Source: Candidatus Hydrogenedentota bacterium (GTDB taxonomy: Bacteria; Hydrogenedentota; Hydrogenedentia; Hydrogenedentales; SLHB01). From it: a stretch of 64,000 nucleotides of DNA. Position numbers and translations under genes: made by a program. Positions 1 to 64,000 of this stretch are shown here, piece after piece. Numbering within the stretch: the first letter of the stretch is position 1; the number at the start of each line of letters is the position of its first letter. Location: positions 512,001 to 576,000 of the forward strand of contig CAXXTH010000017.1 in assembly GCA_963668025.2 (NCBI GenBank), in the 5' to 3' direction. The notes beneath the pieces are model-generated. The model made no database searches and was not told the DNA's origin. It saw only the letters and a program-made list of their open reading frames with translations.

Positions 1-722
1 AGACCCAGCTCACGGGCGCGGACGATGAAGTATATGCGGTGGCGCAAGGCGCGGTTTCCGTGGGCGGGCTGAACGCCACAGGCGGCGGCGCAAAGGTGCG
101 TAAAAATTATGTGACCGTGGGCCGAATCCCTATGGGGGCCTATATCGAACGGGAGATCCCTTCGACCATCACGGACGGCGAGCGCATGAGCTTTCTCCTC
201 AAGAATCCCGATTTTGGCACCGCATCAAAAATCGTCACCGTCATTAATGCCGCCCTGGGTTCGGAACAAGCCAGAGCATTGGGCGCGGGCACGGTGAATG
301 TGGTCATCCCGAAAGAAAATCAAGGCGATTTGATTACATTCATCGCCCAGTTGCAGTCGTTATCCGTGGAGCCCGTTGCGCTTTCGCGCGTAGTGATCAA
401 TGAACGCACCGGTACGATTGTAGTGGGCGGCGAGGTGGCGATCCGGCCATGCCAGGTGGCCCATGGCGATTTAGTCATCGAAGTGGCCACGACGCCGGTC
501 TTCCCGGAAAGCGGCGCATTACTGCCAGACGAACGCAAAGGCGAAGTGACGGATGTGAAGGTGAAAGAGCAGCCCGCGCATTTCTTGCCGATAAGCGGCG
601 CTTCAGCAAGCGAAGTGGCCGTGGCGCTAAACAAGCTGAAAGTGACGCCGCGCGATATGATCGCCATTTTCCAAGCATTGCGCGAGGCCGGCGCTCTCGA
701 TGCAGACCTGGATATCATGTGA
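1..722 (+). CDS. flgI: Flagellar basal body P-ring protein, 5'-truncated by window edge
   Basis: Frame open from window start (TQLTGADDEVYAVAQG); FlgI motifs PDFGTA, RVVINERTGTIVVGG, LNKLKVTPRDMIAIFQALREAGAL. Confidence 0.95.
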   Translation, partial: TQLTGADDEVYAVAQGAVSVGGLNATGGGAKVRKNYVTVGRIPMGAYIEREIPSTITDGERMSFLLKNPDFGTASKIVTVINAALGSEQARALGAGTVNVVIPKENQGDLITFIAQLQSLSVEPVALSRVVINERTGTIVVGGEVAIRPCQVAHGDLVIEVATTPVFPESGALLPDERKGEVTDVKVKEQPAHFLPISGASASEVAVALNKLKVTPRDMIAIFQALREAGALDADLDIM

Positions 723-1084
723 TGCTATACGTCAATCCCATGGCTGAATCCTATACGCCCCAAGCGGGATTATCTTCTGTCGATACCCAAAAACGCCAGG
801 TGGCGGTGCGCGAGCTCGAGCAGTATTTCATTTATACCATGCTGCAAGAGATGCGCAAATCCTTGGATTCGGAAACGCTACTAGATGGCGGGCGGGAAAA
901 ACAGATGTTCGAGGGCATGCTGGATGACGCATTGAGCAAACAGATGGCGGAAACCGGCCAGCTTGGCATCGGCAAGATGATCGAGGAACAACTCAGGATC
1001 AATGAAATACAGTCAAAGCTGCAAGCAGGGAAAACAAGCGCGCAGGATGCGCGCGTGCCTGGCGGATTCAAGCTGGCTTCCTGA
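722..1084 (+). CDS. flgJ: FlgJ rod-binding domain protein (short form, no muramidase domain)
   Basis: ATG overlaps flgI stop (TGATG); ELEQYFIYTMLQEMRKS...MFEGMLDDALSKQMA...LGIGKMI matches the Rod-binding motif; position after flgI. Confidence 0.85.
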   Translation: MLYVNPMAESYTPQAGLSSVDTQKRQVAVRELEQYFIYTMLQEMRKSLDSETLLDGGREKQMFEGMLDDALSKQMAETGQLGIGKMIEEQLRINEIQSKLQAGKTSAQDARVPGGFKLAS

Positions 1085-1095
1085 TCTGCCGATAA
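1068..1095 (+). promoter_or_regulatory. Sigma28 (FliA)-type promoter
   Basis: TCAAG(1068-1072)-N15-GCCGATAA(1088-1095); exact sigma28 -10 box about 60 nt upstream of flgN. Confidence 0.75.
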
Positions 1096-1157
1096 TACGT
1101 ATGGCGCGGACAAGAACCGTTCCATACATGCAGAGCGAAGAATGAGGATACATCCGC

Positions 1158-1655
1158 ATGTCGGAGATGTTAGAACATTTATGCACGTTGCTCGAGGCGG
1201 AGCTGGCCCGGCAGGGGGAAGTGTATCAAGCATGCCTTGCCCAGCGGGCGGCGGTGGCCCGGCAGGATATCGCCCAGGTGGAGCAAAGCGCCAAGGCCAT
1301 TAACGCGCTTATACGCGCAGCCAAAGCCGCGGAACGGGAACGCCTTCACGTGGTGGGCGAAATTGTACAAACTTTTCAATTGCCGCTCGAGCAGCAGACA
1401 TTGACCGGGTTAATCCAGGCGGTTCCTGAGCCGTGGAGACACCGCCTGGCGGTGTTCCAGGCGGAGTTGCGCCGGATAGTGGCCGCCACACGGGCCCAAG
1501 CGCATGAACTGAGCCGCAGCATCCAATATGCGTTACGCGCCGCGAACGAAGCGATGGGCGCCCTTACGCCACGCATGGAACGTCCATATGACGCACGGGG
1601 CGTAAAATCGGCTCCATTGGGCTTAGCGCCCGCGCTTATCGATCAGAGAGGATAG
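1158..1655 (+). CDS. flgN: FlgN-family flagellar export chaperone
   Basis: 165 aa helical protein in flagellar context; C-terminal PYDARG motif typical of FlgN; GAGGA RBS. Confidence 0.75.
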   Translation: MSEMLEHLCTLLEAELARQGEVYQACLAQRAAVARQDIAQVEQSAKAINALIRAAKAAERERLHVVGEIVQTFQLPLEQQTLTGLIQAVPEPWRHRLAVFQAELRRIVAATRAQAHELSRSIQYALRAANEAMGALTPRMERPYDARGVKSAPLGLAPALIDQRG

Positions 1656-1657
1656 AG

Positions 1658-2572
1658 ATGAGTTACACGCGCGTATCACAAAGCATGCTGGTTAGCCAGG
1701 TCATGAGCAACCTCAACTCCCAGACCCGTAAATTGATGGATCTGCAAAACCAGCTTTCCACCGGCCAGTGCATCAATGCGCCTTCAGATGATCCAATTGG
1801 CGCACGCACCGCCCTCAACTCGCGCAAGACTATCCAAAAAAATGAACAGTATGTGAAAAACATCGCGCTTGCCGATCCGATACTAAACGATACCTCGTCC
1901 ACCCTGGATACGGTGATTAACATTTTACAACGCGCGGAAGAACTGACCGTCCAAGGCAGTACGGGCACAAACAGCCAGGATGACCTAGATTATATCGCCC
2001 TGGAGGTCAATGAGCTTGTCGAGATGATGGTGGACAGCGGCAACCATGTCACCAACGGGCGGTATATATTCGGCGGAACATGTTCGCTGGACGAGGCGTT
2101 CACGGCCACCACGGATGCTACAACAGGCGAAATCACCGCGGTCACGTACAATGGAAATAGCGAAAAAATCGAGATGCAAGTATCCGACCGCACCAGTGTG
2201 GCTATAAATGAAACAGGCGACGCCGTATTTCAAGATTCCGAAGATATCTTTCAAGTGCTCATAAACATCCGCGATAACCTGCGCTCGGGCGATCAAACGG
2301 CACTAGGTTCCAATCTCACTGATCTGGAAAATGCGCAATCGCAAGTGCTGAGCGCAACAGCCCGCGTGGGCGCCACTCAAAACCGCCTAGAAACAATGAC
2401 TAGCCAGTTGGAAGATTACATCTCCAATAGCGAAGAATTGCTGTCTCTCACCATCGATATCGACTATGCGGATGTATATGTCGATTTGAGCGCCCAAGAG
2501 AACGCCTACCAAGCCGCTCTATCCGCCGCAAGCCAAGTTCTTCAGCCCAGCCTGCTGGATTTCCTAAGCTAA
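1658..2572 (+). CDS. flgL: Flagellar hook-associated protein 3
   Basis: Flagellin-like N-terminus (QNQLSTGQCINAPSDDPIG), NGRYIFGG, C-terminal YQAALSAASQVLQPSLLDFL. Confidence 0.92.
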   Translation: MSYTRVSQSMLVSQVMSNLNSQTRKLMDLQNQLSTGQCINAPSDDPIGARTALNSRKTIQKNEQYVKNIALADPILNDTSSTLDTVINILQRAEELTVQGSTGTNSQDDLDYIALEVNELVEMMVDSGNHVTNGRYIFGGTCSLDEAFTATTDATTGEITAVTYNGNSEKIEMQVSDRTSVAINETGDAVFQDSEDIFQVLINIRDNLRSGDQTALGSNLTDLENAQSQVLSATARVGATQNRLETMTSQLEDYISNSEELLSLTIDIDYADVYVDLSAQENAYQAALSAASQVLQPSLLDFLS

Positions 2573-2624
2573 ACCGTGTTCTTTATTTAGCAATTACCAA
2601 AAGAACTCGTGGCATAAGGATAGT

Positions 2625-4030
2625 TCAATTGTTTACCTCTGCTTCTTCGGACATCTCGCTCAGAAGGCCATTAACATCCTCTAGCTCAAGCTGGCGCTTT
2701 ATCCAAGCCTCCTTGAGTGAAGGATCCTTTGCAAATGCTTTTTCGATGGCAAGTGTTTCATAATATTCTCTAGCTTTGGCGGTCATGGTCCATTCTGCTT
2801 CCAACCCAAGATCTTCAACTTCTTGGCGTATGTGAGTGATATCCGCTCTAAAAAATTCCTTTCTGTGATTCACTTTATTCATTTGCATAAATAAGAAATG
2901 CTTATGCAGTTGACTCTCTAGCGACGGTGCGTCCTCGCTAAAAATCAGGGCATGAACATCGAACTCAAATGGAACACTAGAATCTCCAAGTTCTCGTATG
3001 CGATCTATGGGATCGAGACGGCGGGTTAGGCCAATTTTATATATATTTTCTCCAAATGAGCCGACATTCGAAATTATATATACATGGCCTCTTTTGGTTT
3101 GCTGCGCCATCGAAAGGGCGCGCTTATTTCTTTCTTCCGCTTCCTTTAATCTCTCGCTTAATTCCTGCAATTGCATTTCATATTTGACCCGTTGTTCATC
3201 TGTGGCCTTTTCCATTTGCTGCTTGGCCTTCTCCATTGCTTTTCGCAGCATGTCCTCTTGCTTGGCGGCTTCCTTTATAGCGCGTTCGTAATCCCGGCGC
3301 GCCTTTTCTTCTTCACGTAGCTGCTCTTTGATGCGCCGTTGCTCTTCCCGCTCTTCTAGCCTTAACTGATGGACCACAGACGCCCACCTAAGCTCATTTA
3401 ACCGTGCCTGCAAATAAGCTTCTGTTATGCGTGCATCACGAAATGCTTTTCCATTGTAATTCACCAACGTAAAAGCATCGTTGACTTCTTGCATCAAGGT
3501 GCCTGCATTGTCGCTTTTCACTCTTGAAAGTATGGTATCGACTTTTCCATTAAAAGCGTCTATAACGAAATTCACGGCCGTTTCACGCCTGTTTGTTTCA
3601 ACATAATCGCAGGTGGCGGCAGTATTATTTCGGATCATGGCTTTTGTGAGTTCTCTTGCTGTTCTTAGTTCCCGACCGGCGTTGGTGTGACCGAATTCCA
3701 CGGCCAATTCATCCAGCAGGCTATAACTCGGCATAAGGTATTGGTCACCATATCCCTCTATGACGTTTTTCATTGCTTTGGCAGTACGCTCATGTAGTGC
3801 CATGTTTTTCAAAGCGTCATATGCGCTTCCTGCTATTTCTTTCGCTTTCTTTTCGGATTTCTCAAGGATCGAAGCAGTTTGCATAGCGGCTGAATCCAAA
3901 ACAGCTTGAGCCTCGCTTCTTAGGTTATTCGCTTTTTCTTTGGCTTCTGATGCGGTTGAAATAGCTTGAGCGTTTGCCTCGGCAACTAATGCTTCTGCCT
4001 GTTTTGTCGCATTGGCGATTAACTGTGAAG
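2625..4030 (-). pseudogene. DUF4041 + T5orf172/MUG113 (GIY-YIG-like) nuclease, PD-Lambda-1/SNIPE-like; 5' end replaced by IS
   Basis: Coiled coil plus AFNGKVD...YLQARLNELR...EEREEQRRIKEQLREEEKA (DUF4041) and GHVYIISNVGSFGENIYKIGLTRRLDP..RIRELGDSSVPFEFDVHA...KEFF; the ORF-track N-terminus is antisense IS sequence; AT-richer than neighbours. Confidence 0.8.
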
Positions 4031-5400
4031 GGGTGTTCCCGCAGAATGCTAAAGAAATCCTCGTGTCGGGTCGATAAGTATGCCGGACCCTTAACGGAGG
4101 AAGACCGATGGCAGCGATGGTGACAAGGCGCGACGGCGACACGTTCGAGGTGAGTTTCTCGCTGAGGCTGCGTGGTTCGATGCTCGATATGGAGGAGGCG
4201 GTCCAGGAGGCCCTGAACGGGGTGGGGCGCGCAGTCATGGCCGAGGCCCTGGCCCGTTTCGACACAGACGGCTCGCCCATCCGCGTCGGCGCCACCACCT
4301 TCAAAACCAAGGGGCGCTTCGGCCAGACCTACGAGACGCCCCACGGCCCGGTCCGCGTCGAGCGGCACGTCTACCAGAACACCGCCACGGGCGGGCGCAC
4401 CTTCTGCCCGCTGGAGCGGGACGCGCGAATGGTCATGAACGCCACGCCGCGCTACGCCCGGATCGTCAGCGGAAAATACTCCCGCATGGGCGCCGATGTC
4501 ATGCGCCGCGACCTGCTCGAGTCGACAGGCCGCGCAATCTCGCGCGACTATGTGAAGAAGATCGGCGATTTTGTGGGCGCCCTGGCGCAGGCCAGGGAGG
4601 AGACGTGGGAGTACGAGCTGCCGGAATTGGACAGGCCGGTCGCGTCGGTGGCCGTGGGCCTGGACGGCACCTGCATGCTGCTCAGGGAGGACGGCTGGCG
4701 TCAGGCGATGTGCGGGTCCATCAGCCTGTACGACAAGGACGGGGAGCGGCTGCACACGATCTACGCGGGCGCATCGCCCGAGTACGGCAAGCAGACTTTC
4801 CTCGAGCGCTTCGGCCGCGAGGTGGAGCGCGTGAGGGCGAGGCACCCGGCGGCGCTGTATATCGGCCTGGCCGACGGCGCGCCGGACAACTGGAAGTTTT
4901 TGACGCCGCGCACGGACCGGCAGATGCTGGATTTCTATCACGCGCGGGAATACGTGGGGAAGGCGGCGGAGGCGATTCACGGTCATGGCGCGCGCCGCCG
5001 GGAGTGGGAGGCGGACTGGAGTCACCGGCTGAAGCACACGAGGGGCGCAGCCGGACGCTTGCTGGAGGAGATGAAGGCGAGCTTGCCAAGCGTGCGCGCC
5101 CAGGCTTGCCGCGAGGAACTCGGCAAGGCGATCACCTACTTCGGCAATCACCGCTCGAAGATGCAATACTGGCGGCACACGGCGGAGCGCCTTCCCATCG
5201 GCAGCGGAGTGACGGAGGCGGCGTGCAAGACGCTGATCAAGCAACGCCTGGCATGCTCCGGGATGCGGTGGAAGGAAGCGGGCGCGAGCGCGGTGATCGC
5301 GCTCAGGTCGCTGGAGATGACCGAGGGCCGTTGGGACCAGTTCTGGCAACACGTGGCCCGCCACGGGGTCAATTGAGGTTATCATATTGAGGGAGCACCC
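4031..5400 (+). mobile_element. ISKra4-family insertion sequence (1370 bp)
   Basis: Imperfect terminal IRs GGGTGTTCCCGCAGAATG (4031) and GGGTGCTCCCTCAATATG (reverse complement ending 5400); abrupt GC increase; single transposase; no flanking direct repeat. Confidence 0.85.
4108..5376 (+). CDS. ISKra4-family DDE transposase
   Basis: FDTDGSPI, ERHVYQ, CPLE, GLDGTC, LADGAPDNW, LDFYHA, PIGSGVTEAACK, GMRW motifs; GGAGG RBS. Confidence 0.9.
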   Translation: MAAMVTRRDGDTFEVSFSLRLRGSMLDMEEAVQEALNGVGRAVMAEALARFDTDGSPIRVGATTFKTKGRFGQTYETPHGPVRVERHVYQNTATGGRTFCPLERDARMVMNATPRYARIVSGKYSRMGADVMRRDLLESTGRAISRDYVKKIGDFVGALAQAREETWEYELPELDRPVASVAVGLDGTCMLLREDGWRQAMCGSISLYDKDGERLHTIYAGASPEYGKQTFLERFGREVERVRARHPAALYIGLADGAPDNWKFLTPRTDRQMLDFYHAREYVGKAAEAIHGHGARRREWEADWSHRLKHTRGAAGRLLEEMKASLPSVRAQACREELGKAITYFGNHRSKMQYWRHTAERLPIGSGVTEAACKTLIKQRLACSGMRWKEAGASAVIALRSLEMTEGRWDQFWQHVARHGVN

Positions 5401-5407
5401 GTTGGGA

Positions 5408-5567
5408 GTTAGGGTGGGATTTGCCCAAGCGCTCATGGATACGCCTATATAGTCCAGAACTTAACTATTTGATATGAAATGGTTTATCAGGGAAATCCCT
5501 GCAAGAAAACAATGTTTTGCCAGATAGTACGAAAATCTTGTCCATCATGTAAATCATGTCCAAAAAA
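5408..5567. repeat. Composite dispersed repeat: REP-like module A (+, 5408-5476) and 9-mer module B (-, 5534-5567)
   Basis: 5408-5476 aligns with 25081-25149; 5534-5560 is identical (27 nt) to 46686-46712. Confidence 0.85.
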
Positions 5568-5822
5568 GCTACCCCTGTTTGAGGCGGATGGATGGTCATT
5601 TGATGCTACTATCTTCTCCAGAAGTGCGATGATCTTTTCCTGGTTTTCCAGGCTCTTGCGGCTGATGGCCAAGCTTTCATCCACTGTTTGCATGGCTTGT
5701 TGCTGCCGTTGTATCGATTCTTGTTGCATCTGGAGATATTTTCTCTGCCGAGCCGCTGAAAGTATCAAGATTGCGATGCCAACAGTACACATAGTCACAA
5801 CAAAGAGGGTGCGGTAATCCAT
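5487..5822 (-). CDS. Small membrane-anchored coiled-coil protein
   Basis: N-terminal hydrophobic helix (TLFVVTMCTVGIAILILSAA) then Q-rich coiled coil; AAAGGGA RBS; C-terminus reads into repeat module B. Confidence 0.6.
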   Translation of the reverse strand: MDYRTLFVVTMCTVGIAILILSAARQRKYLQMQQESIQRQQQAMQTVDESLAISRKSLENQEKIIALLEKIVASNDHPSASNRGSFFGHDLHDGQDFRTIWQNIVFLQGFP

Positions 5823-5834
5823 TTTTTATCCCTT

Positions 5835-6722
5835 TCAAGTTACTGCCAGATGACTATCCGCTGATTCGCATTCCCACTTGGCGCGTTTCACGTGGCGGGT
5901 GATGGCGAACCGTTGCGGGAACACCTCGATCCGGCTGAATTCCCCGTGCGTGCCCGCTGATGGGCGTTTATATAAAAACGCCCCCGTGGTCAAATGACTG
6001 ATGTTCGGATAAACAGGGTCTTGCATGTAGCTAAAGCGATGGACATGGCCGGCCAAGTAGAGGATGTGTTTGCTGCTGTCTCCTAGTACGGTGCGCAATG
6101 CGTCCGCGCCCGCCAAGCGGCGCGTCCAGGCGCTATGATAGCTGGCGGTGTCATGCAAGGCGGGATAATGGCCGGCAACGAGCACGGCCGGGCCACAATC
6201 TTGCAGCAAGGAGCCAAGCTGTTCAAGAGCCATTTCTTGTATGCGGCCCCGCGAGGTGAGCCAATTGGGGGTTACGGTGGGGATGAACAGCAGCGGCGTG
6301 CCGCCGGGCAGCGTGATGCGCGCGGGCAGCGCCGTCGCAGGTGAAAAGGAACCGAGATACGCCTCGAATCGGTGCCTCCGGCAGGATTCAAAGGTGTATG
6401 CATCATGGTTGCCGGACAGAATGTGGATATCCAGGCCGAGCCCTTGCAACCGTTCGAGAAAGGCGCGCGCCAAGGCGAATTCCTCGTCCGTGGCGGTGCA
6501 GGTGAAGTCGCCGGTAATGAGGATGGTGCGCACGCCCGTGGCCGCCAAGACTTCGGTATATGGTTCCGCCTGCTCCATGAGGATATGCCTACCGCGCCGC
6601 AGCACGGCGTTGAGGTTGCCTAAGAACCGTTTGTTAAGCAGCCGCAAGGGATTCCATACCGCCCGCCAGAAATGGATATCCGTTATATGGAGCGCGGCGT
6701 CTATCAGCAGGGAGTGCTCCAT
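5835..6722 (-). CDS. Calcineurin-like metallophosphoesterase
   Basis: HITDIH, ITGDFT, SGNHD, AGHYP, LAGHVH motifs. Confidence 0.9.
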   Translation of the reverse strand: MEHSLLIDAALHITDIHFWRAVWNPLRLLNKRFLGNLNAVLRRGRHILMEQAEPYTEVLAATGVRTILITGDFTCTATDEEFALARAFLERLQGLGLDIHILSGNHDAYTFESCRRHRFEAYLGSFSPATALPARITLPGGTPLLFIPTVTPNWLTSRGRIQEMALEQLGSLLQDCGPAVLVAGHYPALHDTASYHSAWTRRLAGADALRTVLGDSSKHILYLAGHVHRFSYMQDPVYPNISHLTTGAFLYKRPSAGTHGEFSRIEVFPQRFAITRHVKRAKWECESADSHLAVT

Positions 6723-6725
6723 GGC

Positions 6726-9700
6726 TTATTCACCCAGCACTTCACGTAATTTATTAATAAGCTGGGCGGTCTGATACGGTTTTTGAATAAACCCGGCAAG
6801 GCCTTTTCCGGCAAAGCGATCGGAGATTTCCTGTTCATTGTAGCCGCTGGTGAGAATCACCGGGATGCCCTCCTGGCGGTGGCGAAGCTCGCGGAACGTC
6901 TCTTCGCCATCCATGTGCGGCATGGTGAGATCCAGTAATACGCACGAGATCTCGGGACCTCGCTGCTGGCACAGGACAAGGGCTTCCCGCCCGTCCGAAG
7001 CCGTAAGCACTTCAAATCCGATGCGCTCCAACATGCGTTTGCCCACGGCCCGCACGCTTTCCTCGTCGTCCACCAAGAGCACAACGCCGTTGCCCCTCCA
7101 GGTGCGGGCGTTTGCCTGTTCACGCCGGGACATGTCGATGGGCTTGTCGGCGGCGGGCAAGAGCACCTTGATGGTAGTGCCTTTGCCAGGCTCGCTATAG
7201 ACCTTGATGGCCCCACGATGGCCCCGCACGATGCCAAGCACCGCCGCGAGGCCAAGGCCGCGCCCGGTGAATTTGGTGGTGAAAAAGGGATCAAAGATCC
7301 GCTGCCGCGTCTCCGCGTCCATGCCGCATCCGCTGTCGGCCACTTCGAAATACACGTAGAACGCTGGCGGCAATTGTTCGTCGAGAAAAGTCTCGCGCAA
7401 ATAGGTTTCATCACATTCGATGGCCCCGGTATTAACGGAGATCACCCCGCTTTTATCTCCCACGGCGTCGGAGGCGTTTGTAATCAGATTCATGATGATC
7501 TGGCGGATTTGGGTCGGGTCCGCCTCGATAGGCGGGAGGTTGTCCGCGAAGTAGTATTTCAACACCGCCTTCTTCGATATGGATACTTCGAGCAGATGAG
7601 CCATTTCTTCTACGAGTTCATTGATATGGAGCACTTGGACTTCAAAGCGCCCTTTGCCCGAATAAGCGAGCATCTGTTTGCATAACTCCGCCGCCCGCCG
7701 CGCCGCCCGTTCGATATCCCGCACATTATCCCGGGCGGGAGACACCGGCGACAGATCGAGCAAGGCCAGATCGGCATTGCCCAAGATGCTCATCAGCAGA
7801 TTATTAAAATCGTGCGCAATGCCTCCCGCGAGCACGCCCAAACTCTCCAGCTTTTGCGCATTGAGTATTTGAGCCTCGAGGCGGCGCTGTTCTTCCTCGG
7901 CGCGAACCCGGTCTGTAATGACTTCGACAAATAGGATGATCCCATCTATGTGGCCAGTCACGCACCGCCACGGATGAATTTCCCATTTGAGCCAATCCGC
8001 CGCGCCGCTGGCGCGTGTGTACATGCTCCGTTCCGAGCGTTCCGGAATCCCCGACAGGCCGCGGGCGCACGCCTCAATCCAATTCTCGGGCAAGAATCCG
8101 CCGAAGACTTCATGGAAACAACGCCCGATAATGGAATCCGCGCCGGAATGAAAATATTGGACCCATCGCTGGCTGGTGACGAGATAATTCATTTCACGGT
8201 CAAGCATGGCTACGGCAAGCGGCGCATGTTCGATAATGAGGCGGAGTTTTTCTTCGCTTTCCCGCAATGCTTCTTCGGCTCGTTTGGCTTGGGTGACCTC
8301 GAGGTCAATGCCCACCAAGCCGGTAATCGCGCCGCCGTTTTCCCGTAACGCGACGCGCGACGCGAGGTACCAGCGTTCATTGCCCCCATTTGTTTGGACA
8401 CATATAGGCTGGTCCAATATGTTGCGGCCGCTCCGGAGCACATCGGCATCGCTCACCAATGGATGGGCAAGCCGGCGCCGGACCGGCAAATCGTCTTCCC
8501 GATTGCCGAAAAGGCGCTGAGGTTCCACCCCAAGCTCTTGGATGAGGCACTCATTTGCGGTGACGAAGCGCTGCTGCAAGTCTTTTGCGAAGATGGGGCA
8601 CGGGATGCTGTCAATAATCGTCCGCAGTAGATTGCGTTCATGGGCTATGGCCTCTTCCGCCCGTTTGCGCTCTTCGATTTCGTGGGCGAGGGAGGCGTTG
8701 GCGAGGGATAATTCCGCCGTGCGGACCAAGACATTGCGCTCTAATTCTTCACGAACCGAGCTCAAAGTGTTCTCGGCTTCTTTGCGCGCCGTGATATCGT
8801 TACCCACCGAGAAAACCTCGGAAACGTTGCCCTCTTGATCAAAGAGCGGCTTATTGGTCCACGCCACCCATACCCGTTCGCCGCCACGGCGGATATTTTC
8901 ATTCTCATTATTGGCGTATTGTTCCGGGTGGCAGGGTATGTCGCCGATATGAGCTTTCAGATCTCGGCCGCTGGACTCCGTCTCGGGGACAATGGTTCCC
9001 ACGAGGGGGCGCCCTATGATTTCGTGTTCTTCATAGCCAAAGAATTCGAGGGCGAACCGGTTCAGGAATGTGATGCGCCCGTCCGCCGTCCATCGCAGAA
9101 TGATGCTATTGGTGCATTGCACCAGATCCCGGTATCGGGCCTCACTTTCGGCGAGAACATCTTTCGCATGGGCGCGCTCTTCGGTCATGGAAGCCAGCAC
9201 CAAAAACGAAGCGCCTGATATGGCCAGAAAGATCTGGAGGGCATGCATATTTTGGCTGATGTCGGCGGCCATATAGAAGCCCTGGCCCGACAAAGCTTCC
9301 CGGGTGGTGATCAGCGCAAGGACCGCCGTGGCCGTGGCCGCGCCCCGAGGCCCGAAGCGGATGGCCGCCCAGAGCATCATCGGGAGAGGCGCATATAAAA
9401 GAGAAGGATACCGGCTGGAATCCTCATCGGATTTGCAAAACACCAACACTCCCACTAGCGCCAGTGATGCCGCCAGGATAAGCGCTTCCATGTATCGAGG
9501 ATGCTTCAGGCGAGGCACGGGCAGCCGCATCCAGGCCAGAATGCACGGCGTGAGCGCCAGATGGGCTAGGGAGTCTCCCATAAACCAGGCCGTCCAGGCT
9601 TCCCAATATCCGGCCCTTGCGTTGCATGCCGCTACAGCGCCGGGAAAAGCTGCAAGCATCGGGGCCGCAAGCGCCGCAACTAGAATATACCAGGTGGTTT

Positions 9701-10145
9701 CGCGCACCGTGGTGAAGCATTGGGATGGGCCTATCACTCGGCGAAGGATTCCCGCCGCCGCCAGCGTTTCGGCCGCCCGCGAAGCGAAGATGCCCGCCGA
9801 AACGCCCCACGAAACGTTTCCCCCGCTGTCGCCAGCAAATTGGCCCACGGCTGCCGCCAGCAGATACACCCCCCATTGCCGGGGAGGCGACAGCATCAGC
9901 GCCGCTAGGAGCACGGCGCTTGAGGGCCATATAGGAGCGCCGCCGCCGGGCTCGAGGGCCGCCCATGCGCCCAATCGCACGCCAAAGGCATAAGCTATGC
10001 CCACCGCTAGTCCTGCCGCACAAATCCAGCAAGCGGTGTTTATCGAAATGCTCGCGCCTTTTTTGTGCAATGGATTAAGGCTCCTATGGGCAGAGGCTGC
10101 CAGCGGAATGGCCATGCGCCAGCAAGCCAGATTATTCCCCCACAC
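6726..10145 (-). CDS. MASE1 + 3xPAS hybrid sensor histidine kinase/receiver
   Basis: MASE1-type TM region (PIWPSSAV, WFMGD, WAAIRFG), PAS repeats, H-box AGGIAHDFNNLL, FDPFFTTKFTGRGLGL, REC (LLVDDE, LLDLTMP); exact start uncertain. Confidence 0.9.
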   Translation of the reverse strand: MWGNNLACWRMAIPLAASAHRSLNPLHKKGASISINTACWICAAGLAVGIAYAFGVRLGAWAALEPGGGAPIWPSSAVLLAALMLSPPRQWGVYLLAAAVGQFAGDSGGNVSWGVSAGIFASRAAETLAAAGILRRVIGPSQCFTTVRETTWYILVAALAAPMLAAFPGAVAACNARAGYWEAWTAWFMGDSLAHLALTPCILAWMRLPVPRLKHPRYMEALILAASLALVGVLVFCKSDEDSSRYPSLLYAPLPMMLWAAIRFGPRGAATATAVLALITTREALSGQGFYMAADISQNMHALQIFLAISGASFLVLASMTEERAHAKDVLAESEARYRDLVQCTNSIILRWTADGRITFLNRFALEFFGYEEHEIIGRPLVGTIVPETESSGRDLKAHIGDIPCHPEQYANNENENIRRGGERVWVAWTNKPLFDQEGNVSEVFSVGNDITARKEAENTLSSVREELERNVLVRTAELSLANASLAHEIEERKRAEEAIAHERNLLRTIIDSIPCPIFAKDLQQRFVTANECLIQELGVEPQRLFGNREDDLPVRRRLAHPLVSDADVLRSGRNILDQPICVQTNGGNERWYLASRVALRENGGAITGLVGIDLEVTQAKRAEEALRESEEKLRLIIEHAPLAVAMLDREMNYLVTSQRWVQYFHSGADSIIGRCFHEVFGGFLPENWIEACARGLSGIPERSERSMYTRASGAADWLKWEIHPWRCVTGHIDGIILFVEVITDRVRAEEEQRRLEAQILNAQKLESLGVLAGGIAHDFNNLLMSILGNADLALLDLSPVSPARDNVRDIERAARRAAELCKQMLAYSGKGRFEVQVLHINELVEEMAHLLEVSISKKAVLKYYFADNLPPIEADPTQIRQIIMNLITNASDAVGDKSGVISVNTGAIECDETYLRETFLDEQLPPAFYVYFEVADSGCGMDAETRQRIFDPFFTTKFTGRGLGLAAVLGIVRGHRGAIKVYSEPGKGTTIKVLLPAADKPIDMSRREQANARTWRGNGVVLLVDDEESVRAVGKRMLERIGFEVLTASDGREALVLCQQRGPEISCVLLDLTMPHMDGEETFRELRHRQEGIPVILTSGYNEQEISDRFAGKGLAGFIQKPYQTAQLINKLREVLGE

Positions 10146-10473
10146 ATTCTCTTTATCTCAGAAGACGGTTTTTCGCCGTGCAAACTCCCCCGAGGCGCGC
10201 GAACGTTATAACATCATATACCATACCTGTTTGAATCGTATCCGCGCCACTTTTTGATAGGCTTGGAGTATTCCGCAACCTAATATCCGTTGAGTTATCA
10301 ATGGCGGCGGTTTTTAATTTAACCGTATTATAATGATGCGTTCCATGTGATATCATGGAACTCCCCCTGCACATGGCTGAATACAAGTTCCATTGGCTTG
10401 CCAAAGGAGCGAAGCTTTTATAAAAGCTATAATTGCAGCTTATTTTGAAAAAGAGTATAACGCAACGCTAAGC

Positions 10474-10502
10474 TTGCCCGCCAGTAAAAAAATTGCTAAG
10501 AT
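10474..10502 (+). promoter_or_regulatory. Putative sigma70 promoter of GT9 gene
   Basis: TTGCCC-N17-TAAGAT with extended -10 TG, 30 nt before the ATG. Confidence 0.5.
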
Positions 10503-10531
10503 GCTGTTTTTAAACAAGATAAGGTCTTTTG

Positions 10532-11590
10532 ATGAAACAAGGAAGCCCACGTATTCTCATTATTCGATTAAGCGCCATAGGCGATGTCGTGCGCGCGCTG
10601 CCCATACTGCATGTGTTGCGTGAGGCCCTTCCGAACGCGCGGATCGATTGGATTGTCGAACGCCGCTCGGCGGCGGTTGTTGAAGGCCACCCCTACCTGG
10701 ACACGTTGCATATTTTCGAACGCCAGAAACAATTCTGGCCATCTCTTCAGGCCTTCCGTGAACTGTGCCGCACGATTCGCGCGGAACAGTACGATATCGT
10801 TTTGGACGCCCATGGCATTCTTAAGAGCGGGGTGCTCATGGCGTGCTCAGGGGCCCGGCGGCGTATAGGATTCGCCCCGCCGCGCGCACAAGAACTGAGC
10901 TATCTCTTTAGCAACCGGCGCGTACGGCTGGGCAAGGCTCCCTTGAACCGGGTCGAAGAAAACCTTCAGTTATGCCACTGCGTCACGCCGCGGGTCACCT
11001 ACCCTTCCGTGACGATTTACGTGCCGACCGACGTACAGGAACATGTGGACCGGTTTTTCGATGAAACGTTTGATGGCGGCAAGTATGTGCTGGCGGTGCA
11101 TGCCCCGGTTGAACGTCCGGAAAAACAATGGCCGCTCGATTATTTTGCCGCGTTATGTGATTTGTTGCTAGCCGACGGCCGTTATGACGTGCTTCTTACT
11201 TGGGGGCCAGGGCAATTCGAGATCGCGGAACAGGTGATGCATGCTTGCCGCCGCAAGCCGGTCATGGCTCCGGAAACGCCCGATTTAAAGCATTACGCCT
11301 GGCTTATTCACCGGGCGAATCTGTATTTCGGAGGCGATACGGGGCCTATGCACATCGCTTCCGCCATGGGAACTCCCGTGGTGGCCGTATTCGGCGGTAC
11401 GGACCCCGTCCGACATGCGCCTTACCGTCCTCCGCGCAAAGTGCTCTATACGCAAGATGAGCCGGGCTGGCGGCGCATGCCCGCAAAAGAACGCTTGCGG
11501 CGCATTACCCCGGAAATGGCCTACGACGCCTGCGTCCGCTTGCTGGCCGAAACCCATTCGCCCGCATCGAGTGGCTCGAGCTTCGATTAA
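10532..11590 (+). CDS. Glycosyltransferase family 9 (LPS heptosyltransferase-like)
   Basis: RILIIRLSAIGDVV, KQWP, GGDTGPMHIASAMGTPVVAVFGGT motifs. Confidence 0.9.
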   Translation: MKQGSPRILIIRLSAIGDVVRALPILHVLREALPNARIDWIVERRSAAVVEGHPYLDTLHIFERQKQFWPSLQAFRELCRTIRAEQYDIVLDAHGILKSGVLMACSGARRRIGFAPPRAQELSYLFSNRRVRLGKAPLNRVEENLQLCHCVTPRVTYPSVTIYVPTDVQEHVDRFFDETFDGGKYVLAVHAPVERPEKQWPLDYFAALCDLLLADGRYDVLLTWGPGQFEIAEQVMHACRRKPVMAPETPDLKHYAWLIHRANLYFGGDTGPMHIASAMGTPVVAVFGGTDPVRHAPYRPPRKVLYTQDEPGWRRMPAKERLRRITPEMAYDACVRLLAETHSPASSGSSFD

Positions 11591-11820
11591 GCCTGCGCAA
11601 GTTGTTCGTCCGCCAAAAAAAAAGGATCCAGCGGCCATTGATGTGCAAGCTAAATCCGTTCTAGCGTTTCACTCCGTTTGTGTACACATGCGGCATACAA
11701 AAATGGCGTTTTGAGAAAGAGATTTAGACCACGGTGGAAAAATGGATTTGAATACCGCAAAATAGAAGTCAGGAATTGAGCAGCGCCTATTCGAAAGGAA
11801 GGAAGGAAGGCAGAATACTC

Positions 11821-12234
11821 ATGTGTGCCGAAAACGAATCGTCCTACCACGGCTCGGAAGGCTCCACCCAATGGGATGCCCTGCCTATTCTGGATATAAA
11901 CCGGTTGCTTGTCGCTTCGCAAGGCGATACGAGCCTTATTGAGATGATCATAGACTTGTTTCTGGACAAAGCGCCTGAGCAGATCACCGCATTACAGAAC
12001 TTTCTTCATGCCGAACAGATCAACCACGCGGCATTGTCGGCGCATACGCTTAAAGGTTCAGCGGCTGAAGTGGGCGGAAGCCGCTTGCGGGGATTGGCGG
12101 AGTCCATCGAATATGCGGCCAGGGACGGGAAAATGCCTTTACAACTCGATTGCGAGGAGCTCTTGCAGCACGAATTTTTAGCCCTGTGTGAAGCATTACG
12201 CACAACGGATTGGAGCGCAGCAGAAGACGAATAG
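11821..12234 (+). CDS. Hpt (histidine phosphotransfer) domain protein
   Basis: LIEMIIDLFL...SAHTLKGSAAEVGG..L..LAESIE motif. Confidence 0.88.
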   Translation: MCAENESSYHGSEGSTQWDALPILDINRLLVASQGDTSLIEMIIDLFLDKAPEQITALQNFLHAEQINHAALSAHTLKGSAAEVGGSRLRGLAESIEYAARDGKMPLQLDCEELLQHEFLALCEALRTTDWSAAEDE

Positions 12235-12331
12235 GCTTCATCTTACTCTTGCCGCTTGCATAAAACCTCGACAATAGGTTTCCCTAATCGCTTAACATGG
12301 AATGCGCAGGCTCACCTTCTTGGGGAAGCCA

Positions 12332-12459
12332 AGTCATTTTCAACGCGTGGAGAACGCAAAGCATCGCAGAGAATCCACTCTTCTCTATTCTCGAATGTGC
12401 GAATAAATTGTTCGAGAGTAATCTTTTCTACTTTGCAGATCTCCGCGTTGAAAATGACT
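12332..12459. repeat. 128-bp inverted-repeat element (module D arms)
   Basis: Perfect 16-bp IR AGTCATTTTCAACGCG (12332-12347 / 12444-12459) extending imperfectly inward, plus inner TATTCTCGAA/TTCGAGAGTA stem; lies between convergent genes. Confidence 0.8.
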
Positions 12460-12559
12460 GTCTATATCGAGTAGTAAAAATATCAAGTATTATAAAACAA
12501 TCTTATCCGGCGATTTTTGAAGTTTCTCTATATCGAGCCCTTGCCAGCCTGATGAATGT

Positions 12560-12940
12560 TCATGTATCGGAGTATTGCTCAGGCCGAAGCCCGATGTTGA
12601 CAATACTGCACGCGTGTATCGCCTCAAGGCCCTTCGCCTGGGCGGCGGCAAGCACTTCATCGTCCGCTGCGCCTGGATTAAAAAAAACTTCTTTCGGGTG
12701 TTTGGCGGCAATGGCGCCAAGAAGTGTCATTCCCACGCGGGGGGGCACGTATAGCGAAACCCGGTCAAGCGGTTCGGGCACATCCGAGATGGACGCATAA
12801 CAGGGAATGCCCTCGATGGCGGTCTCCTTAGGATTCACGGGATATACCGTCCAGCCGCCGTCACGAAATGCGCGGACAGCTTTGTTCCCATATTTGCTTC
12901 GATCCGCTGAAGCGCCGATAATCGCAATGGACTGGCCCAT
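12560..12940 (-). CDS. CoA-binding domain protein (YccU-like)
   Basis: IAIIGASADRSKYGNKAV, VYPVNP, FFNPG motifs; AGGAGG RBS before ATG at 12940. Confidence 0.9.
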   Translation of the reverse strand: MGQSIAIIGASADRSKYGNKAVRAFRDGGWTVYPVNPKETAIEGIPCYASISDVPEPLDRVSLYVPPRVGMTLLGAIAAKHPKEVFFNPGAADDEVLAAAQAKGLEAIHACSIVNIGLRPEQYSDT

Positions 12941-12954
12941 GGCGGCCTCCTTTC

Positions 12955-14178
12955 TCATGTGTTGTAATGGGAATTGACATATTCGTCGATAATCCGGCAA
13001 AACTCCGTGGCGAGATGTTCTGGTTCGCCCTCAAGTGACAAGCGTTTCTCGCCGTCGATGAAGACCGGGCATCGCGGGGCTTCGCCCGCACCCGGCAGGC
13101 TGATGCCGATATTCGCGGACTTGGATTCGCCGGGGCCGTTCACCACGCACCCCATGACGGCCAGCTTTAACGTCTCAACGCCTTTACGCGATTTGCGCCA
13201 TTGGGGCATCTGGAGGCGGATATGGGCCTGCACCCGTTCCGCAAGCTGCTGGAACGTGGCGCTCGTCGTGCGGCCGCAACCAGGGCAGGAAGTAATACTG
13301 GGGGCGAATTGCCGTAACCCGAGCGATTGCAACACTTCGCAGGCGGCATACACCTCCTCGCGCCGGTCGCCTCCCGGGCGTGGAGTGATCGACACCCGGA
13401 TAGTGTCGCCTATGCCTTCCGCGAGCAGAATGGCTAAGGCGGTCGAAGACCACACAAGGCCTTTCATACCCATGCCGGCTTCCGTAAGCCCTAGATGAAG
13501 GGGCTGATTTGTACGCGCGGACAGCTCGCGGTAAATCTGCACCAAGTGCAGCGGGGTGGAGGTCTTGCACGAAATAATGATCTGGTCTGGCCGCATGCCG
13601 CTTTCGAGAGCCCGCTCCGTCGATTCAAGCGCGGAAAGCACCATGCACTCGCTCAGCACCTCCTCCGAGGTCCGGCCAAGGGCGTTTTTCGTGTTTTCCT
13701 CCATCTTGCGCGCCACGAGTTCTTGGTTCAGCGAGCCCGCGTTCACTCCAATACGGACCGGCTTGCCATGCTCAGCGGCGATGCGGCAGATGGCGCTAAA
13801 GCGTTCGTCTCGCGATTTGCCATGGCCGACGTTGCCAGGATTAATACGATACTTGGATAACGCCTGGGCGCACTCGGGATGCTCCGCCAGGAGTTTATGT
13901 CCGTTATAATGGAAATCGCCGATGATGGGCACGGAACAGCCTGCGTCCCGCACGCGGGCATGAATCGCCCCTACCGCCGCCGCCGCTTCAGCCGTGTTCA
14001 CGGTGATGCGGACCAACTCCGACCCCGCATCCGCCAGCGCCACAATCTGTTCCGCCGTGGCCGCCGCGTCGGCGGTTTCGGTATTGGTCATGCATTGGAC
14101 CACCACCGGAGCGCCGCCGCCCACGGCGACACTGTCTATCATTACGCGTATAGTTTCACGCCGGTTCGCAAGTATCAT
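12955..14178 (-). CDS. ispG: 4-hydroxy-3-methylbut-2-en-1-yl diphosphate synthase
   Basis: VVQCMTNT, GDFHYNGH, RINPGN, HLGLTEAG, GIGDTIRVS, SCPGCGRT, AVMGCVVNGPGE; AGGAG RBS before ATG 14178. Confidence 0.96.
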   Translation of the reverse strand: MILANRRETIRVMIDSVAVGGGAPVVVQCMTNTETADAAATAEQIVALADAGSELVRITVNTAEAAAAVGAIHARVRDAGCSVPIIGDFHYNGHKLLAEHPECAQALSKYRINPGNVGHGKSRDERFSAICRIAAEHGKPVRIGVNAGSLNQELVARKMEENTKNALGRTSEEVLSECMVLSALESTERALESGMRPDQIIISCKTSTPLHLVQIYRELSARTNQPLHLGLTEAGMGMKGLVWSSTALAILLAEGIGDTIRVSITPRPGGDRREEVYAACEVLQSLGLRQFAPSITSCPGCGRTTSATFQQLAERVQAHIRLQMPQWRKSRKGVETLKLAVMGCVVNGPGESKSANIGISLPGAGEAPRCPVFIDGEKRLSLEGEPEHLATEFCRIIDEYVNSHYNT

Positions 14179-14342
14179 TTTCTTTAGCAACTCCTGCTTT
14201 TTCGTAACAATGAACGCTCGATAAATCCTACCCTGAGAGATGCAAGCGAGGCAATCAATGCCTATTTCTTGACATGTTCCCCTCTGTATAAGGCATGATA
14301 CCATTTTACTGGGAAGTTCTCCGAGAAAGGCAACCGCACCGC

Positions 14343-15776
14343 ATGGCATCTCTTGAAAAACCGTTACGCGTGCTGCTCGTTACACCATTGAGCAGCAATT
14401 CGACGCTATGTATTGCGGATCTCGGGCTTGGTTTTTTGGCTACCGCCGCACGGGATGCCGGCGCGGTCGTGGATATGCTGGATTGTACGCGCGACGGGCT
14501 GGACATGGCGGGATTCGAAGCGCGGGTGCGGGAATTTAACCCGGATGTGCTCGGTATAAAAGCATTCTCCATTAATGTGAGTTCCGTCAATGCCATGTCT
14601 CAAACCGTCCGGCGCATTTTGCCGGATGTCCAGATAATTGTAGGCGGCCCTCATCCTTCGGCCAGTCCAGATACGGTGCTTGATGAGCTTCCGCAAGTGG
14701 ATTTCGCCTTTCGAGGAGAAGGGGAACGGGCGTTTGTACAGTGGCTGTCGTGTGTCGCGGACAACCGTTTAGAGCCAGACGACTTGAAAGATATTCCTGG
14801 CCTCATTTATCGCCTCCAGGATTCATCCGCCGCCAACGAACCGGACATCGATGTGGATATTTCCAAAATTGGGATGCCCGCATGGGATTTACTCCAGCCT
14901 GAAAAATACATGCGATTCGAGCCTATGTGGTCATTCCCAAAGACTCAAGGCCCCGCCGCGCCGATCAATCTAGTTCGAGGATGCCCGTTCAAATGCCGCT
15001 ATTGCGCCATGCATATCATCACGCACCATAATGTGCGCATGCGCAACATCGATTCCGTTATTCAGGAATTATTGCTTCTGCGTGACCGGCATGACGTGAC
15101 CGAATTTCATATCGTGGATGATTTTTTCACGCAAAAACGCGACTATGCCTTGGCGTTTTGCCGTGCGCTAAAACAAGCCCGCGTGAATCTGCCGTGGTGT
15201 ATGCCCATAGGCGCGAGAATAGATTCATTTGACGCGGAATTGCTCCATGCGCTCGAGGATGCGGGCTGTTATGGAGTGGCCTTGGGACTCGAGTCTGGTT
15301 CTGATCGGGTGTTGGACTTCATGCGCAAGCGGCTCACCGCCGAAGAAATCGAGACTTCCATGGCCCTGCTGCGCCGGGAAACCTCTTGGTGGGTCCATGG
15401 CTTTTTTTTGATGGGCATTCCCACGGAAACCCGCGAAGAAATGATACAGACCATTGAATTCGCACGAAAACTGCCGCTGCACTCCGCGACGTTTTCAACA
15501 TTCCGGCTATATAAAGGCACCTGGTTTTATAACTATGTCATGGAGCATGAAGCCCATTTGATTGATCCGGTGTATGGCATTGAGAAAGGCTATGCCCCGG
15601 AAGGAATGACAGTCCGAGACATGCAGCGTATGCGCCTTTATGCATACTGGCGGTTTTTCTCCACACCGGGGCGTATTTTTAAAGCATTATCTTGTATACA
15701 TTCGTGGCGTTCATTATGTTTTACTTGTACAAAGATCCGCCAGCGCATGCTCCCAGCCAAAGAGCTTACTTTTTGA
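14343..15776 (+). CDS. B12-binding domain radical SAM protein
   Basis: LGLGFLA, IIVGGPHPS, RGEGE, RGCPFKCRYC, GLESGS motifs. Confidence 0.9.
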   Translation: MASLEKPLRVLLVTPLSSNSTLCIADLGLGFLATAARDAGAVVDMLDCTRDGLDMAGFEARVREFNPDVLGIKAFSINVSSVNAMSQTVRRILPDVQIIVGGPHPSASPDTVLDELPQVDFAFRGEGERAFVQWLSCVADNRLEPDDLKDIPGLIYRLQDSSAANEPDIDVDISKIGMPAWDLLQPEKYMRFEPMWSFPKTQGPAAPINLVRGCPFKCRYCAMHIITHHNVRMRNIDSVIQELLLLRDRHDVTEFHIVDDFFTQKRDYALAFCRALKQARVNLPWCMPIGARIDSFDAELLHALEDAGCYGVALGLESGSDRVLDFMRKRLTAEEIETSMALLRRETSWWVHGFFLMGIPTETREEMIQTIEFARKLPLHSATFSTFRLYKGTWFYNYVMEHEAHLIDPVYGIEKGYAPEGMTVRDMQRMRLYAYWRFFSTPGRIFKALSCIHSWRSLCFTCTKIRQRMLPAKELTF

Positions 15777-16014
15777 CATGCCGCTCGATCGTTAGGAAAT
15801 AGGTGTGTGTGCAGTTGTCGGCAATCGCCAGGCCCATTGAACCTCAGATGAGCCGATACGCCTGAAATCGGGTGTTTAACATGGGCTTGGGGATAGTTTT
15901 GGAGTTTGGTTGCAGCCCACGGGGAAAGCCTTTTATGATATGCCCCTTATGGCGGCATGAAATTTGCTCTCTACCCATATGGTAAAGGAACATCAGCAAT
16001 AGGAGTTCAAGGAT

Positions 16015-17004
16015 ATGGCGGTGGATGTGAAACAAATTGGCGAACGGGTTGAACGCGAAAGCGGGCTCATCGGGCGGGTCCGTGAGGAAGTGCGTAAAGT
16101 CATCATCGGCCAGGAATACCTGATCGACCGTTTGCTATTGGCGTTATTATGCAACAACCATGTGCTGATCGAGGGCGTTCCCGGCTTGGCCAAGACCTTG
16201 AGCGTCACCACGCTCGCCCGGGCCGTGCAATGCACGTTCCACCGTATCCAATTCACGCCCGACCTGCTCCCCGCCGATGTCATCGGGACGCTGATTTATG
16301 ACCCAAAGAACGGCGGTTTTGTTGTGAAGAAAGGCCCCGTGTTTGCCCAGATCATCCTGGCCGACGAAATCAACCGCGCCCCCGCTAAAGTGCAAAGCGC
16401 GCTGCTCGAGGCCATGCAGGAACGCCAAGTCACCATCGGCGATGAAACGCATCCCCTGCAAGAGCCTTTCTTGGTGCTCGCCACTCAAAATCCCATCGAG
16501 CAAGAAGGCACATATCCCCTGCCGGAAGCGCAGGTCGACCGTTTTATGCTCAAACTAAAGGTGACATATCCCTCGAAGGAGGAGGAACACCGCATTTTGA
16601 AGCGCATGGCGCGCTCGAAAATGGATGTTTCCGTATCGCCTGTAATCGAGCCAGGCGATATTTTGCGGCTGCGCGAGCTGGCCGACGAGATTTACATGGA
16701 TGACAAGATCGAGGAGTACATCGTGAATCTCGTCGAGTGTACGCGCAATACCAGCGCATACCAGCTCAACATCGGCAATTTGATCCGGTATGGGGCTTCA
16801 CCGCGCGCCACCATTTATCTTGCCATGGCTTCCCGCGCCCATGCCTTGCTGCAAGGCCGGGGGTATGTGACGCCTCAAGATGTGAAATCCATCGCCATGG
16901 ATGTGCTGCGCCATCGTGTCATCCTCAGCTACGAAGCCGAGGCTGAAGAGAAAACGCCGGAAGACCTCGTCAAGCAAATCCTCGATCGGGTGGAGGTGCC
17001 ATGA
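16015..17004 (+). CDS. moxR: MoxR-family AAA+ ATPase
   Basis: GVPGLAKT, RIQFTPDLLPAD, LADEINRAPAKVQSALLEAMQERQVT, ATQNPIEQEGTYPLPEAQVDRF. Confidence 0.95.
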   Translation: MAVDVKQIGERVERESGLIGRVREEVRKVIIGQEYLIDRLLLALLCNNHVLIEGVPGLAKTLSVTTLARAVQCTFHRIQFTPDLLPADVIGTLIYDPKNGGFVVKKGPVFAQIILADEINRAPAKVQSALLEAMQERQVTIGDETHPLQEPFLVLATQNPIEQEGTYPLPEAQVDRFMLKLKVTYPSKEEEHRILKRMARSKMDVSVSPVIEPGDILRLRELADEIYMDDKIEEYIVNLVECTRNTSAYQLNIGNLIRYGASPRATIYLAMASRAHALLQGRGYVTPQDVKSIAMDVLRHRVILSYEAEAEEKTPEDLVKQILDRVEVP

Positions 17005-17876
17005 CGCCCGAGGAGCTGGCAAAAAAAGTCCGCTTCATCCAAATCCACTCGAAGAAGACGGTAAACGATGTCCTTTCTGGCGAATACCATAGCGTCTTCA
17101 AAGGGCAGGGCATGGAATTCGAGGAGGTGCGGGAATACCTTCCGGGCGATGAAGTGCGCAGCATCGATTGGAATGTCACGGCCCGCATGGGCAAGCCCTT
17201 TGTGAAACGCTTCCGCGAGGAGCGCGAGCTGACCATTCTGTTTCTGGTGGATTTGTCCGCCTCGGGCGCATTCGGCTCCGCCAGCCAAATGAAGAATGAA
17301 ATCGCCACCGAGTTATGCGCTCTTATCGCGTTTTCTGCCGTCAAAAACAACGACAAAGTAGGGCTCATCCTCTTTACGGACCAAGTCGAGCTGTTTATCC
17401 CACCCGCCAAGGGCGTGGCCCATGTGCTGCGGCTTATTCGAGAGTTGCTGGCTTTTACGCCCCGCCACAAACGCACCAATATCACCGCTGGGCTCGATTA
17501 CTTGGGCCGTGTCACCACTAAGCGCTGCATCGTATTTCTCGTATCGGATTTCTGGGGTGAAGGCTTCGAGCGCTCCATGCGCATCGCCAGCAAGCGCCAC
17601 GACCTGGTGTCTGTGGCGGTGTCGGACCCGCGTGAAACCTGTATGCCCGATGTGGGCCTCGTGGAGCTTGAAGACGCGGAGACGGGCGAGGCGTACCTGC
17701 TCGATACCAGCAGCGCCGCCGTACGCAAACGCTATGAGCAGCTCGGCGTGGAACGCGTTGCCCGGTTGCGGAACCTGTTCGCCTCCATGGATGTGGACCA
17801 TGTCGCGGTAAGCACGGATAAAGATTACACCCGCGAACTGGTGCGCTTCTTCCGCCAGCGGGAGCGGAGGCGGTAG
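17001..17876 (+). CDS. DUF58 (VWA-like) MoxR-associated protein
   Basis: GEYHSVFKGQGMEFEEVREY.PGDEVRSIDWNVTAR, EEREL motifs; ATGA overlap with moxR. Confidence 0.93.
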   Translation: MTPEELAKKVRFIQIHSKKTVNDVLSGEYHSVFKGQGMEFEEVREYLPGDEVRSIDWNVTARMGKPFVKRFREERELTILFLVDLSASGAFGSASQMKNEIATELCALIAFSAVKNNDKVGLILFTDQVELFIPPAKGVAHVLRLIRELLAFTPRHKRTNITAGLDYLGRVTTKRCIVFLVSDFWGEGFERSMRIASKRHDLVSVAVSDPRETCMPDVGLVELEDAETGEAYLLDTSSAAVRKRYEQLGVERVARLRNLFASMDVDHVAVSTDKDYTRELVRFFRQRERRR

Positions 17877-18932
17877 ATGGGCTCCATGATGCCAAACAGA
17901 AGTATGAAAACACGCATCCGCCTCGGCGGCGCATGCATGGCCGCATGGGCCATGCTGCTTCTTTCGGGCTGCCACCAACCGCCCCAGGAAACCGCCCCAG
18001 CATTCGCATATGAGAAAGAGTTCCCGCGTGACGCCATCACGGTGGCGGAACGCATTAATCTCGACCACATCACCACCGCACAAGCGTTCGAGCTCACGCT
18101 GGCGGCCCGCCACACGGAAGCCATCGAGTGCGCCTTTCCGCTGTTGAAAGACGGTGAGAAATTGGGCGAATTCGCCGTGCAATCTTCCCGGCAGTCTGAA
18201 CCGGCGTTGAATCCGGATGGCCAAATCGCCGTCACGAAAACGTATGTCCTTGAACCGTTCTTGCCCGGCGAATACGAACTCCCTTCGATGTCCATCGAGT
18301 ACTGGGACAAGACCCAGCCGGACGCCGCACACCAAACCGTGCAGACGGACGCCGTGAAAATCACCGTGGCGTCCGTGCTCGCCCCGGGCCAAGAAGCATC
18401 GGAGATCAAAGAGATCACGCCGCCCATGGAATTGCCGCCTTCCGTGTGGCGCTGGCTGGCCCCTCTTCTCGCTGCCTTGGCGCTGCTGGCGTTGGGAGCC
18501 GGATATTGGGCATGGCGCGGGCGGAAGCGTGCAACGGCGGCCATCGCCGCTGAACCGCCGCATATTACGGCCTTGCGCCGCCTCGACGCCCTCCGCGCGG
18601 AACGGCTCCTCGAACAAGGCGAGTACAAGCTGTTCTATTTCCAGGTATCCAATATTATACGCCATTATCTCGAAGATGGTTTTGGCATGCGCGCCCCCGA
18701 ACGGACCACCGAGGAATTCCTGGCGGAACTCGACGCCAGCCGGACGCTGGCCGCCAGCCATCAGATGTTGCTGCGCAGTTTTCTTAAGCATTGCGACCTC
18801 GTGAAATTCGCCGAACACCATCCCTCCGAGACAGAAGCGGAAGAGGTGTTTACGACATGCAGGCGCTTTGTCGAGGAAATGCACGCCGCGCAGGCGCAAG
18901 CCGCGTCCGAAGCCTCGGCGGGGAGGAGTTAG
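17877..18932 (+). CDS. Bat-cluster membrane lipoprotein (BatD-like/DUF4381-like)
   Basis: Lipobox LLSGC, single TM, C-terminal RHYLE..FG...E.TTEEF...CDLVKFA; cluster position. Confidence 0.75.
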   Translation: MGSMMPNRSMKTRIRLGGACMAAWAMLLLSGCHQPPQETAPAFAYEKEFPRDAITVAERINLDHITTAQAFELTLAARHTEAIECAFPLLKDGEKLGEFAVQSSRQSEPALNPDGQIAVTKTYVLEPFLPGEYELPSMSIEYWDKTQPDAAHQTVQTDAVKITVASVLAPGQEASEIKEITPPMELPPSVWRWLAPLLAALALLALGAGYWAWRGRKRATAAIAAEPPHITALRRLDALRAERLLEQGEYKLFYFQVSNIIRHYLEDGFGMRAPERTTEEFLAELDASRTLAASHQMLLRSFLKHCDLVKFAEHHPSETEAEEVFTTCRRFVEEMHAAQAQAASEASAGRS

Positions 18933-18935
18933 CGC

Positions 18936-19988
18936 ATGCGGTTCGAGTCGCCATACGCCTTCCTGCTGCTTCTACTGATTCCGGCGCTGCTCTATTGGAA
19001 CCTGCGCCAGCGTGGCCCTACCCTGCGCTTATCGAGCCTCATGCATGCGCGCGCGGCGGGTTATTCGTTACGCCAGCATTTCGCGCGCATGCCGCTGCTG
19101 GTGCGCGTCCTTGCGCTTGTGTTGTTCATCATCGCCCTCGCCCGCCCGCAAGAAGGCCGCGAACGCGTACAAGATGTGAGCGAAGGCATCGCCATCATGA
19201 TGGTGGCGGATCGCTCGGGCAGCATGGGTGAGGAGATGGATTACCACGGCCAGGCCATGACTAAAATTGATGTGGTGAAGAAGGTCTTCGCGCAATTCCT
19301 GTTTGGCGGCCAAGACGGGCTCGAAGGCCGCCCAAACGACCTGGTGGGCCTCGTGTCTTTCGCGCGCTACGCGGACACCAACTGCCCGCTGACCTTAGGC
19401 CATAGCGTGCTGGCGCATCTGCTCGAACGCGTTGAGCTTCCCCAAACGCGTGAAGAAGACGGCACGGCCATCGGCGACGCCATGGCCCTTGCGGCGGCGC
19501 GCTTGAAAACCGCCGAAGATGAAATGAAAGAAGAGCGCAAGCTCAAAGGCGACGCCTACCGCATTAAAAGCAAAATCATGATTCTACTGACGGACGGCCA
19601 GAATAACCGGGGCGAGCGCCAGCCCATGGAGGCCGCCGCATTGGCCGCTGAATGGGGCATCAAAGTGTACGCCATCGGCGTGGGCGGCGGAGGCGGCGTC
19701 GTCATGAATACGCCCCTCGGGCCGATCCGAATGGGCGGCGGCGCGGGATTTGACGAAGACACTTTAAAAGCCATCGCCACCAAGACGGGCGGCCAATACT
19801 TCCGCGCCAATGACGGCGAAGCCTTGAGCCAGGTATACGAAACCATCGGCCAGCTCGAAAAGAGCGAAATCCATGCGGAACGCTATCTCGATTACCGTGA
19901 ATGGTTCGCCCCATTCGCCGTAGCGGGGCTGCTTTTACTCGCCTTCGAGATATTCCTGAGTTGCACCGTGTTCCGGAGGGTTCCGTGA
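18936..19988 (+). CDS. batA: BatA-like VWA domain membrane protein
   Basis: MRFESP..LLLL BatA N-terminus, ALARPQ, MIDAS DRSGSM, GTAIGDA, LLTDG. Confidence 0.88.
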   Translation: MRFESPYAFLLLLLIPALLYWNLRQRGPTLRLSSLMHARAAGYSLRQHFARMPLLVRVLALVLFIIALARPQEGRERVQDVSEGIAIMMVADRSGSMGEEMDYHGQAMTKIDVVKKVFAQFLFGGQDGLEGRPNDLVGLVSFARYADTNCPLTLGHSVLAHLLERVELPQTREEDGTAIGDAMALAAARLKTAEDEMKEERKLKGDAYRIKSKIMILLTDGQNNRGERQPMEAAALAAEWGIKVYAIGVGGGGGVVMNTPLGPIRMGGGAGFDEDTLKAIATKTGGQYFRANDGEALSQVYETIGQLEKSEIHAERYLDYREWFAPFAVAGLLLLAFEIFLSCTVFRRVP

Positions 19989-21007
19989 TGGACGCGCGGT
20001 TATACCATGTCGAAATGCTCTTTCACCTTTGGGCGCTCCCCATATTGGCGGGATTTTTTATTTATGCCGCCCATCGACGCCACATCCATACGCGCCGCTT
20101 CGCCGAGGCAGGCCTGCTGCCCCAATTGAATCCCGCGTCAAGCCGCGCGCGCCGCGCATGGAAGGCAGTGCTGATTCTGGCCGCTGCGGCGCTCACGGTG
20201 CTGGCGCTGGCGCGGCCCGCGTGGAATCCCAAGCCGAAGGATGTACAGAGTTCGGGGCGCGATGTGGTTTTCGTGGTGGATGTATCGCGCAGCATGCTCG
20301 CCGAAGACTTGGCCCCGAGCCGGCTGGGACGGGCGAAAATGGCTATCTTGGACTGCCTGGATAAACTCAACGGGGACCGCGTGGGCCTGGTGGCCTTTGC
20401 GGGGACCGCCGTGGCCGAGTGCCCGCTGACCCTCGATTACGGTTTCCTGCGCGGGGCCGTCGAACGCATGTCGCCCAATGACGTGCCGCGCGGCGGCACG
20501 CTGCTCGGCGACGCCGTGCGCATGGCGTTGAAAGAAGTATTCGATGGCCAGCAAAAGGCGTATAAAGACCTTGTCTTGATTACCGACGGCGAAGACCATG
20601 AGAGCCTGCCTGTCGAAGCGGCGCAAAAAGCCGCCGAGGAGGGAGTCCGCATTATCGCGATTGGCTTGGGCGATGAAAACCAGGGAAAACGTATCCCCAT
20701 CACCGACGAGTCTGGACAGCAGAAATTCCTGACGTACAACGGCCAGGAAGTGTGGTCGAAGCTCGACGCGGACACCTTGCGCAAAATGGCCGAAGCCACG
20801 CCGGGCGGGAAATACCTGAATGTAGCCACCGGCGCATTTGACCTTGGCGCCATTTACGAGTCGCTCATCGCCTCGGCGGAAAAGACTCAATTTGAAGCAA
20901 AGACCATGACCGTGTATGAAGAGAAGTTCCAGGTCTTCCTGGGCATGGCGTTTGCCCTTGTATGCATCGAGATGCTGGTGAGCGATAGAAGGCGCTTGAG
21001 AACATGA
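19988..21007 (+). CDS. batB: BatB-like VWA domain membrane protein
   Basis: ALARP, VDVSRSMLAEDLAPSRL, DRVGLVAFAG, PLTLD, LITDGEDH; ATG at 19988 overlaps batA stop. Confidence 0.88.
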   Translation: MDARLYHVEMLFHLWALPILAGFFIYAAHRRHIHTRRFAEAGLLPQLNPASSRARRAWKAVLILAAAALTVLALARPAWNPKPKDVQSSGRDVVFVVDVSRSMLAEDLAPSRLGRAKMAILDCLDKLNGDRVGLVAFAGTAVAECPLTLDYGFLRGAVERMSPNDVPRGGTLLGDAVRMALKEVFDGQQKAYKDLVLITDGEDHESLPVEAAQKAAEEGVRIIAIGLGDENQGKRIPITDESGQQKFLTYNGQEVWSKLDADTLRKMAEATPGGKYLNVATGAFDLGAIYESLIASAEKTQFEAKTMTVYEEKFQVFLGMAFALVCIEMLVSDRRRLRT

Positions 21008-22203
21008 TGAAGCGTTTCATATATGGAGCCGCTTTAGGGCTTATACTGGCCGCCGCGAGTGCGCATGCCGATTCGGTGCGCGCCCTCGTATCGCAGGGAA
21101 ACCGCGATATCGCGGAAGGGAAATTTAGCGAAGCCCTCGAAGCGTATAACCAGGCCGCCGCATCCACCCCTGAAGCGCCGGAGGCCCCTTTCAACCAAGG
21201 TGTCGCGTATTACCATCTCGGACAATTCGACAAAGCCAAGGACGCTTTCGAGCAAGCCGCCATCCGGGCGAAAGACCCGTCGCTGCAAGCCCGCTGTGAA
21301 TATAATCTCGGCAACACGGCCTACCGCGCGTCGCAAGCGCAAAAAGACCCGAAAGAAGCCCTCGGCCAGCTTGGCCAAGGCGTCCGGCATTTTCAGAATG
21401 CCCTGGCGGCGGATCCGTCTCTCGCGGACGCGGCGCACAACATTGAAGTGTCGCGCATGGCCATGCAAGCTATCCTCGAAGAAATGAAAAAACAACAGGA
21501 ACAACAGCAGAAGCAGCAAGAGCAACAGCAGCAAATGCAGGATAAGCTGGATAACCTCATTAACCAGCAGCAGCAGAATAACCAAAATACGCAACAGGCC
21601 GCCCAGGAACAGCAACCTCAAGAACAGCCTCAAAACGGGCAGAACAACGAACAGCAAAATCCCGAACAACAACAGGCGCAGGGACAGCAGCAACAACAGG
21701 CGCAGGAACTTGCGAACCAGCAGCAGCAAACACGCCAGCAAACCGAAGAGTTGTCCAAGGAAATGAGCCAGCAACAACAGCCTTCTCCCGCGGAACAGGC
21801 GAAAGAGCATGTGGATAACGCCGCGCAACAGCAGCAAACAGCCGAAGAGCAGTTGCGCAACCAACAGCTTGACGCCGCACAGCAGGCCCAGCAAAAAGCT
21901 TTGGATGAGTTGCAGGAAGCTAAGAAAGCCATGGGCCAGAATCAAGAACAGCAGAAACAGGATGAACAACAAGACGGCCAGAAGCAGCAGCAAGGCCAGC
22001 AAGAACAACAGCAATCATCGCAGCAAAGCCAGCAGGAACAAGATGCGCAACAGGCCCAGCAAGGCAGTGCTGAGCCTGATATGAATGCACAGCCGCCCGA
22101 TGAAACGGCGCAGGAAATCCTGCGGGAAGAACAGCAAAACCAACAGCAGCGCAATCAAATGAATGTACAAGGCGGGAATCAACCCGTGGATAAGGACTGG
22201 TAA
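21004..22203 (+). CDS. batC: BatC-like TPR protein with Gln-rich linker
   Basis: Signal peptide, TPRs (FNQGVAYY, YNLGNTAY), long Q-rich tract, C-terminal VDKDW. Confidence 0.85.
   Translation: MMKRFIYGAALGLILAAASAHADSVRALVSQGNRDIAEGKFSEALEAYNQAAASTPEAPEAPFNQGVAYYHLGQFDKAKDAFEQAAIRAKDPSLQARCEYNLGNTAYRASQAQKDPKEALGQLGQGVRHFQNALAADPSLADAAHNIEVSRMAMQAILEEMKKQQEQQQKQQEQQQQMQDKLDNLINQQQQNNQNTQQAAQEQQPQEQPQNGQNNEQQNPEQQQAQGQQQQQAQELANQQQQTRQQTEELSKEMSQQQQPSPAEQAKEHVDNAAQQQQTAEEQLRNQQLDAAQQAQQKALDELQEAKKAMGQNQEQQKQDEQQDGQKQQQGQQEQQQSSQQSQQEQDAQQAQQGSAEPDMNAQPPDETAQEILREEQQNQQQRNQMNVQGGNQPVDKDW
21490..22150 (+). repeat. Low-complexity CAA/CAG (poly-Gln) coding tract
   Basis: Dense CAG/CAA codons within batC. 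Confidence 0.85.
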
Positions 22204-22209
22204 AACGCC

Positions 22210-24066
22210 ATGTGGGTGTGGAATAAAACGATATGGACGCTTGCCGCCGCCATGGCGATATGCGCGGCGGCCATAAGCGCCCACGCCCAGCAAGCAGGCG
22301 TCACCGCACAGGTGGACAAAAACGAGGTGGCGCTGGGCGAACCGTTGCTCTTGACGCTCGATGTCGAGGGCGCGGACGCCATCCAGCCGCCGGATCTATC
22401 GCGTTTGGAGGGTTTCGCTGTTCAATATAATGGCGGCCAGCGGAACAGCGGCACATCGGTGACCATCGTCAATGGCCAGATGAGCCGAGTGGTCCGGCGT
22501 GGCTATGTGATGCAGTACCGCCTCACGCCCCAACGAAAAGGCGAGCTGTCCATACCGTCCATCTCCGTGGAAATAGACGGCGCGGCCTTCTCGACGGAGC
22601 CCATTAGCATCCATGTGGGCGAGCCGCAGCAAACCAACGAATCGAAATTCGATGTCACACTCTCCAAAACGCAATGCTATGCGGGCGAGCCGGTCGTCCT
22701 CACCGCCACCTGGTATTTCGCATCCAGCGCGCGCAATGTGACCTTCTCGATGCCGGTTCTGGAAGATAAACGGCTCCTTCAAGAAGACATGCCGCTCGAT
22801 CCCCATGCCAAACATCCGATTGAGGTGGAGATCGGTTCGGTGCGCGTTGTCGGCGAGCAAGGCCAAGTGCAAATCAATGGCCGTGTGTACGGCGCATTGC
22901 GTTTTCAACGCGTTATTATTCCTCCCGAGCCCGGCGAATACCGGTTCTCGCCTGCGACGGCGGCCGCGGAATTGCTCACCAATGAGCGGCGTCCGCGCAG
23001 CCCTTTCGATGATTTTTTTAATGACGCGTTTTCTGAAGGAGGCACATACCGCACGTATGTCGCCACTTCAGAACCATTGGCGCTCACGGTGCTGCCGCTG
23101 CCCGCTGAAGGCCGCCCCGATAATTTCACGGGGTTGGTGGGGGAATATGCGATTAGCGCGAGCGCCCGGCCCACGGAAGCCAACGTGGGCGACCCTATCA
23201 CGCTGTCCGTGCATCTGAGCGGACCGGAATTTCTCGGCAGGGCGGAGCTGCCTTCCCTGGAAAAACAGCCCGAGTTCACCGCTCAATTTCAAATCCCTAA
23301 AGACCATTCGCCCGGCGTTATCGAGAATGGCGTGAAAACCTTCACCCAAACCATCCGGCCTATGAACGCGGAGATTACGGCAATACCGCCGATACGCATT
23401 AGCTTTTTCGATACCAAGACGGGAACCTACCAAACAGCCGAGACCGCACCGATTCCCATCACCGTGCATCCCGCAAAAGTATTGACGGCGGAGGACGTGG
23501 AAGGCCATGACGGAGGGCGCATCCGCAACGAATTAACCGCCTCGCGCGAAGGCATCGCCCACAATTACGAAGGCCCTTCGGTGCTGGCCAATCAGGCCTA
23601 TGGCATGGAGCTCTGGCTTCGTTCCCCCCTATGGATGGCATTGGCGGGCGGGCCGCCGCTGGCTTGGCTCATACTTGCCTTGGGCGCATTTCTGGCGCGC
23701 AGGCGCTGGGCCAGTCCAGAACGCCTTCGCGAACGCCGCGCCTACGGCGATTTCGCGGCGGCCATGCGCAAACTCAAAAAAGCGCCGGGCGGCGCATCGC
23801 CGTACGCGGGCCTGCATGAGGCATTGCGCGCCTACTTGGGCGCGAAGCTGAGAGCCGCCGCTGCTGCGCTGACGTATAACGATGTCCGTGAGCCGTTGCG
23901 GGCTAAAGGCGCAAGCGACGCCGCGCTCGATGCCTTGAAGGCCATCCTTGCGGAATGTGAGGCCCATCAATACGCGGGCGGACATACGGCGGAGTCAAGC
24001 GCCGGCTCCGTGCTGACGCGGGCGCTGGATGTGGTGAAAGCCATCGAAAAGGAGGCAGGCCGATGA
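22210..24066 (+). CDS. batD: BatD-like protein
   Basis: Signal peptide, IVNG, V.PLP..GRP.NFTGLVG, C-terminal TM; cluster position. Confidence 0.85.
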   Translation: MWVWNKTIWTLAAAMAICAAAISAHAQQAGVTAQVDKNEVALGEPLLLTLDVEGADAIQPPDLSRLEGFAVQYNGGQRNSGTSVTIVNGQMSRVVRRGYVMQYRLTPQRKGELSIPSISVEIDGAAFSTEPISIHVGEPQQTNESKFDVTLSKTQCYAGEPVVLTATWYFASSARNVTFSMPVLEDKRLLQEDMPLDPHAKHPIEVEIGSVRVVGEQGQVQINGRVYGALRFQRVIIPPEPGEYRFSPATAAAELLTNERRPRSPFDDFFNDAFSEGGTYRTYVATSEPLALTVLPLPAEGRPDNFTGLVGEYAISASARPTEANVGDPITLSVHLSGPEFLGRAELPSLEKQPEFTAQFQIPKDHSPGVIENGVKTFTQTIRPMNAEITAIPPIRISFFDTKTGTYQTAETAPIPITVHPAKVLTAEDVEGHDGGRIRNELTASREGIAHNYEGPSVLANQAYGMELWLRSPLWMALAGGPPLAWLILALGAFLARRRWASPERLRERRAYGDFAAAMRKLKKAPGGASPYAGLHEALRAYLGAKLRAAAAALTYNDVREPLRAKGASDAALDALKAILAECEAHQYAGGHTAESSAGSVLTRALDVVKAIEKEAGR

Positions 24067-24920
24067 ATGCGATGCGCCTATTCATCCTGCTGGCCTTAGC
24101 CGGTTTATCCACGCTAAGCGGCGCCGCTTATGCAGCCATGCCGCCCGACCCAGCGGAGCTTGACGCCACGCTGTCGGAAGCCAACAGCCTATTCGAACAA
24201 GCCAACGCCCAGGTGTCTGCCGCGCCTGACGCGGCAAAAGAGCTATATAAAAAAGCGATATTGAGATACGAGCGCCTGGCCCAGGAAGGCGGCGTGCGCA
24301 ATGGGAAACTGTATTATAACTTAGGCAACGCCTATTTCCTCTCGGGCGATATCGGCCGGGCCATGCTCAATTATCTTCGGGCGCGGCAATACATTCCCAA
24401 TGACTCGAATCTTCTCCAAAACCTGGCCTATGTGCGCAACCAGCGGGCCGATGCCATCCAGGAACCCGAACGCGCGCGCGTATTGCAAACGATTTTCTTC
24501 TGGCATTACGACTTGTCCGCCAAAACCCGCATGTGTACGTTCATCGTGTTTTTCATGTTGTTGTGGACCGCCGCCGCATTGCGCCTCTTCATCCGGCGAA
24601 CGGCGTTGCACTACGCCATCGGCATCACCGCCGTATTCAGCTTGCTGTTCTTTTGTTCTCTCGCCGCCGAGGCCGTATCCCAATTGAAAGACGCCACGGG
24701 CGTGATTATGCCCGATGAAACCGTGGCGCGGATGGGCAATGGCGAATCCTACCAGCCGGCGTTCAAAGAGCCCCTCCACGCGGGTACGGAATTTCAACTC
24801 GAGGAAGTGCGCGGCGATTGGCATCGCATCGAGCTTCGGGACGGGCGTTCCTGCTGGATACCCGCCTCCGCGGCGGAATTGGTGCGGCCCGAAAAACGCG
24901 GTGCGAAAACCGTCGAGTAA
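24063..24920 (+). CDS. batE: BatE-like TPR/SH3 protein
   Basis: LYYNLGNAYF..G.IGRA.LNY.RA, two TMs, LHAGTEF...GDW..I.L.DG...WI. Confidence 0.85.
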   Translation: MNAMRLFILLALAGLSTLSGAAYAAMPPDPAELDATLSEANSLFEQANAQVSAAPDAAKELYKKAILRYERLAQEGGVRNGKLYYNLGNAYFLSGDIGRAMLNYLRARQYIPNDSNLLQNLAYVRNQRADAIQEPERARVLQTIFFWHYDLSAKTRMCTFIVFFMLLWTAAALRLFIRRTALHYAIGITAVFSLLFFCSLAAEAVSQLKDATGVIMPDETVARMGNGESYQPAFKEPLHAGTEFQLEEVRGDWHRIELRDGRSCWIPASAAELVRPEKRGAKTVE

Positions 24921-25041
24921 GATAACACGGAACACTTTAGCTATCAGAAGCAAAATAACCGTTGTGGTTTAGTTTTATATTACTATATGCTACCTTTCGC
25001 AAAATATTCGAAGATTTTGGAACGAGCGATAATGCAGACGG

Positions 25042-25301
25042 ACACAGCGCAGCTTTTCCGCAACCAAAGCGGCTGAAATTTGTAGGATGGGGCTGGCCCC
25101 ACCGCTCAAGGAATACGCCTATATAGTCCCGACATAACTATTTGATATGCATAGAACTGAAATCATATCAAATAGTTACGGTATTCATTTTCTCGTGTGC
25201 CGTTGTAGGGGCGCACCGCCCTGATCTGTGGGGCAAGCCCCACCCTACAATTTTTAGTGTATTAAGTGGTTCATGAATTCGGATCTTGTGAATCTTGTCC
25301 A
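25042..25301. repeat. REPIN-like composite: inverted GTAG-type REP pair, inner 15-bp hairpin, flanking modules
   Basis: 25077-25102 vs reverse complement of 25228-25253 (23/26); perfect IR TAACTATTTGATATG 25135-25149 / 25164-25178; module C at 25251-25270; partial module B at 25283-25301. Confidence 0.88.
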
Positions 25302-25389
25302 TACGCATTGCCCTTGCTTCAGGCGGCGATATCAAACTCCCGCATTGATTCTTTGTGAAGCCCAAGGCATCATAAACAGGGAGTTTTTT

Positions 25390-26190
25390 ATGAAAATGAG
25401 ATTTTCTACAAACGAGATGTTGCGTGGCTTCGAGCGCTGCATACTTGGTGCGAAGCAGGCCTGCGTGCGCTCTGATTATGCGCCGCTTATACGAGCGGCG
25501 CTATTTGATGGCGTGGGCTGTGAAGCGTGGAGTCCCGGTGGAGGGCGTGGGGCGTTATCGAGGTTTCCCCTTGGCGATGGCTGGGGTGTCGTGCGCCGGT
25601 ATAAGCGCGGCGGCGCGATGCGCTTGTTATCGCGTGACGCTTATCTATTCGGCAACCGCCCGCTGCACGAATTGGACATCCTCATCCGGCTGCATGCGTC
25701 CGGTTTGTTGGTCCCCGAACCGCTGGGCGCATGCTGGGAACGGCGGAACGGCCTCCTGCGCGGCGCACTGGCCACCCGCTGGGTGGACGCGGGTGATTTG
25801 GCCCATTTTGCCGCAAACCAGCCCGCCGGGACTGTTGAAGCCGCCGCACGCGAAGCCGGGCGCGCCATCCGGCGCTTGCATGATTTGGGCGTATTCCATG
25901 CCGATCTCAACATCCGCAACATCCTGGTGGGCGATGCGGGTGTGTACTTGATCGATTTCGACAAAGCCCGCGCATCGGCAGGTTTATCGCCATTGCAGCG
26001 CGCGCGAAATCTCTTGCGCCTGCGGCGCTCCATCGAAAAGCTGGGAATAGCATCTTCTGTTTTTATGGCTATATGCGGAGGATATGGCGCGGCTGATTTT
26101 CCGCCACTCCTGGAATGGGCATACCGCGCTAAAGGCAGATTAGCGGATACATTATCCCGGCGGAAGACTGTGAAAAACGTAATACTTTAG
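25390..26190 (+). CDS. Kdo/WaaP-family LPS kinase (KdkA-like)
   Basis: GGRG, VRRYKRGG, LHDLGVFHADLNIRNIL, YLIDFDKA, NLLRLRRSIEK; start uncertain (25390 or 25417). Confidence 0.85.
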   Translation: MKMRFSTNEMLRGFERCILGAKQACVRSDYAPLIRAALFDGVGCEAWSPGGGRGALSRFPLGDGWGVVRRYKRGGAMRLLSRDAYLFGNRPLHELDILIRLHASGLLVPEPLGACWERRNGLLRGALATRWVDAGDLAHFAANQPAGTVEAAAREAGRAIRRLHDLGVFHADLNIRNILVGDAGVYLIDFDKARASAGLSPLQRARNLLRLRRSIEKLGIASSVFMAICGGYGAADFPPLLEWAYRAKGRLADTLSRRKTVKNVIL

Positions 26191-26372
26191 CGGACTGAAG
26201 CAAGAGCTGTTTTTTTAGACATGATTTACATGATGAACAAGATTGGACATGCTCGCAAAAGTAATCAAAGGATGTGAAAGCTAATCGATGAAGCGCCCGA
26301 ACGCGTTTTTAGGGCAGCGAAATCACCATCAAAAAAATCTTGTCTCATCTTGTTAAATCATGTCTAAAAAAA
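26178..26372 (+). repeat. ~195-bp MITE-like element with module B terminal arms, copy 1
   Basis: Perfect 19-bp IR 26210-26228 / 26354-26372; whole length aligns with reverse complement of 46559-46752. Confidence 0.88.
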
Positions 26373-26719
26373 ACTAGCCCACCCATTGGGTGATAAAAAC
26401 TTTTCTGCGTTACGCCAAGTGTTCAATAGGCTAATTGTATAGGAACTGGCCTCAACGGTTTAATTTAGGCTTAAAAATCATCCCGATGCTTTTACCTCAG
26501 ATGGCTAAAGTGTTACATTCTTACAAAGATCACCCAGTTCCCTTATCTATTACTGTCACATTTATGCTCCCTAGCGTTAGCGCCTATCGCATCGGACGCT
26601 TACACTCATTGCCCGGCAATTTTTGTTCCCTTTAAAGAACATATGGTTGACGGCGGCTCTTTTTTAGCGGATACTACGCGAAGGTATATCCCTGTGTCGG
26701 GCTGGGAAAAGGTGTCTTC

Positions 26720-29700
26720 ATGTCTATAGAACGCCAAAAGACCAAGGCGGAATTAATAAAAGAGCTGGAAGCTCTTCGGCTGGAAAATGCCGAGTTGCGC
26801 GAGGCAGTGGCTCGTCCCACTCCCGCGGCGGAGGCATGGCGTAAAAGCGAAAGCCGGTTACGTGCGGTTTTCGACAACACTCCCATCTTTTTAGTGGTGG
26901 CGGACACAGCCGGCCATTTGGTTTATGCGAATCGTTATACGGTGCATTCGCTAGGATATCCTCTGGAAGAATTACTCGGCCTGGGCATCACGGACATTAT
27001 CCACGAAGAAGATCGGGAAGCAGTCCAAGACGCATTCCAGCGCGCCTTGCGGGGTGAAATCGCGGATTACCGCCTTGAGGAGCGGTTTGTCCGAAAAGAT
27101 GGCAGCTATTTCTGGGGCCTTCTTACCGGAACCTCGATATGCAATGAAGCCGGTGAAACCGTGTTGATAGCCGGATATGTGGCGGACATCACCGAACACC
27201 GCCGCATGGAATGGGCGCATCGCGACGCGGAGGGGCGGTTCCGCGCCTTATTCATGAACGCGCCGGTTTGTTTGCTCGAAGAAGATTTTAGCGCCGTACT
27301 GGACTGGTTCGCCACGCTTCGCGCCGATGGAGTGGATGCGTTGGAAGATTATCTGGGAGAGCATCCCGAAGCGGTGCGCCTTGCCGCTTCCATGGTGCGC
27401 ATCACCGACGCCAATGAAGCCACCAGGCGGCTATTCGAAGCAGATAGCCGCGAAGAGATACTCGGCCTGCTCGGTGATCATATGGAAGACGGATTTGATG
27501 CGTGTTTTGTAAATGAACTGCAAGCATTATGGGATGGGCGCATCCAGATCAACACCTCCTTTCACGGTAAAACCCGTAAAGGCGCTCCTATAGACTATGT
27601 GGTCATTTGGACGGCATTGACCAGTGAAGGCCGTCCGGATTTTTCACGTGTCATAGTGGCGATTCTAGACATATCCCAGCAACAGCGCATGGAGAACGCG
27701 TTGCGGGCAAGCCAGGAACGCTACCAGCACCTGCTGGAATCCATCAATGGCGTCATTTGGGAAATAGACCTGAACACGATGAAGGCCACTTATGTAAGCC
27801 CAAAAATCAAGGAAATCCTGGGCTTCACATGGGAAGAGTGCCAGGCGCTTGCTCATGAGCCGAAAAACGGCCTGTTCCCTGATGGACCTGAAACCGTGCT
27901 CGAAGCCATGAAACAAGCGTGCGAAAAAGGGCGTTCTTCCGAGATTGACTACCGCATGAGGACAGCCGATGGGCGTATCGTTTGGATACGCAACCACATA
28001 AGCCAGATAGATTGCACCCAGACTCCCCCCCTCGCCCATGGCATAATGACCGATGTCACTGATCGCAAATATATTGAAGACGCCTTACTGGAAAGTGAAG
28101 CGCAATATCGCAGCCTATTCGAGACTATGAGCCAGGGCGTCCTGTACCGTTCCGCCACGGGAGAACTCATTACGGCCAATCCCGCCGCCGTCGAATTCTT
28201 TGGCTTGACGAAAACGGAATTGTGTGAACATGCGTCCCTGGACCCCAAATGGATTTCCATCCATGAAGACGGTTCCGCGTTTTCACCCAATGAAATTCCG
28301 GGTATTGCCGCGCTCGAAACCGGCCAGCCCGTGCGCCATGTCGTCATCGGAATGTATAATCCCCGCGAACAACGCCATCACTGGGCGCTCGCCAGCGCAT
28401 TTCCCCAGTTCCGCCCAGGAGAAGACGCGCCATACCAAGCGTTCACGGTCTTCACCGATATTACCAAACTCAAACAAACGGAAGACGCCTTGCACGAAAG
28501 CCGTCGTAAACTCGAAACGCTGCTGGCGAATCTGCCCGGCCTCGCATACCGATGCCGGATCGACACGGAATGGACCATGGAGTTCGTGAGTGAGGGATGC
28601 CGGGCGCTGACGGGATATGAAGTGTCTGATTTATTAGGCAATCATACGGTGGCGTACAACGATATCATCCACCCAGATGATCGCGAATTCGTCCGGAATG
28701 AAACATTGCGGGCCGTGCAAGCCCAGGAGCCTTTCCTCTTGATGTATCGAATTCGCACGGCTCAAGGCGAAATCAAACAGGTATTTGAACGCGGCATCGC
28801 GGTCGGCGATGTCCCGAACAGGCCGGACGCGCTCGAAGGCTTTATTTCGGACATCAGCGAGCGCATGCAAGCGGAAGAAGACCGGCTCCAGCGGGAAAAG
28901 GAAGCGCACCAGTTCAGCGAACTGCTCAAGGCGCTGCTCGATGTAGGCAATACGCTCACCCGGGCCGCCTCCATGGATGACTTATGCCGGCAAGCCGTTG
29001 AATTGGGCCGGGAACGCCTCGGGTTCGACCGGCTGGCGATTTGGTTCTGGAATCCGCGAAGCCAGCGCTTGTCCGGCTCGTACGGCACGGATGCATACGG
29101 CCAGACGCGCGATGAACGTATGTGCTGGATAGCCGCCGATGGAAACGGCGTGCTGCAAAACCAAGACGGCAAAACGCTCCGAAGCCCCGGCCCCACTTCC
29201 ATTATCGAGCATCTGCGCTCACATACGGTGTACCGGTATCCCTTCTCCACGGATCTCCACCTCATTGAAGATGGCGGCGGCTTAGCCAAGCCTTGCTATG
29301 CCGGGCTTTGGAACGGCGAAGACATCATTGGCCTGCTTGCCATGGATAATGCCCTCTCCGGCGAGCCCATCACGAAAAATAACCTCCAGATTCTCGCCTT
29401 ATTCGCCTCCACTATTGGCCATCTATGCGCCCGCAAGCAAATCGAAGAGGAGCGCGAGAACCTCGAGGCGCAAGTGCGCCATGCCCAAAAACTCGAGAGC
29501 CTGGGCGTGTTAGCGGGCGGCATTGCCCATGATTTCAATAACTTGCTCATGGCGGTCTTGGGATATTCCGACCTTGCGCTCCAAGATATCCCCGCCGGTT
29601 CGGCAATCCGCCCGTATCTTGAAGAAATCGAGAAAGGCGCCAAGCGGGGCGCCGAACTCTCGACCTCGATGCTGGCTTATTCCGGGAAAGGCGCGGTCTC

Positions 29701-30658
29701 GAAAGACTGGTTGGATTTGAATGCGCTTATTATCGAAATGGGACACCTTCTCGAACACTCGGTATCCAAAAAAGCCCGCTTGCACTACCGGCTCGCCAGC
29801 ACGCTGCCGCAAATCCTGGCCGACCCATCGCAAATCCGCCAAGTGGTCATGAACCTCATCATCAACGCCTCCGAAGCCATCGGCGAAGCAGAAGGCTTCA
29901 TCAACATCGCCACGGGGGCCATGCCATGCAAACCGGAAGACCTCGCTTCCATATACGCCACGGACCCGCTGCCTGCGGGAATGTATGCCTATCTGGATGT
30001 ATCCGACACGGGATGCGGCATGGCGAAAGAAGCACAAGACCGCTTGTTTGATCCCTTTTACACCACTAAATTCACCGGGCGCGGCCTAGGGCTTTCCGCT
30101 GTGCTCGGCATTGTCCGGGGCCATGGCGGCGCTATCCACCTGCGTAGCGCCGTAGGCGCAGGCACGACATTCCGGATCTATTTCCCCGCTTCACAGCCAG
30201 CCCGGATAAACACCTGGGAACACCTAACGGCTCAAGAGACGCCTTGGAGATGCGAGGGCCTCGTGCTGCTGGTGGACGATGATGAAACCGTGCGGAATAT
30301 CGGGAAACGCATGCTCGAACGGACGGGGCTAACGGTCCTTACCGCCGCGGATGGAATAGAGGCCATCCAGATCTTCCGCGAGCACGCCCGTGAAATCCGC
30401 TGCGTCATTCTTGATCTGTCCATGCCCCGCATGGACGGCGAGGAAACCCTTCATGCACTAATGACTATTCACCCCGGAGTGCCCGTGATCATGTCAAGCG
30501 GATATGGAGAAGAAGAGATTTTCCAGCGCTTGAAGGGCCGCCATGTGGCCGAAATCATCAATAAACCCTACACCAGCGATATGCTATATCAAAAAATCCG
30601 CATGCTCCTGGAGCCCGAGTCATTCCAGGGCATCCCGCCTCATTCCTTTACGGAATAA
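26720..30658 (+). CDS. Multi-PAS + GAF hybrid sensor histidine kinase/receiver
   Basis: Five PAS/PAC repeats, GAF-like region ([18 protein letters not shown]), [28 protein letters not shown], REC. Confidence 0.92.
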   Translation: [1312 protein letters not shown]

Positions 30659-30726
30659 ACTTGAATATAGGGCTCCTCTCGTGTTGAATGCCTATGTCGA
30701 GCAGAACTAGATGGAGTGTTTATCTT

Positions 30727-31674
30727 ATGCGTGCGCTCGTATTTGACAATACGCCGGAGATTCGAGACATTCCCATTCCGCAGCCTGCTGAAGGCGAGGC
30801 GCTGATACGAGTCCTTCTGGCGGGAGTATGCAACACCGACCTCGAAATCCTAAAAGGCTACATGGATTTTCACGGCGTGCCTGGGCACGAATTCGTGGGC
30901 ATTGTCGAGAAGGCTTCCAATGCAAGCCTTCTTGGACAGCGGGTGGTGGGAGAGATTAACTGCGTGTGTGGACATTGCCGCTTCTGCCAAATGGAAATAC
31001 CCCACCATTGCGCGGAACGCACGACACTTGGCATTTTCCGGCGCGACGGCGCTTTCGCGGAATACCTGGCCTTGCCGGAAGCGAACCTCCATATCATCCC
31101 AGAAGGGCTCTCAGACGAACAGGCCGTTTTCGCGGAACCCCTCGCCGCCGCCTTTCGCATCCCAGAACAAATTGACATATCCGCCCATGACCGCGCCATT
31201 GTCCTTGGCGATGGCAAGCTGGGCTTGCTCGCCTCCCAAGTGGTATGGCTATCCACAAAAAATCTGGTGTGCGTGGGCAAGCACAGTTGGAAGCTGCAAA
31301 TGCTAAAGGAGCAAGGCATCCCCATCGCTCATACGGGCGACGCCATCGAGCCCGGCGCGGATATTGTCGTGGAAGCCACGGGAGCGCCTTCTGGGCTGAA
31401 TCAAGCGGTGGCGTTGGTGCGCCCGGAGGGAACAGTTGTCCTAAAGACAACCGTTGCAAGCGCATCGAATGTAAATTTGAGCTTGCCTGTCGTGAATGAA
31501 GTGCGCATTATCGGTTCGCGCTGCGGCCCATTCCGCCCCGCGCTGCAAGCGCTGGCCCAGGGCGCGATTGAAGTCCGCCCCATGATTTCCGCCGAATATC
31601 CTCTGGAAGACGCGGTGGCCGCGCTGCACCGCGCCGCTGAACACAGCGTGCTTAAAGTGTTGATACGCATGTAA
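30727..31674 (+). CDS. Zinc-dependent alcohol dehydrogenase (MDR family)
   Basis: GVCNTD, GHEFVG, CVCGHCRFC...HC, EPLAA, GDGKLG, GSRCGPF. Confidence 0.92.
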   Translation: MRALVFDNTPEIRDIPIPQPAEGEALIRVLLAGVCNTDLEILKGYMDFHGVPGHEFVGIVEKASNASLLGQRVVGEINCVCGHCRFCQMEIPHHCAERTTLGIFRRDGAFAEYLALPEANLHIIPEGLSDEQAVFAEPLAAAFRIPEQIDISAHDRAIVLGDGKLGLLASQVVWLSTKNLVCVGKHSWKLQMLKEQGIPIAHTGDAIEPGADIVVEATGAPSGLNQAVALVRPEGTVVLKTTVASASNVNLSLPVVNEVRIIGSRCGPFRPALQALAQGAIEVRPMISAEYPLEDAVAALHRAAEHSVLKVLIRM

Positions 31675-31738
31675 CCGCCATGCGCCGCACGCCAGGCGCT
31701 GGGCTTGGCTGCGGGCAGGGGCATTGGGAGGTTTCGCC

Positions 31739-32572
31739 ATGAAGGTAGGTATGCTGACCGTTCCATTCCAAGACACGCCGCTTGAAGAAGTGCTCGATTT
31801 CGCGGAGGAGGCGGCCATCCCATGCCTCGAAATATACGCGAATCCGGGAAGCAATCATATCGACCCCGCCACCGCATCAGCCGCCACCCTTAAGGCCATG
31901 CGCAAGGCCGTCGAAGAACGCCAGCTTACGATCACCAGCCTCGCCTACTACACCATGAGCCTGGCGGAGCCGAAAGAAACGAAGAATGTGCAAGCCCACG
32001 CGAAGAAGGCTATCGACGCCGCCGCGGCCTTGGGCGTTCCCACGGTATGCATGCTCGCAGGCGCTCCCGCGCCGGGCCTGTCCAAACTCGAAACCATTGA
32101 AAAAGTGCTGCCAACGGCTTTTGCGCCCATCCTCGCCCATGGACGTAAAAAACACGTCAATATCGCCCTCGAAAATTATTACGCCACCTGCCTGCAAGGC
32201 ATTGACACCTTCGAGTGCATATTCGCCTCGATACCGGATGAGAATTTCGGGCTGAATTATGACCCATCGCACCTATACCACCAAGGCTGCGACCACCTGC
32301 TGCCGGTCTCCATGTTTCCAGAGCGCATTTTTCATACCCACGCGAAAGACACCCTGGTAGATAAGGCTAAACGCGCCCGAGTGGGCATTTATGCGGGCGG
32401 CTGGTGGCGCTATGTAATCCCGGGATTCGGCAACATCAATTGGGGCGAATACATTTCCCATCTGCGCGCGAATCTTTATGATGGCGTGTTGAGCATCGAA
32501 CACGAAGACTACACACAGACCCGCGAAGAGGGCTTTATCCGGGGAGTGGCGTATCTCGAACAATTCTGCTGA
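31739..32572 (+). CDS. Sugar phosphate isomerase/epimerase (AP endonuclease 2 TIM barrel)
   Basis: IALEN, GLNYDPSHL, IFHTHAKD, PGFG.INW, YDGVLSIEHED; GGAGG RBS. Confidence 0.9.
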   Translation: MKVGMLTVPFQDTPLEEVLDFAEEAAIPCLEIYANPGSNHIDPATASAATLKAMRKAVEERQLTITSLAYYTMSLAEPKETKNVQAHAKKAIDAAAALGVPTVCMLAGAPAPGLSKLETIEKVLPTAFAPILAHGRKKHVNIALENYYATCLQGIDTFECIFASIPDENFGLNYDPSHLYHQGCDHLLPVSMFPERIFHTHAKDTLVDKAKRARVGIYAGGWWRYVIPGFGNINWGEYISHLRANLYDGVLSIEHEDYTQTREEGFIRGVAYLEQFC

Positions 32573-32669
32573 ATTCAACCCCACAAAAGGGCGAATGCTC
32601 CATTGGGCCAAGGCAAAAATAAGCTAAAAGCCCCTGGTTTTCCCTGTTGCCGCCAAGCGGAAGCGAAGC

Positions 32670-32698
32670 TTGACGAGTGGGTGGGGAGATGTTAGTCT
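32670..32698 (+). promoter_or_regulatory. Putative sigma70 promoter
   Basis: TTGACG-N17-TAGTCT with extended TG, upstream of kinase at 32744. Confidence 0.5.
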
Positions 32699-32743
32699 TT
32701 GAATGCGTTTTTCATGGCGTAACAGGCTCGATGCGAGGTTTTT

Positions 32744-35700
32744 ATGCGCGCGTGGTTTAGCTCGAACGCCGTTCGTATAGCCACAATTTATGCGCTTTTC
32801 GGCGCTGCATGGATCCTGTTGTCTGATAAATGCGTTGAGTGGGTATTTCATGATGAACATGTGGCGCATATGCAGACCATTAAGGGGATTGTATACATCC
32901 TCATTACGGCCTCGCTGGTGTACGCCCTTGTGGCTCGTTTCAGCCGCACCCTTTTCGGAAATGAAGCACGTTACCGGCTCCTGTTCGAATCGAGTCCCGA
33001 CGCCATGTTCGTGGTCGGGCTTGATGGTAAAATCCTAGACGCCAATCAGGTAGCCATATCTCGGTACGGCTACTCCCGCAGCGAACTGCTCTCCCTTTCC
33101 ATCACTCAATTGACGCCCGAATCCATCCGGTCAGAGATTTTCACCCAATTGAAACAAGCCGGCACGGCAGGCGTCCAATTCGAATGGCGGCATTGCCGCA
33201 AAGACGGCTCGGAACTGCCGGTCGAAGTCAATGCGCGCCCGCTTCTCTTTAAAGGAGAGAAACTTATCCTGAGCAGCGTCCGAGACATTTCGGAAAAAGA
33301 ACACTCCATCAATGCCGTGCGTGAAAGTGAAGAACGGTTTCGCCTCCTAGCGGAATGCGCCCCTGAACCCATCTTCATTCAAGCCAACTGGCGTTTCGTT
33401 TATCTCAATCCCGCCGCACTCCGCACCTTTGGCGCTCAATCTGCCGATGAACTGCTGGATACGGCCGTACTCGACCGTTTTCACCCAGATTTTAGAGAAA
33501 TTATTAGCTCACGCATACGAATTTTGAATGAAAAAAGAGAAGAAGTGCCTCTGCTCGAGGAAATCTACCTGCGGATGGATGGCACGCCATTCCACGCGGA
33601 AACGACCGCGGCTCCATTTTCCTATTTGGGGCAGCGGGGTGCGCTGGTGTTTTTCCGCGATATTACCGAACGAAAACATGCGGAAGAAGCGCTGCAAGAA
33701 AGTGAAGAACGGTTCCGCCGGCTCGCCGAACAAGCGCCTGAACCTATTACCATCGTGACGGAACAGGAGATACTCTATATGAACAAGGCGGCTTGCCGGT
33801 GCATAGGCGCCAGCTCCGCCGAGGAAGTCATCGGCCTTGCACCCAGCAAATGTGTGCATCCCATCCATCGTGAAGAAGCCGCTAAACGGCTGAATCGCAT
33901 CGTCGATAACGCCTTGGAGATCTCGAATGTAGAAGAGATCTACCAGCGCTTGGATGGCACTCCATTTCATGCCGAAATCGCCGCCACGCCGTTTACGTTC
34001 AACGGGCAAGCGGCCGCGCTGGTCTTTTTTCGCGATGTGACCCCGCGCAAAAAAACCGAGCGCGCGCTGCAAGAAAGTGAAGCGCGCCTGCGCGCCCTGT
34101 TTGATTCCGTCCAAGATATCATTTACTTAAAAGACACGGAAGGCCGGTATACCCACATCAACAAAGCCATGGAACATGCCTTCAACAAACAGGCCCATGA
34201 GATCGTCGGCCATACCGATGAAGCTCTATTCTCCCCTGAAGCCGCCCGCGAAATCAGAACCATTGACCTGCAAGTTCTCAAAGGGCGATTGATTCGGGGA
34301 GAATACTCGCGCTTCATATCTGGCGAACAAAAAATAATCGAGTCGATTAAATCCCCCGTGCGCGATGAAGACGGCTGCATCACCGGCTTATGCGGCGTAT
34401 CGAGAGATGTGACGGAACGGAAAAAAACCGAAGAAGCGCTGCGTGAAAGCGAAGCGCGATACCGCACCTATGTCGACCACTCACCTGTCGCTATTTTTAT
34501 CGCGGACGAACAGGCCCGGTATCTCGATGCGAATGACGCCGCATGCCAAATGTCTGGCTATACGCGGGAGGAATTATTGACGCTGCGCATAAACGACCTG
34601 GATGCGTCCGAAAATAATATCTCCGCCGCGACCTCCATAGACGATCTAAAGATTAAAGGCGTATTTCGCGGCGAGCAGTGCATGAGGCGCAAGGATGGTT
34701 CCATTGGGTATGTGAACACGGACGCTGTCGCTATTAGCAAGAACCGGTATATGGCCTTCTGCTCAGATATCTCGCTGCAACGAAAGCTGCAAGCCCAATT
34801 GCAGCAGGCGCAAAAGATGGAAGCCATCGGCCAGCTCGCGGGCGGCGTCGCACATGATTTTAATAACCTGCTTCAAGTCATTAATGGCCATATTGAGTTC
34901 GTACTGCAAGAATTGCCCACCGAAGCGCCTGTCCGCCAAGACATCGAACAAGTCGCCATGGCGGGTGAAAAAGCAGCCCGCTTGGTGGGCCAGCTTCTTG
35001 CCTTCAGCCGCCGGCAAGTCATGAAGCCTGAAAACCTTGATCTCAATGAGGCCATCGAGAATATCATGAAAATGCTTCGGCGCGTCATCGGCGAACATAT
35101 CCAGCTCGATTTTGTTGCGGGCCATGAGCTTGGAACGATTCATGGCGATCGAGGCATGATCGAGCAGATCATCATGAATTTATGCGTGAATTCACGCGAT
35201 GCGATGCCTAATGGCGGATGTATTATCATCGAGACGGAGAATGTCTTGATCGATAGGGGCTACTGCGAAACCCATGCCTGGGCCATTGCGGGGCGGTATG
35301 TGCTGCTCAGTGTGACCGATTCCGGCTGCGGAATGGACCGTGAAACGCTCGAACACATATTCGAGCCCTTCTTCAGCACGAAAGAAGAAGGGAAGGGCAC
35401 GGGACTTGGCCTTGCCACGGTGTATGGCATTGTCAAACAGCATGGCGGCATGATTCAAGCCTATAGCGAAACGGGCAAAGGAACCACTTTCAAGATTTAC
35501 CTGCCGCTGTGTGAACGTCCGGCTCGTACAGTAGGCACAAAAGTTGAAGGCTCCGTACGGGGAGGAGAAGAAACCATTTTGCTGGCGGAAGACGATGGGA
35601 TGGTGCGCCATCTGTCAAAAATGATCCTCGAAATGGCCGGCTACACGGTCATGGCCGCCGCGGATGGTGAAGAAGCCTGGGCGTTATTCCGACAGCATGG

Positions 35701-35932
35701 AGACCATATCCATTTGCTCCTGCTCGATGTGGTGATGCCGCATCTTGGCGGCCATGAAGTATATGAACGCGCCCGGGAAATACGCCCAGACATCCGTACG
35801 CTATTCGCCAGCGGTTATAGTGAAAACGCTGTTCATACTAACTTTATCCTGCACAAAGACCTATCCCTCATTCAAAAACCGTTCGCCCGGGAGACGCTTC
35901 TCCGTATGGTTAGGGATATTCTAGACCGCTGA
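32744..35932 (+). CDS. Membrane-anchored multi-PAS hybrid sensor kinase (CckA-like core)
   Basis: Two N-terminal TMs (WILLSD), five PAS, [39 protein letters not shown], REC (LLAEDD, DVVMP). Confidence 0.92.
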   Translation: [1062 protein letters not shown]

Positions 35933-35957
35933 CTATGGCCCGAACGGGATGCATGTT

Positions 35958-35987
35958 TTGACTTTCCCGTTTCGCCGATTATATGAT
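35958..35987 (+). promoter_or_regulatory. Putative sigma70 promoter of acyl-CoA dehydrogenase gene
   Basis: TTGACT-N18-TATGAT. Confidence 0.55.
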
Positions 35988-36184
35988 TCGCCATTAGGCG
36001 CTGGCCAACACCAAACAGGACAATCCCATCGGTGGGGCAAAACCATGGCGCCAGCGTATTCAGGGGAGCATTCAATCAGGCAGGGACTGCCGCGTTTCCC
36101 CATTTCACCCCTGGTGTGGGCGTCACTTCGCCCTCATCCCAATACGGGGGTGGCGTCCCAGATCGAAAGAGAGGACATTCTTTC

Positions 36185-38419
36185 ATGAGCACGACGGCCT
36201 CGACCTTCACTCCGCTTCAAACCTTGCCTGGCGATGATGTCCGCCAGATCATGTGGCGCTTCACGGACCGCTATGACCTGCAAATGCTCATTCAGTCCAC
36301 TCGAGCCGTGGCGCGCGGGCCGGTGGCGCGGCTGGTGGCGGATGGCGGGCGCAAAACCCATGAATGGACCGCGCGTAAGGATGAACTCCTGCGGGCGTTC
36401 GATGAAGCAGGCGTCACGGGCGCGTTCCTCGAACCCGAATTCGGCGGCTTTATTGATGGCCCCAAAAACCTCGTTTTCGCCATGATCGCCTACGAATTGG
36501 CCTGGGTCGACGCGGGTGCCGCGACCGCCAGCCTGGCGGGCAATCTCGCCTTCGCACCCATCCATGAACGCGGCACGAAAGAACAATACCTTGAATATAT
36601 GCAGCGCATGAGCCCGCCTGCTCCCGGCGAAGACCGAAAGCCGCTGCGCGGCTCGTTCGGCCTGACGGAGCCTATCCCGTACGTGGGCGTCGAAACAGGC
36701 ACATTATGCGGCAAAATCCGCGTCGAAGAATGGAAAGAAGGGGAAGAGCCTATCCTGCATGTGGATAAACGCGGCCGCTTCATCACCAATATGGACACGG
36801 CGGGCTATGTCACCGCCGCCGTGGACAGCGCCGATGAGCGCATCAAGGGCACCTGCATGGTCATCGTCGAGGAAACCGACCCCGGCGTATTCGACCGGGG
36901 CGCGCCCACCATGAAACTCGTACATCAGCTTTCCTCGACCCGCGACCCGATCATCAGCGTCACCGTTCCCGCCAGCCGTATTATCGGCGGCTATACCATC
37001 AAAGATGGGGTGATCGTGCCGAATTACAGCCATGGCGACATCATCGAAGCCGTATTCCGCCGTACGCGGGTCACCGTGGGCTGCATGACCCCGGCAAAAC
37101 TCATCAGCGCCGTCGAACCGGTCATCCGCTACCAGCGCAGCCGGTTCCGTGGCAGTGCGTCGGTCCAGCCCGGCACGCCGCGCTTCGAGCAAGGCCTTCA
37201 ACAGAAAGAAGACTCCTTGCACCGCTTGGTGGACATCTGGGCCACGGGCGAGGCCGCCGCGTCCCTCGGATTCGCCGCCGCCCGCGCGTTCGACGTGATC
37301 GACCCCATCGAGAAACAAAAAGATGTCATAATGGCCGAACAAGGCGCTACCGGCGGCTGGAGCCAAATGAAGGTCTTCCGTAAAGTACAGCCGCTTGCCA
37401 TCGAGTACATCGAACTCGCCGCCATGCCCGAAGAGAGGCGTGACGCGGCGCGCTTCCAGGAATTGTCGGATAATGTCCTCGTCCAATTCCTCGTGCAAGA
37501 CGCCGTAGGCAATGTGCTGTGCCCCGCTTGCAAACTGTGGAATACGGGAACCGGAGCCACGGTGATGCGCGAAGCGCTCAGCCTCATGGGCGGCTACGGC
37601 ATCACGGAAGACTGCCCGGGCTTCTTGGCGCATAAATGGATGGACGCACAGCTCGAGGCCACCTATGAAGGCCCAGAGGCCGTACAGCGCCGCCAGCTCA
37701 GCATCACCATGGCCATGGACCTCTTCTTGGCCCAATTCCGCCATTGGATCAAAGACATGCGCCGCATCGCCGCACATAAGCCCGGCACGGGCGCTTGCAC
37801 ACTGGCCACGGCCATGGAGATGTGGCTCTGGTCCCTCGAACACCTGCAAAAAGGCCAGGATGCGGACGGCGGAAAGCTCTACAACAATCCCCGCCAAGGC
37901 GTCACCTTCCCATTAGCCGACGCCCTTTGCTGGCTTCTGGCCGCCCGGCAGCTCATTCTGGATGTGCTCGAACTCGAAACTAAAGGCCCCGATAATCCTG
38001 TCGTGGCGGAAGGCCTGGAGGGCACGTTGCAGTTCTTCTCCGACTTGTGCCATGTACAATCCGCACGCGCCGCGGGTGAAACAGGCCGCATCTGCGCCGA
38101 ACTCGTCCATGGCTACAACCGGCATCCCGCCTGGGATACGGAAGCCTGTGGCTGCTATACGGAATGCGAATTAGATGAACTGGAGGAGGTCGTGCCCGGC
38201 ATCGAAGCCATGGCGGAAGGCCAAGGCGATGTGGTGTTGAAAAACGGCTCCCGTCCGTGTAAAGCCGGCCCTTGCGTGAAATTCGACGGGCTTGAAACGT
38301 TTTCGCAGATGCGCATGAAAATGGACGGCTGCCTGACGGGCGCACGCCTAGCCAAAGACCGCGCCGCCTACAGCCTCAGCCAAGTCATGATCCCCGAAGC
38401 ATTGGATTATCCGCAATAA
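36185..38419 (+). CDS. Acyl-CoA dehydrogenase family protein (long form)
   Basis: YELAWVDAG, FGLTEP, RFITN, ALSLMGGYG, ATYEGPEAVQR; GAGAGGA RBS before ATG 36185. Confidence 0.85.
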   Translation: MSTTASTFTPLQTLPGDDVRQIMWRFTDRYDLQMLIQSTRAVARGPVARLVADGGRKTHEWTARKDELLRAFDEAGVTGAFLEPEFGGFIDGPKNLVFAMIAYELAWVDAGAATASLAGNLAFAPIHERGTKEQYLEYMQRMSPPAPGEDRKPLRGSFGLTEPIPYVGVETGTLCGKIRVEEWKEGEEPILHVDKRGRFITNMDTAGYVTAAVDSADERIKGTCMVIVEETDPGVFDRGAPTMKLVHQLSSTRDPIISVTVPASRIIGGYTIKDGVIVPNYSHGDIIEAVFRRTRVTVGCMTPAKLISAVEPVIRYQRSRFRGSASVQPGTPRFEQGLQQKEDSLHRLVDIWATGEAAASLGFAAARAFDVIDPIEKQKDVIMAEQGATGGWSQMKVFRKVQPLAIEYIELAAMPEERRDAARFQELSDNVLVQFLVQDAVGNVLCPACKLWNTGTGATVMREALSLMGGYGITEDCPGFLAHKWMDAQLEATYEGPEAVQRRQLSITMAMDLFLAQFRHWIKDMRRIAAHKPGTGACTLATAMEMWLWSLEHLQKGQDADGGKLYNNPRQGVTFPLADALCWLLAARQLILDVLELETKGPDNPVVAEGLEGTLQFFSDLCHVQSARAAGETGRICAELVHGYNRHPAWDTEACGCYTECELDELEEVVPGIEAMAEGQGDVVLKNGSRPCKAGPCVKFDGLETFSQMRMKMDGCLTGARLAKDRAAYSLSQVMIPEALDYPQ

Positions 38420-38446
38420 GCACTTGGAAACAATTTATCTGATAGA

Positions 38447-38482
38447 GCGGCGTCCACGGGAATTCGTGGACGCCGTTTGTTG
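38447..38482 (+). terminator. Intrinsic terminator hairpin
   Basis: CGGCGTCCACG / CGTGGACGCCG stem followed by TTTGTT; between convergent genes. Confidence 0.7.
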
Positions 38483-38498
38483 CGTATGCCCAAAACGA

Positions 38499-39206
38499 TC
38501 AACGGTGTCGTGCAGCCCGCGCCAGGCTGGTTATAATGCGCCACGAATCCCGCATGCGATGAAAATGGGAGGTGGGATTGCCCGCTTCGTATATCGTACG
38601 AATGGGAACCGATGCGATGGCGTAGCCCTCACGCACCGCTTTGGCGAGTATCTCCATCTCGGTTTCATAGCGCCCGCCGGGTACGTCCTGGATGACTGAT
38701 TCGGCAAAACGCCGGGAATGGAGGCGGTAGCCGGATTGCGTGTCCGGTATACGGACGCCGAGCAACATAGAAGCCAGCGAGATCGTGAAAAGATTGCCGA
38801 TGCGGCTGCGAAGTGGAACATCCTCTTGGGCGAATGTGCGGGAGCCGATCACCAGATCCGTATGTTGCTCTAAAAATGCGGCGTAGAGCCGGGGCAGCTC
38901 CTCGGGATCATGCTGGCCGTCCGCGTCCACCACAGCCACACAGGTGATCTCCGGCCATTCGAGCGCAGCGGCGAAACCGGCTAATATCGCAAAACCTTTG
39001 CCTTGGTTGCTTGGAAATGCAATCACCTGCCCGCCATGGCGTTCCATTTCCGCACGAAGCGCGCCAGGCGCGCCATCCGTGCTGCCGTCATCGACCAAAA
39101 TAAGCCGCCCCGCCAGCCCAAGCAAGCCCTTGACAACCCCGGCAAGCTGCTCCCCCGCATTGTAACAGGGAACAATCGCCGCAAGCGGCTCTATCCGGGA
39201 AATCAC
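38499..39206 (-). CDS. Glycosyltransferase family 2 (DPM synthase-like)
   Basis: IVPCYN, VDDGSTD, NQGKG, VDADGQH, IGSR, DTQSGYR. Confidence 0.9.
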   Translation of the reverse strand: MISRIEPLAAIVPCYNAGEQLAGVVKGLLGLAGRLILVDDGSTDGAPGALRAEMERHGGQVIAFPSNQGKGFAILAGFAAALEWPEITCVAVVDADGQHDPEELPRLYAAFLEQHTDLVIGSRTFAQEDVPLRSRIGNLFTISLASMLLGVRIPDTQSGYRLHSRRFAESVIQDVPGGRYETEMEILAKAVREGYAIASVPIRTIYEAGNPTSHFHRMRDSWRIITSLARAARHR

Positions 39207-39856
39207 TTAAGCAAGCCTTTTGCAAGCTGGCTGGCTTCCGCAACCAAACTGGTGACACGCTCCGCATTTTCGAGTATGCCCCGGATGAGTTCCTGGGCTT
39301 CGACATTATGCTCCAGATCCAACGAAAGCAAATCGGCCCCTGCATAAAGGGCCTGCAACGGGCTGTTCACATCGTGGGAAAGACGGGCAAAACGCTGGTA
39401 CACTTCCGCTGCATTGGGGCGCTCGGCGGAAGCGCTCCGCTGAATAAGTTCGCGCTGTAATGCGCTGATGCGCAAGGTGGCCTTCACCCAGGAACGTAGC
39501 GCCATGTCTTCAATAGGTTGCGTCAGATAGCCATCAGCCCCCGCGGCAAGGCCTTCCCGAATGCTGCTGTCATCCGTCCGGTACGCGGAAATGAGGACAA
39601 TCGGGATATAGGCGGTCGCGGGGTCTTTTTTAAGCCGGCGGCATACCTCGATTCCATCCACCCCTGGCATGACTACGTCGATTAAGATAAGATCAAAACT
39701 GGGATTATTGCGGACGATATCCAAGGCGGACAATCCGTTATCGCAAGCGACCAGATCATAGGCATCCTTGCTAAGTAGCGCCCGAAGAACGCTTAGATTA
39801 ACAGGGTTATCGTCTACTATTAAAATAGATGCTCCCATCGCCTTTGTCCTTTCCAT
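39203..39856 (-). CDS. Response regulator receiver fused to HisKA-like helical domain (no ATPase domain)
   Basis: ILIVDDNP, LIDVVMP, GADGYL, then LSHDVNSPLQAL, stop soon after; start 39856 or 39838. Confidence 0.8.
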   Translation of the reverse strand: MERTKAMGASILIVDDNPVNLSVLRALLSKDAYDLVACDNGLSALDIVRNNPSFDLILIDVVMPGVDGIEVCRRLKKDPATAYIPIVLISAYRTDDSSIREGLAAGADGYLTQPIEDMALRSWVKATLRISALQRELIQRSASAERPNAAEVYQRFARLSHDVNSPLQALYAGADLLSLDLEHNVEAQELIRGILENAERVTSLVAEASQLAKGLLK

Positions 39857-39979
39857 ATTGCCTCGTCTTCCCAATGACAGTTCATCATAGCGCCTCACCC
39901 GTCTTCCCGCAAGATGCCCATGGGGAGCATGAGCTCGAATCCATAAAGCACTCAAAACCGGTTCCTCAAAACCGGCTCC

Positions 39980-40008
39980 TTGACAACTTCTGCTCGAGTC
40001 GATATTCT
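39980..40008 (+). promoter_or_regulatory. Sigma70 promoter of aspS
   Basis: TTGACA-N17-TATTCT, 41 nt upstream of ATG 40050. Confidence 0.7.
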
Positions 40009-40049
40009 TGCACCTTCGAAACTGGGCAATCAGGTGGAGCGTTTTCTCT

Positions 40050-41825
40050 ATGCATCCCTATAGAACGCATACATGCGGCGTATTGCGCAAGCAAGACGTT
40101 GGAATTGAAGTGAAACTGTCGGGCTGGGTCCATCGGAAGCGCGATCACGGCGGTGTTATATTCATCGACCTCCGGGATCATTACGGCCTGACACAGGTGG
40201 TCGTCAATCCCGGCAGCAGTTTTTTCGAAGCCGTGGAACAAGTGCGGAATGAAAGCGTCGTGACACTCACGGGCGCGGTGGTGGCGCGCACGCCGGATAC
40301 GGTGAATCCATCCATGGACACGGGCGAGATCGAAGTGGTGGCCGGCAGCTTTATCGTCGAATCCGCCTGCGATATGCTGCCGTTCCCGGTGAACCAAGAC
40401 CTCGAATACCCGGAGGAGGCGCGCTTGCAATACCGTTTCCTCGATTTGCGCCGCGAGCACATGCACCGGAACATCCTGTTGCGCGCCAAAACCGCCCAGC
40501 TTGCGCGGCAGCACCTTATTGAACAAGGCTTTATCGAGTACAACACGCCTATCCTCACCAGTTCGTCGCCGGAAGGCGCGCGCGATTACCTGGTTCCCAG
40601 CCGCTTGTATCCGGGTGAATTTTATGCGCTGCCCCAAGCGCCGCAGCAATTCAAACAGCTTTTGATGATCAGCGGATTCGACCGCTATTTCCAAATCGCC
40701 CCGTGCTTCCGCGATGAAGACTCCCGCGCCGACCGCAGCCCGGGCGAGTTCTACCAAATCGATATCGAGATGTCGTATATCACCCAGGAAGACCTGTTTG
40801 GCGAGCTGGAACTGCTGATGTGCCGCTTGTTCAAAACGCTTTCGAACCGGAAAATCGTGGCGGAAAAATTTCCCCGCATCCCCTTCCGGGAAGCGATCGA
40901 GAAATACGGCTCAGACAAACCCGATATCCGTTTCGGCTTGGAAATGGTGGATTGTACGGATCTGTTCTGCTCGTGCGAGCTCAAAGTGTTCAAAAACCAA
41001 GTGGAAACGGGCGGAGCCGTGAAAGTGCTCTGCGCCAAGAATGCCGCCGCGCAGCCCCGCAAGTTCTTTGACGACGCCGAAGCATTCGCTAAAGGTGAAG
41101 GGGCTAAAGGCTTGGCCTGGATCGCCTTGCGCGATGGCGAATTAAAGGGGCCCATCGTCAAATTCCTTAGCGATACCGAAAAGCAGGCCCTCGTGGCGCG
41201 CATGGGCGCGGCGGATGGCGACGCTTTATTCTTCGGTGCGGGGCAGCGCGCGGAGACCAATGCGCTGCTGGGCAAAGTGCGCTTGTATCTGGGCAACGCA
41301 TTGGGCTTGATTGATCGCTCGCTGGCGGCATTCTGCTGGATCATCGACTTTCCCATGTTCGAGTGGAACGAAGAAGACAAAAAGATCGATTTCTCGCATA
41401 ATCCCTTCTCGATGCCTCAAGGCGGCCTGGAAGCCCTTGAAACCAAGGATCCCCTCGATATCCTGGCGTTCCAATACGACATCGTCTGCAACGGCATCGA
41501 GTTATCCTCCGGCGCTATCCGCAACCATCGCCCGGATGTCATGCTCAAGGCGTTCCAGATTGCGGGTTATGACGAGGAAACGGTTCGCTCGAAGTTTCCG
41601 GCCTTGTGGAATGCGTTCCATTATGGCGCTCCGCCTCACGGAGGGATCGCCCCTGGATTCGACCGCATCGTCATGCTCTTGGCGGACGAGCCCAATATCC
41701 GGGAAGTAATTGCATTCCCATTAAATCAAAAAGCGCAAGATCTCATGATGGGTGCGCCGAGCGAAGTGATGCCGAAACAGCTCCAGGAACTGCATCTTCA
41801 AATCAAATATCCGCCAAAAGCGTGA
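40050..41825 (+). CDS. aspS: Aspartate--tRNA ligase (probably non-discriminating Asp/Asn)
   Basis: YRTHTCG, GWVHRKRDHGG.IFIDLRD, PEGARDY, LPQAPQQFKQLLM, CFRDED, YGAPPHGGIAPG.DR. Confidence 0.97.
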   Translation: MHPYRTHTCGVLRKQDVGIEVKLSGWVHRKRDHGGVIFIDLRDHYGLTQVVVNPGSSFFEAVEQVRNESVVTLTGAVVARTPDTVNPSMDTGEIEVVAGSFIVESACDMLPFPVNQDLEYPEEARLQYRFLDLRREHMHRNILLRAKTAQLARQHLIEQGFIEYNTPILTSSSPEGARDYLVPSRLYPGEFYALPQAPQQFKQLLMISGFDRYFQIAPCFRDEDSRADRSPGEFYQIDIEMSYITQEDLFGELELLMCRLFKTLSNRKIVAEKFPRIPFREAIEKYGSDKPDIRFGLEMVDCTDLFCSCELKVFKNQVETGGAVKVLCAKNAAAQPRKFFDDAEAFAKGEGAKGLAWIALRDGELKGPIVKFLSDTEKQALVARMGAADGDALFFGAGQRAETNALLGKVRLYLGNALGLIDRSLAAFCWIIDFPMFEWNEEDKKIDFSHNPFSMPQGGLEALETKDPLDILAFQYDIVCNGIELSSGAIRNHRPDVMLKAFQIAGYDEETVRSKFPALWNAFHYGAPPHGGIAPGFDRIVMLLADEPNIREVIAFPLNQKAQDLMMGAPSEVMPKQLQELHLQIKYPPKA

Positions 41826-41846
41826 GAATGGAATAGTTTCTCGAAT

Positions 41847-41890
41847 GCGGCCCCAGGCAGAAAAACGCGCCTGGGGCCGCTCGCGTTTTA
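41847..41890 (+). terminator. Hairpin terminator after aspS
   Basis: 12-bp stem GCGGCCCCAGGC / GCCTGGGGCCGC, weak T-tail. Confidence 0.65.
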
Positions 41891-41930
41891 TTGGATAGAA
41901 AGCAGTTGATCCATGGCAATTGGCCGCACA

Positions 41931-42064
41931 TTTTTAGACATGATTAACAAGATAAACAAGAATTGCATATCAAATGGTTAGTCGGGATATATAGGCGTAT
42001 TCCTTGAACGGTGGGGGAAGCGCCACCCTACAGATTTTAGTGTATTTACTGGCCTTGAAATCCG
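41931..42064. repeat. Composite dispersed repeat: module B (+), REP module A (-), module C (-)
   Basis: TTTTTAGACATGATTAACAAGATAAACAAG; 41965-42032 matches reverse complement of 25081-25150; 42035-42064 resembles 54216-54244. Confidence 0.85.
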
Positions 42065-42096
42065 CCTCGTTGGCTATGCTGTTTCTAGCTCACTTA

Positions 42097-42136
42097 AAGT
42101 AAAAGCGCCGGTTTGGAGATCATCCCAAACCGGCGC
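42097..42136 (-). terminator. Intrinsic terminator of minus-strand gene
   Basis: 12-bp stem GCGCCGGTTTGG / CCAAACCGGCGC followed on the minus strand by TTTTACTT. Confidence 0.75.
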
Positions 42137-42162
42137 ATGGTGTGTGTAGCTGATGGGTATGC

Positions 42163-43983
42163 CTACATCCCGCCAGGAGCAGTAGGCATGCCAGGCATCG
42201 CATTACCGCCGGGCATACCAGGCATTCCAGGCATGCCGGGCATTGTGCCTCCTTGCATGCCGCCCATACCGGGCATACCGGGCATTCCACCAGGCATCGT
42301 GTTGCCTGGCGCAGCGCCTGGCATAGCGCCTGGCGCCGCTGCTTCAGGGGTCGCGCCTGGCGCACCGCCCTGTTCCGCTTGTTCCGCTAAGCGTTTCTGC
42401 TCAATTTCAAAACGCTGTTTTGCACTGCTTACATCTTTTACTTTCTGCGCGGACTGATCAATCAGTTTCTGTTTCTGCTCGCTCTGCGGCACGCTCGAAT
42501 CATTGGGGATCACCGACAGGATGCCGGGCACGCTCTCGAACTTCGTACTCGCTTCTTCAAACGAACGGCGTTCGAGGAGCGCATCGCCATCATCCAGGGC
42601 GTCCTGGGCGTCATCTAATACGTCATTCAAGATATTGTTGATGGCGGCTTGCGCATCGCTTGCGGCCTTTTTGGCGGCGGCTGTTTGTTCGGGGAACATG
42701 TCGTTATTCGCCACATCCTCCGCTTTGCTGATGACTTGGTTGAAGGTGTTGATGGCGATCTCATATTGAGGCGGCGTTTCACCCGCGAGGCGGCCGGCTT
42801 CTTTCATATCACGTTCGATGCTCGCCACCATTTCGATGGTTTGTTTGAGCAGTTCATTACGCTCCCGAAGCTTAATCTGGGCGTCGTTGAGCAAGTCGGA
42901 TGCCTGGCTGTTGCCAGGATCGGATGCGATAGCTTCCCGGAACGCCACGATAGCGTCATCTAGCGCCCGCTCCGGCGGATGGGGGCCTTCCGCCGCATCC
43001 AGCAATTCTTTGCCTTGCTCCACGTAATAGCGCCCGATTTTCTTGATGATGCCCTGGCGGCTTGGCCCGGAGAAGCTTGCCGCATACCGCCACTCCTGCA
43101 CGGCGCGATCTTTCGCGCCCGCCGCAAAGAAGTAGTCGCCTACCTTGTCATAGGCTTCGGTAATGCCAGGATTTACGTGGGTGAGCTGGGCATAGGCCTC
43201 TTGCGCTTCTTCCACGTTATCTTTCACCACCAGGAGATATTGGATATCATCCACGAAATACCAAGTCATGGATTCCCGTGAGGGCGTTTTCCCCTCGGGA
43301 GTTTCGCCTTGGCGCAAAACCGTGTGCCAAGCGTCCGCAACAGCCTGCACGGCTTTCATGAAATAGGGCTGAACGCTTTGCGATAGATAGCCATTATAGC
43401 CTGTGCCGCGCGCATAGTCGCCCGCGACTATCGCTTCGGCGTCTTTGACATAGCTCAGGTCGGAGCGAAGATAATCGGCGGGCGAGCGCATGAAATACAA
43501 CTCGCGGCGCATCGGGGTCGTCTTCAGGTTGGCGATCTGCGCATCAATATCGCCATTAATCTCACGGCGAAGCTGCTCGCCTTTGACGGATTTGTCTAGT
43601 CCGATGCCAAACGGCATATGCAAGTCGGCCACCAGCGCCCCGAGAACGCCCAATCGATACGCAAAATAGCCGCCTATGCCATATTGCCGCGCTTCACGCA
43701 GCAATTGAATCTGATTGAGGATTTCGTTTACGGCGTCAGATTCAGACTGGAAATTCGTTTTGAGCGCCAGCTCATAACCGTCTTGCGCGCCTTTTATCAA
43801 GTCATCATGGAAAATAAAGCGCGTATTTTCGAAATAATCTTGCGAGTAGACTCCGCGTAGTAATTGAAGGGAGGTGTTCATTACGGAGCGTTGGGCCTCG
43901 GGCCCCCAGGCGTTTGCATTGGATGCGATTAGGCCCAAGCCGGCTAACACCCAACACACTCGCCACACTGTTTTCCTCTTCAT
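42163..43983 (-). CDS. Secreted protein: degenerate phospholipase C/P1-nuclease-like N-domain, TPR-like helices, Gly-Met-Pro tail
   Basis: Signal peptide ending ANA-WG; FAYRLGVLGALVADLHMPFG; TPR-like segments; C-terminal (GMP)n. Confidence 0.6.
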   Translation of the reverse strand: MKRKTVWRVCWVLAGLGLIASNANAWGPEAQRSVMNTSLQLLRGVYSQDYFENTRFIFHDDLIKGAQDGYELALKTNFQSESDAVNEILNQIQLLREARQYGIGGYFAYRLGVLGALVADLHMPFGIGLDKSVKGEQLRREINGDIDAQIANLKTTPMRRELYFMRSPADYLRSDLSYVKDAEAIVAGDYARGTGYNGYLSQSVQPYFMKAVQAVADAWHTVLRQGETPEGKTPSRESMTWYFVDDIQYLLVVKDNVEEAQEAYAQLTHVNPGITEAYDKVGDYFFAAGAKDRAVQEWRYAASFSGPSRQGIIKKIGRYYVEQGKELLDAAEGPHPPERALDDAIVAFREAIASDPGNSQASDLLNDAQIKLRERNELLKQTIEMVASIERDMKEAGRLAGETPPQYEIAINTFNQVISKAEDVANNDMFPEQTAAAKKAASDAQAAINNILNDVLDDAQDALDDGDALLERRSFEEASTKFESVPGILSVIPNDSSVPQSEQKQKLIDQSAQKVKDVSSAKQRFEIEQKRLAEQAEQGGAPGATPEAAAPGAMPGAAPGNTMPGGMPGMPGMGGMQGGTMPGMPGMPGMPGGNAMPGMPTAPGGM

Positions 43984-44157
43984 AGCAAACCTCATGTTTC
44001 CGCTGGCCTCGCGTTCACCCATAGCGCACCCGGCGGCGCCTTACCGCACGAAATCGCGAAAATACCCCATTCTTCGCGCGTGAGGGTAAACCCGCCGCAA
44101 ACATGGAAAGCCGGTTCCCCAAGGAGCCATCTCCCACCAGCCATAAACCTAGAAAGG

Positions 44158-44187
44158 ACAATATCATTTGCCCCTGAAAACTGTCAA
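44158..44187 (-). promoter_or_regulatory. Putative sigma70 promoter (minus strand)
   Basis: TTGACA-N18-TATTGT with extended TG, facing the 43983 start. Confidence 0.5.
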
Positions 44188-44293
44188 CTATATCCCCAAA
44201 ATTGATTTACCCCCATTTTGCGCCCCCAATTCCGGCATGCTATTCTTCGGGTAAGCGGGGCGCGTTATAACATGCCCCTGCGAAAACGGGGGC

Positions 44294-45505
44294 ATGATGC
44301 ACACAGTTCTGTACTTCTTGTTTAGCGTGATTGGCGCGTATATCGCGCTATTCGCCGCGTATCTTCTATTGCTTTCCGCCGCTTCGTGGTTTCATCGCAA
44401 ACGCACCCAGCCGGATGCTGCGCCACTCCGCCTCGCCGTGGCCATACCTGCCCACAATGAAGAGAGCGGGATCGCCGCTACCGTTGCCAGTGTGTTGGGC
44501 TGCGCATATCCCGAAGAAAAACGGGCCGTTTTTGTCATCGCGGACAACTGCACGGACGGCACGGCGGACCGGGCGCGTGAATCCGGCGCGGAGGCGGCTG
44601 TCCGCACGGACATCGAGCATCGCGGCAAAGGGCAAGCCATCGAATGGTTCCTGAAAACCTATGGCGGGCAGCTCCGCGCATTTGATGGCATTGTGCTCAC
44701 GGATGCGGATACGGCGCTGGATCCCGCCTTTCTGCAAGAGGCCTCCGGCAGCTTGAGCCATCCGGATGTGGCCATTATGCAAGGGTACGACGGAGTGGGC
44801 AACGCTGGTGAAAACTGGCGCACCGCACTTACGTTCGCGGGTTTCGCTGGTGTCAACCATGTCCGTCCCGCTGGCCAGGAAACCCTCGGCGGCGCGGTTA
44901 CGCTGAAAGGGTGCGGCATGGCGTTCCGCTCTTCCGTGCTGCTCGATATGGGATGGCCCGCCCATGGCGTCGTCGAAGATATGGAACAAGGGCTCGATTT
45001 TTTGTTGTCCGGTGCGCGCGTGTCGTATAACCCAGACGCTGTGGTGCTATCGAGCATGCCCGCACACGCCCGGCAGGCCCATTCCCAGCGCACGCGATGG
45101 GAAGGCGGCCGTATGCAGCTCATGGCGCGCATGGGGCCGCGCCTGGCGTGCGCCTTTCTGCGCGAGCCGCGCTGGCGGTGGCTGGACGCCCTTCTCGAAG
45201 TGGCCACGCCGCCCCTGTCCATGCTGGCCATTGCCCTTGCCGCTTTATTTATATTAGCGCTGCTGGCATGGAATAGCGCCATGCTGCTGGCGGCATGCGT
45301 CCTAACCGCCGCTATTGCCGCGTATGTGGCCACCGGCCTGCTCCAACGCCGCGCTTCCCGCCGCGTATGGGCCGCCCTCGCGCTGGCGCCTTTATTTGTG
45401 CTGGCCAAGCTCCCCGTATACGGCGCGCTTCTCCTCGGGCGGCGGCCCACGCAATGGGTGCGCACCGAGCGCAGCGAAACGGCCCACCGGGATGATGCGT
45501 CATGA
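44294..45505 (+). CDS. Glycosyltransferase family 2 (CESA-like, membrane)
   Basis: IPAHNEE, IADNCTD, GKG, TDAD, VEDME, QRTRW. Confidence 0.9.
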   Translation: MMHTVLYFLFSVIGAYIALFAAYLLLLSAASWFHRKRTQPDAAPLRLAVAIPAHNEESGIAATVASVLGCAYPEEKRAVFVIADNCTDGTADRARESGAEAAVRTDIEHRGKGQAIEWFLKTYGGQLRAFDGIVLTDADTALDPAFLQEASGSLSHPDVAIMQGYDGVGNAGENWRTALTFAGFAGVNHVRPAGQETLGGAVTLKGCGMAFRSSVLLDMGWPAHGVVEDMEQGLDFLLSGARVSYNPDAVVLSSMPAHARQAHSQRTRWEGGRMQLMARMGPRLACAFLREPRWRWLDALLEVATPPLSMLAIALAALFILALLAWNSAMLLAACVLTAAIAAYVATGLLQRRASRRVWAALALAPLFVLAKLPVYGALLLGRRPTQWVRTERSETAHRDDAS

Positions 45506-46491
45506 ACGCCCCAGCCATCGACATCTCTTTCGTGGTCATCGGCTTCAATGAATCCCCCATCCTCGCCGATTGCATCGCTTCCTGCCGCCGCGCCGCGCCG
45601 CGCGGCCTTCAAACGGAAATCCTCTACGCCGATGGCGGCTCGACGGATGGCAGCATCTCCATCGCCCAGCAAGCTGGCGCGGACCGCATCCTGGGCGGCG
45701 ACAAGCGCAGGCGCGCCGCGGAAAATCGCAATCTCGGCCTGCACGCGGCGCAGGGGTGTTATGTGCAATTCGTGGACGGCGATATGCTGCTGGAACCGGA
45801 TTGGCCTGCGGCTGCGGTTGCCGCTCTTGAAGCGCGCCCGGAAACCGCCATCGTCTGCGGCGCACTCCATGAAAGAGGTGCGGGATTATTGTCGCGCGTG
45901 CTCGAGCTGGATTGGATTCCCGAGGAAGGCGATGTCGCCTTTTGCGGCGGGGCGTCCATGGCCCGGCGGGATGTGCTGCTTTCCCTCGGCGGTTTCCCAG
46001 AAGACGTACGCTACGGGGAAGAACCCTTTTTATGCTGGCGCATCCGCAACGAGCTGGGATTATATATTCACAAATTGAACTGTACGATGGCCCAGCATGA
46101 TTTAGGAATACACACCTTTGCCGCATATTGGCGATGGAATGGGCGCAATGGCCGCAGTTACGCGGAGATCGCCGCCCGCTGCCTGCACACGAAGGACCGC
46201 TTATGGCTCAAGCCCTGTATCTCAAACGCAGCCTGGGCGCTCCTGTTGCTCGCATCCGCCCTGATACTGCTCTTTGCCCCCTGGCCCCTGCGCGCGGCCA
46301 TATTCGTGGCATGGATAGCCGTGCTGGCGCGTAAAACGATTCATGCTTACCGGCGCACGGCGTCGCTTGCCACTTCCGCCGCCTATGCCGGACACATCTA
46401 TTTCGTCAAACTAGCATTGGCCTGGGGCCAGCTTTGCTGGATAACAGGCCATTTCGTCGCCAAGAAAAAAGGTAACAATTTAGCCGACTGA
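45502..46491 (+). CDS. Glycosyltransferase family 2
   Basis: VVIGFNE, DGGSTDGS, RNLG, QFVDGD, GEEP..CWR; C-terminal TMs; ATGA overlap. Confidence 0.88.
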   Translation: MNAPAIDISFVVIGFNESPILADCIASCRRAAPRGLQTEILYADGGSTDGSISIAQQAGADRILGGDKRRRAAENRNLGLHAAQGCYVQFVDGDMLLEPDWPAAAVAALEARPETAIVCGALHERGAGLLSRVLELDWIPEEGDVAFCGGASMARRDVLLSLGGFPEDVRYGEEPFLCWRIRNELGLYIHKLNCTMAQHDLGIHTFAAYWRWNGRNGRSYAEIAARCLHTKDRLWLKPCISNAAWALLLLASALILLFAPWPLRAAIFVAWIAVLARKTIHAYRRTASLATSAAYAGHIYFVKLALAWGQLCWITGHFVAKKKGNNLAD

Positions 46492-46558
46492 AGTGAAAGT
46501 ACCGGGACAGTTTTTGAACTGAGAATACATAATAAACCGCCTATAATGGAGGCATTTA

Positions 46559-46752
46559 TTTTTAGACATGATTTACAAGATGGGACAAGATTTTTTTTGA
46601 TGGCAATTTTGCTACACAAAAGAACGCGCCCGGATACTTTCTAGATTAACTTTCAGATTTGCAAATAATCCTGGCGATCTTGTCCAATCTTGTCCATCAT
46701 GTAAATCATGTCAAAAAAAACAGCTCTTTCTTCAGTCGGTTAAAGTATTACG
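46559..46752 (-). repeat. ~195-bp MITE-like element with module B terminal arms, copy 2
   Basis: Perfect 13-bp IR GACATGATTTACA 46565-46577 / 46700-46712; reverse complement aligns end to end with 26178-26372. Confidence 0.88.
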
Positions 46753-46805
46753 AAAAAAGAATAATTGGCTGAGTACGACAACAACGCCAACCAGGAGAAG
46801 CGCGC

Positions 46806-47285
46806 ATGCCATGCCTCATTGACCACGTAAACATCGTCGTATCGAATTTGGAGCGTTCGGTGGACTTTTACACCCGCCTATTGGGTTTTGAGCAGACGCG
46901 CCAGGCCACGCTGGAAGGGGAATGGATCGAGTCCGTCGCGGGGCTCAAGGGAGTCCATGCGGAGGTGGCGTACATCCAGCCGCCGGGCGGCGGCCCACGC
47001 ATCGAACTCATCGAATACCGTTCGCCCGCGGGCGAAGTCCTGCCCGCAAACGCCATGGCCAATACCGTGGGCTTGCGGCATCTGGCTTTCCGGGTCGAGG
47101 ATGCATGGGGGCTGTATGAACGGCTGCGGAGTGAAGGGGTGGCGTTTCTCGCGCCGCCCGTGCGCGTACCGGGGAAAGTCGTGCGGCACGATGAAGGCGA
47201 TAAATCGCTCTGTTATTTCCATGACCCCGACGGCGTGCTGCTCGAACTGGCGCAATATGACGAAAGCGCCCCTCGCCAGGCGTAG
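46806..47285 (+). CDS. VOC/glyoxalase family protein
   Basis: IDHVNIVVSNLERSVDFY..LLG, IELIEY, GLRHLAFRV, YFHDPDG.LLEL. Confidence 0.92.
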   Translation: MPCLIDHVNIVVSNLERSVDFYTRLLGFEQTRQATLEGEWIESVAGLKGVHAEVAYIQPPGGGPRIELIEYRSPAGEVLPANAMANTVGLRHLAFRVEDAWGLYERLRSEGVAFLAPPVRVPGKVVRHDEGDKSLCYFHDPDGVLLELAQYDESAPRQA

Positions 47286-47313
47286 GCCAAACAAGAGGCG
47301 CGGTGTCACCACA

Positions 47314-48372
47314 TCATGGAATAAACGTCATATCCTTCTTGAGGCCCACGAGCCATTCCGCCAGCAGCCGGGCGGCGTTCTCCGCATCCGCGAGGCTGAT
47401 CAATTCCACGGGCGAATGCATATAGCGGTTCGGAATGCTGACCAGCCCGGTGGCCATGCCGCCCCGGCTGAGCTGCATGGCGTTGGCGTCCGTGCCCGTG
47501 CCGCGCGGCGCGGCGGCAATCTGGTGGGGGATCTTCTTTTTGCGGGCGGTCTCGATGAGCTGCTTGCCCACGACGGGATTGATGTTCGCGCCCCGGAAGA
47601 GAATCGGGCCGCCATCAATTTTTCCTTCCCGGAACCGGCGCGCATCGACGGTCGGATAATCCACGGCATGGCCGACATCCACCGCGACGCCCACTTGGGG
47701 GTTGCAACCATATGCGCTCGTGGCGGCCCCGCGAAGCCCGATTTCCTCCTGCACCGTCGTAACCGCATACACCGCGCACTCAATCGTGCGCTCGGCGAGC
47801 AGCCGCAGCGCTTCCAGGATAACGAACGCGCCAATGCGATCATCAAACGCGCGCGCCACGGCCCGGCCGTTTAGCAGTTCCGTGAATCCCGCGTCAATGG
47901 TGATGGGGTCGCCAATGGCCACATGCTTTTCCGCTTCTTTTTTATCTTTCGCGCCGATATCCACCCAAAGCTGGTGAAGCTTGAGCGGCTTGCCGCGTTC
48001 TTCCACTTCCATGAGATGGATGGCCGTACGGCCGATAACGCCCGGCAGGCTGCCTTTCTGGCCATGCACCTCGACGCGCTGGCCATCCAGCACCGATGGG
48101 TCAATGCCGCCGATGGCCACGAATCCAATGAAACCGCGATCATCAATATCATTGATCATGAGTGCAATTTCATCCACGTGCCCCGCGAGCATGACCCGCA
48201 ATTCCGCGCCCGGATTCTTGACATGGTATTGATTGCCATGAACATCTTTATATATTTCATCCGCGAACGGCTTGGCGTACTGGGCGCACACTTCCTGGGC
48301 TTTTTCTTCAAAGCCCGAGGGGCTGGGCGTCGTAACCAATTCCTGTAGAAAACCGAGAGATTGCTTTTTCAT
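47314..48372 (-). CDS. M42-family metallopeptidase (TET/endoglucanase-like)
   Basis: SPSGFE, AGHVDE, AFDDR, VQEEIGLRGA, GTDA, RYMHSP. Confidence 0.93.
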   Translation of the reverse strand: MKKQSLGFLQELVTTPSPSGFEEKAQEVCAQYAKPFADEIYKDVHGNQYHVKNPGAELRVMLAGHVDEIALMINDIDDRGFIGFVAIGGIDPSVLDGQRVEVHGQKGSLPGVIGRTAIHLMEVEERGKPLKLHQLWVDIGAKDKKEAEKHVAIGDPITIDAGFTELLNGRAVARAFDDRIGAFVILEALRLLAERTIECAVYAVTTVQEEIGLRGAATSAYGCNPQVGVAVDVGHAVDYPTVDARRFREGKIDGGPILFRGANINPVVGKQLIETARKKKIPHQIAAAPRGTGTDANAMQLSRGGMATGLVSIPNRYMHSPVELISLADAENAARLLAEWLVGLKKDMTFIP

Positions 48373-48587
48373 ATGCTCTCCTTGCATTGCCGCTTCGTGT
48401 CAGCGGCGCATAATGGCCGAAATTCCGGCCACGCCAGTATCGCTCTGCACGCCTAAATACGTATAATACCGTTTCCACGCGCATAGTCCCAATAGCGCGG
48501 GGCGCCCGGAATCGCAAGCGGTGGATGCAGAAAAATGCAAAGCAAAGTAGATTCCCCGGGCGGTGGGGGATATGATAGCATTGGCGC

Positions 48588-48914
48588 ATGCAAAAGCCGA
48601 AACGCAAACCCGAGCCAGCCGAGATTTGGGCCATATGGCGGGCGAGATTGCATCCCGACCGGGTTGGGGTGCTTGTCGGGTTGTGCATGGCCATGGCTGT
48701 CATGGCGCTGGGATTTTGGCGTGGAACCGGATTTCTGGATGTCTTGTACAGGACCGCATTGGCTTTTGTGGTAAGCTGGCTGGTTACGTTCGCTGCCGTG
48801 TTCGTGGTATACCACATTTCGGACAGGGAACTGGCTCCTCCACCGGAGCCTAGCCAAGAAGCTGAGGATTTGGATAAAACGTCCCCCGAAGGGGGTGCAG
48901 GAGAACAAGAATGA
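48588..48914 (+). CDS. Small two-TM membrane protein, unknown function
   Basis: Two hydrophobic helices; stop overlaps the start of the PPIase gene (ATGA). Confidence 0.55.
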   Translation: MQKPKRKPEPAEIWAIWRARLHPDRVGVLVGLCMAMAVMALGFWRGTGFLDVLYRTALAFVVSWLVTFAAVFVVYHISDRELAPPPEPSQEAEDLDKTSPEGGAGEQE

Positions 48915-50080
48915 AACGAATAGCGGTCATGGCCTGCTGTGGCGGCGTTATGCTGGCGTTGTCTCAGCTTACTGCATGGGGGCAAAGCGCCCCCGCACCG
49001 GCAGCCCAATCCGATATCGTGTTGCGGTGTGTCCCGGATGGCCCCGTCGCCCGGGTGGATCAAGAAGCGATTGCTCCGGATGAATTCCGGGACTTGTATG
49101 TCGCGGAGCTTTTACGCCTACAGCATACGGGCGGGCAATTGGAGGATATCGAACGCATGGAACTGGCCATGCGATGCCTGCGAATGCTCATCGAGCGGAG
49201 CATGCTGTTCCAAAGCGCCCAGCAACAGGGCCTTGCGGTCACGGATGAAGAAGTCGCCACCGCTTGGAAAGAAGAAGTCGAACGCATGAGCAAAGGCCTC
49301 GCGGGCCAAAGCGGCAAGCCGCTCAGTGAAGAAGAAATTCTCAAGCTGGCCAATACAAGCCGCGAAAACGCGCTCAAAGAACTCCGCCGCACCATGCTGA
49401 TTGATAAAATGCGCGGCGTCATTGTGAAAAAAAAGAATGTAACCGCCACGGATGAGGAAGCGAAAAAATACTTTGACGATAATAAACTGAATAACCGCAT
49501 CCCCGATTCCGTGCGCATACAACAAATCTATATCAAAGTGCCTAAAACCGCTGGCGCGCCAAATCCCGCAATCGCCGAAAAGGCCCGGAAAGAAGCTGAC
49601 AACGCGTTGGCGCGGGTGAAATCCGGAGAGAAATTCGAGGCGGTGGCCAAGGCCGTCACCCAAGCCCCCAACAAACAGGGCGCCGAGGAAAATGGGACGC
49701 AAGTCGCCGTGGATGGGCTTCCCGCCGAATTGCGCCAGCCGGTCATGGCGTTAGCGCCTGGCGAAGTCAGCCCGGTAATCACGAGCGAATACGGCTTTCA
49801 TATCGTCAAGATGCTCGAAAAAGTCGCAGGCAAAGAGCCTACCTTCGAGGAAATGTCCGCCGGGATTAAAAAGCTCTTGCTCGCCCAACGAGGCAATGAG
49901 GCCGTACGCGAGTATTGCAGCGAAATGAAAAGCGAAATCACGATTTACATCGATTTTGACCGGGAAATTAAAGCCCGCCCCGACCTGCAAGAAGCCTTGA
50001 AAAAACTTCAAAAAGAAACCGATGAAAGCGCTCCGCAACAACCGGCGGCGGCCCCCAAAAAGCCCGCTTCAAAAAAATGA
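48911..50080 (+). CDS. SurA/PrsA-like peptidyl-prolyl isomerase chaperone
   Basis: Signal peptide, VARVD..AI, SurA-N helices, parvulin region (GEKFEAVAK, GEVSPVITSEYGFHIVK). Confidence 0.85.
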   Translation: MKRIAVMACCGGVMLALSQLTAWGQSAPAPAAQSDIVLRCVPDGPVARVDQEAIAPDEFRDLYVAELLRLQHTGGQLEDIERMELAMRCLRMLIERSMLFQSAQQQGLAVTDEEVATAWKEEVERMSKGLAGQSGKPLSEEEILKLANTSRENALKELRRTMLIDKMRGVIVKKKNVTATDEEAKKYFDDNKLNNRIPDSVRIQQIYIKVPKTAGAPNPAIAEKARKEADNALARVKSGEKFEAVAKAVTQAPNKQGAEENGTQVAVDGLPAELRQPVMALAPGEVSPVITSEYGFHIVKMLEKVAGKEPTFEEMSAGIKKLLLAQRGNEAVREYCSEMKSEITIYIDFDREIKARPDLQEALKKLQKETDESAPQQPAAAPKKPASKK

Positions 50081-50112
50081 TGCGCCAGGGATGCCATAAT
50101 GCTGTTTGATAC

Positions 50113-50148
50113 GAAAGGGGAGGCCTTGAAAAAGGGCTTCCCTTTTTT
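50113..50148 (+). terminator. Intrinsic terminator
   Basis: AAGGGGAGGCC / GGCTTCCCTT stem followed by T-run. Confidence 0.65.
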
Positions 50149-50200
50149 CATTAGGAGTTATGTCGTGCTCGATCATGATATTAGAGCCGAATGCCGCGCA

Positions 50201-52150
50201 ATGCCGTATAAGCGCTATGTTTTATTTTTTTGCATGGGCATACTATGCGCCATGGGAGCATTCGCCGAAGAAGCATTCGCCTGGCCGCTCGAGTTGCCGC
50301 GCGCGCTCACATCGAGCTTCGCCGAATACCGGACAGGCCGGTTCCATGCGGGCGTGGATTTGCGCACCGGGGGCATCGGCCAGCCCGTACATGCATGTAA
50401 AAACGGTTACGTATCGAGGGTGCGTTGCAGCCCTTATGGGTATGGTAAAGCCGTCTATCTCACCCTCGAAGATGGCCGCACGGTGGTGTACGCCCATCTT
50501 AATGATTACGCCCCCGCCTTGCGCGAATATGTGCGGAATGAACAGCATGCCCGCGAGACCTATACCGTGGATCTAGCTCCAACGCCGGGGCAGTTTGCCA
50601 TCCAGTGCGGCGAGGTCATCGCATATAGCGGCGACACCGGGATAGGCGCGCCGCATTTGCATTACGAGTTCCGGGAACCAGATGAACGTCCCGTGAATCC
50701 GCGTCTTTTGGATATTGCCTGGCCAGACGCCACCCCTCCAGTGGTGCGTACTATTCTTATCACCCCCATGGACCCCAGCGCGCGCATTAATGGAGACATG
50801 CAGCCGGTTATGCTCTCCGCCCATCCTCAAGGCAATGGGCGTTTTTTATGCGACGCTGTACATGCGCGCGGGCGGCTCGGTTTCGGAGCCGATATCATTG
50901 ATCCCGCCAATGGGGGCGATAATATCTTGGGCGTCTACAAACTAACGGCGGCGGCTGGCGCCGCCGAATTGTTCCGTGTTCAAAATGATTACTTGTCGTA
51001 TGACACGATACGCCACGGAGCGGTCTCCTGGCATCCGTACCTGCTGGCGCAAGGCATGTTCCTGCTGCTCTGGCGCTGGCCGGGCAACACCGCGCCCAGC
51101 TACAGCTTCTCGAGCGGCGACGGCATCTTTGATATGGGTGATGCGACCACGACGGTTACGCTGCAAGCGGAAGACTTCTCGGGCAATTCGGTCTCTATTG
51201 AGATTCCTCTAGAACCTGGCGGCCCCGGGCAATCGCCGATTCTCGATACCGCCATACCGCCGGAGAATACGCCGGGCGCGGTGGAGCTTTCCTGCTTCGG
51301 CACATGGGCCTGCATCACGGCGTCCTTCCCGCATGCGGAGCCACGGCCCCCCGTGATGCAAATAGAAGGCCCAGCGGCCAGCACGGGAGGCCGCTTTGTC
51401 CGAATTAATGACCGTACATTCCGGGCGGCCTATGACCCTTCCACAACCGGCATGGCCGCCTTGCACATCCAACATCCACGGCTGCAGGAACAGTCCTTCC
51501 GGGCCGCCGTTTTCCAGCGCGGGCAGGGAGGCCCGGCGCAGTGGGGAGATGCGGGCGTCGAAGCCGGCGCCAATGCCGCCTATGGGACACTCTTCATCTT
51601 GGAAGAAGATAAGCCCGCCGAATCCCCCGAAGCCTTGCGCATGCTGGGGCATCCCTATCGCTTCTGGCCGGACGCCGCTCCAATTGATGAGCCCATCACG
51701 ATCACCCTGCCGCTTCCCGAAGGCATTAGCGACCCATCAACGCTCGCCATCTATCGCAAAACGAACAAGGGCTGGGCCATGAAAGACACGACACGCAAGG
51801 ATGGCGCGCTGTGCGCACGCACCAATGAACTAGGTGTTTTCGCGGTGTTGGCGGACGAACAGCCCCCCCTCATCGACCAAGTGCAGCCGGGTGATGGCTG
51901 CTCCACGGCGAAGCGCCCCACGATTCGGGCGAGTATCGCGGATGGCGGAAGCGGCGTGGAAGCGTTCGAGATACGCGCCAATGGCCAATGGCTGTTAGCG
52001 GAATATGATCCAGAAGAAAACCGGCTCGAATGGGCGCGTGATGAAGACCTGCCCAGCGGCAATGTCTGTATCGAATTCCGCGTGACGGATAACGCAGGAA
52101 ACACCGCCACCGCCATGCGGAACATCCATGCCGGCGAAGCAAGCAAGTAG
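50201..52150 (+). CDS. M23-family peptidase with C-terminal Ig-like extension
   Basis: Signal peptide, FAEYR.GRFHAGVDL, YGKA, YAHL, SGDTG..APHLHYE. Confidence 0.88.
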   Translation: MPYKRYVLFFCMGILCAMGAFAEEAFAWPLELPRALTSSFAEYRTGRFHAGVDLRTGGIGQPVHACKNGYVSRVRCSPYGYGKAVYLTLEDGRTVVYAHLNDYAPALREYVRNEQHARETYTVDLAPTPGQFAIQCGEVIAYSGDTGIGAPHLHYEFREPDERPVNPRLLDIAWPDATPPVVRTILITPMDPSARINGDMQPVMLSAHPQGNGRFLCDAVHARGRLGFGADIIDPANGGDNILGVYKLTAAAGAAELFRVQNDYLSYDTIRHGAVSWHPYLLAQGMFLLLWRWPGNTAPSYSFSSGDGIFDMGDATTTVTLQAEDFSGNSVSIEIPLEPGGPGQSPILDTAIPPENTPGAVELSCFGTWACITASFPHAEPRPPVMQIEGPAASTGGRFVRINDRTFRAAYDPSTTGMAALHIQHPRLQEQSFRAAVFQRGQGGPAQWGDAGVEAGANAAYGTLFILEEDKPAESPEALRMLGHPYRFWPDAAPIDEPITITLPLPEGISDPSTLAIYRKTNKGWAMKDTTRKDGALCARTNELGVFAVLADEQPPLIDQVQPGDGCSTAKRPTIRASIADGGSGVEAFEIRANGQWLLAEYDPEENRLEWARDEDLPSGNVCIEFRVTDNAGNTATAMRNIHAGEASK

Positions 52151-52265
52151 GGTGCGCTTGCCCCCACTGCTCAAGGCCATTCGTTCGACAAGCAGAAAAG
52201 CCTCGACATAACCCGTCATGACGATTGCCTTTTTCCCACCACGAAGAACCGAAGAACACGAAAGG
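52147..52265 (+). repeat. Left arm of island: REP module A (52147-52176) and 9-mer module C (52231-52265)
   Basis: GTAGGGTGCGCTTGCCCCCACTGCTCAAGG matches 25082-25111 at 24/30; ACCACGAAGAACCGAAGAACACGAAAG. Confidence 0.75.
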
Positions 52266-52458
52266 ATTGGGAAGGATTCCGTGAGTGATGGTATATATCA
52301 GATAATCTTCCGTAAATACGAAAAATGAAATAAATGAAAAAGGATTGTTTTTTTACACCTATTGTGCTAATTTGCATACTAGTAGTTGTATCCCGCAGAT
52401 TATTGATTGGTAATCGGACGCCGGATTCCTTGTTATATACATGGGGATAAACAATCAA

Positions 52459-53481
52459 ATGGACACGACTGTAGTAGAAACACTAAAAGACATAAAGGGA
52501 AAACTAAAAAATCATGCCTATTATAATGAGGAACATACACGAATTAACGTAGTATTACGGCTATTAATGGATCTTGGTTGGAACATATGGGATCCATCTT
52601 TCGTATATCTAGAATATCCTGTCGCAAGAGAAGAGGAGTCAACAAAAGTAGATATTGCTCTATTTATTAACAAGCGCACAGCCATGTTCATCGAGGTAAA
52701 AGCACACAAAAAACTCGTGACCGATATAACCAATGTCGAAAGACAACTCAGAAATTATAACCGAGATAATACAGCGGAAATAACAATCGCAACAGATGGA
52801 CAAAATTGGCGTCTATATTATTCTCAAACAGACGGAAAGTTTGCAGACAAATTATTCCATGAACTTGACCTTCTGAAAGATAAAGAGGACGATATCCATC
52901 TTTGGTTGGATTCCTTTTTGTCATTTGAAGAAATACGTAGTGGAAACGCACTAAAAACGGCCAAAGAATTTCTTGAACGAGAAAGACGGCAGAAGTATTT
53001 GCAGGATTGCTTCCCTGACGCCAAGGAACTCACAATTACAGATCCCAGGCTAAGCGTGTTCCATGCGATGTGCCAGAAATTGAAAGAACGTAATGTTGAG
53101 ATTCCGGAAGATGAAATCATTGAATTCTTAAAAAGCCCCCAAATCAAGCCAGTGTCCTCTGAGGAATTGCGAGTTACAGATGATACTGTTCATGATACAA
53201 GCGTTTCCTCTGTTAGCGCTGGTCACACGAAGACTCATTATGACTGTTCTTTGCCTCCCGACGGCACAAAATGCAAAATTGAGATGAAGGGCAAATCGTA
53301 CACCGGAGTCGTCGTCAATAATAAGAAAATCAAAATTGATGGACAATCCGATCAATATTCATTAAGTGGGGCATCAGAAAAGCTTTACGGTGGACCACAT
53401 AATGGATGGAGAGAATGGGAGTTTTTCATAAACGGTAAATGGATCCTAGCAGAGTCATGGCGAGAAAATCGCAAAAGATAA
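52459..53481 (+). CDS. HsdR_N-like PD-(D/E)xK nuclease with C-terminal RAMA/DUF4357-like domain
   Basis: NEEHTR...LL.DLGW...EY....VDIAL.....FIEVK, IATDG..WRLY; C-terminal SLSGAS..LYGG.HNGWREW; very AT-rich; alternative start 52441. Confidence 0.72.
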   Translation: MDTTVVETLKDIKGKLKNHAYYNEEHTRINVVLRLLMDLGWNIWDPSFVYLEYPVAREEESTKVDIALFINKRTAMFIEVKAHKKLVTDITNVERQLRNYNRDNTAEITIATDGQNWRLYYSQTDGKFADKLFHELDLLKDKEDDIHLWLDSFLSFEEIRSGNALKTAKEFLERERRQKYLQDCFPDAKELTITDPRLSVFHAMCQKLKERNVEIPEDEIIEFLKSPQIKPVSSEELRVTDDTVHDTSVSSVSAGHTKTHYDCSLPPDGTKCKIEMKGKSYTGVVVNNKKIKIDGQSDQYSLSGASEKLYGGPHNGWREWEFFINGKWILAESWRENRKR

Positions 53482-53604
53482 TAAAATATTTATAACATAT
53501 ATATAATGCACATATTTTATTAGTCATTTTGACTCTGAATTACTTAGGTTGAATTTTGGAGAAGTCCTCGATTCTTCTTGCAGAGCACATGAAAGGAATG
53601 ACAA

Positions 53605-54178
53605 ATGTCATGTGAGCCACTAATCTCTGCAATTATTGGCGGTGGACTTGCGGGATTATTCACATTTGGAGGTGTCCGGTTAGCTGAGAAATATAATAGA
53701 AACAGAAAGGCCGAAGACGAAAAAAGGGTAATCGCGGGGCTATTGCATTCCCTTCATGATGAAATTGAAGCAGTTAATTTGCAGTATAGAGAAAGAATGG
53801 GAAAACAGATTGAAGCACTTAAAAAGGGAGAGCCTCTTTTGAGTTTTTTTCCCCGTAGGACAAGATTATTTCACAGTGTTTAATTCAAATGCGTCTCTTA
53901 TTGGGCATATCAACGACAATGAGCTACGTAAACAACTCGTGAAAACATATACTCTAGCAAAAGGATTAATTGACACTTATAGCATGAATAACGAACTAGT
54001 CCTAAAGTATGAGCAGTGGAACTTTATGGCAAGAACCTCTCAAGATCCTACACACACATTATTTGTACAAATTCTACATGATCAGCTTATCAACTATGCT
54101 CTGGCAATAAAAGATTCTCACCAGATTACTCAGATTGCTGTAGATAGCTTACTCAAGAAGTTGAAAGAGCACTTGTGA
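53605..54178 (+). pseudogene. Hypothetical N-terminal TM protein split by a 1-nt indel
   Basis: ORFs 53605-53883 and 53876-54178 join (LSFFPVGQDYFTVFNSNA) if one base of the T7-C4 run (53844-53854) is removed. Confidence 0.65.
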
Positions 54179-54293
54179 GCGGTGGGGCAAGCCCCACCCA
54201 CAAAATTTACGTGTATTTCGTGTATTTAGTGGTCTCGAAATCCGGCTTTTGGGGGTGCGGCTAAGCAACGCCATGTACTTCGTGGTGAAAATT
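54176..54293 (-). repeat. Right arm of island: REP module A (-), module C (-) twice
   Basis: Perfect stem GGTGGGGC-AA-GCCCCACC 54181-54198; TTTACGTGTATTTCGTGTATTTAGTGGT 54206-54233; GTACTTCGTGGTGAAAA 54275-54291. Confidence 0.82.
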
Positions 54294-54302
54294 TCCGGGG
54301 GC

Positions 54303-55636
54303 CTACGGCAGGAATTGCGCCAGCATGTCGCTCGTGATATCGCCCCGGCGGAACCGGTCGCTACGGATAATCCGGGCGCAGAGCTGGGCGGTGGTTTTCA
54401 CCCCTTCCGTGGAGAATTCCTCGAGCGCGCCCGCAAGGCGGTTAATCGCCTCATCGCGGTTGCGCCCATACCCAATGACTTTCGCCAGTAAGGAATCGTA
54501 GTACCGGGGCACGGTGTAGCCCGGGAAAAGATGGCTGTCCACCCGGATGCCCGGCCCTCCCGGGAAGTGGCAGCGCGTCACAAGGCCGGGCGATGGCGCG
54601 AAATTATTATCGGGGTCTTCCGCATACACCCGCGCCTCAATCGCAGCGCCTTTAGGCTCGATAACGCCAAAGCTCAGTTCTTCGCCAGCCGCCACGAAAA
54701 GCTGTTCCTTGACCAGATCATACCCCGTAACCTGCTCCGTTACCGGATGCTCGACCTGGATACGCGCATTAAATTCGATGAAGAAGAAATCGCCATTCTG
54801 CGAGAGGAGAAATTCGGCGGTTCCTGCATTCGTATATCCCATGGCCTTGGCGGCGATAACGGCCGCATCGGACATGCGGGCGCGCAATTCGGGAGAAAGC
54901 CCCGTTGAAGGCGTCTCCTCGATCAGCTTTTGATGGCGGCGCTGGATCGTGCATTCGCGCTCGCCAGGCTTACCACATGGCCATGATTATCGGCGAAAAT
55001 CTGTATCTCGACATGGCGGGAATTCTCAAGGAATTTCTCGAGATAGACCCCTCCATCGCCGAAGGCGGCTTCCGCTTCAGCCGAAGCCATGCTCACGGCG
55101 TTTTGCAGGGCCACTTCGTTGTGGGCGATGCGCATCCCCTTGCCGCCGCCCCCCGCGGAAGCCTTCACCAGCACGGGGAATCCGATCTCGCGGGCCAGGC
55201 GCAAGGCCTCGTCGGGGTCTTTAATCAATCCCTCGCTGCCCGGCACAACCGGCACGCCTGCATTTTTCACCGTCTCGCGGCACATGGATTTGTTGCCGCT
55301 GAGCGAGATGGCTTCCGGCGTAGGCCCGATGAAGCCGATGCCGCATTCGCGGCAAATCTCGGCGAATTTGGCGTTCTCGGAGAGGAAGCCGTAGCCGGGA
55401 TGAATCGCATGCGCGTCGCAGATCTCCGCCGCCGCGATAATGCTCGGCATATGAAGATAGCTGTGCGTGGCGGAAGGCGGGCCAATGCAGATGCTCTCAT
55501 CGGCTAAAGAGGCGTGCAGGCTGTCGCGATCCGCCTCGGAATACACCGCGATGGACGCCGCACCGATCTCGCGGCAGGCGCGAATCACCCGGACAGCGAT
55601 TTCTCCGCGATTGGCTATGAGGATTCGACGGAACAT
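54303..55636 (-). CDS. accC: Acetyl-CoA carboxylase biotin carboxylase; 1-nt frameshift near 54964 in this sequence
   Basis: [55 protein letters not shown]; adding one G restores [16 protein letters not shown]. Confidence 0.92.
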
Positions 55637-55645
55637 GGGGCGGAA

Positions 55646-56161
55646 TCAGCCCTCCTCGATGGGCCGCAAGGCAAAAAGCGGCTGGCCATATTCAACTGGT
55701 TCCGCATTCTCCACAAGCACCTTCACGATGACGCCGCTCATTTTCGCCGTCACTTCGTTCATGAGCTTCATGGCTTCTACGATGCACACAGTCTGGCCTT
55801 CCTCGACGACGCTCCCCACTTCCACGAAGGAGGGTTCGCCGGGGGCGGGCGCGATATAGAATACGCCCACCATCGGGGAATTGATGGTGGCAAGCCCCTC
55901 TTCTTCTTTAGCCGGTTCCGGCGCCACTGGGGCGGATGCCGGCTGGGCAAATCCCAAACCAGGCTGCTGCGCCAAGGCGGAAGAAAACGGCGCTTCATAC
56001 ATCTGGGGTATGGAAGCTCCCATATGAGTATGCGGAGGAAGAACGAATTCCTTGGGGCTCTTTTTAAGCAGAATACGGCTGCCCTTCTCTTCAATTTCTA
56101 TTTCAGAGATATTGGCGGCCTCGAATACTTGAATGATTTCACGCAGTTTATCCAAGTCCAC
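55646..56161 (-). CDS. accB: Biotin carboxyl carrier protein
   Basis: SPMVG.FY, VEAMKLMNE biotinylation motif, VEYGQPLF. Confidence 0.95.
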   Translation of the reverse strand: MDLDKLREIIQVFEAANISEIEIEEKGSRILLKKSPKEFVLPPHTHMGASIPQMYEAPFSSALAQQPGLGFAQPASAPVAPEPAKEEEGLATINSPMVGVFYIAPAPGEPSFVEVGSVVEEGQTVCIVEAMKLMNEVTAKMSGVIVKVLVENAEPVEYGQPLFALRPIEEG

Positions 56162-56196
56162 TTATGAGACCTCCCACGACCCGCCGAGAAGGCGCA

Positions 56197-56760
56197 TCAA
56201 CTGCTGACGCGTTCGATATACGCGCTTGTCCGTGTGTCCACCTTGATAGTCTCGCCCTCGTTTACGAAGAGCGGCACTTGGACCGTCACCCCCGTCTCGA
56301 GCGTGGCGGGCTTGGTGCCGCCCGACGCCCGATCTCCTTGTATGCCCGGATCGCATTTAGTGATCTTCAATATGACGGATGCCGGCACGCTCACCTTGAT
56401 GACTTTGTTGTTGTGGAACAACAAGGTGACCTTGTCGTTTTCTTTCATCCAATCCGAGCTATCGCCTATAACGGTGCTGCTGACTTCAATTTGTTCGTAG
56501 GAGTCGGGGTCCATGAAGTGAAACAAATCGCCATCGTAATAAAGATACTGCCAAGAACGTTCTTCGAGCCGGGCTTCTTCCATCTTTTCACCCGAGCGGA
56601 AGGTTTTCTCGAGAACGCGCCCCGTCAACACATTCTTAAAGCGGGTGCGCACAAACGCGCCGCCCTTGCCGGGCTTGACGTGCTGGAATTCGACAATTTC
56701 CATCAAACCGCCGTCCATTTCAACCACTAAACCATTCCGAAAATCTGCTGTCGAGATCAT
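56197..56760 (-). CDS. efp: Elongation factor P
   Basis: MISTADFRNG, FQHVKPGKGGAFVR, PGIQGD, KPATLETG..VQVPLF. Confidence 0.96.
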   Translation of the reverse strand: MISTADFRNGLVVEMDGGLMEIVEFQHVKPGKGGAFVRTRFKNVLTGRVLEKTFRSGEKMEEARLEERSWQYLYYDGDLFHFMDPDSYEQIEVSSTVIGDSSDWMKENDKVTLLFHNNKVIKVSVPASVILKITKCDPGIQGDRASGGTKPATLETGVTVQVPLFVNEGETIKVDTRTSAYIERVSS

Positions 56761-57830
56761 GTGCCAAGTATCCTGAGTTCTCGAGGCGCGCTGCTGAGTA
56801 TAGAGCACCCCTGTTCTGTGATTGCGATGACATCCTCAATGCGAACCCCGCCCCGCCCCGGTATATACACACCCGGCTCGACGGTGACGACCATGCCGGG
56901 CTCGAGTATCGTATCCGAGAACCGGTTGGCGCGGGGCTGCTCGTGGATCTCAATCCCCACGCCATGCCCCAATCCGTGGCCGAAATGGGCCCCCTGGCCT
57001 GCCTCGGATATCAAGCTGCGTGCGATAGCGTCAAATTCCCGGCATCGCATGCCGGGGCGGACGGCTTCAACCGCCATCCGTTGCGCCGCCAGCACAAGAT
57101 GATATGTTTCCTCAAACCACGTGCCGGGGATCGTACCGAATGCATAAGTACGTGTCAAGTCGGAGCAGTAGCCATCAAGCCGGCAGCCAAAATCCACCAG
57201 CACAATATCCCCCCACTCGAGGCTTGCGCTGCCAGGCTCCCCATGCGGCAACGAACTGCGCGCGCCAAATAGCGCAATGGTGGGGAACGATGCCCCTGAA
57301 GCGCCTTTCCGCTGGAAAGCATACTCGAACCGGGCCGCCAGCTCCCGCTCCGTCATGCCTATCTCCACCAGCTCCATGGTGTCGGAGAGGACATCCTCCG
57401 CCAGCTCGAGCGCTTTGCGAATCGATTCGATCTCTTCCGGGGATTTCACCGCACGCATGCTTGATACCAGCCCGGCCTCGGGGCATGCTTCGCCGTGAAG
57501 CTCTTCCTCGAATCTACGAAGCTGGCTTACCAAGAGGTAGTCCGGTTCAAATACGGCGCGCTTCGCCCGGCGCTTGTTGAAGAACGCCGCCACGGCCTTC
57601 ATTTGTTCGCCGGTCACTTCCTCGACCGCCATGCCTTGCACTTGCGCCTGGGCTTGCTCGGTATACCGGGAATCACAAAAAAAACGCGCATCATCCAAGG
57701 TCACGGCCACGGCCGAAGTCGTGCCGCGAAACTCCGTGAGATACTGATTGGCTGGCGGAGCCGCGCTAAAAAAGGCGTCGCACTGCGCCTCCTGCATCCG
57801 CGTGCGCAAGCGTTCTATTCGTTCCAGCAC
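56757..57830 (-). CDS. Xaa-Pro aminopeptidase (M24B)
   Basis: DSRYTEQA, RAVKS.EEI, PHG, DFG...GYCSD.TRT, HGLGHGVG.EIHE, VEPG.Y; GTG start after AAGGAGG. Confidence 0.9.
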   Translation of the reverse strand: MLERIERLRTRMQEAQCDAFFSAAPPANQYLTEFRGTTSAVAVTLDDARFFCDSRYTEQAQAQVQGMAVEEVTGEQMKAVAAFFNKRRAKRAVFEPDYLLVSQLRRFEEELHGEACPEAGLVSSMRAVKSPEEIESIRKALELAEDVLSDTMELVEIGMTERELAARFEYAFQRKGASGASFPTIALFGARSSLPHGEPGSASLEWGDIVLVDFGCRLDGYCSDLTRTYAFGTIPGTWFEETYHLVLAAQRMAVEAVRPGMRCREFDAIARSLISEAGQGAHFGHGLGHGVGIEIHEQPRANRFSDTILEPGMVVTVEPGVYIPGRGGVRIEDVIAITEQGCSILSSAPRELRILGT

Positions 57831-57913
57831 GATGTCCGCCTCCTTACACAAAACAGTTGTTTCCTGCGTAGTATACACCCCACGTACGGCGTCTGTTTCA
57901 TCCACGCAGTGAA

Positions 57914-59170
57914 TTAAAAAACCAAACCTGGCGCTCCATAGTGCTCCATCAGCCAGGTGCGCGCTTCCCCGACCGTGAACACGGACCCCGTGATCACGAA
58001 TGGCAGGCCCGCATGGGCATGGGCCATGCCATAATCCACCGCTTCGCCTAGCCGCTCGAAGCGGCGGTGCGGACGCCCATGCGCCGCCGCGCATAACACA
58101 TCCACCGGCAACGACCTCGAACCGGCATACTGCGTCAACAGCAATTCCGCCGCGTACGGCGCTAATTCGTCTATCATGCGCTCCGCGGCTTTATCGCCCG
58201 ATACAGCCATCATAATAATCGATGGCCCGAGCTGCGGCGCAAGCTGCTGGGCTCCGCTGTAATTATGCGCGACATCCATGATGACGGGCGGCGTTTCAAG
58301 CACGCGCTCGAAACGGCCCGGCCATCGCGCCTGGGACAACCCTTGGGCGATAGCTCCCGCAAGGAGCCGGGGAAACTGCTCCCGGAGCGTTTCCGCCACG
58401 GCCACGGCCACGGCTGCGTTCACGCCTTGATATGCTCCCTGGAGTCCTAGATCAACCGGGCCAATACGCAGACGTTCGCTTTCGTACGTAAAACGGCCAC
58501 CAGCCAGCGCGTAATGAAAATCACGGCCCAGCAGTTTCGCGGGGCTATCCAGGGCGCGCGCCTGTTCAAGAATGACGCCAAGCGGCCCGAGGTGGGTTTC
58601 CGATACCACCACCGGCACGCCGGGCTTAATAATCCCCGCCTTCTCGAAGGCAATCAACTCCAGCGTTTCGCCGAGGTATTGAGTATGCTCCAGGCCGATA
58701 TTCGTAATGGCGGCGCATGCCGGGGTGATCACATTCGTCGAATCGAACCGCCCGCCAAGGCCCACTTCAATGAGGCCCATGTCCACCCGCTGCTCCGCGA
58801 ACCACCGGAAGCACGCCGCCGTGGCGGCTTCAAAAAAAGTAGGATTGGGCTGCATGGGTTCCGCGATGCGGCGGACAAACGCAAGCTGGCGGTCCAGCTC
58901 ATCATCACGGATCGGGGCGGCGTTCAACAAAAAACGCTCGTTCAATGTAATGAGATGGGGGCTGGTGAAGCGCCCCGTCGAGTAGCCAGCGGCGCGGAAT
59001 ATCGCATCGAGCATCGCCACGACGCTGCCCTTGCCGTTGGTGCCCGCCACATGGATGGAAGGAAACGCACGCTGGGGCTCGCCCGCCTGCTCGAGCAGAT
59101 ACCGGATATTGTCCAGCCCGAGTTTTATCCCGAACCGTTCAAGGCTATATAGATATGCCCGCGCATCCAA
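57914..59170 (-). CDS. folC: Folylpolyglutamate synthase/dihydrofolate synthase
   Basis: HVAGTNGKGS, FTSPHL, TFFE, EVGLGGRFDSTNV, EKAGIIK, WPGRFE, DVAHN. Confidence 0.95.
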   Translation of the reverse strand: MDARAYLYSLERFGIKLGLDNIRYLLEQAGEPQRAFPSIHVAGTNGKGSVVAMLDAIFRAAGYSTGRFTSPHLITLNERFLLNAAPIRDDELDRQLAFVRRIAEPMQPNPTFFEAATAACFRWFAEQRVDMGLIEVGLGGRFDSTNVITPACAAITNIGLEHTQYLGETLELIAFEKAGIIKPGVPVVVSETHLGPLGVILEQARALDSPAKLLGRDFHYALAGGRFTYESERLRIGPVDLGLQGAYQGVNAAVAVAVAETLREQFPRLLAGAIAQGLSQARWPGRFERVLETPPVIMDVAHNYSGAQQLAPQLGPSIIMMAVSGDKAAERMIDELAPYAAELLLTQYAGSRSLPVDVLCAAAHGRPHRRFERLGEAVDYGMAHAHAGLPFVITGSVFTVGEARTWLMEHYGAPGLVF

Positions 59171-59182
59171 GCTGGAGGCCGT

Positions 59183-60043
59183 TCAATGCCGTTCCCGCGG
59201 GCTTAAATAACGCAGGAGTTTGCCCAGGATAGTGCGGAGTTCCGTACGCGGCACAATCATGTCCACGAATCCGTTTTTAAATTGGTACTCCGCCGATTGA
59301 AAGCCTTCCGGCAGTTTAACTTTGAGAGCGCCTTCAATAAGCCGCGGACCGGCAAAACCCACATGCGCGCCCGGCTCCGCAATGGTGATATCGCCCAGGC
59401 TGGCGAAAGAGGCGTACACGCCCCCTGTCGTGGGATTGGTCAGTACGACGATATACGGTATCGCGGCGTCGTTCATGGCGCGCACGGCGTCGGAAGTCTT
59501 CGCCATTTGCATGAGGCTCAATATGCCTTCTTCCATGCGCGCGCCGCCTGAGGCGGTAATCACAATAAAGGGAATGCGTTCCTGGATGGCGTCTTCAGCA
59601 GCCCGGCAGAATTTTTCACCCAGGGCCGAGCCCATGCTTCCGCCACGAAACGAGAAATCCATCGCACCCAGCACCGTGCGTACGCTATCGATACAAGCGA
59701 AACCCGTCACCAACCCTTCATTCAAGCCCGACTTCTGTTTGCCCTGGAGAATCTTATCCGGATACGAATAGCCGACGGCCTCGATGACAAAGCCTAGGGG
59801 ATCCGCGCTCTCGATGCCGGCATGTGTTTCTTCGAACGTATCCGGATCGGCCAGCCAGGCGATGCGGCGGCGGGCCTTCACGCGGTAATGATATCCGCAT
59901 CCCGTGCAGACCATCTGGTTTTCACGCAAGTCACGATGGAAAATCACTTGCTTGCAGCCATCGCACTTGAGCACCAAGCCGGGAGGCACATTGCTCTTGC
60001 GGCCCACTACCGAAACGAAACGCCTACGACTTAAAAACGCCAT
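59183..60043 (-). CDS. accD: Acetyl-CoA carboxylase carboxyltransferase beta subunit
   Basis: C4 zinc finger, MDFSFRGGSMG...GEK, SGGARMEEG..SLMQMAK, PTTGGVYASFA, GFAGPR. Confidence 0.95.
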   Translation of the reverse strand: MAFLSRRRFVSVVGRKSNVPPGLVLKCDGCKQVIFHRDLRENQMVCTGCGYHYRVKARRRIAWLADPDTFEETHAGIESADPLGFVIEAVGYSYPDKILQGKQKSGLNEGLVTGFACIDSVRTVLGAMDFSFRGGSMGSALGEKFCRAAEDAIQERIPFIVITASGGARMEEGILSLMQMAKTSDAVRAMNDAAIPYIVVLTNPTTGGVYASFASLGDITIAEPGAHVGFAGPRLIEGALKVKLPEGFQSAEYQFKNGFVDMIVPRTELRTILGKLLRYLSPRERH

Positions 60044-60065
60044 GGCTGCGTGCTCCTCCCCCTGA

Positions 60066-60779
60066 TTACGCGTCCGCGCTTTCGAGATGGTCTATATCGT
60101 AGAGCAAACGCCCGCAATGATTACAGGCATGAATTTGGCCGGCCAGCACTTCGTTCACCAGTTGGGGAAGCACGCTCATGTTGCATCCAGAGCAATAATC
60201 GCCCCGAAGAGATACCACCGCATGGCCTGTCTTTTTGCTGGTGCGAATCCGATCATACCGGGAAAGCAGCGAGGGGGCCACCGCTTTCACCAGCGGGGCG
60301 CGCTGGTGTTCGAGGGCTTTCCGCGCATCGACAGCCTGCGCCAGTTCTTGGTCGATCATGTCGCATTCCTGGCCGATAGCCACCAGTTCGTTCTTGATGC
60401 GCTTGCGTTCTTCATCGAGCAGCGCCCGCGCTTCATCAATCTCCATCATGAGTGCGATGATGCGTTCTTCTTTTTGGGCGATATGCTTTTTGAGGGTGTC
60501 GATCTCATGCAGGAGGGCTTGGTATTCTTCGTTTTTCTTGATGGCGAGAAGCTGCTTGTCGTATTTAGTGATCTGCGTTTGCATCAGCTCGATATCCGAC
60601 TCGGCGGTGCGCTGTTGCACCTGGAACTCCTTGAGCACTTGCTCACGCTCCTCGAGTTCGGCGTTCAACCGTTTACGCTGCACATCAAATTTATTCTTCT
60701 GCTTTGGGATCTCAAATTCGCGGGCTTTATACGCCTCGATTTTGAGGTCCAGCTCTTGCAGGCGCAGCAACGTTTTCAA
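60066..60779 (-). CDS. Coiled-coil protein with C4 zinc ribbon (zf-RING_7 / CT398-like)
   Basis: LLRLQELD, KKNEEYQAL..EI, CSGCNM...CNHCGRLLY; TTG start 9 nt after GGAGG. Confidence 0.88.
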   Translation of the reverse strand: MKTLLRLQELDLKIEAYKAREFEIPKQKNKFDVQRKRLNAELEEREQVLKEFQVQQRTAESDIELMQTQITKYDKQLLAIKKNEEYQALLHEIDTLKKHIAQKEERIIALMMEIDEARALLDEERKRIKNELVAIGQECDMIDQELAQAVDARKALEHQRAPLVKAVAPSLLSRYDRIRTSKKTGHAVVSLRGDYCSGCNMSVLPQLVNEVLAGQIHACNHCGRLLYDIDHLESADA

Positions 60780-60963
60780 GCGGCATATCCTCCCTGGCTC
60801 AGAGACTCGAGGGGCAAGCGTAAACAAACTGGCCTCCCGCCTGGCCCCTATAGCGATTCAAATGAAACAAACCGCACCCCGGACCACAGCCCGCCAGACA
60901 CGGCCAGCCATTATCCACGTTTTAGACCTCTTCCGCAAGCCCGACACGCCTGGGAAGCATGCC

Positions 60964-61443
60964 CTACTTCGGAGAACGGGCGATAGCGACCTTGCCCGTG
61001 CGCACAAGCTCCTCCAGGCCGAAGGGACGCATCATGTCGATAAAGGCGCGCACTTTGCCCGCCGACCCCGTCACTTCGACGGTCATGGCGTTCTTGCCGA
61101 TGTCGATCACTTTCGCGCGGAAGATGTTGGCTACTTCAATAACTTCACTGCGGGAGCCATTGCCTGCGGCCACCTTGACCATGACAAGCTCCCGCTCGAC
61201 ATGATCCTCACTGGTCAGATCCAGCACTTCGATGGTATCCACGAGCTTGTTCAATTGCTTGACGATCTGTTCGAGCACTTGATCATCGCCGCGCACCACC
61301 ACCGTCATGCGGGAAACGGCGGGATCATCCGTTTCCGCTACGCATAAACTGTCAATGTTGTACCCACGGGCGCTAAAAAGCCCCGATACGCGGGCCAGCA
61401 CGCCAAAATGGTTCTCGACGAGAATGCTGATTGTATGCCTCAT
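60964..61443 (-). CDS. ilvN: Acetolactate synthase small (regulatory) subunit
   Basis: HTISILVEN.FGVLARVSGLFSARGYNIDSL, EQIVKQLNKL, ERELVMVKV, ELVRTG. Confidence 0.95.
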   Translation of the reverse strand: MRHTISILVENHFGVLARVSGLFSARGYNIDSLCVAETDDPAVSRMTVVVRGDDQVLEQIVKQLNKLVDTIEVLDLTSEDHVERELVMVKVAAGNGSRSEVIEVANIFRAKVIDIGKNAMTVEVTGSAGKVRAFIDMMRPFGLEELVRTGKVAIARSPK

Positions 61444-61485
61444 AGCGTTCTCCCCGCTGCCAGGCGGCGCTTCATCGCCTCCCGT

Positions 61486-62085
61486 TCAGCTTGCGCCAGT
61501 GTTAAACCGGTTCATGGCTGCTTCAATGCCTTCAGCCGCATAAACCAGCACCGCATCCGCACTGCGCTGGATCGCCTGCTGGATCTCCGGCTTCTCCTCG
61601 GGGGTGAAAGCGCTGAGCACATGGTCCGTAGCGCCTGCGCCCGGTTCATTGCGCCCAATGCCAATGCGCAGCCGGGGAAATGCATCCGAACCCAGATGCG
61701 CAATGATGGACTTCAACCCGTTGTGGCCGCCTGAACTGCCCTGCATGCGCACGCGAACGCGCCCCACCGGCAAATCCAGATCATCCACAATCACGAGGAT
61801 ATCCTGAAAATCCTCGATCCGGTTGCGCACCGCCTGCGCCACCGCCGCGCCGCTGTTGTTCATGAAGGTGAGCGGTTTTAACAACATCAACCGGCGACCC
61901 GCATGCGGCGCTTCCACAAATAGGCCTCCGAACTTCTCACGCGAAAAATCCACGCCGAGCCCAGAGGCCACTGCATCTAACACCATAAAGCCCACATTAT
62001 GCCGGGTGTTGCGGTATTTCGGGCCAGGATTGCCAAGCCCCACGATCAGCTTTCGGCTTGATGCCGCGCCATTGCCGCCATTCAC
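61486..62085 (-). CDS. pth: Peptidyl-tRNA hydrolase
   Basis: LIVGLGNPG..Y.NTRHNVGF, KPLTFMNNSG, DDLDL, GGHNGLKSI, RLRIGIG. Confidence 0.96.
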   Translation of the reverse strand: MNGGNGAASSRKLIVGLGNPGPKYRNTRHNVGFMVLDAVASGLGVDFSREKFGGLFVEAPHAGRRLMLLKPLTFMNNSGAAVAQAVRNRIEDFQDILVIVDDLDLPVGRVRVRMQGSSGGHNGLKSIIAHLGSDAFPRLRIGIGRNEPGAGATDHVLSAFTPEEKPEIQQAIQRSADAVLVYAAEGIEAAMNRFNTGAS

Positions 62086-62127
62086 GCCGCATGCCTCCCG
62101 TGGACCATCTTCAACAGGCGCGCCAGG

Positions 62128-62757
62128 CTATTCGCCGCCGCCTTCACCTTCTTCGCCTTCTTCACCCGCCGCACTGGACTTCTCTTCCGCCACACGCGGC
62201 GCAAGGACGCCGGCAATCGTGCGCTCGCCATCGGTCACGATAGTGACATTCGGCGGAACCGTGATATCCGACACGTGAAGGTTTTCACCTACGGCCAAAT
62301 GGCTGACATCGACCTGGAATGATTCCGGGATATCGAGGGCCAGGCATTCCACTTCCAATTCACGTAGATGGTGGTCCAGAATTCCGCCATCATTCACCAC
62401 GCCAATCGGGCGGCCCACCAACTCGAGGGGCACCAGCGTAATAATGCGCTCATCCAGCCGGATGCGGATAAAATCGGCATGCAGAAGGCTGCCGCGCACG
62501 GGATGATGTTGGATCGTCTTGAGGAGCGCGGGGCTGCTCAGCTCCGGCTTATCCGTCACATCAAGCTGCACGACCGCTTGCTCACCAGAACGGCGAAGCA
62601 GAAATTTCTCAAATTCGCGCGTATTGATTTCGATGCTCGCGGGTTCTTGGCCCCCGCCGTACAATACAGCCGGCACTGAACCGGTGAGGCGGGTGCGGCC
62701 TGCCGCGCCCTTGCCGCTCGTTTGGCGATTCTTCGCACTTAATACATGCAGTTCCAT
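62128..62757 (-). CDS. rplY: 50S ribosomal protein L25/Ctc
   Basis: GKGAA.R.R..G.VPAVLYG, QHHPV....HADF, acidic tail; lies between prs and pth. Confidence 0.93.
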   Translation of the reverse strand: MELHVLSAKNRQTSGKGAAGRTRLTGSVPAVLYGGGQEPASIEINTREFEKFLLRRSGEQAVVQLDVTDKPELSSPALLKTIQHHPVRGSLLHADFIRIRLDERIITLVPLELVGRPIGVVNDGGILDHHLRELEVECLALDIPESFQVDVSHLAVGENLHVSDITVPPNVTIVTDGERTIAGVLAPRVAEEKSSAAGEEGEEGEGGGE

Positions 62758-62781
62758 AGTCGTTTTTTGCCTCCAGCGAGT

Positions 62782-63729
62782 CTACTTGAACAATATGCTG
62801 ACCGATTCTTCCTCATGGATGCGGCGGATGGCTTCGCCCACAAGCGGGGCGATGGACAACACCTTGATTTTAGAGCAGGCCATAGCCTTCTCCGTGAGCG
62901 GTATCGAGTCGCTCACCACCACCTCATCCAGCACCGAATCGGCTATCAGGTTCAGCGCCTCTCCGCTGAACACTGCATGCGTGGCGCAAGCCGACACAGC
63001 CAATGCGCCCCGTTCTTTGATGGCGGCCGCCGCTTTTACTAACGTGCCGCCAGTATCAATAATGTCATCGAAAATCAACGCGTTCTTTCCGCTTACATCT
63101 CCGATCACATTCATCACTTCCGAGTGGTTCGCCTTGATGCGGCGTTTGTCCACAATCACGAGCGGAGCGTCGATCCGCCGCGCGAACTCGCGGATGCGGT
63201 GGACACTCCCCGTGTCCGGGCTTACCACCACCGGCTTATCCACGCCTTTGGATAAAAAATGCTCCGCAAACACGATATCCCCGCTCAAATGATCCACGGG
63301 AATATCGAAAAATCCTTGAATTTGCCCACAGTGCAGATCCACCGTCAATACGCGGTCCGCTCCTGCCGCAACTATCAGATTCGACACCAGCTTGGCTGTT
63401 ATGGAAACGCGGGGCTTGTCTTTCCGGTCTTGGCGGGCGTATCCAAAATAGGGCAGCACTGCCGTCACGCGCTTCGCCGATGCCCGGCGCGCCGCATCGA
63501 TTAAAATCAACAGCTCCATCAAATGGTCATTCACCGGCGGCGATGTGCTGTTTACGATAAATACATCGCAGCCGCGCACATTCTCTTGAATCTGCGTATG
63601 CACTTCACCATCTTTAAAACGAGACACGGACGCCTCGCCTTGTTTCATGCCGAGATGATTGCAAATTATCCCGCCCAAGGCAGTAGACGCCGAACCGCAA
63701 AAGATTTTCTTTTCGGAACTGAAAGACAC
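62782..63729 (-). CDS. prs: Ribose-phosphate pyrophosphokinase
   Basis: FKDGE, PYFGYARQDRK, DLH.GQIQGFF, VSPD, DDIIDTGGTL. Confidence 0.96.
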   Translation of the reverse strand: MSFSSEKKIFCGSASTALGGIICNHLGMKQGEASVSRFKDGEVHTQIQENVRGCDVFIVNSTSPPVNDHLMELLILIDAARRASAKRVTAVLPYFGYARQDRKDKPRVSITAKLVSNLIVAAGADRVLTVDLHCGQIQGFFDIPVDHLSGDIVFAEHFLSKGVDKPVVVSPDTGSVHRIREFARRIDAPLVIVDKRRIKANHSEVMNVIGDVSGKNALIFDDIIDTGGTLVKAAAAIKERGALAVSACATHAVFSGEALNLIADSVLDEVVVSDSIPLTEKAMACSKIKVLSIAPLVGEAIRRIHEEESVSILFK

Positions 63730-63753
63730 GGTAGATGCCCCGTTAATGGGTTC

Positions 63754-63828
63754 TGGCTGGGGCGGAAGGATTCGAACCTCCGAATGCCGGGACCAAAACC
63801 CGGTGCCTTACCGCTTGGCGACGCCCCA
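63754..63828 (-). tRNA. tRNA-Gln (anticodon TTG), CCA encoded
   Basis: Acceptor TGGGGCG/CGCCCCA, anticodon arm CCGGG-TTTTGGT-CCCGG, T-loop GGTTCGAATCC; usual position upstream of prs. Confidence 0.95.
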
Positions 63829-64000
63829 GCATAACAGCATACGCGCGGCAGCCCGGCTAAACGTAGGCTTCCATCGCGCAAACTACGCCAAAACAGATAG
63901 AAAGTATAGCAATCCCCCGCCTTCCAATGCAACCATATCCCATGGCCCACAGCGGTGAAGAATAGCGGCGCCCCAGGGTCAGGCGTTGAGGTGATGCGGG

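Follow-up and report, generated by a model that had tools for sequence, protein, structure and literature searches.

Seven intergenic regions of the window (the whole 64,000-nt stretch of a Candidatus Hydrogenedentota genome analyzed here) contain the same few short repeats, named modules A to D, in varied pairings, which raises the question of whether they form a single modular system, as the original prediction held, or elements of separate origin. Direct reading confirmed the described modules at all seven loci, where that prediction had placed them, and their recurrence far exceeds chance. With up to three mismatches, the B arm matches five times in the window (0.00 expected, 100 shuffles) and module A, a REP sequence (REP A), four times (0.00 expected in a shuffled control), whereas the whole genome contains 106 motif matches to B arms against 0 for a scrambled control, together with 124 motif matches to C arms, about 155 sites of REP A at four mismatches or fewer and 41 HMM matches to the D element. 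However, the notion of a single system does not hold, as at least three unrelated origins can be told apart: an IS66-type MITE, nonamer foldbacks and a GTAG REP. The seven loci are an intergenic mosaic of several small parasitic elements.

Module B is the inner foldback carried within an IS66-type MITE, whose predicted autonomous partner is a 1.54-kb IS66-family element. The modules described at 26178-26372 and 46559-46752 are present, but those intervals cover just the inner portions of two elements (26179-26516 and 46472-46751), both bounded by a GTAA-type terminal inverted repeat, module E, which had been missed. Genome-wide, 105 of the 106 B arms lie inside matches to the HMM of this E/B composite, a MITE of 280-340 bp without coding capacity, and its terminal inverted repeat of ~22 nt bounds elements of 255-290 bp as well as a single-ORF IS of 1.54 kb in the same genome. 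IS66 ends start with GTAA, and the family makes 8-bp target duplications. The 1.54-kb IS is present in 13 copies with the same terminal repeat (12 pairs of E motifs lie ~1518 bp apart), nine of the 13 showing perfect 8-bp duplications, and all 14 genome matches to PF03050 (DDE_Tnp_IS66), with up to 147.2 bits, map within its copies. As for the MITE, our own reading of the flanks of 19 full copies gave nine perfect 8-bp duplications, five with one mismatch and five copies with none. The copies at 46472..46751 and C17:855526-855811 are 99% identical, but each has flanks and a perfect 8-bp duplication of its own; the nearest pairs reach 99.6% identity, and a D element is interrupted by the MITE at C10:788467-788906. 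That part of the original prediction which described non-autonomous, nested and truncated repeats is borne out: the E/B composite has transposed, as proved by its target duplications, and one such insertion split the D element. The MITE ends would be a copy of one end of the 1.54-kb element, whose IS66 DDE transposase (488 aa) would move the MITE in trans into mostly A/T-rich targets with 8-bp duplications, and the MITE is probably still active. Some of its copies carry a second 9-mer array besides the inner B foldback. Most B foldbacks in this genome would have spread passively, because one of them was presumably captured inside the MITE.

Two full copies of the MITE were found in the window, and both contribute the stop codon of a gene. 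The 280-bp copy at 46472..46751 (plus strand; em.hmm 3-285; target duplication 46464-46471/46752-46759) adopts a nested foldback structure (z = -6.35), and its terminal repeat forms the end of a glycosyltransferase gene (45502-46491), namely the final six codons together with the TGA stop (46489-46491). The copy at 26179..26516 (minus strand; em.hmm 3-284, E 4e-58), of structure E-F-B-loop-B'-E', has no recognisable target duplication in its flanks, and its terminal repeat provides the TAG stop (26188-26190) of a Kdo-kinase-like gene (25390-26190; Pfam Kdo). Moreover, a fragment at 5517..5589 (minus strand; em.hmm 67-137, E 4.5e-9) retains one B arm and a decayed terminal repeat, and belongs to a direct-repeat family (D3) with 81% identity to 46686-46739, whereas at 41931..41965 (plus strand; em.hmm 216-249; B pattern 41933-41953) there is a single B arm. 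Just past the stop of the gene 24063-24920, a solitary hairpin (24931..24970, plus strand) forms an inverted repeat (I7, 73% complementary) with 26475-26514, and its assignment as E-like is weak because it falls below the HMM threshold.

On the other hand, REP A is an extragenic motif with a GTAG tag and an 18-nt palindrome, mostly found directly 3' of a C arm in an old, directional composite of ~200 nt, named ACE. This composite gave 212 HMM matches, of which 40 are full length, spread over 168 intergenic regions, and a C unit lies just upstream in 84 of 197 GTAG sides, against 36 of 2000 random 49-mers. REP A occupies the loop of two of the nine C-type hairpins, and the foldbacks that flank one GxxExxY gene have C arms with no REP A. 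Two intermediate copies, together with one 6-bp long-range pairing that shows a single compensatory change, support an origin in which REP A would have moved into the loop of a foldback of type C, and the resulting ACE would have been amplified to ~170 intergenic regions in this lineage. Its nearest-neighbour identity (median 88%, maximum 93.4%) is lower than that of the MITE, a search of 30 relatives found it in none, and no terminal inverted repeat, target duplication or candidate enzyme was found in its copies and flanks in this genome; ACE looks inactive at present.

ACE occurs at several places in the window. At 5410..5529 (plus strand; nhmmer ace.hmm 90-209, E 9.8e-30) the 3' two-thirds remain, with a degenerate REP A and the tail and without the X and C parts. 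The copy at 41933..42078 (minus strand; ace.hmm 27-186, E 2.6e-29) keeps X, C, REP A and part of the tail, and is truncated at the abutting B arm of 41931..41965. The loci 5408-5567 and 41931-42064, each regarded before as one element with unlike arms, are thus resolved by the HMMs as junctions of two different elements. A REPIN-like doublet is formed by 25041..25151 (plus strand; ace.hmm 15-158; partial X, REP A at 25082-25103 and the start of the tail) and the inverted 25164..25288 (minus strand; ace.hmm 40-156), which has a C arm, REP A at 25227-25248 and a tail variant with a second GTAG hairpin; a similar doublet occurs at C22:145821-145999. The copy at 54176..54281 (minus strand; ace.hmm 11-115, E 1.1e-20) comprises the 5' part (X, C arm and REP A at 54181-54202), and its homology stops directly after the REP, at the start of an AT-rich island. 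By direct reading, a degenerate REP A is seen at 52147..52168 (plus strand), with its GTAG overlapping the TAG stop (52148-52150) of the gene 50099-52150; it lies below the HMM threshold and does not match the pattern at three mismatches. The array next to it (52230-52262), previously taken as module C, is a different 9-mer word with six genome matches. Stop-codon overlaps, also part of the original prediction, are confirmed by this gene and the two bearing MITE ends.

The AT-rich island (52270..54178, plus strand) shows a GC content of 36-43%, as compared to 59-65% in its flanks, and contains two genes: a 346-aa HSDR_N-type PD-(D/E)xK protein is encoded at 52441-53481 (Pfam HSDR_N, 2.1e-9), followed by a split ORF (53605-53883 and 53876-54178). 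Its matches are weak (26-31% identity) and restricted to 4 of 60 relatives. This is the sole locus with anything resembling the cargo of the proposed insertion hot spots, and there is no sign that the two REPs around it moved the island. Contrary to the idea that no mobilising enzyme is encoded in the window, an ISKra4-family transposase was found at 4108-5376 (NF033572, 193.8 bits, under the curated cut-off of 205 of that model). It belongs to an ISKra4-family IS at 4026..5413 (plus strand; interval from self-BLAST), with 21 genome copies of 99.7-100% identity whose flanks vary. This element is unrelated to the module system, and its insertion removed the 5' part of the adjoining ACE.

One foldback design underlies modules B, C and D, which represent three "word families" of it: a T-run is followed by roughly three ~9-nt units, then by a loop, a mirror arm and an A-run, and the arms are inverted in all three modules. 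Consecutive units would lie one helical turn apart. In the window, the D element at 12300..12470 (plus strand; d.hmm 1-171, E 1.6e-53) shows a T-run and units of ~9-10 nt in each arm, and the flanks conserved among its copies suggest that it may be somewhat longer. A link of such arms to genes of the GxxExxY family (TIGR04256/PF13366), proposed for other genomes in the original prediction, was found in this same genome, where 15 matches to PF13366 correspond to ~10 genes whose flanks bear tandem 9-mer foldbacks: B-type at C23:139531 and C17:83206, C-type at C18:314713 and other words in the remainder, with no D-type arms flanking any of these ~10 genes. A B-type protein reached 138 bits on TIGR04256, and all four paralogues compared have the same D...ExK residues. 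Each of the four loci examined has one whole hairpin on either side of the gene; the two are directly oriented, 528-592 bp apart and 78-98% identical as repeats. The alignment of two B-type units is confined to the stretch bounded by their outer T-run and outer A-run, with arms much better conserved than loops from one unit to the other, and in one hairpin-gene-hairpin unit the ribosome-binding site beside the hairpin is also duplicated. Among 61 usable metagenome loci of relatives, direct repeats flank the gene in 26 (4 of 61 in the control) and inverted repeats in 33, and all 16 of the closest protein relatives have four or more ACA[GAT]GAT words, as compared to 1 of 45 others, related loci in these counts not being independent. 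The B word was also found in archaea and in contigs from a wide range of phyla, with an inverted partner within 330 nt at 54 of 80 cross-phylum loci (about 3 estimated by chance). Since a GxxExxY gene was present within 400 nt at 1 of these 80 loci, most foldbacks stand without a gene.

These data suggest that the full form of the nonamer foldback would be a hairpin-gene-hairpin unit carrying a GxxExxY gene for a PD-(D/E)xK nuclease-like protein. Judging by this association, the protein may recognise its own arm words and either mobilise or maintain the unit, and the solitary foldbacks could be derivatives that lack the gene, or what remains once the two hairpins of a unit have recombined. Foldbacks and GxxExxY genes, read jointly, may even constitute an undescribed class of selfish cassettes, whose nuclease would recognise words of ~9 nt that are phased along its own arms, a tentative proposal to which we give somewhat less than even confidence. 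Such a unit would enter at a resident foldback, resulting in the hairpin-gene-hairpin order, and would bring its own ribosome-binding site, and operons would therefore survive its arrival. Recombination between hairpins would then remove the gene and leave solo foldbacks, and one arm word (ACAGGAT/ACAAGAT) would have travelled with its protein clade through many phyla of bacteria and also reached archaea. The foldbacks of the present genome would have further become passengers of the IS66 MITE and partners of the GTAG REP.

Altogether, the seven loci are probably intergenic landing places of at least three kinds of non-autonomous elements, which inserted in or beside each other and decayed, an explanation that takes in the accounts of the MITE, the foldbacks and ACE given above. 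With genes called by our own simple caller and a genome that is 83% coding, 1 of 82 ACE matches lies inside a gene, as do 3 of 83 and 3 of 41 in the other families. Different families share one intergenic region only modestly above chance (8 regions with both ACE and the MITE, 4.3 expected, p = 0.06), and most copies are solitary. The unlike pairings behind the "mix-and-match" description are real, but as nested or truncated insertions or junctions, and nothing pointed to cargo hot spots; the pairings would correspond to junctions, truncations and nestings of the MITE, the foldbacks and ACE.

It is unlikely that the repeats form one integron-like cassette system, with foldbacks and REPs as recombination sites for gene gain and loss and the seven loci as hot spots. 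A circle made of a gene and one hairpin, integrating at a resident hairpin, would indeed give the hairpin-gene-hairpin order seen at the four GxxExxY loci, the duplicated ribosome-binding site of one unit agrees with it, and so does the island between inverted REP A copies, where homology ends exactly at the REPs. However, GxxExxY genes are the only genes found between such hairpins, the island has no nonamer arms and is sporadic elsewhere, no recombinase is encoded beside the units read, solitary copies prevail and the element that most often carries module B transposes by a DDE mechanism and duplicates its target. Mobility of this sort, together with the 99% identical copies, also counts against host-serving signals under selection, whether hairpins for transcript processing or stabilisation, RNase III sites like those of rRNA intervening sequences or arrays of sites for a DNA-binding protein. 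This explanation, which we consider quite improbable, would fit the position of the modules at gene ends and between genes, the conservation of arms over loops in the two B-type units, the recurrence of the ACAGGAT word across phyla, the RNase III encoded in the genome and the three genes that take their stop codons from REP or MITE ends. Nevertheless, ACE shows no orientation bias to neighbouring genes (46 co-directional, 35 opposed) and turned up in none of the 30 relatives, either strand has a T-run before the stem and an A-run after it, which is the reverse of an intrinsic terminator, and Rfam gave no match to the modules, a tRNA being its sole match in the window.

An ordinary REPIN population mobilised by RAYT, with module A as its REP and the 9-mer arrays as the REPIN spacer, seems very unlikely. 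The tag, palindrome, copy number and extragenic location of REP A would agree with it, as would a few inverted doublets (25082/25227 in the window, 167 bp, and C22:145837-145999, 163 bp) and the presence of RAYT-like Y1 genes in the genome. On the contrary, nearly all copies of REP A are singlets within the directional ~200-nt unit: true inward pairs 100-700 bp apart number only ~6, and the 26-nt "pairs" are one palindrome counted on both strands. Mobilisation of module A by RAYT, put forward in the original prediction, also conflicts with the Y1_Tnp matches of this assembly, which is 93.75% complete: of the 20 listed, 19 places were checked, and none has a REP A nearer than 779 bp; the four RAYT-like genes lie 16-76 kb from REP A and bear other hairpins. 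Moreover, the C arm occurs without REP A in foldbacks flanking a GxxExxY gene, and no copies are above 93.4% alike.

The reading of the loci as a mosaic of separate elements dissolves an apparent modular system into parts of known and unknown mechanism. Among them there is a candidate transposase/MITE pair, in which the enzyme is an IS66-family protein of 488 aa and the element has 280 bp and 8-bp duplications. A single genome also holds both autonomous-looking and gene-less nonamer foldbacks linked to GxxExxY. This name is rarely met in the literature searched, and the function of the family (PF13366) is given as unknown in the accessible part of a survey (PMC3424549). The hairpin-gene-hairpin layout and the arm words that track the protein clade offer hypotheses about the role of this widespread small nuclease, and the hairpin cassette that has B and C arms and, elsewhere in this genome, encloses a small nuclease gene is little described. 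For annotators, these repeats account for stop codons at repeat ends, contig breaks and spurious ORFs.

With respect to known systems, the MITE resembles other IS66-derived MITEs of the single-ORF 'ISBst12' group, as it is short and non-coding, has the ends of a resident DDE_Tnp_IS66 IS, makes 8-bp duplications and shows near-identical copies. However, it holds an inner nonamer (ACAWGAT) foldback and, in some copies, the second 9-mer array, and therefore spreads another kind of repeat as a passenger. The E. coli BIMEs and the pneumococcal BOX are mosaic repeats built from few motifs, and here too a few short motifs appear at gene ends in varied combinations and orientation, although the present combinations trace to separate elements, origins and ages and not to one mosaic family, and no IHF-type linker motif was seen in them. 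Homing-endonuclease genes include a free-standing kind, and integron cassettes are ordered attC-gene-attC. By analogy of mechanism, GxxExxY units also combine a small nuclease gene with recognition-like repeats, and their hairpin-gene-hairpin order is reminiscent of attC-gene-attC, with the difference that no intron, intein or integron integrase context was seen around them. With REP/REPIN and RAYT systems, as far as they are covered by the accessible parts of PMC3116915, PMC3337134 and PMC3733652, module A shares the GTAG palindrome, the high copy number, the extragenic location and the occasional inverted doublets. In contrast, an inverted REP doublet is not its usual form and, among the Y1_Tnp places checked, no single-copy transposase gene (RAYT) is bounded by this REP, which mostly appears as a singlet in a longer unit with a nonamer arm. 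Finally, those intervening sequences of 23S rRNA that carry an S23p ORF, as described in the accessible part of PMC4990558, likewise place a small ORF within complementary stem-forming flanks, and one PF05635 gene of this genome has 9-mer arrays on both sides. Insertion into 23S rRNA was discarded, and the units described here differ from those sequences in that all copies read lie between protein genes, the encoded protein is of the PD-(D/E)xK type and the flanks are direct repeats of whole hairpins.

The modules proposed for seven intergenic loci of the window are present there on direct reading. Module A, a GTAG-type REP sequence (REP A), matched four times (0.00 expected), and the B arm, made like those of modules C and D of tandem units of about 9 nt behind a T-run, matched five times at up to 3 mismatches (0.00 expected from 100 shuffles). 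In the whole genome (G000; 6.15 Mb in 24 contigs, about 55% GC), which contains the window as C17:512001-576000, motif scans detected 106 B arms (none with a scrambled control) and 124 C arms. For REP A they gave 197 strand-hits, which reduce to 155 sites, the 42 'two-strand' sites being mostly an artefact of the 4 mismatches permitted on a palindrome. Hits within called genes were 1 of 82 for ACE (the composite that carries REP A), 3 of 83 for the miniature element that carries the B arms (MITE) and 3 of 41 for D elements, in a genome that is 83% coding; both the gene calls and this figure come from our own caller, and several of the duplication counts reported here are our own readings. The genome is very rich in insertion sequences, with 188 repeat intervals longer than 600 bp and more than 20 long-repeat families, several of them with 10-80 members.

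When 33 copies with both B arms were aligned, homology extended past the arms on each side, up to an inverted repeat of about 22 nt starting with GTAA (E), which forms the outer limits of this E/B composite. The window copy at 46472-46751 is 99% identical to another at C17:855526-855811, their identity ends exactly at the E ends, and each has its own perfect 8-bp flanking duplication. Among 19 full-length copies, whose flanks were read by eye, the duplication is perfect in 9, carries one mismatch in 5 and is absent in 5. The autonomous partner was located through the spacing of E-motif pairs, which is either about 255-290 bp, as in the MITEs, or about 1518 bp (12 pairs); the latter delimit an element of 1.54 kb that shares its ends with the MITE, contains a single ORF of 488 aa and shows 8-bp duplications in 9 of 13 copies; one copy lies at C10:84658-86209. 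All 14 genomic matches to PF03050 (DDE_Tnp_IS66), reaching up to 147 bits, fall inside copies of this element. Elements of the IS66 family have ends that start with GTAA and generate 8-bp target duplications, and the E/B composite is a MITE of this family, with the 1.54-kb element as its autonomous partner. The duplicated targets of both look A/T-rich by eye. Moreover, 105 of the 106 B arms are contained in hits of the MITE model, so the copy number of module B here is mostly owed to the MITE.

When the three repeat elements were compared by BLAST with a single representative of each IS family, nothing matched, as the IS66 element had been placed in a mixed family by single-linkage clustering. 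Two other insertion sequences, one of the ISKra4 family and a second one with 11 copies, were considered as partners of the modules or as REP-targeting elements, and both were rejected given that their flanks vary from copy to copy. The ISKra4-family element, found in the window at 4026-5413, has 21 genomic copies of 99.7-100% identity, and 8-bp duplications flank most of them, a pattern indicative of a very recent burst. In the window, the element disrupts the 5' part of a minus-strand ORF (2625-4310), and the sequences on either side of the element do not form a matching duplication.

The predicted fold of the MITE is a nested foldback (z = -6.35), and its consensus end carries TAA, TAG and TGA, one per frame. 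With stops in different frames at that end, two window genes terminate inside the element, a Kdo-kinase-like gene (25390-26190) and a glycosyltransferase gene (45502-46491). Together with the gene at 50099-52150, whose stop overlaps the GTAG of a degenerate REP A, they agree with the proposal that several modules overlap stop codons. In contigs of four DNA runs covering 40000-56000, none bridges an empty site; they break at the repeats, and their joints are cross-repeat artefacts. A contig from a strain of roughly 96% identity begins at 46730, within the right-hand end of the MITE, which hints that this strain may share the insertion at 46472-46751. A minus-strand gene (42163-44022) contains, at 42209-42289, a tandem repeat with a 9-nt unit (CCGGGCATA-type) that keeps the reading frame; other runs show loose contig ends at 42255 and 42288, so the copy number of this repeat may differ among strains.

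Aligned copies place REP A in a directional unit of about 200 nt (ACE). It opens with a leader containing a small hairpin (X), followed by a T-run and 1-3 C units; next come the GTAG REP, which is invariant, and a middle part that varies among several sub-families, and a conserved 3' block closes the unit. An HMM census gave 212 ACE hits (40 full-length) distributed over 168 intergenic regions, and a C unit lies just upstream of 84 of the 197 GTAG sides, against 36 of 2000 random 49-mers. ACE copies show neither a terminal inverted repeat nor a target duplication, their nearest-neighbour identity has a median of 88% and a maximum of 93.4%, and no match was found in 30 relatives. REP A occupies the loop in 2 of 9 C-type hairpins, and RNAalifold predicts that 6 bp form between the foot of the C arm and the 3' block; at least 16 of 18 copies retain this pairing, with one compensatory change. 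With modest confidence, we infer that ACE originated as a C-type foldback with its loop colonised by a REP, multiplied within this lineage and has since become inactive.

The original prediction had pointed to RAYT transposases, which mobilise GTAG REPs as REPINs; a PF01797 search, reading of the flanks and measured distances revealed no association of module A with them. The REP A nearest to the 19 Y1-transposase places checked lies 779 bp away, and the RAYT-like genes, found 16-76 kb from REP A, have other hairpins at their flanks. Two RAYT-like Y1 genes (C17:774393-774734 and C10:313783-314124) are each enclosed by long inverted hairpin sets of their own, unlike REP A, which may constitute separate REP families. 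In the region of C10:987292-987474, a 260-aa Y1-transposase-like ORF has in-frame GC-rich, GTAG-tagged, palindrome-like insertions, which read as Gly/Pro/Ala-rich stretches, and similar hairpins flank the ORF.

The one 'cargo' locus is the AT-rich island at 52270-54178 (GC 36-43%, against 59-65% in the flanks), and nothing indicates that the REPs moved it. The island is bordered by the degenerate REP A on one side and by an inverted ACE 5' part on the other, and it encodes an HSDR_N-type PD-(D/E)xK protein, with weak matches only, in 4 of 60 relatives, and a split ORF. Its proteins gave no NCBIfam match and no convincing PADLOC family. The second gene consists of two overlapping ORFs (53605-53883 and 53876-54178), a split that suggests a frameshift. 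Elsewhere in the window, diverged direct repeats of 47-53 nt (28049-28500 and 33656-34458; 64-77% identity to the reference copy, 372-405-nt spacing) lie inside the large ORFs 26720-30658 and 32744-35932 and look like repeated domains of the predicted proteins. Rfam at gathering thresholds matched only tRNA in the window; a minus-strand tRNA gene lies at 63757-63828, and about 110 bp past it, at 63937, starts a 2006-bp repeated element that runs beyond the window.

Parsing of the window with three HMM models resolves the differing pairings into members of these families. An ACE with its 5' side cut by the ISKra4 element, plus a MITE fragment, occupies 5410-5589, a D element 12300-12470, and two ACE-type elements, tail to tail, 25041-25288; full MITEs follow at 26179-26516 and 46472-46751, an ACE cut by a B arm lies at 41931-42078, and the 5' part of another ACE at 54176-54281. 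At the genomic scale, co-occurrence of the families is above chance, though rare: ACE and MITE share an intergenic region in 8 cases (4.3 expected, p = 0.06), ACE and D in 8 (2.0 expected, p = 7e-4), and MITE and D in 6 (0.9 expected, p = 2e-4). Relative to genes, there is no orientation bias (46 vs 35 for ACE). A MITE has visibly interrupted one D element, in keeping with the idea of nested non-autonomous elements. Scarce free space, A/T-rich targets at the foldback bases and decay suffice to account for the 'mix and match'.

Modules B, C and D are of one design, tied to genes of the GxxExxY nuclease-like family: the D element, whose census was done by HMM, shows the T-run, units of about 9-10 nt, loop and mirror arm of B and C. 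The proposed link between such arms and GxxExxY genes holds in this genome, where B-type foldbacks are found on both sides of two genes (C23:139531 and C17:83206) and C-type foldbacks on both sides of one (C18:314713). PF13366 gave 15 matches in about 10 genes, one of them 600 bp upstream of the window, and their flanks carry tandem 9-mer foldbacks, made of other words in the remaining genes. No GxxExxY gene flanked by D-type arms was found in G000, nor any large inward pair of B or D arms bounding an autonomous element, D having been scanned with a typed consensus that matched once. The B-type protein (128 aa in the copy on C23) reaches 138 bits on TIGR04256 ('GxxExxY protein'), and G-x-x-E-x-x-Y and D...ExK are invariant in 4 of 4 paralogues. 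The two B-type units encode proteins 88% identical, and their DNA is alignable only between the outer T-run and the outer A-run, with near-identical arms and poorly conserved loops. At each of the four loci examined, an entire hairpin stands on either side of the gene; the two hairpins form a direct repeat at a spacing of 528-592 bp, and one such pair measures 132 nt at 93% identity. The repeat in the C-type unit also includes the ribosome-binding site that follows the hairpin, so the next host gene retains one. With four aligned sequences as input, AlphaFold2 gave a low-quality model of the GxxExxY protein (mean pLDDT 44.9); the sequence gave one spurious match to solved structures and, in PADLOC, weak Cas4-like matches alone (E about 0.005). 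The single PF05635 gene (four-helix-bundle, rRNA-IVS protein; C18:379096-379412), matched as two pieces that lie in different frames, is likewise enclosed by 9-mer arrays, of the GGGTCTAGG-type and in inverted orientation.

Outside this genome, 6 of 30 relatives, none of the same genus, gave matches to the B arm, which forms short hairpins there. In one of them (G008:C255, near 20130-20200), a four-unit GGGACCTAT-type 9-mer array adjoins a B-type arm, so rows of unlike arm words are found in further genera as well. Within the species collection, at least 118 contigs, from many bacterial phyla and Methanoperedens, contained a degenerate 18-nt B word, a count that alone says little, since by our own arithmetic about 100 chance matches are expected in 596 Gb. 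Among 80 fetched loci, 54 have an inverted partner within 330 nt, against about 3 estimated by chance, and one has a GxxExxY gene within 400 nt. For ACAGGAT-type intergenic palindromes, nothing relevant, judged by title, was found in the literature searched. Relatives of the B-type protein were collected from 80 metagenome loci, 61 of them with enough flank on both sides; these flanks share direct repeats in 26 loci (4 of 61 in the control) and inverted repeats in 33. Four or more ACA[GAT]GAT words accompany all 16 of the closest relatives (57-71% identity) and 1 of the 45 more distant loci, which carry other words. Arm word and gene thus travel together, which, the loci being related, does not amount to a demonstration of co-evolution. 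As for PDDEXK_3 (PF13366), the text devoted to it in PMC3424549 gives its function as unknown and reports multiple transfers between divisions.

Follow-up and report, generated by a model that had tools for sequence, protein, structure and literature searches.

An AT-rich, putatively foreign gene islet between inverted REP sequences in a genome of Candidatus Hydrogenedentota

The AT-rich island that separates the genes for an M23 peptidase and the biotin carboxylase AccC in a Candidatus Hydrogenedentota genome is probably a horizontally acquired islet in a REP-rich intergenic region between two convergent genes, with the REPs at its ends not acting as its carriers. The window analyzed here comprises 64,000 nt (contig CAXXTH010000017.1, positions 512,001 to 576,000), and the features discussed are collected in Table 1. 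The initial annotation had regarded the island as a REPIN-like cassette with a cargo of two defence-type genes between its inverted arms, delivered in trans via the REP or 9-mer ends. From this overall reading the genuine REP-RAYT arms, their preferred orientation and the foreign character of the composition could be retained, whereas the notions that the arms carry the genes and that the genes form a two-gene defence system are not supported. Collectively, the evidence points to a small foreign islet of an ordinary kind, situated in a gap rich in repeats.

Table 1. Features at the M23-accC locus and the second REP pair of the window (positions are those of the window).
Feature	Position	Strand	Description
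Compact REP A doublet	25081..25249	.	Same orientation as the island arms; ordinary REPIN-like form; arms 25081-25111 and 25219-25249
M23 peptidase gene	50099..52150	+	ORF; PF01551 at 7.6e-14; TAG stop within GTAG of left REP
Left arm, decayed REP A copy	52147..52176	-	Found by blastn-short; GTAG tag intact, stem damaged
Degenerate spacer, then GTTCTTCG-type 9-mer array	52177..52262	-	Array at 52229-52262; part of left repeat unit, not of the island
Unique AT-rich insert	52263..54175	.	GC 0.33-0.43, drop sharp from about 52290; no module match (best E 2.3)
Cargo gene 1	52441..53481	+	Predicted solitary PD-(D/E)xK nuclease, HsdR_N / "predicted type IV restriction endonuclease" family; small variable C-terminal domain
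Cargo gene 2	53605..54178	+	Predicted membrane-anchored all-helical protein, unnamed family; gene interrupted by a single extra base
Right arm, REP A copy	54176..54199	+	Perfect stem; CTAC tag without T, reads CCCACCCACA
Conserved REP tail	54200..54290	+	9-mers (GTGTATTTN), then GTGGTCTCGAAATCCGG and a GCGGC hairpin-like end; fills the gap to the accC stop
accC (biotin carboxylase)	54303..55636	-	Convergent with M23; Pfam domains on both ORF pieces

The base composition marks the island as putatively foreign DNA. In windows of 200 nt the GC content drops from 0.535 at 52100-52299 to 0.39 at 52200-52399, remains at 0.325-0.435 until 54199 and is again 0.555-0.62 from 54200, in agreement with the sharply bounded low-GC stretch from about 52290 to about 54175 described initially; the flanking DNA has a GC content of about 0.58. 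The island represents 1.9 kb of unique sequence with 38% GC in a genome of 55% GC. It is single-copy, because no paralogue of cargo gene 1 exists in the genome, and no second copy of its non-coding DNA was found elsewhere in it. The reported lack of mobility functions was also borne out: the island ORFs contain no integrase or transposase domain, no tRNA was found between 45000 and 60000, and no direct repeat flanks the island, so that a transposon, an integron cassette or an integrative island was rejected. Likewise, neither terminal repeats of its own nor a target duplication were found for the island. The possibility that the 100 nt at the start of the AT-rich DNA are a diverged copy of one of the repeat modules of this genome was also discarded, the best match in the profile search having an E-value of 2.3 and lying on the wrong strand. 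Putative promoter and terminator sites in the island are no more numerous than in shuffled sequences.

The repeats at both ends belong to a genuine REP-RAYT system, as had been assumed. REP A is a high-copy intergenic palindrome with a perfect stem of 8 bp and a GTAG tag. The genome of 6.15 Mb harbours 151 non-overlapping copies with a blastn-short score of at least 18, the top score in the reversed-genome control being 17, and 110 exact 15-mer cores; the CTAC bases are each conserved at 0.96-0.97 across 110 copies. With up to 2 mismatches allowed, 134 matches to the REP A pattern were counted in this genome, and the pattern is absent from 28 of the 30 relatives searched. The cognate RAYT is an intact ORF of 184 aa at G000:C10:908.6-909.2k (NF047646 at 1.4e-47, 161 bits, cut-off 80), the sole RAYT above the cut-off in this genome, and it is flanked on both sides by the same inverted REP A pair as the island. 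Other Y1 transposases were rejected as the REP enzyme, since none of the 19 matches to PF01797 is flanked by REP A, barring an IS200 copy that adjoins a REP doublet. The compact REP doublets of this genome have spacers of 0-146 nt. The second inverted pair, which had been noted near 25077-25253, is one of these doublets and was confirmed with a spacer of 107 nt that contains an inverted repeat. The interiors of other doublets have a GC content of 0.35-0.46 and the RAYT segment one of 0.43. Three REP doublets gave nothing at gathering score in Rfam and one chance-level match (E 0.34). Further mosaic motifs accompany the REPs: arrays of 9-mers, an approximately 95-nt tail and, upstream, several families of "modules". 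Some of these units, about 250-300 nt long, seem to have been copied whole.

Both boundaries were found as described in the initial annotation. On the left side, the M23 stop codon TAG (52148-50) lies within the GTAG tag at 52147-50 of a REP that is followed by 9-mers (52229-52262), while on the right side the first three bases of an inverted REP, which extends to 54199, coincide with the TGA that ends the last island ORF (54176-54178). The left (-) and right (+) arms are inverted REPs of one family and 78% complementary over 18 nt. The left arm aligns to REP A over 31 columns with 87% identity, 2 gaps and a blastn-short score of 19; it is regarded as a decayed copy, because it was missed by nhmmer at E<=100 and folds no better than shuffled sequences (z +0.48). 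The right arm reaches a score of 24, is found by nhmmer at E 3.7e-6 and forms a hairpin of -9.9 kcal/mol (z -3.26); the T that its tag lacks is likewise missing from contig record 19 of the public run X5, which aligns with 0 gaps. The 9-mer array on the left matches 7 other loci over 26-34 nt at 88-96% identity, all parts of a MITE-like repeat. The tail on the right could be aligned with 80 tails from the 151 REP copies, and repeat coverage climbs at 54172-54180 and fades by 54290, shortly before the accC stop codon (54303-54305). The composite flanks are hence not the matching, mirror-image ends they had been taken for: in the left flank the 9-mers separate REP and island, whereas in the right flank it is the REP that borders the island, with the 9-mers further out. 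That accC appears as two ORFs in the window probably reflects an error of the assembly, because all three public-run contigs that cover 54770-55208 carry one extra letter.

The first of the two island genes is intact, and its most likely product is a solitary nuclease of the restriction type, built on a PD-(D/E)xK core. This protein matches PF04313 (2.1e-9, 37.9 bits, cut-off 25.1) and PF13588 (1.8e-7, 31.7 bits, cut-off 25), and the residues D71, E85 and K87 are invariant across 23 sequences. The 103 homologues have at best 39% identity, and the family occurs at 30 loci on viral contigs. Sensing of the DNA target is a possible role of the variable C-terminal domain, which has weak matches to DUF4357 (E 0.044) and to PADLOC PDC-S14 (E 0.0011 over 52 residues). 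The enzyme would be expected to cut foreign or modified DNA, a predicted role in defence. It resembles the solitary HsdR_N / Mrr-like type IV genes in the N-terminal PD-(D/E)xK domain (PF04313, PF13588), the invariant D...ExK and the variable C-terminus, but differs in having a C-terminal domain with weak matches only, and its assignment is a prediction from sequence.

The second gene is inactivated by a one-base frameshift. Its ORFs 53605-53883 and 53876-54178 are in frames 1 and 2, owing to an additional base within the T7/C4 run (53844-53854), and a read-through product of 190 aa aligns without gaps to full-length homologues of 188-229 aa. The frameshift is also present in the public-run contigs. 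Comparison of the product with Pfam, NCBIfam and PADLOC gave no match, and its neighbours in the Atlas are all unnamed. An AlphaFold model of the family is all-helical with a pLDDT of 90.4 and has no match in the PDB at E<=0.001. Judged from these comparisons, the family is uncharacterised and sporadic, being found in many phyla with heterogeneous neighbours and at 7 loci on viral contigs, 3 of them strong. The two genes described initially were thus found, albeit as three ORF pieces (52441-53481, 53605-53883 and 53876-54178), of which the last two are one frameshifted gene. The defence-type system they were thought to form is not supported, since one gene is frameshifted and the families were never found together elsewhere: a relative of cargo 1 lies within 6 kb of a relative of cargo 2 at 0 of 59 genomic loci, and both families share a locus at 0 of 37 viral ones. 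The genes are best viewed as unrelated stand-alone accessory genes and not as a conserved pair.

We infer that a small piece of foreign DNA would have lodged in the gap between the convergent genes M23 and accC. Such gaps are filled by REP/BIME-like mosaic repeats here, as in other REP-bearing genomes, and the REPs would be bystanders, with an old decayed unit behind M23 and a younger REP-plus-tail unit abutting the last island gene. Against the bystander view, the orientation-matched bracketing is rare by chance. Given the 151 REP copies of the 6.15-Mb genome, one expects about 0.026 doubly bracketed islands among the 89 low-GC islands of at least 1 kb, this one included, and 0.007 in this orientation. 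Therefore, the bracketing exceeds random scatter and, as far as abundance is concerned, is not explained by the number of REPs. In this regard, the RAYT gene shows the same arrangement. Furthermore, an insertion into the spacer of an existing doublet should have left remnants of the usual spacer module near the right REP; none are present between the island and this REP, where the repeat starts sharply at 54172-54180. In favour of the bystander view, REP pairs of this genome do collect insertions: another pair (C23:195205-197711) encloses a nested IS of 1.84 kb, which has 5 copies at >=99.8% identity.

It might also be possible that a rearrangement, or a homology-assisted uptake, used the REPs and mosaic repeats as dispersed homology and in this way joined M23, the island and accC, the arms then being crossover points. 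Comparison with relatives provides some arguments for this unlikely scenario. The upstream synteny of M23 is conserved in the relatives, where its orthologues have 39-49% identity, whereas accC was absent within 1.5 kb of M23 in all 14 loci inspected and from the 20-kb regions around M23 in all 4 extended loci. In two relatives, M23 is followed by an orthologue (76% identity) of C17:787978-789465, which is located 224 kb away here. The 3' end of M23 is a synteny breakpoint, which also speaks against the island as a transported unit. The different age of the arms and the direct transition of both gene ends into REP flanks also fit. However, the 30 relatives all belong to other genera with at most 49% identity in M23, so that the breakpoint may be an old one that has no relation to the island; moreover, no REP A occurs near C17:787978-789465 and a partner junction was not identified. 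A scan of metagenome contigs with M23 added one distant match (33% identity) and no contig from the same genus.

Compared with the favoured acquisition of an islet next to bystander REPs, a carrier function of the arms is quite improbable. The segment 52147-54201 would then be a REP-bounded cassette, now or once moved in trans by the RAYT, with a gene-bearing spacer of 2 kb and decayed ends. Such a function is suggested by the intact cognate RAYT, by the orientation of the arms, which equals that of the RAYT flanks and of 15 of the 19 close REP pairs (binomial 1.2e-6), by an interior as AT-rich as that of the doublets and the RAYT segment, and by the direct contact of the right REP with the cargo. 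However, one copy of the island exists, and its flanks are asymmetric. Among the other 87 low-GC islands, none has REPs on both sides; the remaining doubly bracketed "island" at C3:141558 amounts to no more than a REP doublet whose interior measures 667 nt and is not gene-bearing. Other long REP pairs enclose housekeeping genes, and apart from the RAYT, no supported gene lies inside a REP pair whose interior is AT-rich; a 78-aa ORF within the pair at C17:943843 was rejected as cargo, having no homologue. Both ends are also defective relative to the REP A consensus, the left hairpin being lost and the right tag mutated. In experiments with three other RAYTs, as far as covered by the part of the study used here (PMC8266576), the GTAG tag and the intact stem both matter, and changes reduce or abolish cleavage. 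Excised forms were searched for in public runs, with X4 and X5 from one sample and X6 from a second sample of the same study. Contigs were used, in which rare excision products would be invisible, and no joint across the island was present among the joints listed. X4 and X5 hold the stretch as in the window; X6 covers parts of it, the stretch 52387-53037 being a hole in its coverage, and one X6 contig departs at 52278 with 30 unlike letters, which is ambiguous. Finally, pure coincidence of two independent REPs flanking an unrelated island is highly improbable given the expectations of 0.026 and 0.007, even though REPs are frequent in convergent intergenic gaps according to parts of PMC3733652 and a REP stands at one boundary or at both in 7 of the 89 islands.

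The comparison with known repeat systems also speaks against a REPIN loaded with cargo. The sections consulted of two studies give spacers of 18-112 nt (PMC3337134) and 20-100 bp (PMC3733652) for REPINs, the former with the whole element folding as one hairpin. With its unique, coding spacer of 1999 nt, which is unable to fold in this way, its single copy, two defective arms, asymmetric flanks, no population of copies or other sign of copying, and no comparable bracketed island in the genome, the island is not supported as a REPIN unit. Mobile DNA inserted into REPs or into REP dimers has been described (Tobes and Pareja 2006, PMC1525189; ISPpu9, PMC12288879; both considered in part). There, foreign DNA likewise lies between REP partners, as does the nested IS mentioned above, but the present island lacks a transposase, an integrase, own terminal repeats and a target duplication. 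The repeat family itself is closely comparable to the GTAG-tagged REPs, REPINs and RAYTs (REPtron) of Pseudomonas fluorescens SBW25 and of group-3 in Stenotrophomonas maltophilia, all being high-copy intergenic palindromes with an 8-bp stem and a GTAG tag. The REPtron likeness extends to the inverted doublets, the single-copy RAYT flanked by its own REPs and the lineage-specific REP sequence. As in enterobacterial BIMEs, further conserved motifs occur together with REPs whose orientation alternates; here, however, these motifs are unrelated in sequence and in part belong to the large units that seem to be copied as a whole. We know of no host factor that binds the mosaic motifs in this genome.

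RAYTs are usually viewed as domesticated enzymes that move short repeats only. If the arms had moved genes, the island would be the first gene-carrying REPIN, and RAYTs would be given a role in the spreading of defence genes; that REP/RAYT systems are occasional vehicles of accessory, defence-type genes, with the island as a decayed example, is rather doubtful on the present data. As by-products, the analysis provides a family of widely scattered small membrane proteins, which is a candidate for a role in phage exclusion, and, from a lineage that has received little study, a clear REP-RAYT system rich in mosaic repeats.

The AT-rich island lies in a gap between two convergent genes of the 6.15-Mb source genome (G000; 24 contigs, 55% GC), the coordinates of which are compiled in the table. 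The window corresponds to C17:512001-576000 of G000. In 200-nt windows the GC content drops from 0.535 at 52100-52299 to 0.39, stays at 0.325-0.435 across the island and is 0.555-0.62 again from 54200. The stop codon of the M23 peptidase gene falls within the GTAG of the left REP, and the stop codon of the last island ORF makes up the three bases with which the right REP begins. Hence, the initial annotation, which had described an AT-rich island between REP arms, was accurate regarding the GC profile and the boundaries at gene stops. It had also noted the lack of an integrase, transposase, tRNA or direct repeat, and this was borne out: the domain search revealed no recombinase domain in any island ORF, no tRNA was detected in 45000-60000, and the repeat search found no direct repeat flanking the island. 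The gene accC is present as two ORFs in the window (break at 54923-54960). A one-base error in the assembly probably accounts for this split, because one extra letter is found there in all three public-run contigs spanning 54770-55208; further indels of this kind may exist elsewhere in the assembly.

Features of the island region (window positions) and REP A pairs elsewhere in G000 (C, contig; L, extracted locus)
Feature	Position	Strand	Content
M23 peptidase ORF	50099-52150	+	PF01551; converges with accC on the island gap
Left REP A arm	52147-52176	-	
Island ORF piece (gene 1)	52441-53481		346 aa
Island ORF piece (gene 2)	53605-53883		92 aa
Island ORF piece (gene 2)	53876-54178		100 aa
Right REP A arm	54176-54199	+	
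accC	54303-55636	-	convergent with the M23 peptidase gene
REPtron	C10:908596-909214 (L028:1097-1715)		complete; inverted REP A pair directly around the single-copy RAYT (C10:908629-909183); interior GC 0.43
REP pair	C17:943843-944422 (L029)		518-nt interior; 78-aa ORF with predicted membrane helices
REP pair	C3:141558-142283 (L030)		667-nt interior; unexplained GC-rich stretch (about 190 nt) within AT-rich surroundings, looks structured
REP pair	C23:195205-197711		inverted REP A; 1.84-kb IS (575-aa transposase ORF), nested in another repeat family
Remaining long REP pairs			housekeeping genes

The arms belong to the family REP A, which forms a textbook GTAG-tagged REP/RAYT system in G000 together with its REP-associated tyrosine transposase (RAYT). 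The consensus, TTGA(A/G)C-GGTGGGGCAAGCCCCACC-CTACA, comprises an 8-bp perfect palindrome and a CTAC (= GTAG) tag with a conservation of 0.96-0.97. Its core GGGGCAAGCCCCACC has 110 exact occurrences in the genome, the pattern with up to two mismatches gives 134 matches, and blastn-short with a 31-mer copy as query identified 151 non-overlapping copies with a score of at least 18; in the reversed-genome control no score exceeded 17. The RAYT ORF inside the REPtron encodes 184 aa with HUH and Y motifs and matches NCBIfam NF047646 (REP-associated tyrosine transposase; 1.4e-47, 161 bits, cut-off 80); it is the only match above cut-off in G000, and such matches are found in 20 of 31 genomes of the order. 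Adjacent REP pairs at most 1 kb apart are preferentially arranged with the GTAG ends outward (15 pairs versus 4 in the other three orientations together; binomial 1.2e-6). Tag, palindromic stem, inverted pairs and the REP-flanked RAYT are shared with known GTAG-tagged systems, as far as these are described in the sections of PMC3733652, PMC3337134 and PMC8266576 that served for comparison. The REP A pattern with up to two mismatches is absent from 28 of 30 relatives. In the relative G024, all 17 matches (variant GGTGGGCCAAGGCCCACCCTAC, e.g. G024:C3:127234-127255) differ from REP A by a compensatory exchange of G-C for C-G in the stem; natural covariation of this kind supports the REP hairpin.

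The assignment of the island arms as REPs was therefore confirmed, and their membership in a genuine REP-RAYT system goes beyond what the initial annotation could know. Both arms are defective. The left arm shows 87% identity to the consensus in an alignment of 31 columns that contains two gaps (score 19); its flanks CCTTGAGC and CACCCTAC are both intact and its stem is damaged, it gave no nhmmer match at E<=100, and its folding energy of -4.9 kcal/mol (z +0.48) is no better than that of shuffled sequences. In the right arm the stem is perfect (-9.9 kcal/mol, z -3.26) and the tag is altered, with CCCACCCACA in place of CCCACCCTACA. The assembly is not alone in showing this altered tag, because a contig of the public run X5 (record 19) matches the window over 50842-54239 with 0 differences and 0 gaps. 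For other RAYTs, the experiments in the consulted part of PMC8266576 show that both the GTAG tag and an undamaged stem are important for cleavage.

The flanks of the island are mosaic repeats and not mirror images of each other. A tail of about 95 nt follows on the CTACA side in 80 of the 151 REP copies, consisting of 9-mers (GTGTATTTN), then GTGGTCTCAAAATCCGG and finally a GCGGC...GCCGC end; on the opposite side, a member of one of several 'module' families precedes the REP copies. Several of these families, about 130 nt in length, are common to REP units that were apparently copied whole at about 250-300 nt. The 9-mer arrays are also free-standing: of 82 strict copies, 49 lie no more than 120 nt from a REP. 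On the right, the REP adjoins the island and its tail runs away from the island as far as about 54290, ending roughly 12 nt short of the accC stop codon, and repeat coverage sets in sharply at 54172-54180. On the left, the REP is outermost, and between it and the island lies a 9-mer array (52229-52262) that is of a different subtype and is common to 7 loci belonging to a MITE-like repeat. The 'module' family profile found nothing in the island (best E 2.3), and no second copy of 52263-54175 was found in G000. Copies of the MITE-like repeat occur across the genome (e.g. C18:235073, C10:363667, C10:529097, C24:8396); their ends, CCGGATTTTGCACCACGAAGAAACGAAGAACACGAAG and an inverted partner surrounding a CCACAGATGGCGCAGATGACACAGATG hairpin, resemble the REP tail.

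To judge the bracketing, low-GC islands were defined as regions of at least 1 kb with GC below 0.43 in 300-nt windows. Among the 89 such islands in G000, 7 have a REP at a boundary and 2 at both boundaries, namely the M23-accC island and an intrinsically AT-rich REP doublet. The bracketing of the M23-accC island is not random scatter, because only 0.026 doubly bracketed islands are expected by chance, and 0.007 in the observed orientation; the arms are thus not so common that chance would account for it, an objection the initial annotation had itself raised. The arrangement is unique in G000. Spacers of REP pairs with the GTAG ends outward measure 0-17, 103-146 and 204-667 nt, followed next by the island. 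The shorter spacers in this orientation have a GC content of 0.29-0.57 (0.35-0.47 for those of at least 100 nt) and the island spacer one of 0.384; larger REP pairs show normal GC. The ORF in the C17:943843 pair is without homologue in a collection of 5.8 billion proteins, and the interior of the C3:141558 pair gave nothing at gathering score in Rfam, only one chance-level match (E 0.34). The IS in the C23:195205 pair is present in 5 copies of at least 99.8% identity, and REP pairs in G000 do come to enclose later insertions.

The first island gene encodes a protein with HsdR_N domains (PF04313, 2.1e-9; PF13588, 1.8e-7; both above cut-off). Its 103 homologues, the closest with 39% identity, are named 'type I restriction enzyme HsdR N-terminal domain-containing protein' or 'predicted type IV restriction endonuclease' in their sources. 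In an alignment of 23 sequences about 210 N-terminal residues are conserved, including the invariant D71, E85 and K87 of a D...ExK signature; the C-terminal domain is variable, and the form found in the island gene is also present in its four closest homologues. Weak matches were obtained to DUF4357 (E 0.044) and PADLOC PDC-S14 (E 0.0011), and G000 has no paralogue.

The island does contain two genes, as claimed, but the second is split into two ORF pieces by a one-base frameshift. Skipping one base in a T7/C4 run (53844-53854) joins them into a 190-aa protein that aligns without gaps to 17 full-length homologues (188-229 aa, 33-43% identity), with a nearly invariant HDEIE motif. The frameshift is probably real, because contigs of two samples keep it (X5 record 19; X6 record 29, 53571-54116, 0 gaps), whereas the accC split gains its extra letter in every covering contig; should the runs consist of long reads, a homopolymer error common to them is possible. 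The gene belongs to an unnamed family whose members, helical and anchored in the membrane, measure about 200 aa; the family occurs as a lone gene scattered among unrelated neighbours in many phyla and on three viral contigs. Searches of Pfam, NCBIfam and PADLOC gave no match to it; its AlphaFold model (pLDDT 90.4) shows a long N-terminal helix and a helical bundle, without a PDB match at E<=0.001, and all its Atlas neighbours are unnamed.

By their genomic distribution, the two genes are independent accessory genes and not one system. None of 59 loci with relatives of gene 2, from many phyla, has a gene 1 relative within 6 kb, and the genes directly beside them vary widely, from IMP dehydrogenase and YidC to transposases. 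Viral contigs provided 30 loci with gene 1 relatives and 7 with gene 2 relatives (3 of them strong), and none of these 37 contains both families.

The 30 relatives compared all belong to other genera, with M23 identities of at most 49%. A SurA-like gene and M23 are retained together in them, and accC was never near M23 in the loci examined. In two related genera (L025, L027) the gene after M23, convergent with it, is an orthologue of C17:787978-789465 (76% identity) and not accC, and therefore the M23 3' end is a synteny breakpoint. No close relative of M23 turned up in the metagenome scan. Of six public runs, three, all from one study, contain at least half of the stretch's words, and none of the joints shown for their contigs, the only material considered, crosses the island. 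A 903-nt contig of the second sample (X6) is exact over 51406-52278 and continues with 30 unlike letters near the AT-rich onset, which could reflect either a junction variant or an artefact of the assembly graph.

It was proposed that the arms delivered the genes, i.e. that the REPs carried the island as the cargo of a REPIN (inverted REP doublet). This seems rather improbable: the spacer of 1999 nt compares with 18-112 nt for REPINs in the part of PMC3337134 drawn on here, the island occurs just once, each of its ends is defective, and G000 offers no further gene-bearing case. The best reading of our data is that the island represents an islet of foreign DNA in a convergent gap rich in REPs, in which the REPs are bystanders or at most recombination substrates.
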